A program made the translations under genes and the position numbers. From Heptranchias perlo (taxonomy: Eukaryota), in contig NC_090340.1 in the NCBI RefSeq assembly GCF_035084215.1, positions 8,928,001 to 8,992,000 on the forward strand: a stretch of 64,000 bases of DNA. Reading direction: 5' to 3'. Under the pieces are notes generated by a model. It was not told the DNA's origin, made no database searches, and saw only the letters and a list, made by a program, of their open reading frames with translations. Positions 1-64,000 of the stretch are shown here, piece by piece; positions within the stretch are counted from its first letter, which is position 1, and every line of letters starts with the position of its first letter.

Positions 1-172
1 CCTTAACTGGTAACATCTCTACTGCCTCGCCCCACCCCGGCGAGATCGACTGGCTAACCGAGCACAGAATGTTACAATAATAATATTACAACTTGGAAGG
101 TTTAATGGAGTTATGGAGCTCAGTAAGTCAAGGGGACATCTCAGCTGCCGTACAGGGTGGGATCCGACGTAC

Positions 173-27201
<27,029 letters not shown>

Positions 27202-27227
27202 CGCTACCAATGAGCCGGACAGTCACA

Positions 27228-27345
27228 CTGAGAGGGAGAGAGGGAGAGAGGTGGTTTTAACCCTGAGGATGGTGAAGAATGGGGCGGTCCGGGCTGGCGG
27301 CTCGTCATATGACCGGGCTCCAAATAGGAAATCACATGATCGGCT
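27228..27345 (-). promoter_or_regulatory. Putative ctsa-like proximal promoter with GC box and MiT/TFE-type boxes
   Basis: GGGGCGG at 27281-27287, palindrome GTCATATGAC at 27304-27313, TCACATGA (M-box) at 27332-27339, CpG-rich, 80-140 bp upstream of the ATG. Confidence 0.55.
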
Positions 27346-27669
27346 GCAAATATTACATTGAGGGAAATATGGGCACATGTCGGCTCCTGTAATCCCGCCA
27401 GGGAGACTCCACAGCACTGGAGGGAGACACAGACCCCGAGCTGATGATTGTAACTCAGGTCCTGCCCCAAATATACAGTGTATGAGATTCACACTGTAAC
27501 TGTGGGCAGGACAGAAATCAAAACAGGAAATGTGCATTGTCCATCTCCGAAATACATTGAATGTTTAAGAGCACAGTTTATTAATGAAGATAGTTGGTGA
27601 TATGGAAGATTCCAGTGATTATCTTTATTAAAACAGGAGTGGATACATCTGAATTCGTTTATGAGGGAC

Positions 27670-27905
27670 GGAAGAGGAGGAAGTGAAACGATTGCGATTG
27701 TACACTGGGATATTACACTGGGCGATGTTGTTGTCGGAATAAAAAGCTCCGATTAAACTCTTCTCTCTGCTATTTCCAAGAAGGCGTTCACTTGCTTCTT
27801 TTAAAATACGTTAAGACCTCCGTTAAACAGCCCACAGAGGAATTTGCCACCATTGCGATTAACGTTCCCACCAGAATGTGGCGCCGTGTCATTCTCCGGA
27901 ATGGA
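27670..27905. promoter_or_regulatory. Core motif module (unit 1 copy): ETS-IRF composite, GAS and N4-GAS sites
   Basis: GAGGAAGTGAAA 27677-27688, ATAAAAAG 27739-27746, TTCCAAGAA 27774-27782, TTCTCCGGAA 27892-27901. Present in every unit; the ETS-IRF site is mutated in U4. Confidence 0.45.
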
Positions 27906-28430
27906 TGTATTTTCTCAAAAACTATTAAAAATGAGAGTTTCGATTTTCTGCTGTATCTGAGATTAAAAGTTACTGTAAGTGTGTGTAGGCACGGGATTAA
28001 AATAATGAAACAAAATAACAGACCAGAAGGCAACAAATAACAGTGTAATGAAGTACTGTAAACACAGGTGACAATCTGGCACCAAATCTGTGCTGGAAAT
28101 GTTGCAATAGTCTCGGTAAAGTAACGAAATAACCTGTGCCCTTAAACTGTCCTTTAAATATATGGACACACTGTAGATAATAACTATTGTTCCTTTCAAC
28201 TATTTTGCTGTATTTTCCAGGAGATCCTTTGAAAACTGCATTTCCCCAACAACCTCCCAATTACAGAAAGACTTGTATTTATGGAACACTTTATCACATT
28301 CTCAGGATGTCCCAAAACGTTTCATCCTCATTAATTACTTTATTTAAGTGTAGCTACTGTTAAGCAGCAAAACGCAGCAGATAAATTTACACACAAGGTC
28401 TCACAAACAGCATGAGATGAATCATCAGTT

Positions 28431-31250
28431 GTACGGTAGCATAGTGGTTATATAAATGGATTAGTAATCCAGGAGGTCTAAACTAATAATCTGGCGTCAT
28501 GAGTTCAAATCCCACCATGGCAGCTGGGGAATTTAAATTCAATTAATTAAATAAAATCTGGAATTAAAATACTAGTATCAGTAATGGTGGCTATGAAACG
28601 ACTGGATTGTTGTAAAAACCCATCTGGTTCACTAATGCTCTTTAGGAAAGGAAACCTACTATCCTTACCTGGTCTGGCCTATATATGCCTCCAGACCCAC
28701 AGCAAAGTGGTTGATTCTTAATTGCCCTCTGAAGTGGCCAGCAAGCCACTCAGTTGTAAAATCTCACTAAAAGAAGTCATAATAAGAATAAAACCAGACG
28801 GACCACTAGGCACCAGACACGACTAAAGGCAAGCCCAGCCCAGTCACTAACATCTGGGGACTTGTACCAAAATTGGGAGAGCTGTCAAGCAACAACGTGA
28901 CATAGTCCATACTCACAGAATCATACCTTTCAGCCAACGTCCCAGACTCCTTGCAGTACAATAATATACAGTCAGGAGGTAAGTGGCCCTTGGTGTCCTC
29001 AACATTGACTCTGGATCTCATGGCATCAGCCCAAACATGGGCAAGGAAACCTCCTGCTGATTACTGCCTACCACCCTCCCTCAACTATGAATCAGTCCTC
29101 CTCCAATGTCGAATACCTACTTGGAGGTAGCAAGGGCACAGAATGTACTCTGGGTGGTGGCACTTCAATGTCCATCACCAAACGTGGCTCAGTAGCACCA
29201 CTAGTGACACAAGCTGGCCGAGCCCTGAAGGATACAGCTGCCAGACTGGACCTGCGGTAGGTGGTGAGTGAACCAACACGAGGGGGAAAAACTTACTTGA
29301 CCTCATCCTCACCGATCTAGCTGTCCATGACAGTATTAGGTAGGAGTGACCACTAGCACAGTCCTCGTGGAGATGAAGTCCCGTCCTTGCACTGAGGACA
29401 CCATCCAACGTGTTGTGTGGCACGACCACCGTGCTAAATGGGATAGATTCAGAACAGATCTAGCAGCTCAAAACTGGGCATCCATGAGGTGCCATGGGGC
29501 AGCAGACTTGTATTCCAGCATGATCTGTAACGTCATGACCCGGCATATTCCTCAGCTCTACCATTCCCAACCAAGCCAGGGGATCAACCCTGGTTCAAAG
29601 AGGAGTGCAGACGAGCAGCACCAGGCGTACCGAAAAACGAGGTGCTAACCTGGTGAAGCTACGACTCAGGACTTACTTGCATGCTAAACAGCGGAAGTAA
29701 CATGCGAGAGACAGAGCTAAGCGATTCCACAACCAACGGATCAGGTCAAAGCTCTGCAGTTGTGAATGGTGATGGACAATTAAACAACTAACGGGAGGAG
29801 GAAGAGGACTCTGTAAACATCCCCATCCATCAATGATGGCGGAGTCCAGCACGTGAGTGGAAGAGACAAGGCTGAAGCGTTTGCAGCCAGAAGTGCCGAG
29901 TGGATGATCAATCTCGACCTCCTCCCGATATCCCTACCACAGAAGCCAGTCTTCAGCCAATTCGATTCACTCCACGTGATATCAAGAAACGGCTGAGTGC
30001 ACTGGATACTGCAAAGGCTATGGGCCCCGAGAACATCCCGGCTGTAGTGCTGAAGACTTGTGCTCAAGAACTAGCTGCGCCTCCAGCCAAACTGTTCCAG
30101 TACAGCTACAACACTGGCATCTACACGACAATGTGGAAAAATGCCCAGGTATGTCCTGTCCACAAAAAGCAGGACAAATCCAATCCGGCCAATTACCGCC
30201 CCATCAGTCTACTCTCAATCATCAGCAAAGTGATGGAAGGTGTCATCGACAGTGCTATCAGGTGGCATTTACTCACCAATTACCTGCTCACCGATGCTCA
30301 GTTTGGGTTCCGCCAGGACCACTCGGCTCCAGACCTCATTACAGCCTTGGTCCAAACAGGACAAAAGAGCTGAATTCCAGAGGTGAGGTGAGAGTGACTG
30401 CCCTTGACATCAAGGCAGCATTTGACCAAGTATGGCACCAAGAAGCCCGAGTAAAATGGGAATCAGGGGGAAAACTCTCCAGTGGCTGGAGTCATACCTA
30501 GCACAAAGGAAGATGGTAGTGGTTGTTGGAGGCCAATCATCACAGCCTCAGGGCAGTGTCCTAGGCCCAACCATCTTCAGCTGTTTCAACAATGGCCTTC
30601 CCTCCATCATAAGGTGAGAAATGGGGATGTTCGCTGAAGATTGCACAGTATTAAGTTCCATTCGCAACCCCTCAGATAATGAAGCAGCCCGAGCCGCATG
30701 CGGCAAGACCTGGACAATATCCAGGCTTGGGCTGATAAGTGGCAAATAACATTCGCGCCAGACAAGTGCCAGGCAATGACCATCTCCAAAAAAAGAGAGT
30801 CTAACCACCTCCCCTTGACATTCAACGGCATTAACATCGCCGAATCCCCCATCATCAACATCCTGGGGATCACCATTGACCAGAAACTTAACTGGACCAG
30901 TCATATAAATACTGTGGCTACGAGAGCAGGTCAGAGGCTGGGTATTCTGCAGCGAGTGACTCACCTCCTGACTCCCCAAAGCCTTTCCACCATCTACAAG
31001 GCACAAGTCAGGAGTGTGATGGAATACTCTCCACTTGCCTGGATGAGTGCAGCTCCAACAACACTCAAGAAGCTCGACACCATCCAGGACAAAGCAGCCC
31101 GCTTGATTGGCACCCCATCCACCACCCTAAACATTCACTCCCTTCACCACCGGCGCACTGTGGCTGCAGTGTGTACCATCCACAGGATGCACTGCAGCAA
31201 CTCGCCAAGGCTTCTTAGACAGCACCTCCCAAACCCGCGACCTCTACCAA
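28431..31250 (+). mobile_element. CR1/L2-group non-LTR retrotransposon with tRNA-like 5' head, disrupted APE-RT ORF and missing 3' tail; unit 1 only
   Basis: NYRPISLLS, QFGFR, LDIKAAFD, QGSVLGP and YKAQVRSVMEYSPLAW in ORFs 29900-31255; A and B boxes at 28437-28512. Confidence 0.9.
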
Positions 31251-31923
31251 ATTAAATAAAATGACCAGATAATCTGTTTATCGGTGTTGGTTGAGGGATA
31301 AATATTGGCCAGGATAATTGGGAGAACTCCCTTGCTCTTTGACGAGTGTAATGGGATCTTTTACATCTAACTGAGAGGGCAGATGGGGCCTCAGTTTAAC
31401 AACTCATCTGAAAGACGGCACCTCCAACAGTGCAGCTCACCCTCAGTACTGCACTGAAATGTCAGCCTGGATTATCTGCTCAAGTGCATGGTGGAACAAC
31501 CAACAATCTTCTAACTCAGGGGTGAGAGTGCTACCGATTGAACCAAGCTGACAGTGTAGGACCAGTGTTTTAGAATGGATTAAAAACTAAAAAATATCAA
31601 TCTTTTCAGTGGGGCGGGCAGGGGTTTTTTCCATGGGGTGTTTGGATATGAGATTAAAACAAAACTACTTCAAATAGGAATTTCAAGATAAGGTTCAAAA
31701 TAGAAACATTGTTTCTTTCATTGGTCGAACAATTCAAATAAAGCAAATTAAAAGAAAAACAGTCTCGTCCGATAAAAATTCTAACACGCCAAGTCCAAGT
31801 GTGTCGCTAGTCTATCGATAACTTTACTACTAGTCACTGAAATATCCCGGTGAACATTTTAGAAGCACGGGCCCAACTAATTGGTTTTCACTGGTCGAAT
31901 TGCAGAACTGACCGCTCTGGAGA

Positions 31924-31964
31924 ACTTCCCCTTGTTTCTGTGTTCTGAGGAACGTTCCTTCGAA
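31924..31964. promoter_or_regulatory. Distal motif module (unit 1 copy): PU.1-type site plus two adjacent TTC-N4-GAA sites
   Basis: ACTTCCCCTT, TTCTGAGGAA, TTCCTTCGAA. Identical at 38591-38631, 43682-43722, 48886-48926, 55436-55476 and 59904-59944. Confidence 0.45.
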
Positions 31965-32111
31965 AGGAAGAGTGGTCCTGTAAAAAAAGTCACAGGAATT
32001 TCGAGAGGTGTTTGAACATCTGACCCTGAACACCCCTCACCCATCAGGACTCTTGTTTATAAATATTTTATTCATAACAATAAAAAGTAACAATAAGCAA
32101 TAAGATGTGTA

Positions 32112-32580
32112 GACACGAGGGAGAAATGTGCTCGGGTCTGGCTCCTGATCGCTGCCCATGGAACCCTGCAGGAAGTGTAGATAGGAATATAGGAATTGCT
32201 GGATGTAAAAAGACCAAAGTCCATCTAGTTCACCTTCTACCATCCTGGTAGTCGCATGATACAATGATAATGGAGTTATTGACTAATCATAGCTATCAAT
32301 CTCTATCAATTAGACTACAACAGTCCCACACATGACACAAGGAAAAAATCCCACTGGTGGAGAGCTTTGGGAACCATGGGTCCAAAGTCACCTGTTCCTC
32401 CCAAGTGTACACGTGTGGACATCAGGTGAGGCTGAGTTGTGATGGCTCCCTACGGACAAAAGGCCCGCTGACATTTGCTGATTAGGGTCATGAATGGCTG
32501 ATTGGGTGAGGTACTAGAGACCAACCAGTGCCCCTGTAATAATAGCCCAACAAGGCCGGCCTTCAGAAGAGGAGGAAGGG
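32112..32580 (+). mobile_element. AmnSINE2-like relic interrupted by a ~230-bp CR1-like tail insertion (present in every unit)
   Basis: gctcctgatcgct..cca..ccctgc.ggaagtg | insert flanked by aagtgta | gtgtggac.tc.ggtgagg..tgtgatg..gaatggc..tgggtgaggtac. Confidence 0.55.
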
Positions 32581-32807
32581 TGAGGAGAACATTGATGAAA
32601 AAAGGAGGAGCAAAGGTAAAAAATAATAAGAAAATCCCTCGACTGGAGGGAGACACAGATCTGGACTCGGGAGAGACACAGATCCTGGCCTGAGAGGGAG
32701 ACACAGAGCCTAGACTCAAGAGAGTCCTGGATTCTGGACTGGTGGAAGACACAGATCCTGGACTGGAGAGAAACACAGATTGTGGATTGGACAGAGACAC
32801 AAATCCT

Positions 32808-34672
32808 ATGATGTGGAGATGCCGGTGATGGACTAGGATGGACAAATGTAAGGAGTCGTACAACACCAGTCGTACAACACCAGGTTATAGTCCAACAACT
32901 TTATTTGAAATCACAAGCTTTCGGAGCTTTCCTCCTTCGTCAGGTGAGTGAAGGGTTCCATAAAGGCACAGCATATATAGTCAGAGAACAATGCCTGGTG
33001 ATTACAGATAATCTTTCCAACTGCCCCTTATCACACCTCAGCAGAGAGATAATCACAGCAATCAAAGGATTGGATGGTGTTCAGACAGAGAAACATTACA
33101 TCCAAGAATACTGAGTACACAAGCGGTCAGATTACAAAGACAGAGAGAGAGAGAGACACACCCGAAAGGCAGAGAAAGAGAGAGAATGACCAGTTGTATT
33201 AAAAACAGATAACTTTTTTTTCGCTGGTGGGATTACATGTAGTGTAACATGAACCCAAGATCCCGGTTGAGGCCGTCCTCATGGGTGCGGAACTTGGCTA
33301 TCAATTTCTGCTCAACAATTTTGCGTTGTCATGTGCCTCGAAGGCTGCCTTGGAGAACGCTTACCCGAAGATCGGAGGCTGAATGTCCTTGACTGCTGAA
33401 GTGTTCCCCGACTGGGAGGGAACCCTCCTGTCTGGCGATTGTTGTGCGGTGTCCGTTCATCCGTTGTCGCAGTGTCTGCATGGTCTCGCCGATGTACCAT
33501 GCTCCGGGGCATCCTTTCCTGCAACGTATGAGGTAGACAACGTTGGTCGAGTCACAGGAGTATGAACCATGTACCTGGTGGGTGGTGTCCTCTCGTGTGA
33601 TGGTGGTATCTGTGTCGATGATCTGGCATGTCTTGCAGAGGTTGCCGTGGCAGGGTTGTGTGGTGTCATGGACGCTGTTCTCCTGAAAGCTGGGTAATTT
33701 GCTGCGAATGATGGTCTGTTTGAGGTTGGGTCGCTGTTTGAAGGCGAGTAGTGGAGGTGTGGGGATGGCCTTAGCGAGGTGTTCGTCATCATCGATGACA
33801 CGTTGAAGGCTGCGAAGAACATGGCGTAGTTTCTCCGCTCCGGGGAAGTACTGGATGATGAAGGGTACTCTGTTGGTTGTGTCCCGTATTTGTCTTCTGA
33901 GGAGATCTATGCAATTTTTCGCTGTGGCCCGTCGGAACTGTCGATCGACGAGTCGAGCGTCATATCCCATTCTTACGAGGGTGTCTTTCAGCGTCTGTAG
34001 GTGTCCATCGTGTTCCTCCTCGTCTGAGCAGATCCTGTGTATTCGCAGGGCCTGTCCACAGGGGATGGCCTCTTTGACGTGGTTAGGGTGGGAGCTGGAA
34101 AAGTGGAGCATCGTGAGGTTGTCCGTGGGCTTGCGGTAGAGTGAGGTGTTGAGGTGCCCGTCTTTGATGGAGATTCGTGTGTCCAAGAATGAAACCGATT
34201 CTGAGGAGTAGTCCATGGTGAGTTTGATGGTGGGATGGAACTTGTTGATGTTATCGTGTAGTCTCTTCAGTGATTCTTCGCCGTGGGTCCATAGGAAGAA
34301 AATGTCGTCGATGTATCTGGTGTATAGCGTTGGTTGGAGGTCCTGTGCAGTGAAGAAGTCGTGCTCGAACTTGTCCATGAAAATGTTGGCGTATTGGGGT
34401 GCGAATTTGATCGCCATGGCTGTTCCACGTGTTTGGGTAAAGAACTGGTTATCGAAGGTGAAGACATTGTGATCCAGCATGAAGCAGATGAGTTGTAGGA
34501 TGGCGTCTGGAGATTGGCTGTTGTTGGTGTTGAGTATTGATGCTGTTGCAGCGATGCCGTCATCGTGGGGGATACTGGTGTAGAGTGCCGAGACGTCCAT
34601 CGTGGTGAGAAGTGTTCCTGGTTCAACTGGTCCGTGGGTGCTGAGTTTTTGTAGGAAGTCTGTAGTGTCCAT
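32808..34672 (-). mobile_element. Penelope-like element (RT plus GIY-YIG), 5'-truncated, inserted in the 24-bp minisatellite
   Basis: 447-aa ORF with DVSALYTSI, GTAM, RYIDDIF, Cys-rich linker CHGNLCKTC and NVVYLIRC...YIGET...R; in-frame TGA at 33329-33331. Confidence 0.95.
32911..32947 (-). ncRNA. Minimal type I hammerhead ribozyme motif in the Penelope 3' region
   Basis: UCAC-CUGACGA-A-GGAG-gaaag-CUCC-GAAA-GC-UU-GUGA: helix I UCAC/GUGA, helix II GGAG/CUCC, palindromic AGCU helix III. Confidence 0.8.
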
Positions 34673-34961
34673 CCGAGAATGGAGAGAGACACAAAACCTG
34701 GAGTGGAGGAAGACACAGATCCTGGACTGGAAGCAGACTTAGATTCTGGACTGCAGATTGACACAGATCCTGGACTGGAGGAAGACACAAATCCTGGACT
34801 GGAGGGAGGCATAGATCCTAATCTGGAAGCAGACACAGACCCTGGACTGCAGATTGACACAGATCCTGGACTGAAGAGAGACACGGATCCTGGACTGGGG
34901 GGAGGCACTGATACTGGATTGGAGTGAGACACAGATCCTGGACTGGATGGAAACATAGATC

Positions 34962-35568
34962 AGATCAGAGACTGGGTATTCTGCAGCGAGTGACTCACCT
35001 CTTGATTCCCCAAATCCTTTCCACCATCTACAAGGCACAAGTCAGGAGCGTGATGGAACACTCTCCACTTGCCTGGGTGAGTGCAGCTCCAACAACACTC
35101 AAGAAGCTCGACACCATCCAGGACAAAGCAGCCAACTTGATTGGCACCCCATCCACCACCCTAAACATTCACTCCCTTCACCACCGGTGCACTGTTGCTG
35201 CAGTGTGTACCATCCACAGGATGCACTGCAGCAACTCGCCAAGGCTTCTTCGACAGCACCTCCAAAACCCGTGACCTCTACCACCTAGAAGGAGAAGGGC
35301 AGCAGGTACATGGGAACAACACCGCCTGTACGTTCCCCTCCAAGTCACACACCATCCTGACTTGGAAATATATCACTGTTCCTTCATTGTCGCTGGGTCA
35401 AAATCCTGGAACTCCCTTCCTAACAGCACTGTGGGAGAACCTTCACCACACGGACTGCAGCAGTTCAAGAAGGCGGCTCACCACCACCTTCTCAAGGGCA
35501 ATCAGGGATGGGCAATAAATGCCGGCCTCGCCAGCGACGCCCACATCCCATGAATGAATGAAAAAAAA
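34962..35568 (+). mobile_element. LINE 3' fragment with A-rich tail (unit 1)
   Basis: QRLGILQRVTHLL...YKAQVRSVME and tail cccacatcccatgaatgaatgaaaaaaaa. Confidence 0.9.
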
Positions 35569-36609
35569 GAGCCTGGACTGGAGGGAGGGACACAGACCCT
35601 GGGAAGAAGATAAAAAAACACAGACCCGAGCTGGAGATTGAAACACGGACCCTGGGTTGCAGATTGAAATACAAACGGTGGGTCAGAGAACTGGAGAGAG
35701 ACACAGACCCTGGACTGGAGGAAGACAGGGATACTGGACTGGAGAGAGACACAGATCCTGGACTGGACAGAGACACAAATGCTGGAATGGAGAGAAACAC
35801 AGACCCTGCCCCAAATAAAGACTGTGTGACTTGACTCTGTAACCCTGAGCTGGATATTAATCAAAACAGGAAATGTGCATTGTCCAGCTCCGAAACACGT
35901 TGAATGTTTAAGAGCACAGTTTATTAATGAAGATAGTTGGTGATATGGAAGATTCCAGTGATTATCTTTATTAAAACAGGAGCGGATACATATGAATTCA
36001 TTTATGAGGGACGGAAAAGGAGGAAGTGAAACGATTGCGATTGTACACTGGGATATTACACTGGGCGATGTTGTTTTAGGAATAAAAAGCTCCGATTAAA
36101 CTCTTCTCTCTGCTATTTCCAAGAAGGTGTTCACTTGCTTCTTTTAAAATACGTTAAGACCTCCATTAAACAGCCCACAGAGGAATTTGCCACCATTGCG
36201 ATTAACGTTCCCACCAGAATGTGGCGCCGTGTCATTCTCAGGAATGGATGTATTTTCTCAAAAACTATTAAAAATGAGAGTTTCGATTTTCTGCTGTATC
36301 TGAGATTAAAAGTTACTGTAAGTGTGTGTAGGCACGGGATTAAAATAATGAAACAAAATAACAGACCAGAAGGCAACAAATAACAGTGTAATGAAGTACT
36401 GTAAACACAGGTGACAATCTGGCACCAAATCTGTGCTGGAAATGTTGCAATAGTCTCAGTAAAGTAACGAAATAACCTGTGCCCTTAAACTGTCCTTTAA
36501 ATATATGGACACACTGTAGATAATAACTATTGTTCCTTTCAACAACGTTGCTGTATTTTCCAGGAGATCCTTTGAAAACTGCATTTCCCCAACAACCTCC
36601 CAATTACAG

Positions 36610-37047
36610 AAAGACTTGTATTTATGGAACACTTTATCACATTCTCAGGATGTCCCAAAACGCTTCATCCTCATTAATTACTTTATTTAAGTGTAGCTAC
36701 TGTTGTTAAGTAGCAAAACGCAGCAGATAAATTTACACACAAGATCTCACAAACAGCATGAGATAAATCATCAGTTGATCTGTTTTTAGTTGAGGGGGGA
36801 ATGTTGGCCGGGGAGAACTCCCCTGCTCTTCTTCCAATAGTGGCCGTGGGATCTTTAACATCCACTTAAACAGGCAGACGGAATCTCGGTTTAACGTTTT
36901 ATCTGAAAGACGGCACCTCTGACAGTGCAGCACTCCCTCAGTGCGGCACTGGGAGTGTCAGCCTGGATTACGGACTCAGGTCTGGGATTGAGGTCCCATA
37001 AACTTTTAACTCAGGCGTGAGTGTTACCAATGGAGCCAATCTGACAA
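36610..37047 (-). mobile_element. DeuSINE A of the array unit (U2 copy; also near 42115, 46987, 53520, 57984; partial at 28266-28430)
   Basis: Reverse-complement tail, Deu domain and tRNA head. Confidence 0.85.
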
Positions 37048-37249
37048 CTGGATACAGTAATCCTTTTCTTGTGCTCACTAAGGCGAGGATTGTTAGTGCT
37101 GGGGAATGAAACCCTTTCTATTTCAGGTACTCAGTGACAGCATCTCAGCATAAAACACTCCCACTCCCAGCTCAGCTATCGAATGGTAAGATATGGAGCA
37201 CAGCTCTGTCCCAACAGTGTCAGTACTGCACCAAACTGACATTTCATCC

Positions 37250-37451
37250 ATCCTGTGAGTTCACTGAGAGAGACTCACAATTAATGCTCGGTTATGGGCG
37301 GTTTTATTCCAGATACAGGAACTGGATTGAGATGGCACAAGCCCCTCAGCAGAGAGAGAAGACTTTCATCCCATCGTTCTACCTGGGATATGGACCCAGG
37401 TCCCAGAGGTTAAACATCAGTGACTGACCCACTGTATCACCCAGTCCTCCC
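37250..37451 (-). mobile_element. LF-SINE-like relic (also in U4, U5, U6)
   Basis: GGACTGGGTG..CAGTGG, TTTAACCTCTGGG, GAAAGTC, TCTCAATCCAGTTCCT, AAAACCGCC and GCATTAATTG are colinear with the recalled LF-SINE consensus. Confidence 0.6.
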
Positions 37452-37811
37452 TTAAGACACTTTATTATAAAACATTCAGGCCCTGAAATGACACGGTGTG
37501 ATACTAATCTATGAATGGTTAACATGTTGATCTGAAATTCCTCCCTCAGACGGAGGAATTAACCTGTTGAAAATAAGTGGGTTAATGCTAAACTGGCAGA
37601 GTAATTTCAGATAGAGACATTAAGCATTTGCACATTAGCATCAGATGGCCATGTTCCTGGACTTGACTGCATCAAAAGAAGAACAGACTTGCATTACTAT
37701 AGCATCTTTCAGGGTGGGAGGAGCCTCATGTAGAGTATAAACACCGGCAGAGACCTGTTGGGCCGAATGGCCTTTTTCTCTGCTGTAAAATTCTATGTAA
37801 CTCTATGTAAC

Positions 37812-38220
37812 TTACTCGGGATGTCCCAAAGTGTTTCATAGCCGATGGATTAATTTTTGACGTGTTGTTATGGAGACAAGTACACCAATTAATTTACACA
37901 CAGAAAGGTCCCACAAATGAAATAAAATGACCAGATAATCTGTTTATCAGTGTTGGTTGAGGGATAAATATTGGCCAGGACAATGAGGAGAGCTCCCTTG
38001 CTCTTTGACGAGTGCAATGGGATCTTTTACATCTACCTGAGAGGGCAGACGGGGCCTCAGTTTAACGACTCATCTGAAAGACAGCACCTCCAACAGTGCA
38101 GCTCACCCTCAGTACTGCACTGAAATGTCAGCCTCGATTATCTGCTCAAGTGCATAGTGGGACAACCAACAATCTTCTAACTCAGGGGTGAGAGTGCTAC
38201 CGATTGAACCAAGCTGACAG
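37812..38220 (-). mobile_element. DeuSINE B of the array unit (U2 copy; present in all units, partial at 31252-31553)
   Basis: Reverse-complement Deu domain and head. Confidence 0.85.
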
Positions 38221-39299
38221 TGTAGGTCTAGTGTTTTAGAATGGATTAAAAACCAAAAAATATCAATCTTTTCAGTGGGGCGGGCAGGGTTTTTTTTCTA
38301 TGGGGTGTTTGGATATGAGATTAAAACAAAACTACTTCAAATAGGAATTTCAAGATAAGGTTCAAAATAGAAACATTGTTTCTTCCATTGGTCGAACAAT
38401 TCAAATAAAGCAAATGAAAAGAAAAACAGTCTAGTCGGATAAAAACTCTAACACGCCAAGTCCAAGTGTGTCGCTAGTCTATCGATAACTTTGCTACTAG
38501 TCACTGAAATATCCCGGTGAACATTTTAGAAACACGGGCCCAACTAATCGGTTTTCACTGGTCGAATTGCAGAACTGACCGCTCTGGAGAACTTCCCCTT
38601 GTTTCTGTGTTCTGAGGAACGTTCCTTCGAAAGGAAGAGTGGTCCTGTAAAAAAAGTCACAGGAATTTCGAGGGGTGTTTGAACATCTGACCCTGAACAC
38701 CCCTCACCCATCAGGATTCTTGTTTATGAATATTTTATTCATAACAATAAAAAGAAACAATAATCAATAAGCTGTGTAGACACGAGGGAGAAATGTGCTC
38801 GGGTTTGGCTCCTGATCGCTACCCATGGAACCCTGCAGGAAGTGTAGACAGGAATATAGGAATTGCTGGATGTAAAAAGACCAAGGTCCATCCAGTTCAC
38901 CTTCTACCATCCTGGTAGTCGCATGATACAATGATAATGGAGTTATTGACTAATCATAGCTAGCAATCTCTATCAATTAGTCTACAACAGACATGACCAA
39001 GCAAAAAAACCCACTGGTGGAGAGCTTTTGGAGCCATGGGTACAAAGTCACCTGTTCCTCACGAATGTAAACAAGTGGACATTAGGTGAAACTGAGTTGT
39101 GATGGCTTCCTACGGCCAAAAGGACCACTGACATTTGCTGATTAGGGTCAAGAATGGCTAATTGGGTGAGGTACTAGAGACCAACCAGTGCCCCTGTAAT
39201 AATAGCCCAACAAGGCAGGCCTTCAGAAGAGGAGGAAGGGTGAGGAGAACATTGATGAAAAAAGGAGGAGCAAAGGTAAAAAATAATAAGAAAATCACT

Positions 39300-40160
39300 C
39301 GACTGGAGGAAGACACAGATCCTGGACTGGAAAGAGGCACAGATCCTGGACTGGAGGAAGACTCAGATCCTGGACTGGCAGAAGACACAGATCCTGGACT
39401 GGAGAGAAGCACAGATCCTGGAGTGGAGGAAGACACAGATCCTGGAGTGGAGGAAGACACAGATCCTGGAGTGGAGGAAGACACAGATCCCGGAGTGGAG
39501 GAAGACACAGAACCCGGACTGGAGGGAGGCACAGATCCTGGACTGGAGGGAGGCACAGATCCTGGACTGGAGGGAGGCACAGATCCTAGACTGGAGGGAG
39601 GCACAGATCCTGGACTGGAGGGAGGCACAGATCCTGGACTGGAGGGAGGCACAGATCCTGGACTGGAGGGAGGCACAGATCTTGGACTGGAGAGAGACAC
39701 AGATCCTGGCCTGAGATGGAGACGCAGAGCCCAGACTCAAGAGAGTCCTAGATCCTGGACTGGGGGAAGACACAGATCTTGGACTGGAGAGGGACACAGA
39801 ACCTGGACTAGAGAGAGAGACACACACAGATCCTCGACTGGATGAAACACAGAAGCTGGACTGGAGAGAGACACAAGTCCTGGAGTGGAGGGAGACATAG
39901 ATCCTGGACTGGAAGCAGACTTAGATCCTGGACTCGAGGACGACACAGATCCTGGACTGGAGGATGAAACATATCCCAGACTGGAGAGAGACACAAATCC
40001 TGGAATGGAGGGAGGCACAGATCGTAATCTGGAAGCACCGACCCTGGACTGCAGATTGACACAGATCCTGGACTGAAGAGAGACATGGATCCTGGACTGT
40101 GGGGAGGCACTGATACTGAATTGGAGTGAGACACAGATCCTGGACTGGATGGTGACATCG
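39300..40160. repeat. 24-bp minisatellite (U2; also ~32640-32807, 34675-34960, 44397-45088, 49603-49769, 51632-51918, 60618-61480)
   Basis: Unit gacacagatcctggactggagaga with a variable purine segment. Confidence 0.95.
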
Positions 40161-40164
40161 ATCA

Positions 40165-40769
40165 GATCAGAGGCTGGGTATTCTGCAGCGAGTGACTCAC
40201 CTCTTGACTCCCCAAATATTTTTACCATCTACAAGGCACAAGTCAGGAGTGTGATGGAATACTCTCCACTTGCCTGGATGAGTGCTGCACCAACAACACT
40301 CAAGAAGCTCGACACCATCCAGGACCACGCAGCCCTCTTGATTGGAACCCCCTCTAATGCCTTAAACACTCAGTCCCTCCATCACCGGCGCACAGTGGCT
40401 GCGGTGTGTACCATCCACAGGATGCATTGCAGCAACTCACCAAGGCTTCTTTGACAGCACCGCCCAAACCTGCGACCTCTATTACCTAGCAGGACCAGGG
40501 CGGCAGGCACATGGGAACAACACCACCTGCACGTTCCCCTCCAAGTCACACACCATCCCGACTTGGAAATATATCGCCGTTCCTTCATCGTCACTGGGTC
40601 AAAATCCTGGAACTCCCCACCTCACAGCACTGTGGGAGAACCTTCACCACACGGACTGCAGCAGTTCAAGATGGCGGCTCACCACCACCTTCTCAAGGGC
40701 AATTAGGGATGGGCAATAAATGCTGGCCTTGCCAGCGACGCCCACATCCCATGAATGAATAAAAAAAAG
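40165..40769 (+). mobile_element. LINE 3' fragment (unit 2)
   Basis: Same insertion point as in unit 1. Confidence 0.9.
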
Positions 40770-43700
40770 AACCTGGACTGGTGAGAGACAGAGACCCAGG
40801 GCTGGAGATTGAAATACAGACCCAGGGCTGGAGATTAAAATACAAACCCAGGGCTGGAGATTGAAATACAGACCCAGGGCTGGAGATTAAAATACAAACC
40901 CAGGGATGGAGATTGAAATACAGACCCAGGGCTGGAGATTGTAATACAGACCCAGGGCTGGAGATTGAAATAAAGACCCAGGGCTGGAGATTAAAATACA
41001 GACCCAGGGCTGGAGATTGAAATACAGACCCAGGGCTGGAGATTAAAGTACAGACCTTGGGCTGGAGAGTGAAACACAGACCTAGGGCTGAAGATTGAAA
41101 CACAGACCCTGGGCTGCAGATTGTAATACAGATGGTGGGTCAGAGAACTGGAGAGAGACACAGACCCTGGACTGGAGAGAGACAGAGATACTGGACTGGA
41201 GAGAGACACACATCTTAGGCTAGACAGAGACACAGACACTGTACTGGAGAGCAACACAGTCCTGGACTGGAGAGAGACACAAATCCTGGACAGGAGAGAA
41301 ACACAGATGCTCTCCCAAATATACAGTGTATGAGATTCACACTGTAACTCTGGGCAGGGCATGAACCAAAACCAGAAGAGTGCACTGTCCATCTCTGAAA
41401 TACATTGAATGTTTAAGAGCACAGTTTATTAATGAAGATAGTTGGTGATATGGAAGATTCCAGTGATTATCTTTATTAAAACAGGAGCGGATACATCTGA
41501 ATTCGTTTATGAGGGATGGAAAAGGAGGAAGTGAAACGATTGCGATTGTACACTGGGATATTACACTGGGCGATGTTGTTTTCGGAATAAAAAGCTCCGA
41601 TTAAACTCTTCTCTCTGCTATTTCCAAGAAGGTGTTCACTTGCTTCTTTTAAAATACGTTAAGACCTCCATTAAACAGCCCACAGAGGAATTTGCCACCA
41701 TTGCGATTAACGTTCCCACCAGAATGTGGCGCCGTGTCATTCTCAGGAATGGATGTATTTTCTCAAAAACTATTAAAAATGAGAGTTTCGATTTTCTGCT
41801 GTATCTGAGATTAAAAGTTACTGTAAGTGTGTGTAGGCACGGGATTAAAATAATGAAACAAAATAACAGACCAGAAGGCAACAAATAACAGTGTAATGAA
41901 GTACTGTAAACACAGGTGACAATCTGGCACCAAATCTGTGCTGGAAATGTTGCAATAGTCTCGGTAAAGTAACGAAATAACCTGTGCCCTTAAACTGTCC
42001 TTTAAATATATGGACACACTGTAGATAATAACTATTGTTCCTTTCAACTATTTTGCTGTATTTTCCAGGAGATCCTTTGAAAACTGCATTTCCCCAACAA
42101 CCTCCCAATTACAGAAAGACTTGTATTTATGGAACACTTTATCACATTCTCAGGATGTCCCAAAACGCTTCATCCTCATTAATTACTTTATTTAAGTGTA
42201 GCTACTGTTGTTAAGTAGCAAAACGTAGAAGATAAATTTACACACAAGGTCTCACAAACAGCATGAGATGAATCATCAGTTGATCTGTTTTTAGTTGAGG
42301 GGGGAATGTTGGCCGGGGAGAACTCCCCAGCTCTTCTTCCAATAGTGGCCGTGGGATCTTTAACATCCACGTAAACAGGCAGACGGAATCTCGGTTTAAC
42401 GTTATATCTGAAAGACGGCACCTCTGACAGTGCAGCACTCCCTCAGTACGGCACTGGGAGTGTCAGCCTGGATTACGGACTCAGGTCTGGGATTGAGGTC
42501 CCATAAACTTTTGACTCTGAGGCGTGAGTGTTACCAATGGAGCCAAGCTGACAACTGGATACAGTAATCCTTTTCTTGTGCTCACTAAGGCGAGGATTGT
42601 TAGTGCTGGGGAATGAAACCCTTTCTATTTCAGGTACTCAGTGACAGCATCTCAGCATCAAACACCCCCACTCCCAGCTCAGCTATCGAATGGTAAGATA
42701 TGGAGCACAGCTCTGTCCCAACAGTGTCAGTACTGCACCAAACTGACATTTCAGATGGCCATGTTCCTGGACTTGACTGCATCAAAAGAAGAACAGACTT
42801 GCATTACTATAGCATCTTTCAGGGTGGGAGGAGCCTCATGTAGAGTATAAACACCGGCAGAGACCTGTTGGGCCGAATGGCCTTTTTCTCTGCTGTAAAA
42901 TTCTATGTAACTCTATGTAACTTACTCGGGATGTCCCAAAGTGTTTCATAGCCGATGGGTTAATTTTTGAAGTGTTGTTATGGAGACAAATATACCAATT
43001 AATTTACACACAGAAAGGTCCCACAAATGAAATAAAATGACCAGTTCGTTGAGGGATCAATATTGACCAGGACAATGGGGAGAACTCCCTTGCTCTTTGA
43101 CGAGTGCAATGGGATCTTTTACATCCACCTGAGAGGGCAGACCAGGCTTCGGATTAACGACTCATCTGAAAGATGGCACCTACAACAGTGCAGCTCACCC
43201 TCAGTACTGCACTGAAATGTCAGCCTGGGTTATGTGCTCAAGTGCATGGTGGGACAACCAACAATCTTCTAACTCAGGGGTGAGAGTGCTACCGATTGAA
43301 CCAAGCTGACAGTGTAGGTCCAGTGTTTTAGAATGGATTAAAAACTAAAAAATATCAATCTTTTCAGTGGGGCGGGCAGGGGTTTTTTCCATGGGGTGTT
43401 TGGATATGAGATTAAAACAAAACTACTTCAAATAGGAATTTCAAGATAAGGTTCAAAATAGAAACATTGTTTCTTCCATTGGTCAAACAATTCAAATAAA
43501 GCAAATGAAAAGAAAAACAGTCTAGTCGGATAAAAACTCTAACACGCCAAGTCCAAGTGTGTCGCTAGTCTATCGATAACTTTGCTACTAGTCACTGAAA
43601 TATCCCGGTGAACATTTTAGAAACACGGGCCCAACTAATCGGTTTTCACTGGTCGAATTACAGAACTGACCGCTCTGGAGAACTTCCCCTTGTTTCTGTG

Positions 43701-45090
43701 TTCTGAGGAACGTTCCTTCGAAAGGAAGAGTGGTCCTGTAAAAAAAGTCACAGGAATTTCGAGGGGTGTTTGAACATCTGACCCTGAACACCCCTCACCC
43801 ATCAGGACTCTTGTTTATGAATATTTTATTCATAACAATAAAAAGTAACAATAAGCAATGAGCTGTGTAGACACGAGGGAGAAATGTGCTCGGGTTTGGC
43901 TCCTGATCGCTGCCCATGGAACCCTGCAGGAAGTGTAGATAGGAATATAGGAATTGCTGGATGTAAAAAGACCAAGGTCCATCTAGTTCACCTTCTACCA
44001 TCCTGGTAGTCGCATGATACAATAATAATGGAATTATTGACTAATCATAGCTATCAATCTCTATCAATTAGTCTACAACAGACCCACACATGACACAAGG
44101 AAAATCCCACTGGTGGAGAGCTTTGGGAACCATGGGTCCAAAGTCACCTGTTCCTCCCAAGTGTACACGTGTGGACATCAGGTGAGGCTGAGTTGTGATG
44201 GCTCCCTACAGACAAAAGCACCACTAACATTTGCTGATTAGAATCATGAATGGCTGATTGGGTGAGGTACTAGAGACCAACCAGTGCCCCTGTAATAATA
44301 GCCCAACGAGGCAGGCCTTCAGAAGAGGAGGAAGGGTGAGGAGAACATTGATGCAAAATGGAGGAGCAAAGGTAAAAAATAATAAGAAAATCCCTCGACT
44401 GGAGGAAGACACAAATCCTGGACTGGCGGAAGACACAGATCCTGGACTGGAGAGAGGCACAGATCCTGGACTGGCGGAAGACACAGATCCTGGACTGGAG
44501 AGACGCACAGATCCTGGAGTGGAGGAAGACACAGATCCTGGACTGGAGGGAGGCACAGATCCTGGCCTGAGATGGAGACACAGAGCCTAGACTCAAGAGA
44601 GTCCTGGATCCTGGACTGGGGGAAGACACTGATTGTGGACTGGAGAGAAACACAATTCCTGGACTGGAGTGAGACACAGATCTTGGACTGGAGAGGGACA
44701 CAGAACCTGGACTAGAGAGAGAGACACACACAGATCCTCGACTGGATGAAACACAGAAGCTGGACTGGAGAGAGACACAGAACCTGGACTGGAGAGAGAC
44801 ACAAGTCCTGGAGTGGAGGGAGACACAGATCCTAGACTGGAAGCAGACTTAGATCCTGGACTTGAGGACGACACAGATCCTGGACTGGAGGATGAAACAT
44901 ATCCCAGACTGGAGAGAGACACAAATCCTGGAATGGAGGGAGGCACAGATCGTAATCTGGAAGCACCGACCCTGGACTGCAGATTGACACAGATCCTGGA
45001 CTGAAGAGAGACATGGATCCTGGACTGTGGGGAGGCACTGATACTGGATTGGAGTGAGACACAGATCCTGGACTGGATGGAGACATAGAT

Positions 45091-45697
45091 CAGGTCAGAG
45101 GCTGGGTATTCTGCAGCGAGTGACTCACCTCTTGACTCCCCAAATACTTTCACCATCGACAAGGCACAAGTCAGGAGTGTGATGGAATACTCTCCACTTG
45201 CCTGGATGAGTGCTGCACCAACAACACTCAAGAAGCTCGACAATATCCAGGACAACGCAGCACTCTTGATTGGAACCCCCTCTAATGCGTTAAACACTCA
45301 GTCCCTCCATCACCGGCGCACAGTGGCTGCAGTGTGTACCATCCACAGGAGGCATTGCAGCAACTCACCAGGGCTTCTTTGACAGCACCTCCCAAACCTG
45401 CGAGCTCTACCACCTAGAAGGACCAGGGCGGCAGGCACATGGTAACAACACCACCTGCACGTTCCCCTCCAAGTCACATACCATCCCGACTTGGAAATAT
45501 ATCGCCGTTCCTTCATCATCACTGGGTCAAAATCTTGGAACTCCCTTCCTAACAGCAGTGTAGGAGAACCTTCACCACACGGACTGCAGCGGTTCAAGAA
45601 GACGGCTCACCACCACCTTCTCAAGGGCAATTAGGGATGGGCAATAAATGCCGGCCTTGCCAGCGACACCAACATCCCATGAATGAATAAAAAAAAG
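45091..45697 (+). mobile_element. LINE 3' fragment (unit 3)
   Basis: Same insertion point as in unit 1. Confidence 0.9.
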
Positions 45698-48600
45698 AAC
45701 CTGGACTGGTGAGAGACAGAGACCCAGGGCTGGAGATTGAAACACAGACCCTGGGCTGGAGAGTGAAACACAGGCCTTGGGCTGGAGAGTGAAACACAGA
45801 CCGAAGGCTGGAGAGTGAAACACAGACCCAGGGCTGGAGAGTGAAACACAGACCTAGGGCTGGAGATTGAAACACAGACCTTGGGCTGGAGAGTGAAACA
45901 CAGAACTTGGGCTGAAGATTGAAACACAGACCCTGGGCTGCAGATTGAAATACAGATGGTGGGTCAGAGAACTGGAGAGAGACACAGACCCTGGACTGGA
46001 GAGAGACAGAGATACTGGACTGGAGAGAGACACAGATCCTGGACTGGAGAGAGACACAGACCCTGGACTGGAGAGAGACACAGATCCTAGGCTAGAGAGA
46101 GACACAGATACTGTGCTGGAGAGCAACACAGTCCTGGACTGGAGAGGGACACAAATCCTGGACAGGAGAGAAACACAGATGCTCCCCCAAATATACAGTG
46201 TATGAGATTCACACTGTAACTCTGGGCAGGGCATGAACCAAAACCAGAAGAGTGCCCTGTCCATCTCCGAAATACGTTGAATGTTTAAGAGCACAGTTTA
46301 TTAATGAAGATAGTTGGTGACATGGAAGATTCCAGTGATTATCTTTATTAAAACAGGAGAGGATACATCTGAATTCGTTTATGAGGGACGGAAAAGGAGG
46401 AAATCAAACGATTGCGATTGTACACTGGGATATTACACTGGGCGATGTTGTTTTCGGAATAAAAAGCTCCGATTAAACTCTTCTCTCTGCTATTTCCAAG
46501 AAGGTGTTCACTTGCTTCTTTTAAAATACGTTAAGACCTCCATTAAACAGCCCACAGAGGAATTTGCCACCATTGCGATTAACGTTCCCACCAGAATGTG
46601 GCGCCGTGTCATTCTCAGGAATGGATGTATTTTCTCAAAAACTATTAAAAATGAGAGTTTCGATTTTCTGCTGTATCTGAGATTAAAAGTTACTGTAAGT
46701 GTGTGTAGGCACGGGATTAAAATAATGAAACAAAATAACAGACCAGAAGGCAACAAATAACAGTGTAATGAAGTACTGTAAACACAGGTGACAATCTGGC
46801 ACCAAATCTGTGCTGGAAATGTTGCAATAGTCTCGGTAAAGTAACGAAATAACCTGTGCCCTTAAACTGTCCTTTAAATATATGGACACACTGTAGATAA
46901 TAACTATTGTTCCTTTCAACTATTTTGCTGTATTTTCCAGGAGATCCTTTGAAAACTGCATTTCCCCAACAACCTCCCAATTACAGAAAGACTTGTATTT
47001 ATGGAACACTTTATCACATTCTCAGGATGTCCCAAAACGCTTCATCCTCATTAATTACTTTATTTAAGTGTAGCTACTGTTGTTAAGTAGCAAAACGCAG
47101 CAGATAAATTTACACACAAGGTCGCACAAACAGCATGAGATGAATCATCAGTTGATCTGTTTTTAGTTGAGGGGGGAATGTTGGCCGGGGAGAACTCCCC
47201 AGCTCTTCTTCCAATAGTGGCCGTGGGATCTTTAACATCCATGTAAACAGGCAGACGGACTCTCGGTTTAATGTTTTATCTGAAAGACGGCACCTCTGAC
47301 AGTGCAGCACTCCCTCAGTACGGCACTGGGAGTGTCAGCCTGGATTACGGACTCAGGTCTGGGATTGAGGTCCCATAAACTTTTAACTCAGGTGAGAGTG
47401 GTACCAATGGAGCCAAGCTGACAACTGGATACAGTAATCCTTTTCTTGTGCTCACTAAGGTGAGGATTGTTCGTGCTGGGGAATGAAACCCTTTCTATTT
47501 CAGGTACTCAGTGACAGCATCTCAGCATCAAACACTCCCACTCCCAGCTCAGCTATCGAATGGTAAGATATGGAGCACAGCTCTGTCCCAACAGTGTCAG
47601 TACTGCACCAAACTGACATTTCGTCCATCCTGTGAGTTCACTGAGAGAGACTCACAATTAATGCTCGGTTATGGGCGGTTTTATTCCAGATACAGGAACT
47701 GGATTGAGATGGCACAAGCCCCTCAGCAGAGAGAGAAGACTTTCATCCCATCGTTCTACCTGGGATATGGACCCAGGTCCCAGAGGTTAAACATCAGTGA
47801 CTGACCCACTGTATCACCCAGTCCTCCCTTAAGACACTTTATTATAAAACGATCCTCCCTCAGACGGAGGAATTAACCTGTTTAAAATAAGTGGGTTAAT
47901 GCTAAACTAGCAGAGTAATTTCAGATGGAGACATGAAGCATTTGCACATTAGCATCAGATGGTGTTGTTCCTGGACTTGACTGTCTCAAAAGAAGAACGG
48001 ACTAACATTACTATAGTGCCTTTCAGGGTGGGAGGAGCCTCATGTAGAGTATAAACACCGGCAGAGACCTGTTGGGCCGAATGGCCTTTTTCTGTGCGAT
48101 AAAATTCTATGTAACTCTATGTAACTTACTCGGGATGTCCCAAAGTGTTTCATAGCCGATGGGTGAATTTTTGAAGTGTTGTTATGGAGACAAATACACC
48201 AATTAATTTACACACAGAAAGGTCCCACAAATGAAATAAAATGACCAGTTGGTTGAGGGATAAATATTGACCAGGACAGTGGGGAGAACTCCCTTGCTCT
48301 TTGACGAGTGCAATGGGATCTTTTACATCCACCTGAGAGGGCAGACCGGGCTTCGGATTAACGACTCATCTGAAAGACGGCACCTCCAACAGTGCAACTC
48401 ACCCTCAGTACTGCACTGAAATGTCAGCCTGGATTATCTGCTCAAGTGCATGGTGGGACAACCAACAATCTTCTAACTCAGGGGTGAGAGTGCTACCGAT
48501 TGAACCAAGCTGACAGTGTAGGTCCAGTGTTTTAGAATGGATTAAAAACTAAAAAATATCAATCTTTTCAGTGGGGCGGGCAGGGGTTTTTTCCATGGGG

Positions 48601-49769
48601 TGTTTGGATATGAGATTAAAACAAAACTACTTCAAATAGGAATTTCAAGATAAGGTTCAAAATAGAAACATTGTTTCTTCCATTGGTCGAACAATTCAAA
48701 TAAAGCAAATGAAAAGAAAAACAGTCTAGTCGGATAAAAACTCTAACACGCCAAGTCCAAGTGTATCGCTAGTCTATCAATAACTTTGCTACTAGTCACT
48801 GAAATATCCCAGTGAACATTTTAGAAGCACGGGCCCAACTAATCGGTTTTCACTGGTCGAATTACAGAACTGACCGCTCTGGAGAACTTCCCCTTGTTTC
48901 TGTGTTCTGAGGAACGTTCCTTCGAAAGGAAGAGTGGTCCTGTAAAAAAAGTCACAGGAATTTCGAGGGGTGTTTGAACATCTGACCCTAAACACCCCTC
49001 ACCCATCAGGACTCTTGTTTATGATTATTTTATTCATAACAATAAAAAGAAACAATAATCAATAAGCTGTGTAGACACGAGGGAGAAATGTGCTCGGGTC
49101 TGGCTCCTGATCGCTGCCCATGGAACCCTGCAGGAAGTGTAGATAGGAATATAGGAATTGCTGGATGTAAAAAGACCAAAGTCCATCTAGTTCACCTTCT
49201 ACCATCCTGGTAGTCGCATGATACAATGATAATGGAGTTATTGACTAATCATAGCTATCAATCTCTATCAATTAGACTACAACAGACCCACACATGACAC
49301 AAGGAAAAAATCCCACTGGTGGAGAGCTTTGGGAACCATGGGTCCAAAGTCACCTGTTCCTCCCAAGTGTACACGTGTGGACATCAGGTGAGGCTGAGTT
49401 GTGAAGTCTCCCTACGGACAAAAGGCCCGCTGACGTTTGCTGATTAGGGTCAAAAATGGCTAATTGGGTGAGGTACTAGAGACCAACCAGTGCCCCTGTA
49501 ATAATAGCCCAACAAGGCAGGCCTTCAGAAGAGGAGGAAGGGTGAGGAGAACATTGATGAAAAAAGGAGGAGCAAAGGTAAAAAATAATAAGAATATCCC
49601 TCGACTGGAGGGAGACACAGATCTGGACTCGGGAGAGACACAGATCCTGGCCTGAGAGGGAGACACAGAGCCTAGACTCAAGAGAGTCCTGGATTCTGGA
49701 CTGGTGGAAGACACAGATCCTGGACTGGAGAGAAACACAGATTGTGGATTGGACAGAGACACAAATCCT

Positions 49770-51630
49770 ATGATGTGGAGATGCCGGTGATGGACTAGGA
49801 TGGACAAATGTAAGGAGTCGTACAACACCAGTCGTACAACACCAGGTTATAGTCCAACAACTTTATTTGAAATCACAAGCTTTCGGAGCTTTCCTCCTTC
49901 ATCAGGTGAGTGAAGGGTTCCATAAAGGCACAGCATATATAGTCAGAGAACAATGCCTGGTGATTACAGATAATCTTTCCAACTGCCCCTTATCACACCT
50001 CAGCAGAGAGATAATCACAGCAATCAAAGGAGTGGATGGTGTTCAGACAGAGAAACATTACATCCAAGACTACTGAATACACAAGCGGTCAGATCACAAA
50101 GACAGAGAGAGAGAGACACCCGAAAGGCAGAGAAAGAGATAGAATGACCAGTTGTATTAAAAACAGATAACTTTTTTTCCGCTGGTGGGGTTACGTGTAG
50201 CGCGATATGAACCCAAGATCCCGGTTGAGGCCGTCCTCATGGGTGTGGAACTTGGCTATCAATTTCTGCTCGACGATTTTGCGTTGTCATGTGCCTCGAA
50301 GGCTGCCTTGGAGAACGCTTACCCGAAGATCGGAGGCTGAATGTCCTTGACTGCTGAAGTGTTCCCCGACTGGGAGGGAACCCTCCTGTCTGGCGATTGT
50401 TGCGCGGTGTCCGTTCATCCGTTGTCGCAGTGTCTGCATGGTCTCGCCGATGTACCATGCTCCGGGGCATCCTTTCCTGCAACGTATGAGGTAGACAACA
50501 TTGGTCGAGTCACAGGAGTATGAACCATGTACCTGGTGGGTGGTGTCCTCTCGTGTGATGGTGGTATCTGTGTCGATGATCTGGCATGTCTTGCAGAGGT
50601 TGCCGTGGCAGGGTTGTGTGGTGTCGTGGACGCTGTTCTCCTGAAAGCTGGGTAATTTGCTGCGAATGATGGTCTGTTTGAGGTTGGGTCGCTGTTTGAA
50701 GGCGAGTAGTGGAGGTGTGGGGATGGCCATAGCGAGGTGTTCGTCATCATCGATGACACGTTGAAGGCTGCGAAGAACATGGCGTAGTTTCTCCGCTCCG
50801 GGGAAGTACTGGATGATGAAGGGTACTCTGTTGGTTGTGTCCCGTATTTGTCTTCTGAGGAGATCTATGCAATTTTTCGCTGTGGCCCGTCGGAACTGTC
50901 GATCGACGAGTCGAGTGTCATATCCCGTTCTTACGAGGGTGTCTTTCAGCGTCTGTAGGTGTCCATCGTGTTCCTCCTCGTCTGAGCAGATCCTGTGTAT
51001 TCGCAGGGCCTGTCCATAGGGGATGGCCTCTTTGACGTGGTTGGGGTGGGAGCTGGAAAAGTGGAGCATCGTGAGGTTGTCCGTGGGCTTGCGGTAGAGT
51101 GAGGTGTTGAGGTGCCCGTCTTTGATGGAGATTCGTGTGTCCAAGAATGAAACCGATTCTGAGGAGTAGTCCATGGTGAGCTTGATGGTGGGATGGAACT
51201 TGTTGATGTTATCGTGTAGTCTCTTCAGTGATTCTTCACCGTGGGTCCATAGGAAGAAAATGTCGTCGATGTATCTGGTGTATAGCGTTGGTTGGAGGTC
51301 CTGTGCAGTGAAGAAGTCGTGCTCGAACTTGTCCATGAAAATGTTGGCGTATTGGGGTGCGAATTTGATCCCCATGGCTGTTCCGCGTGTTTGGGTAAAG
51401 AACTGGTTATCGAAGGTGAAGACATTGTGATCCAGCATGAAGCAGATGAGTTGTAGGATGGCGTCTGGAGATTGGCTGTTGTTGGTGTTGAGTATTGATG
51501 CTGTTGCAGCAATGTCGTAATCGTGGGGGATACTGGTGTAGATTGCCGAGACGTCCATCGTGGTGAGAAGTGTTCCTGGTTCAACAGGTCCGTGGGTGCT
51601 GAGTTTTTGGAGGAAGTCTGTCGTGTCCAT
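49770..51630 (-). mobile_element. Penelope-like element, duplicated copy of 32808-34672
   Basis: Same junctions, same truncation point, same premature stop. Confidence 0.95.
49873..49909 (-). ncRNA. Minimal type I hammerhead ribozyme motif, second copy
   Basis: As above, with a CUGAUGA core. Confidence 0.8.
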
Positions 51631-51919
51631 CCTAGAATGGAGAGAGACACAAAACCTGGAGTGGAGGAAGACACAGATCCTGGACTGGAAGCAGACTTAG
51701 ATTCTGGACTGCAGATTGACACAGATCCTGGACTGGAGGAAGACACAAATCCTGGACTGGAGGGAGGCATAGATCCTAATCTGGAAGCAGACACAGACCC
51801 TGGACTGCAGATTGACACAGATCCTGGACTGAAGAGAGACACGGATCCTGGACTGGGGGGAGGCACTGATACTGGATTGGAGTGAGACACAGATCCTGGA
51901 CTGGATGGAAACATAGATC

Positions 51920-52526
51920 AGATCAGAGACTGGGTATTCTGCAGCGAGTGACTCACCTCTTGATTCCCCAAATCCTTTCCACCATCTACAAGGCACAAGT
52001 CAGGAGTGTGATGGAACACTCTCCACTTGCCTGGGTGAGTGCAGCTCCAACAACACTCAAGAAGCTCGACACCATCCAGGACAAAGCAGCCAACTTGATT
52101 GGCACCCCATCCACCACCCTAAACATTCACTCCCTTCACCACCGGTGCACTGTTGCTGCAGTGTGTACCATCCACAGGATGCAATGCAGCAACTCGCGAA
52201 GGCTTCTTTGACAGCACCTCCGAAACCCGTGACCTCTACCACCTAGAAGGAGAAGGGCAGCAGGTACATGGGAACAACACCGCCTGTACGTTCCCCTCCA
52301 AGTCACACACCATCCTGACTTGGAAATATATCGCCATTCCTTCATTGTCGCTGGGTCAAAATCCTGGAACTCCCTTCCTAACAGCACTGTGGGAGAACCT
52401 TCACCACACGGACTGCAGCAGTTCAAGAAGGCGGCTCACCACCACCTTCTCAAGGGCAATCAGGGATGGGCAATAAATGCCGGCCTCGCCAGCGACGCCC
52501 ACATCCCATGAATGAATGAAAAAAAA
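51920..52526 (+). mobile_element. LINE 3' fragment (unit 4)
   Basis: Same insertion point; closest in sequence to the unit 1 copy. Confidence 0.9.
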
Positions 52527-55500
52527 GAGCCTGGACTGGAGGGAGGGACACAGACCCTGGGAAGAAGATAAAAAAACACAGACCCGAGCTGGAGATTGAA
52601 ACACGGACCCTGGGTTGCAGATTGAAATACAAACGGTGGGTCAGAGAACTGGAGAGAGACACAGACCCTGGACTGGAGGAAGACAGGGATACTGGAATGG
52701 AGAGAAACACAGACCCTGCCCCAAATAAAGACTGTGTGACTTGACTCTGTAACCCTGAGCTGGATATTAATCAAAACAGGAAATGTGCATTGTCCAGCTC
52801 CGAAATACGTTGAATGTTTAAGAGCACAGTTTATTAATGAAGATAGTTGGTGATATGGAAGATTCCAGTGATTATCTTTATTAAAACAGGAGCGGATACA
52901 TCTGAATTCGTTTATGAGGGACGGAAGAGGAGGAAGTGAAACGATTGCGATTGTACACTGGGATATTACACTGGGCGATGTTGTTGTAGGAATAAAAAGC
53001 TCCGATTAAACTCTTCTCTCTGCTATTTCCAAGAAGGCGTTCACTTGCTTCTTTTAAAATGCGTTAAGACCTCCATTAAACAGCCCACAGAGGAATTTGC
53101 CACCATTGCGATTAACGTTCCCACCAGAATGTGGCGCCGTGTCATTCTCAGGAATGGATGTATTTTCTCAAAAACTATTAAAAATGAGAGTTTCGATTTT
53201 CTGCTGTATCTGAGATTAAAAGTTACTGTAAGTGTGTGTAGGCACGGGATTAAAATAATGAAACAAAATAACAGACCAGAAGGCAACAAATAACAGTGTA
53301 ATGAAGTACTGTAAACACAGGTGACAATCTGGCACCAAATCTGTGCTGGAAATGTTGCAATCGTCTCGGTAAAGTAACGAAATAACCTGTGCCCTTAAAC
53401 TGTCCTTTAAATATATGGACACACTGTAGATAATAACTATTGTTCCTTTCAACTATTTTGCTGTATTTTCCAGGAGATCCTTTGAAAACTGCATTTCCCC
53501 AACAACCTCCCAATTACAGAAAGACTTGTATTTATGGAACACTTTATCACATTCTCAGGATGTCCCAAAACGCTTCATCCTCATTAATTACTTTATTTAA
53601 GTGTAGCTACTGTTGTTAAGTAGCAAAACGTAGAAGATAAATTTACACACAAGGTCTCACAAACAGCATGAGATGAATCATCAGTTGATCTGTTTTTAGT
53701 TGAGGGGGGAATGTTGGCCGGGGAGAACTCCCCTGCTCTTCTTCCAATAGTGGCCGTGGGATCTTTAACATCCACGTAAACAGGCGGACGGAATCTCGGT
53801 TTAATGTTTTATCCGAAAGACGGCACCTCTGACAGTGCAGCACTCCCTCAGTACGGCACTGGGAGTGTCAGCCTGGATTACGGACTCAGGTCTGGGATTG
53901 AGGTCCCATAAACTTTTAACTCAGGTGAGAGTGGTACCAATGGAGCCAAGCTGACAACTGGATACAGTAATCCTTTTCTTGTGCTCACTAAGGCGAGGAT
54001 TGTTAGTGCTGGGGAATGAAACCCTTTCTATTTCAGGTACTCAGTGACAGCATCTCAGCATCAAACACTCCCACTCCCAGCTCAGCTATCGAATGGTAAG
54101 ATATGGAGCACAGCTCTGTCCCAACAGTGTCAGTACTGCACCAAACTGACATTTCATCCATCCTGTGAGTTCACTGAGAGAGACTCACAATTAATGCTCG
54201 GTTATGGGCGGTTTTATTCCAGATACAGGAACTGGATTGAGATGGCTCAAGCCCCTCAGCAGAGAGAGAAGACTTTCATCCCATCGTTCTACCTGGGATA
54301 TGAACCCAGGTCCCAGAGGTTAAACATCAGTGACTGACCCACTGTATCACCCAGTCCTCCCTTAAGACACTTTATTATAAAACGATCCTCCCTCAGACGG
54401 AGGAATTAACCTGTTTAAAATAAGTGGGTTAATGCTAAACTAGCGGAGTAATTTCAGATGGAGACATTAAGCATTTGCACATTAGCATCAGATGGCCTTG
54501 TTCCTGGACTTGACTCTATCAAAAGACGAACAGACTTGCATTACTATAGTGCCTTTCAGGGTGGGAGGAGCCTCATGTCGAGTATAAACACCGGCAGAGA
54601 TCTGTTGGGCCGAATGGCCTGTTTCTTGGCGATAAAATTCTATGTACCTCTATGTAACTTACTCGGGATGTCCCAAAGTGTTTCATAGCCGATGGGTGAA
54701 TTTTTGAAGTGTTGTTATGGAGACAAATACACCAATTAATTTACACACAGAAAGGTCCCACAAATGAAATAAAATGACCAGATAATCTGTTTATTGGTTT
54801 TGGTTGAGGGATAAATATTGACCAGGAAAATGGGGAGAACTCCCTTGCTCTTTGACGAGTGCAATGGGATCTTTTACATCTACCTGAGAGGGCAGACGGG
54901 GCCTCGGATTAACGACTCATCTGAAAGACGGCACCTCCAACAGTGCAGCTCACCCTCAGTACTGCACTGAAATGTCAGACTGGGTTATGTGCTCAAGTGC
55001 ATGGTGGGACAACCAACAATCTTCTAACTCAGGGGTGAGAGTGCTACTGATTGAACCAAGCTGACAGTGTAGGACCAGTGTTTTAGAATGGAATTTTTAA
55101 AAAAAATATCAATCTTTTCAGTGGGGCGGGCAGGGGTTTTTTCCATGGGGTGTTTGGATATGAGATTAAAACAAAACTACTTCAAATAGGAATTTCAAGA
55201 TAAGGTTCAAAATAGAAACATTGTTTCTTCCATTGGTCGAACAATTCAAATGAAGCAAATGAAAAGAAAAACAGTCTAGTCGGATAAAAACTCTAACATG
55301 CCAAATCCAAGTGTGTCGCTAGTCTATCAATAACTTTGCTACTAGTCACTGAAATATCCCAGTGAACATTTTAGAAACACGGGCCCAACTAATCGGTTTT
55401 CACTGGTCGAATTACAGAACTGACCGCTCTGGAGAACTTCCCCTTGTTTCTGTGTTCTGAGGAACGTTCCTTCGAAAGGAAGAGTGGTCCTGTAAAAAAG

Positions 55501-56144
55501 TCACAGGAATTTCGAGGGGTGTTTGAACATCTGACCCTGAACACCCCTCACCCCTCAGGACTCTTGTTTATGAATATTTTATTCATAACAATAAAAAGAA
55601 ACAATAATCAATAAGCTGTGTAGACACGAGGGAGAAATGTGCTCGGGTCTGGCTCCTGATCGCTGCCCATGGAACCCTGCAGGAAGTGTAGATAGGAATA
55701 TAGGAATTGCTGGATGTAAAAAGACCAAAGTCCATTCAGTTCACCTTCTACCATCCTGGTAGTCGCATGATACAATAATAATGGAGTTATTGACTAATCA
55801 TAGCTATCAATCTCCATCAATTATTCTACAACAGACAAGAAACAAGGCAAAAAACTCACTGGTGGAGAGCTTTTGGAGCCATGGTTACAAAGTCACCTGT
55901 TGCTCACGAATGTAAACAAGTGGACATCAGGTGAGGCTGAGTTGTGAAGGCTTCCTACGGCCAAAAGCACCACTGACATTTGCTGATTAGGGTCAAGAAT
56001 GGCTGATTGGGTGAGGTACTAGAGACCAACCAGTGCCCCTGTAATAATAGCCCAACAAGGCCGGCCTTCAGAAGAGGGGTTAGGGTGAGGAGAACATTGA
56101 TGCAAAATGAAGGAGCAAAGGTAAAAAAATAATAAGAAAATTCC

Positions 56145-57178
56145 TCGACTGGAGAGAGACACAGATCCTGGACTGGAGAGGGACGCAGAACCTGGACTGG
56201 AGAATGTCACATCTCCAGGCCTGGAAGGAGACACAAATCCTGGTCTGGGGGGAGGCACTGATTCTGGACTGGCAGAAGACACAGATCCTGGACTGGAGGG
56301 AGGCACTGATCCTGGACTGGAGGGAAACACAGAACCTGGACTGGAGGGAGGCACTGATCCTGGACTGGAGGGAGGCACTGATCCTGGACTGGAGGGAGGC
56401 ACAGATCCTGGACTGGAGGGAGGCACAGATCCTGGACTGGAGGGAGACACAGATCCTGGACTGGCAGAAGACACAGATCCTGGACTGGAGTGAGACACAG
56501 ATACTGGGCTGAGAGGGAGACACAGAGCCTAAACTCAAGAGAGTCCTAGATCCTGGACTGGGGGAAGACACGGATTGTGGACTTGAGAGAGACACAGATC
56601 CTGGACTGGCAGAGCACACAGATAGTGGACTGGAGGGAGGCACAGATCCTGGACTGGAGGGAGGCACAGATCCTGGACTGGAGGGAGGCACAGATCCTGG
56701 ACTGGAGGGAGGCACAGATCCTGGACTGGCAGAAGACACAGATCCTGGACTGGAGTGAGACACAGATACTGGGCTGAGAGGGAGACACAGAGCCTAAACT
56801 CAAGAGAGTCCTAGATCCTGGACTGGGGGAAGACACGGATTGTGGACTTGAGAGAGACACAGATCCTGGACTGGAGAGAGACACAGATCCTGGACTGGAG
56901 GGAGGCACAGACCCTGGACTGGAGGGAGACACAGATCCTGGCCTGAGAGGGAGACACAGAGCCTAGACTCAAGAGAGTCCGAGATCCTGGACTGGAATGA
57001 GACACAGATCATGGACTGGAGAGAGACACAGATCCTGGACTGGAGAGAGACACAGATTTTGGACTGGAGAGAGACACAGATCCTAGGCTGGAGAGAGACA
57101 CAGATCCTAGGCTAGAGAGGGACACAGATCCTGGACTGGAGAGAGACACAGATCCTGGACAGGAGAGAGACACAGATG
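56145..57178. repeat. 24-bp minisatellite (U5), uninterrupted by LINE or Penelope
   Basis: Same unit, with internal ~260-bp higher-order duplications. Confidence 0.95.
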
Positions 57179-60100
57179 CTCCCCCAAATATACAGTGTAT
57201 GAGATTCACACTGTAACTCTGGGCAGGGCATGAACCAAAACCAGAAGAGTGCACTGTCCATCTCTGAAATACGTTGAATGTTTAAGAGCACAGTTTATTA
57301 ATGAAGATAGTTGGTGATATGGAAGATTCCAGTGATTATCTTTATTAAAACAGGAGCGGATACATCTGAATTCGTTTATGAGGGACGGAAGAGGAGGAAG
57401 TGAAACGATTGCGATTGTACACTGGGATATTACACTGGGCGATGTTGTTGTAGGAATAAAAAGCTCCGATTAAACTCTTCTCTCTGCTATTTCCAAGAAG
57501 GCGTTCACTTGCTTCTTTTAAAATACGTTAAGACCTCCATTAAACAGCCCACAGAGGAATTTGCCACCATTGCGATTAACGTTCCCACCAGAATGTGGCG
57601 CCGTGTCATTCTCAGGAATGGATGTATTTTCTCAAAAACTATTAAAAATGAGAGTTTCGATTTTCTGCTGTATCTGAGATTAAAAGTTACTGTAAGTGTG
57701 TGTAGGCACGGGATTAAAATAATGAAACAAAATAACAGACCAGAAGGCAACAAATAACAGTGTAATGAAGTACTGTAAACACAGGTGACAATCTGGCACC
57801 AAATCTGTGCTGGAAATGTTGCAATAGTCTCGGTAAAGTAACGAAATAACCTGTGCCCTTAAACTGTCCTTTAAATATATGGACACACTGTAGATAATAA
57901 CTATTGTTCCTTTCAACAACGTTGCTGTATTTTCCAGGAGATCCTTTGAAAACTGCATTTCCCCAACAACCTCCCAATTACAGAAAGACTTGTATTTATG
58001 GAACACTTTATCACATTCTCAGGATGTCCAAAAACGCTTCATCCTCATTAATTACTTTAGTTAAGTGTAGCTACTGTTGTTAAGTAGCAAAACGTAGAAG
58101 ATAAATTTACACACAAGGTCTCACAAACAGCATGAGATGAATCATCAGTTGATCTGTTTTTAGTTGAGGGGGGAATGTTGGCTGGGGAGAACTCCCCAGC
58201 TCTTCTTCCAATAGTGGCCGTGGGATCTTTAACATCCACGTAAACAGGCAGACGGAATCTCGGTTTAACGTTTTATCTGAAAGACGGCACCTCTGACAGT
58301 GCAGCACTCCCTCAGTACGGCACTGGGAGTGTCAGCCTGGATTACGGACTCAGGTCTGGGATTGAGGTCCCATGAACTCATGACTCTGAGCTGAGAGTGG
58401 TACCAATGGAGCCAAGCTGACAACTGGATACAGTAATCCTTTTCTTGTGCTCACTAAGGTGAGGATTGTTAGTGCTGGGGAATGAAACCCTTTCTATTTC
58501 AGGTACTCAGTGACAGCATCTCAGCATCAAACACTCCCACTCCCAGCTCAGCTATCGAATGGTAAGATATGGAGCACAGCTCTGTCCCAACAGTGTCAGT
58601 ACTGCACCAAACTGACATTTCATCCATCCTGTGAGTTCACTGAGAGAGACTCACAATTAATGCTCGGTTATGGGCGGTTTTATTCCAGATACAGGAACTG
58701 GATTGAGATGGCACAAGCCCCTCAGCAGAGAGAGAAGACTTTCATCCCATCGTTCTACCTGGGATATGGACCCAGGTCCCAGAGGTTAAACATCAGTGAC
58801 TGACCCACTGTATCACCCAGTCCTCCCTTAAGACACTTTATTATAAAACGATCCTCCCTCAGACGGAGGAATTAACCTGTTTAAAATAAGTGGGTTAATT
58901 ATAAACTAGCAGAGTAATTTCAGATAGAGACATTAAGCATTTGCACATTTGCATCAGATGGCTTTGTTCCTGGACTTGACTGTCTCAAAAGACGAACAGA
59001 CTAACATTACTATAGCAACTTTCAGGGTGGGAGGAGCCTCATGTAGAGTATAAACACCGGCAGAGACCTGTTGGGCCGAATGGCCTTTGTCTGTGCGATA
59101 AAATTCTATGTAACACTATGTAACTTACTCGGGGTGTCCCAAAGTGTTTCATAGCCGATGGGTTAATTTTTGAAGTGTTGTTATGGAGACAAATACACCA
59201 ATTAATTTACACACAGAAAGGTCCCACAAATGAAATAAAATGACCAGATATTCAGTTTATCGGTGTTGGTTGAGGGATAAATATTGACCAGGACAATGGG
59301 GAGAACTCCCTTGCTCTTTGACGAGTGCAATGGGATCTTTCACATCCACCTGAGAGGGCAGACCGGGCTTCGGATTAACGACTCATCTGAAAGACGGCAC
59401 CTCCAACAGTGCAGCTCACCCTCAGTACTGCACTGAAATGTCAGCCTGGGTTATGTGCTCAAGTGCATGGTGGGACAACCAACAATCTTCTAACTCAGGG
59501 GTGAGAGTGCTCCCGATTGAACCAAGCTGACAGTGTAGGACCAGTGTTTTAGAATGGATTAAAAACTAAAAAATATCAATCTTTTCAGTGGGGCGGGCAG
59601 GGTTTTTTTTATATGGGGTGTTTGGATATGAGATTAAAACAAAACTACTTCAAATAGGAATTTCAAGATAAGGTTCAAAATAGAAACATTGTTTCTTCCA
59701 TTGGTCGAACAATTCAAATAAAGCAAATGAAAAGAAAAACAGTCCAGTCGGATAAAAACTCTAACATGCCAAGTCCAAGTGTGTCGCTAGTCTATCGATA
59801 ACTTTGCTACTAGTCACTGAAATATCCCGGTGAACATTTTAGAAGCACGGGCCCAACTAATCGGTTTTCACAGGTCGAATTACAGAACTGACCGCTCTGG
59901 AGAACTTCCCCTTGTTTCTGTGTTCTGAGGAACGTTCCTTCGAAAGGAAGAGTGGTCCTGTAAAAAAAGTCACAGGAATTTCGAGGGGTGTTTGAACATC
60001 TGACCCTGAACACCCCCTCACCCATCAGGACTCTTATTTATGAATATTTTATTCATAACAATAAAAAGTAACAATAAGCAATAAGCTGTAGACACGAGGG

Positions 60101-61481
60101 AGAAATGTGCTCGGGTTTGGCTCCTGATCGCTGCCCATGGAACCCTGCAGGAAGTGTAGACAGGAATATAGGAATTGCTGGATGTAAAAAGACCAAAGTC
60201 CATCTAGTTCACCTTCTACCATCCTGGTAGTCGCATGATACAATAATATTGGAGTTATTGACTAATCATAGCGATCAATCTCTATCAAATAGACTACAAC
60301 AGACCCACACATGACACCAGGAAAAAACCCACTGGTGGAGAGCTTTGGGAACCATGGGTCCAAAGTCACCTGTTCCTCCCAAGTGTACACGTGTGGACAT
60401 CAGGTGAGGCTGAGTTGTGATGGCTCCCTACAGACAAAAGCACCACTAACATTTGCTGATTAGGGTCATGAATGGCTGATTGGGTGAGGGACTAGAGACC
60501 AACCAGTGCCCCTGTAATAATAGCCCAACAAGGCAGGCCTTCAGAAGAGGGGTTAGGGTGAGGAGAACATTGATGAAAAATGGAGGAGCAAAGGTAAAAA
60601 ATAATAATAAAATCGCTCGACTGGAGGAAGACACAAATCCTGGACTGGCGGAAGACACAGATCCTGGACTGGAGAGAGGCACAGATCCTGGACTGGAGGA
60701 AGACACAGATCCTGGATTGGAGGGAGGCACAGATCCTGGAGTGGAGGCAGACACAGATCCTGGAGTGGAGGGAGGCACAGATCCTGGAGTGGAGGGAGGC
60801 ACAGATCCTGGAGTGGAGGAAGACACAGATCCTGGACTGGAGGGAGGCACAGATCCTGGAGTGGAGGAAGACACAGATCCTGGAGTGGAGGGAGGCTCAG
60901 ATCCTGGAGTGGAGGGAGGCACAGATCCTGACCTGGAGAGAGACACAGATCCTGGCCTGAGATGGAGACACACAGCCTGGACCCAAGAGAGTCCTAGATC
61001 CTGGACTGGGGGAAGACACTGATTGTGGACTGGAGAGAAACACAAATCCTGGACTGGAGTGAGACACAGATCTTGGACTGGAGAGGGACACAGAACATGG
61101 ACTAGAGAGAGAGACACACACAGATCCTCGACTGGATGAAACACAGAAGCTGGACTGGAGAGAGACACAAATCCTGTACTGGAGAGAGACACAAGTCCTG
61201 GAGTGGAGGGAGACACAGATCCTGGACAGGAAGCAGACTTAGATCCTGGACTCGAGGACGACACAGATCCTGGACTGGAGGATGAAACATATCCCAGACT
61301 GGAGAGAGACACAAATCCTGGAATGGAGGGAGGCACAGATCGTAATCTTGAAGCACCGACCCTGGACTCCAGATTGACACAGATCCTGGACTGAAGAGAG
61401 ACATGGATCCTGGACTGTGGGGAGGCACTGATACTGAATTGGAGTGAGACACAGATCCTGGACTGGATGGAGACATTGATC

Positions 61482-62086
61482 AGATCAGAGGCTGGGTATT
61501 CTGCAGCGAGTGACTCACCTCTTGACTCCCCAAATACTTTCACCATCTACAAGGCACAAGTCAGGAGTGTGATGGAATACTCTCCACTTGCCTGGATGAG
61601 TGCTGCACCAACAACACTCAAGAAGCTCGACACCATCCAGGACAACGCAGCCCTCTTGTTTGGAACCCCCTCTAATGCGTTAAACACTCAGTCCCTCCAT
61701 CACCGGTGCACAGTGGCTGCAGTGTATACCATCCACAGGATGCATTGCAGCAAATCACCAAGGCTTCTTTGACAGCACCTCCCAAACCTGCGACCTCCAT
61801 TACCTAGAAGGACCAGGGCGGCAGGCACATGGGAACAACACCACCTGCACGTTCCCCTACAAGTCACATACCATCCCGACTTGGAAATATATCGCCGTTC
61901 CTTCATCGTCACTGGGTCAAAATCCTGGGACTCCCTTCCTAACAGCAGTGTGGGAGAACCTTCACCACACGGACTGCAGCGGTTCAAGAAGACGGCTCAC
62001 CACCACCTTCTCAAGGGCAATTAGGGATGGGCAATAAATGCTGGCCTTGCCAACGACGCCCACAGCCCACGAATGAATAAAAAAAA
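61482..62086 (+). mobile_element. LINE 3' fragment (unit 6)
   Basis: Same insertion point; unit 5 lacks this fragment. Confidence 0.9.
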
Positions 62087-62107
62087 GAACCTGGACTGGT
62101 GAGAGAC

Positions 62108-64000
62108 AGAGACCCAGGGCTGGAGATTGAAATACAGACCCAGGGCTGGAGATTGAAATACAGACCCAGGGCTGGAGATTGAAACACAGACCCTGGGCTG
62201 GAGATTAAAATACAGACCCAGGGCTGGAGATTAAAATACAGACCCAGGGCTGGAGATTAAAACACAGACCCAGGGCTGGAGATTGAAATACAGACCCAGG
62301 GCTGGAGATTAAAATACAGACCCAGGACTGGAGATTGAAATACAGACCCAGGGCTGGAGATTGAAATACAGACCCAGGGCTGGAGATTGAAATACAGACC
62401 CAGGGCTGGAGATTGAAATACAGACCCAGGGCTGGAGATTAAAATACAGACCCAGGGCTGGAGATTGAAATACAGACCCAGGGCTGATGATTGAAATACA
62501 GACCCAGGGCTGGAGATTGAAATACAGACCCAGGGCTGGAGATTAAAATACAGACCTAGGGCTGGAGATTGTAATAAACACCCAGGGCTGGAGATTGAAA
62601 CACAGACCCAGGGCTGGAGATTAAAATACAGACCCAGGGCTGGAGATTGAAATACAGACCCAGGGCTGGAGATTAAAATACAGACCCAGGGCTGGAGATT
62701 GAAATACAGACCCAGGGCTGGAGATTGAAACACAGACCCAGGGCTGGAGATTGAAATACAGACCCAGGGCTGGGGATTGAAATACAGACCCAGGGCTGGA
62801 GATTAAAATACAGACCTAGGGCTGGAGATTGTAATAAACACCCAGGGCTGCAGATTGAAACACAGACCTAGGGCTGGAGATTGAAATACAGACCTACGGC
62901 TGGAGATTGAAACATAGACCTAGGGCTGGAGATTGAAATACAGACCCAGGGCTGGAGATTGAAACACAGACCTGGGGCTGGAGATTGAAATACAGACCTA
63001 GGGCTGGAGATTGAAACACAGACCCTGGGCTGGAGAGTGAAACACAGGCCTTGGGCTGGAGAGTGAAACACACACCGAGGGCTGGAGAGTGAAACACAGA
63101 CCTTGGGCTGAAGATTGAAACACAGACCCTGGGCTGGAGATTGAAATACAGACCCAGGGCTGGAGATTGAAATACAGACCCAGGGCTGGAGATTAAAATA
63201 CAGACCCAGGGCTGGAGATTGAAATACAGACCCAGGGCTGATGATTGAAATACAGACCCAGGGCTGGAGATTGAAATACAGACCCAGGGCTGGAGATTAA
63301 AATACAGACCTAGGGCTGGAGATTGTAATAAACACCCAGGGCTGGAGATTGAAACACAGACCCAGGGCTGGAGATTAAAATACAGACCCAGGGCTGGAGA
63401 TTGAAATACAGACCCAGGGCTGGAGATTAAAATACAGACCCAGGGCTGGAGATTGAAATACAGACCCAGGGCTGGAGATTGAAACACAGACCCAGGGCTG
63501 GAGATTGAAATACAGACCCAGGGCTGGGGATTGAAATACAGACCCAGGGCTGGAGATTAAAATACAGACCTAGGGCTGGAGATTGTAATAAACACCCAGG
63601 GCTGCAGATTGAAACACAGACCTAGGGCTGGAGATTGAAATACAGACCTACGGCTGGAGATTGAAACATAGACCTAGGGCTGGAGATTGAAATACAGACC
63701 CAGGGCTGGAGATTGAAACACAGACCTGGGGCTGGAGATTGAAATACAGACATATGGCTGGAGATTGAAACACAGACCCTGGGCTGGAGAGTGAAACACA
63801 GGCCTTGGGCTGGAGAGTGAAACACACACCGAGGGCTGGAGAGTGAAACACAGACCTTGGGCTGAAGATTGAAACACAGACCCTGGGCTGGAGATTGAAA
63901 CAGAGACGTAGCGCTGGAGAGTGAAAAACAGACCCTGGGCTGGAGATTGAAACACAGACCCAGGGCTGGAGATTGAAACACAGACCCAGGGCTGGAGATT
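62108..64000. repeat. 26-bp minisatellite, expanded in U6 (shorter tracts at ~40790-41130 and ~45720-45955)
   Basis: Unit gaaatacagacccagggctggagatt, about 70 copies to the window end. Confidence 0.97.

Follow-up and report, generated by a model that had tools for sequence, protein, structure and literature searches.

The question raised by this locus is whether a regulatory module that is repeated many times directly upstream of a promoter is a multiplied enhancer, or a piece of flanking DNA that was amplified together with the element it contains. It concerns 64,000 nucleotides of the genome of the shark Heptranchias perlo (contig NC_090340.1, positions 8,928,001 to 8,992,000; hereafter the window, to which all positions refer, those beyond 64,000 being window-equivalent). 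An initial annotation of this sequence had described a tandem array of at least six units that begins about 250 bp upstream of the ATG of a cathepsin A-like gene, and had proposed an enhancer multiplied by tandem duplication. The array indeed starts at 27455, i.e., 254 bp from the ATG at 27201, and the six units in the window belong to an array of ten. We consider it probable that this array is a ten-copy amplification of the 5' flank of the gene, likely brought about by unequal crossing-over and likely kept alike by sequence exchange, with one probably genuine myeloid element and extra copies that are likely passengers.

The gene beside the array is intact and, with its promoter, is placed as follows.

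179..27201, minus strand: cathepsin A-like gene (lysosomal protective protein-like, Peptidase_S10), from tblastn of shark homologues and spliced RNA contigs
27202..27426, minus strand: its 5' UTR and proximal promoter, from a motif scan; exon-1 RNA contigs end at 27198-27314

The tblastn search with shark homologues yielded 12 coding exons with open frames throughout, the final two of which precede the window start. Exon 1, the coding part of which is 27047-27201, has 75-90% identity to shark and ray proteins named lysosomal protective protein-like or cathepsin A-like (12 of 42 candidates), with 90% for those of Pristiophorus and Heterodontus. The motif scan revealed a GC box in the promoter at 27282 and two E-box/M-box-like palindromes, TCATATGA at 27305 and TCACATGA at 27332, which we take to be MITF/TFE-type sites. 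The array contig carries one full gene, and a more distant paralogue is present on contig C22. Carcharodon has two distinct cathepsin A-like proteins (P0006 and P0008), so the locus may have duplicated in further sharks. Several tandem repeats occur within the gene: a 62-bp repeat (13112-13303; 3.1 copies, 100% alike) that copies the 3' end of a coding exon plus its donor and could supply alternative donors, a 45-bp intronic minisatellite (3367-3978) and, in intron 1, a GC-rich and CpG-rich 31/40-bp minisatellite (25865-26374) that has expanded separately in a duplicated copy (L003:72-1031). Among the literature matches listed for the cathepsin A-like gene or the array in sharks, nothing relevant was found.

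The ten units lie head-to-tail with periods of 4464-9157 bp (4.5-9.2 kb) and extend over ~68 kb, from 27455 to ~95080, flanked by the cathepsin A-like gene and CNOT1. In an own-genome search the core gave ten full copies and the distal part likewise ten, confined to 68 kb of one contig; with the unit 1 core as query every full match fell inside the array, only positions 804-976 of the query representing a dispersed repeat. A full unit comprises, in this order, a unique core of ~810 bp, a short repeat piece, a SINE-like piece, a unique middle, another SINE-like piece, a MITE, a short unique piece, a second dispersed repeat, a tail and blocks of a 24/26-bp minisatellite, mostly accompanied by a LINE 3' fragment (the SINE-like pieces were so labelled from their dispersal and length). 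The promoter segment 27202..27426 is absent from units 2-9. The parts of the array are the following.

27455..28265, unstranded: unit 1 core, array-specific, 10 copies (own-genome search)
28432..31248, plus strand: broken LINE (RVT_1 pieces; profile match) that substitutes for the middle of unit 1
32637..32807, plus strand: first 24/26-bp minisatellite block at the unit junctions (Tandem Repeats Finder)
32820..34670, minus strand: retroelement piece (RVT_1; open stretch of 468 aa) that follows only units 1 and 4, the two pieces being 97.8% alike
35796..39290, unstranded: unit 2, with the complete layout of core, SINE-like piece, unique middle (37050-37640), SINE-like piece, MITE and tail
41314..44386, unstranded: unit 3, middle partly deleted
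46176..49592, unstranded: unit 4, EICE broken
52715..56136, unstranded: unit 5
57173..60607, unstranded: unit 6
62110..64000, unstranded: 26-bp minisatellite running past the window end (Tandem Repeats Finder)
64366-81167, beyond the window: units 7-9
86919-95077, beyond the window: unit 10

Further 24/26-bp blocks were located with Tandem Repeats Finder at 34680, 35690, 39301, 40792, 44393, 45716, 49599, 51629, 56142, 60619 and 62110. The retroelement shared behind units 1 and 4 lies within a 4475-bp match (97.9%), which points to a higher-order duplication of three units. Long minisatellites at the junctions are hard to assemble, and the array might for that reason be thought an assembly artefact. 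However, the units differ by 1-5% and bear private retroelement insertions and deletions, and the sole N run in 264 kb sits 33 kb before the window; we regard an artefact as extremely unlikely. In agreement with the initial annotation, no recognisable protein gene lies behind the unit: five open frames from its unique parts matched no Pfam family, and Rfam gave no match at E<=0.1 in 27200-42500. Two coding candidates were rejected, i.e., a plus-strand frame from the ATG at 27876 (MWRRVILRNG...), which is frameshifted in unit 7, and a possible 59-bp exon on the plus strand of the middle segment, which overlaps a dispersed repeat. A search of metagenome contigs for orthologous DNA of the array found none.

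The core contains the three sites that had been assigned to the EICE, GAS and STAT6-type N4 consensus sequences.

27677..27688, plus strand: EICE GAGGAAGTGAAA, in 9 of 10 units, broken in unit 4
27774..27782, plus strand: GAS (N3) TTCCAAGAA, in 10 of 10 units
27892..27901, plus strand: N4 (STAT6-type) site TTCTC(A/C)GGAA, in 10 of 10 units

These assignments agree with the EICE consensus GGAANNGAAA given in PMC4821649, which the core matches with a GAS TTCN3-4GAA nearby, and with the GAS and STAT6 N4 consensus sites given in PMC6242948. The GAS sites of the ten units are at 27774, 36117, 41622, 46494, 53027, 57491, 64684, 70327, 78063 and 87220. That each unit keeps the whole cluster is correct for the GAS and N4 sites in all six units of the window, whereas the EICE is present in five of them; in unit 4 two substitutions (columns 27683 and 27685) break its ETS flank and its IRF half-site. 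The substitution that had been noticed in the N4 spacer of unit 1 is an A>C at 27897, common to unit 10.

When the 811-bp core was dinucleotide-shuffled 2000 times, loose GAS (N3) and loose N4 sites were common (P=0.26 for either) and a loose EICE was less so (P=0.05), whereas the strict EICE GGAAGTGAAA (P=0.0035) and the joint set of EICE, GAS and N4 (P=0.004) were rare; the joint set was encountered in 3 of 1948 overlapping 800-bp intervals of 195 kb of flanking DNA. The notion of a motif density above that of shuffled sequence thus holds for the strict EICE and the joint core set but not for the single loose motifs, and the joint P rises to 0.12 when all 3.5 kb of the non-satellite unit are considered. 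All these P values are optimistic, because the motifs were chosen after being seen. The rarity of the combination makes it plausible that one real, ancestral myeloid element is situated near the cathepsin A-like promoter, a reading that leans on motifs picked post hoc. In mouse macrophages STAT6 regulates more than 100 lysosomal genes (PMC3880092); cathepsin A is not named in the main text of that paper.

The rarity of the core set would also fit a working, multiplied enhancer, the units of which bind PU.1/IRF and STAT at the core and at a MITE-derived site, so that copy number sets the myeloid or IL-4/13-driven output of the cathepsin A-like gene (or of CNOT1). The promoter is missing from the amplified unit, as would be expected of an enhancer multimer, and precedents are described for horse and chicken (PMC10989212; PMC2685452). 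Nevertheless, we regard such an enhancer as rather unlikely, and the comparison of the units provides arguments against it. Their cores are 95.5-99% alike, with 32 of 705 columns variable, against 147 of 1060 in the repeat-derived parts of the unit (P=3e-11), a difference that selection could likewise produce. However, constraint specific to the motifs is lacking: 3 of the 31 core motif columns are variable, where 1.4 are expected, and the EICE of unit 4 is broken. Motif-free DNA is equally conserved, with 17 of 424 columns variable in the unique middle and 22 of 398 in the motif-bearing core (Fisher P=0.33; 8 units having both). The longest invariant run of the middle measures 93 bp and is motif-free, and that of the core (166 bp, 27942-28107; 250 of 50000 permutations) has none of the named motifs inside. 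Furthermore, exchange among units is pervasive and their ancestry is mosaic, since of 3655 pairs of informative sites 2237 are incompatible under the four-gamete test, and of 500 pairs within 100 bp 200 are. Because the core motifs vary like their surroundings and motif-free DNA is just as uniform, the identity of the copies would reflect recency and sequence exchange. The caution of the initial annotation, that recent duplication alone would keep the motifs identical, is borne out: recent copying likely explains most of the likeness between copies, and the identity of the core motifs across units is, judged by these comparisons, not evidence of selection. CpG columns of the transcribed core are variable in 9 of 34 cases versus 14 of 365 for other columns, and inner units retain 12-14 CpG where the two promoter-linked units have 16, as expected for methylated, decaying copies.

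The distal cluster provides a different picture. An upstream region with consensus sites has been multiplied, as proposed, but half of the supposed enhancer module is a MITE.

31608..32045, unstranded: MITE copy bearing the distal cluster, of a family of ~480-495 bp with CAGTGGCGTAGGCAG-like inverted-repeat ends
31903..32005, unstranded: 103-bp stretch with no substitutions in all ten units, holding the distal cluster

The own-genome search gave 30 dispersed matches at 71-80% among the 40 scored of 2964 candidates, and candidates of this family run to thousands genome-wide. The 20 best-scoring dispersed copies align over ~400 bp and have inverted ends, which identifies the element as a MITE; 12 of these 20 show the 5' end pattern and 7 carry the reverse complement of it at their 3' end (<=4 mismatches), both ends occurring in 3, at 481, 494 and 576 bp from each other. 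With both ends recognized by pattern in these 3 copies only, no clean target-site duplication was seen for the MITE; that of hAT elements is 8 bp. The array MITE is 87-88% identical to the family majority and other copies are 86-93% identical to it.

Within the array MITE, the 103-bp stretch carries AAGGGGAAGT (31924-31933, minus strand) and TTCTGAGGAAcgTTCCTTCGAA (31943-31964). The identity of the distal cluster described earlier, AAGGGGAAGT on the minus strand plus TTCTGAGGAACGTTCCTTCGAA, is confirmed for all six units in the window and extends to all ten. None of the 32 distal motif columns is variable, while 11.7% of the columns flanking the stretch are. In permutations within the MITE an invariant run of this kind came up 19 times in 50000 (~0.014 when shared ancestry and 13 windows are roughly allowed for). 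Compared with the family majority, the stretch differs more than the remainder (23/103 vs 30/273), a figure that is partly alignment-dependent. The three named sites are absent from this position in all 20 dispersed copies; they arose via deletion plus substitutions, the first N4 site from a 12-13-bp deletion. The array MITE has kept 12 CpG, where dispersed copies have 2-12 (median 5.5). These features, i.e., the invariance, the absence of the sites from dispersed copies and the CpG count, speak for a multiplied enhancer, and a stretch that was changed and then frozen would be the one and best hint of selection or function. Conversion is an alternative cause of the invariance, and the motif-free runs of 166 bp (core) and 93 bp (middle) indicate that invariant runs also arise without the named motifs. 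Moreover, an N4-spaced site (TTC-N4-GAA) is already present near the second site, toward the 3' end, in 14 of the 20 dispersed copies, so this spacing comes cheaply.

A function of the core as an enhancer is further complicated by its transcription, since a pure enhancer leaves an exonic core unexplained.

27427..27958, unstranded: transcribed part of the core (RNA contigs)

Contigs of four coded runs (X1-X4; one sample of one study) were compared with 24000-37000. Their RNA nature rests on the exon-1/exon-2 splice junction: exon-1 contigs extend ten letters past the donor, and the mismatches in this overhang are exactly the two that exon 2 would produce, which indicates spliced RNA. Over 27427-27958 the contig depth is 17-71 (with 3-11 differences), near the 28-165 of exon 1, and it is at most 4-9 past 27958. 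In two runs the fit ends at 27958 and the record continues for 116 and 215 letters. No variation exists among the ten units at this position, which makes a minus-strand splice acceptor the simplest fit; it is best placed at 27957-27958, with an exon starting at 27956 and an upstream exon ending in AG, the strand being inferred. A plus-strand donor at 27974 is an alternative that would need an indel in that organism. The core contigs have in common four alleles otherwise confined to unit 10, along with single alleles of units 7 and 9 and one allele absent from all units, and may represent the single copy of a relative or copies that were merged.

One possible reading is that the core serves the cathepsin A-like gene as a spliced leader exon, transcribed from a promoter upstream of it, or else opens a divergent non-coding RNA as its first exon; what the array multiplies would then be an exon with its splice site rather than an enhancer. 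This would account for the depth of the core contigs, for the stop at 27958 in two runs, for the 166-bp invariant run that spans this boundary and for the residual depth of 12-28 in the gap to exon 1. We nevertheless consider it very unlikely, as the evidence consists of contigs from one sample of one study in which intron bins reach a depth of 26 as well, the contigs do not tell the transcribed unit apart from the others, and a minus-strand leader would carry 10 upstream ATGs. A minus-strand donor-like site at 103805, near the CpG island of CNOT1, is a possible origin of divergent transcripts toward the array; that it is the partner of the core exon is a guess.

The far end of the array bears on its origin, for which we return to amplification of the 5' flank.

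82534-86420, beyond the window: second copy of part of intron 1, a dead exon 1 and the promoter, preceding unit 10
105166-105267, beyond the window, plus strand: first coding exon of CNOT1, read from sequence and then confirmed

The second exon 1 is dead, with a 34-bp deletion, a frameshift and a lost donor. As exon 1 is the sole duplicated exon, a duplication of the whole gene was rejected. What was amplified is thus the upstream flank of the gene itself without the promoter, and promoter-bearing copies stand at both ends of the array. The two promoter copies are 100% identical over 284 bp (27143-27426 vs L003:2137-2420), including the first 20 codons of the dead exon, whereas the first and last copies differ at 24/273 and 44/620 positions of the intron, 8/706 of the core, 20/437 of the MITE and 12/206 of the tail. 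Sequence exchange would be the simplest reading of both the four-gamete failures and the near-identity of promoter and core in the end copies. The 284-bp identity beside an intron diverged by 7-9% could be a conversion tract, or it could reflect selection on a second, live promoter in front of the dead exon.

The history that we envisage would begin with an older tandem duplication of ~13 kb, comprising part of intron 1, exon 1, promoter and flank, of which the intron copies are those now 7-9% diverged. The second exon 1 would then have decayed, and a deletion would have joined the far end of the flank to the minisatellite adjacent to the core, creating a promoter-less unit. Unequal exchange may subsequently have expanded the array to nine units, the three-unit block included, and repeated conversion would have made promoter and core nearly identical in the first and last copies. 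Functionally, the promoter-proximal core with its EICE, GAS and N4 sites would assist in expressing the gene in PU.1/IRF8 cells and in response to cytokines, and far copies would contribute little. In horse, however, 2-3 copies of a weak enhancer already alter expression (PMC10989212), which means that passenger copies are not necessarily silent.

CNOT1 is a second possible target of elements in the array. Between the array and CNOT1 or just beyond, no Pfam cut-off was passed by the 56 of 159 listed open frames that were scanned for other genes. The CpG-island promoter of CNOT1 (L004:9800 to L005:1270) contains CAAGATGGCG near L005:468, presumably a YY1-type site. At its boldest, the locus could be read as a 68-kb immune "super-enhancer" in a wild vertebrate: a module present tenfold, whose MITE was turned into a PU.1 plus double STAT6-type element that then became frozen in all ten copies, and the copy number of which would set a myeloid, IL-4/13-inducible cathepsin A-like output, partly via a spliced upstream leader, beside the housekeeping CNOT1 promoter. 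We consider this combination of predicted elements quite unlikely.

Comparable arrays have been described in domestic animals. In Grey horses a 4.6-kb sequence is tandemly copied in intron 6 of STX17 (PMC10989212); as in the shark, the unit is tandem, kilobase-sized and non-coding, contains a cell-type control element (putative in the shark) and has two neighbouring genes as possible targets. The Grey allele has 2-3 copies with demonstrated enhancer activity and dosage effect, whereas the shark array has 10 copies, 1-5% diverged, is characterized from sequence and adjoins a promoter upstream instead of lying in an intron. Pea-comb chickens carry a massive amplification in intron 1 of SOX5 (PMC2685452), likewise non-coding, tandem, of high copy number and next to regulatory DNA; that is a domestic allele with a mapped phenotype, whereas the shark array is known from a genome assembly and its units are old enough to contain private transposon insertions. 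For the KITLG-locus copy-number variant of dogs (PMC3610924) the enhancer content was likewise predicted from sequence, but association with a trait was demonstrated, whereas the shark array is known from one assembly. With macrophage EICE/GAS enhancers (PU.1-IRF8, STAT1/STAT6; PMC4821649; PMC6242948) the shark core shares its consensus sites, which fall in one 225-bp span upstream of a lysosomal gene; the mouse macrophage enhancers were defined by ChIP and acetylation, the shark core by sequence matches. By analogy, the array may be regarded as a natural non-coding tandem amplification of the Grey-horse or Pea-comb kind, for which a dosage function is possible.

If the copies are active, the locus would represent a natural enhancer multimer in a shark and would show that lysosomal genes of cartilaginous fish are under PU.1/IRF-STAT6 control. 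Its unit-specific variants, with unit 4 as a natural EICE knock-out, make copy-by-copy tests possible. If the copies are inactive, the array would be an ordinary segmental amplification, which would still point to a likely ancestral myeloid element.
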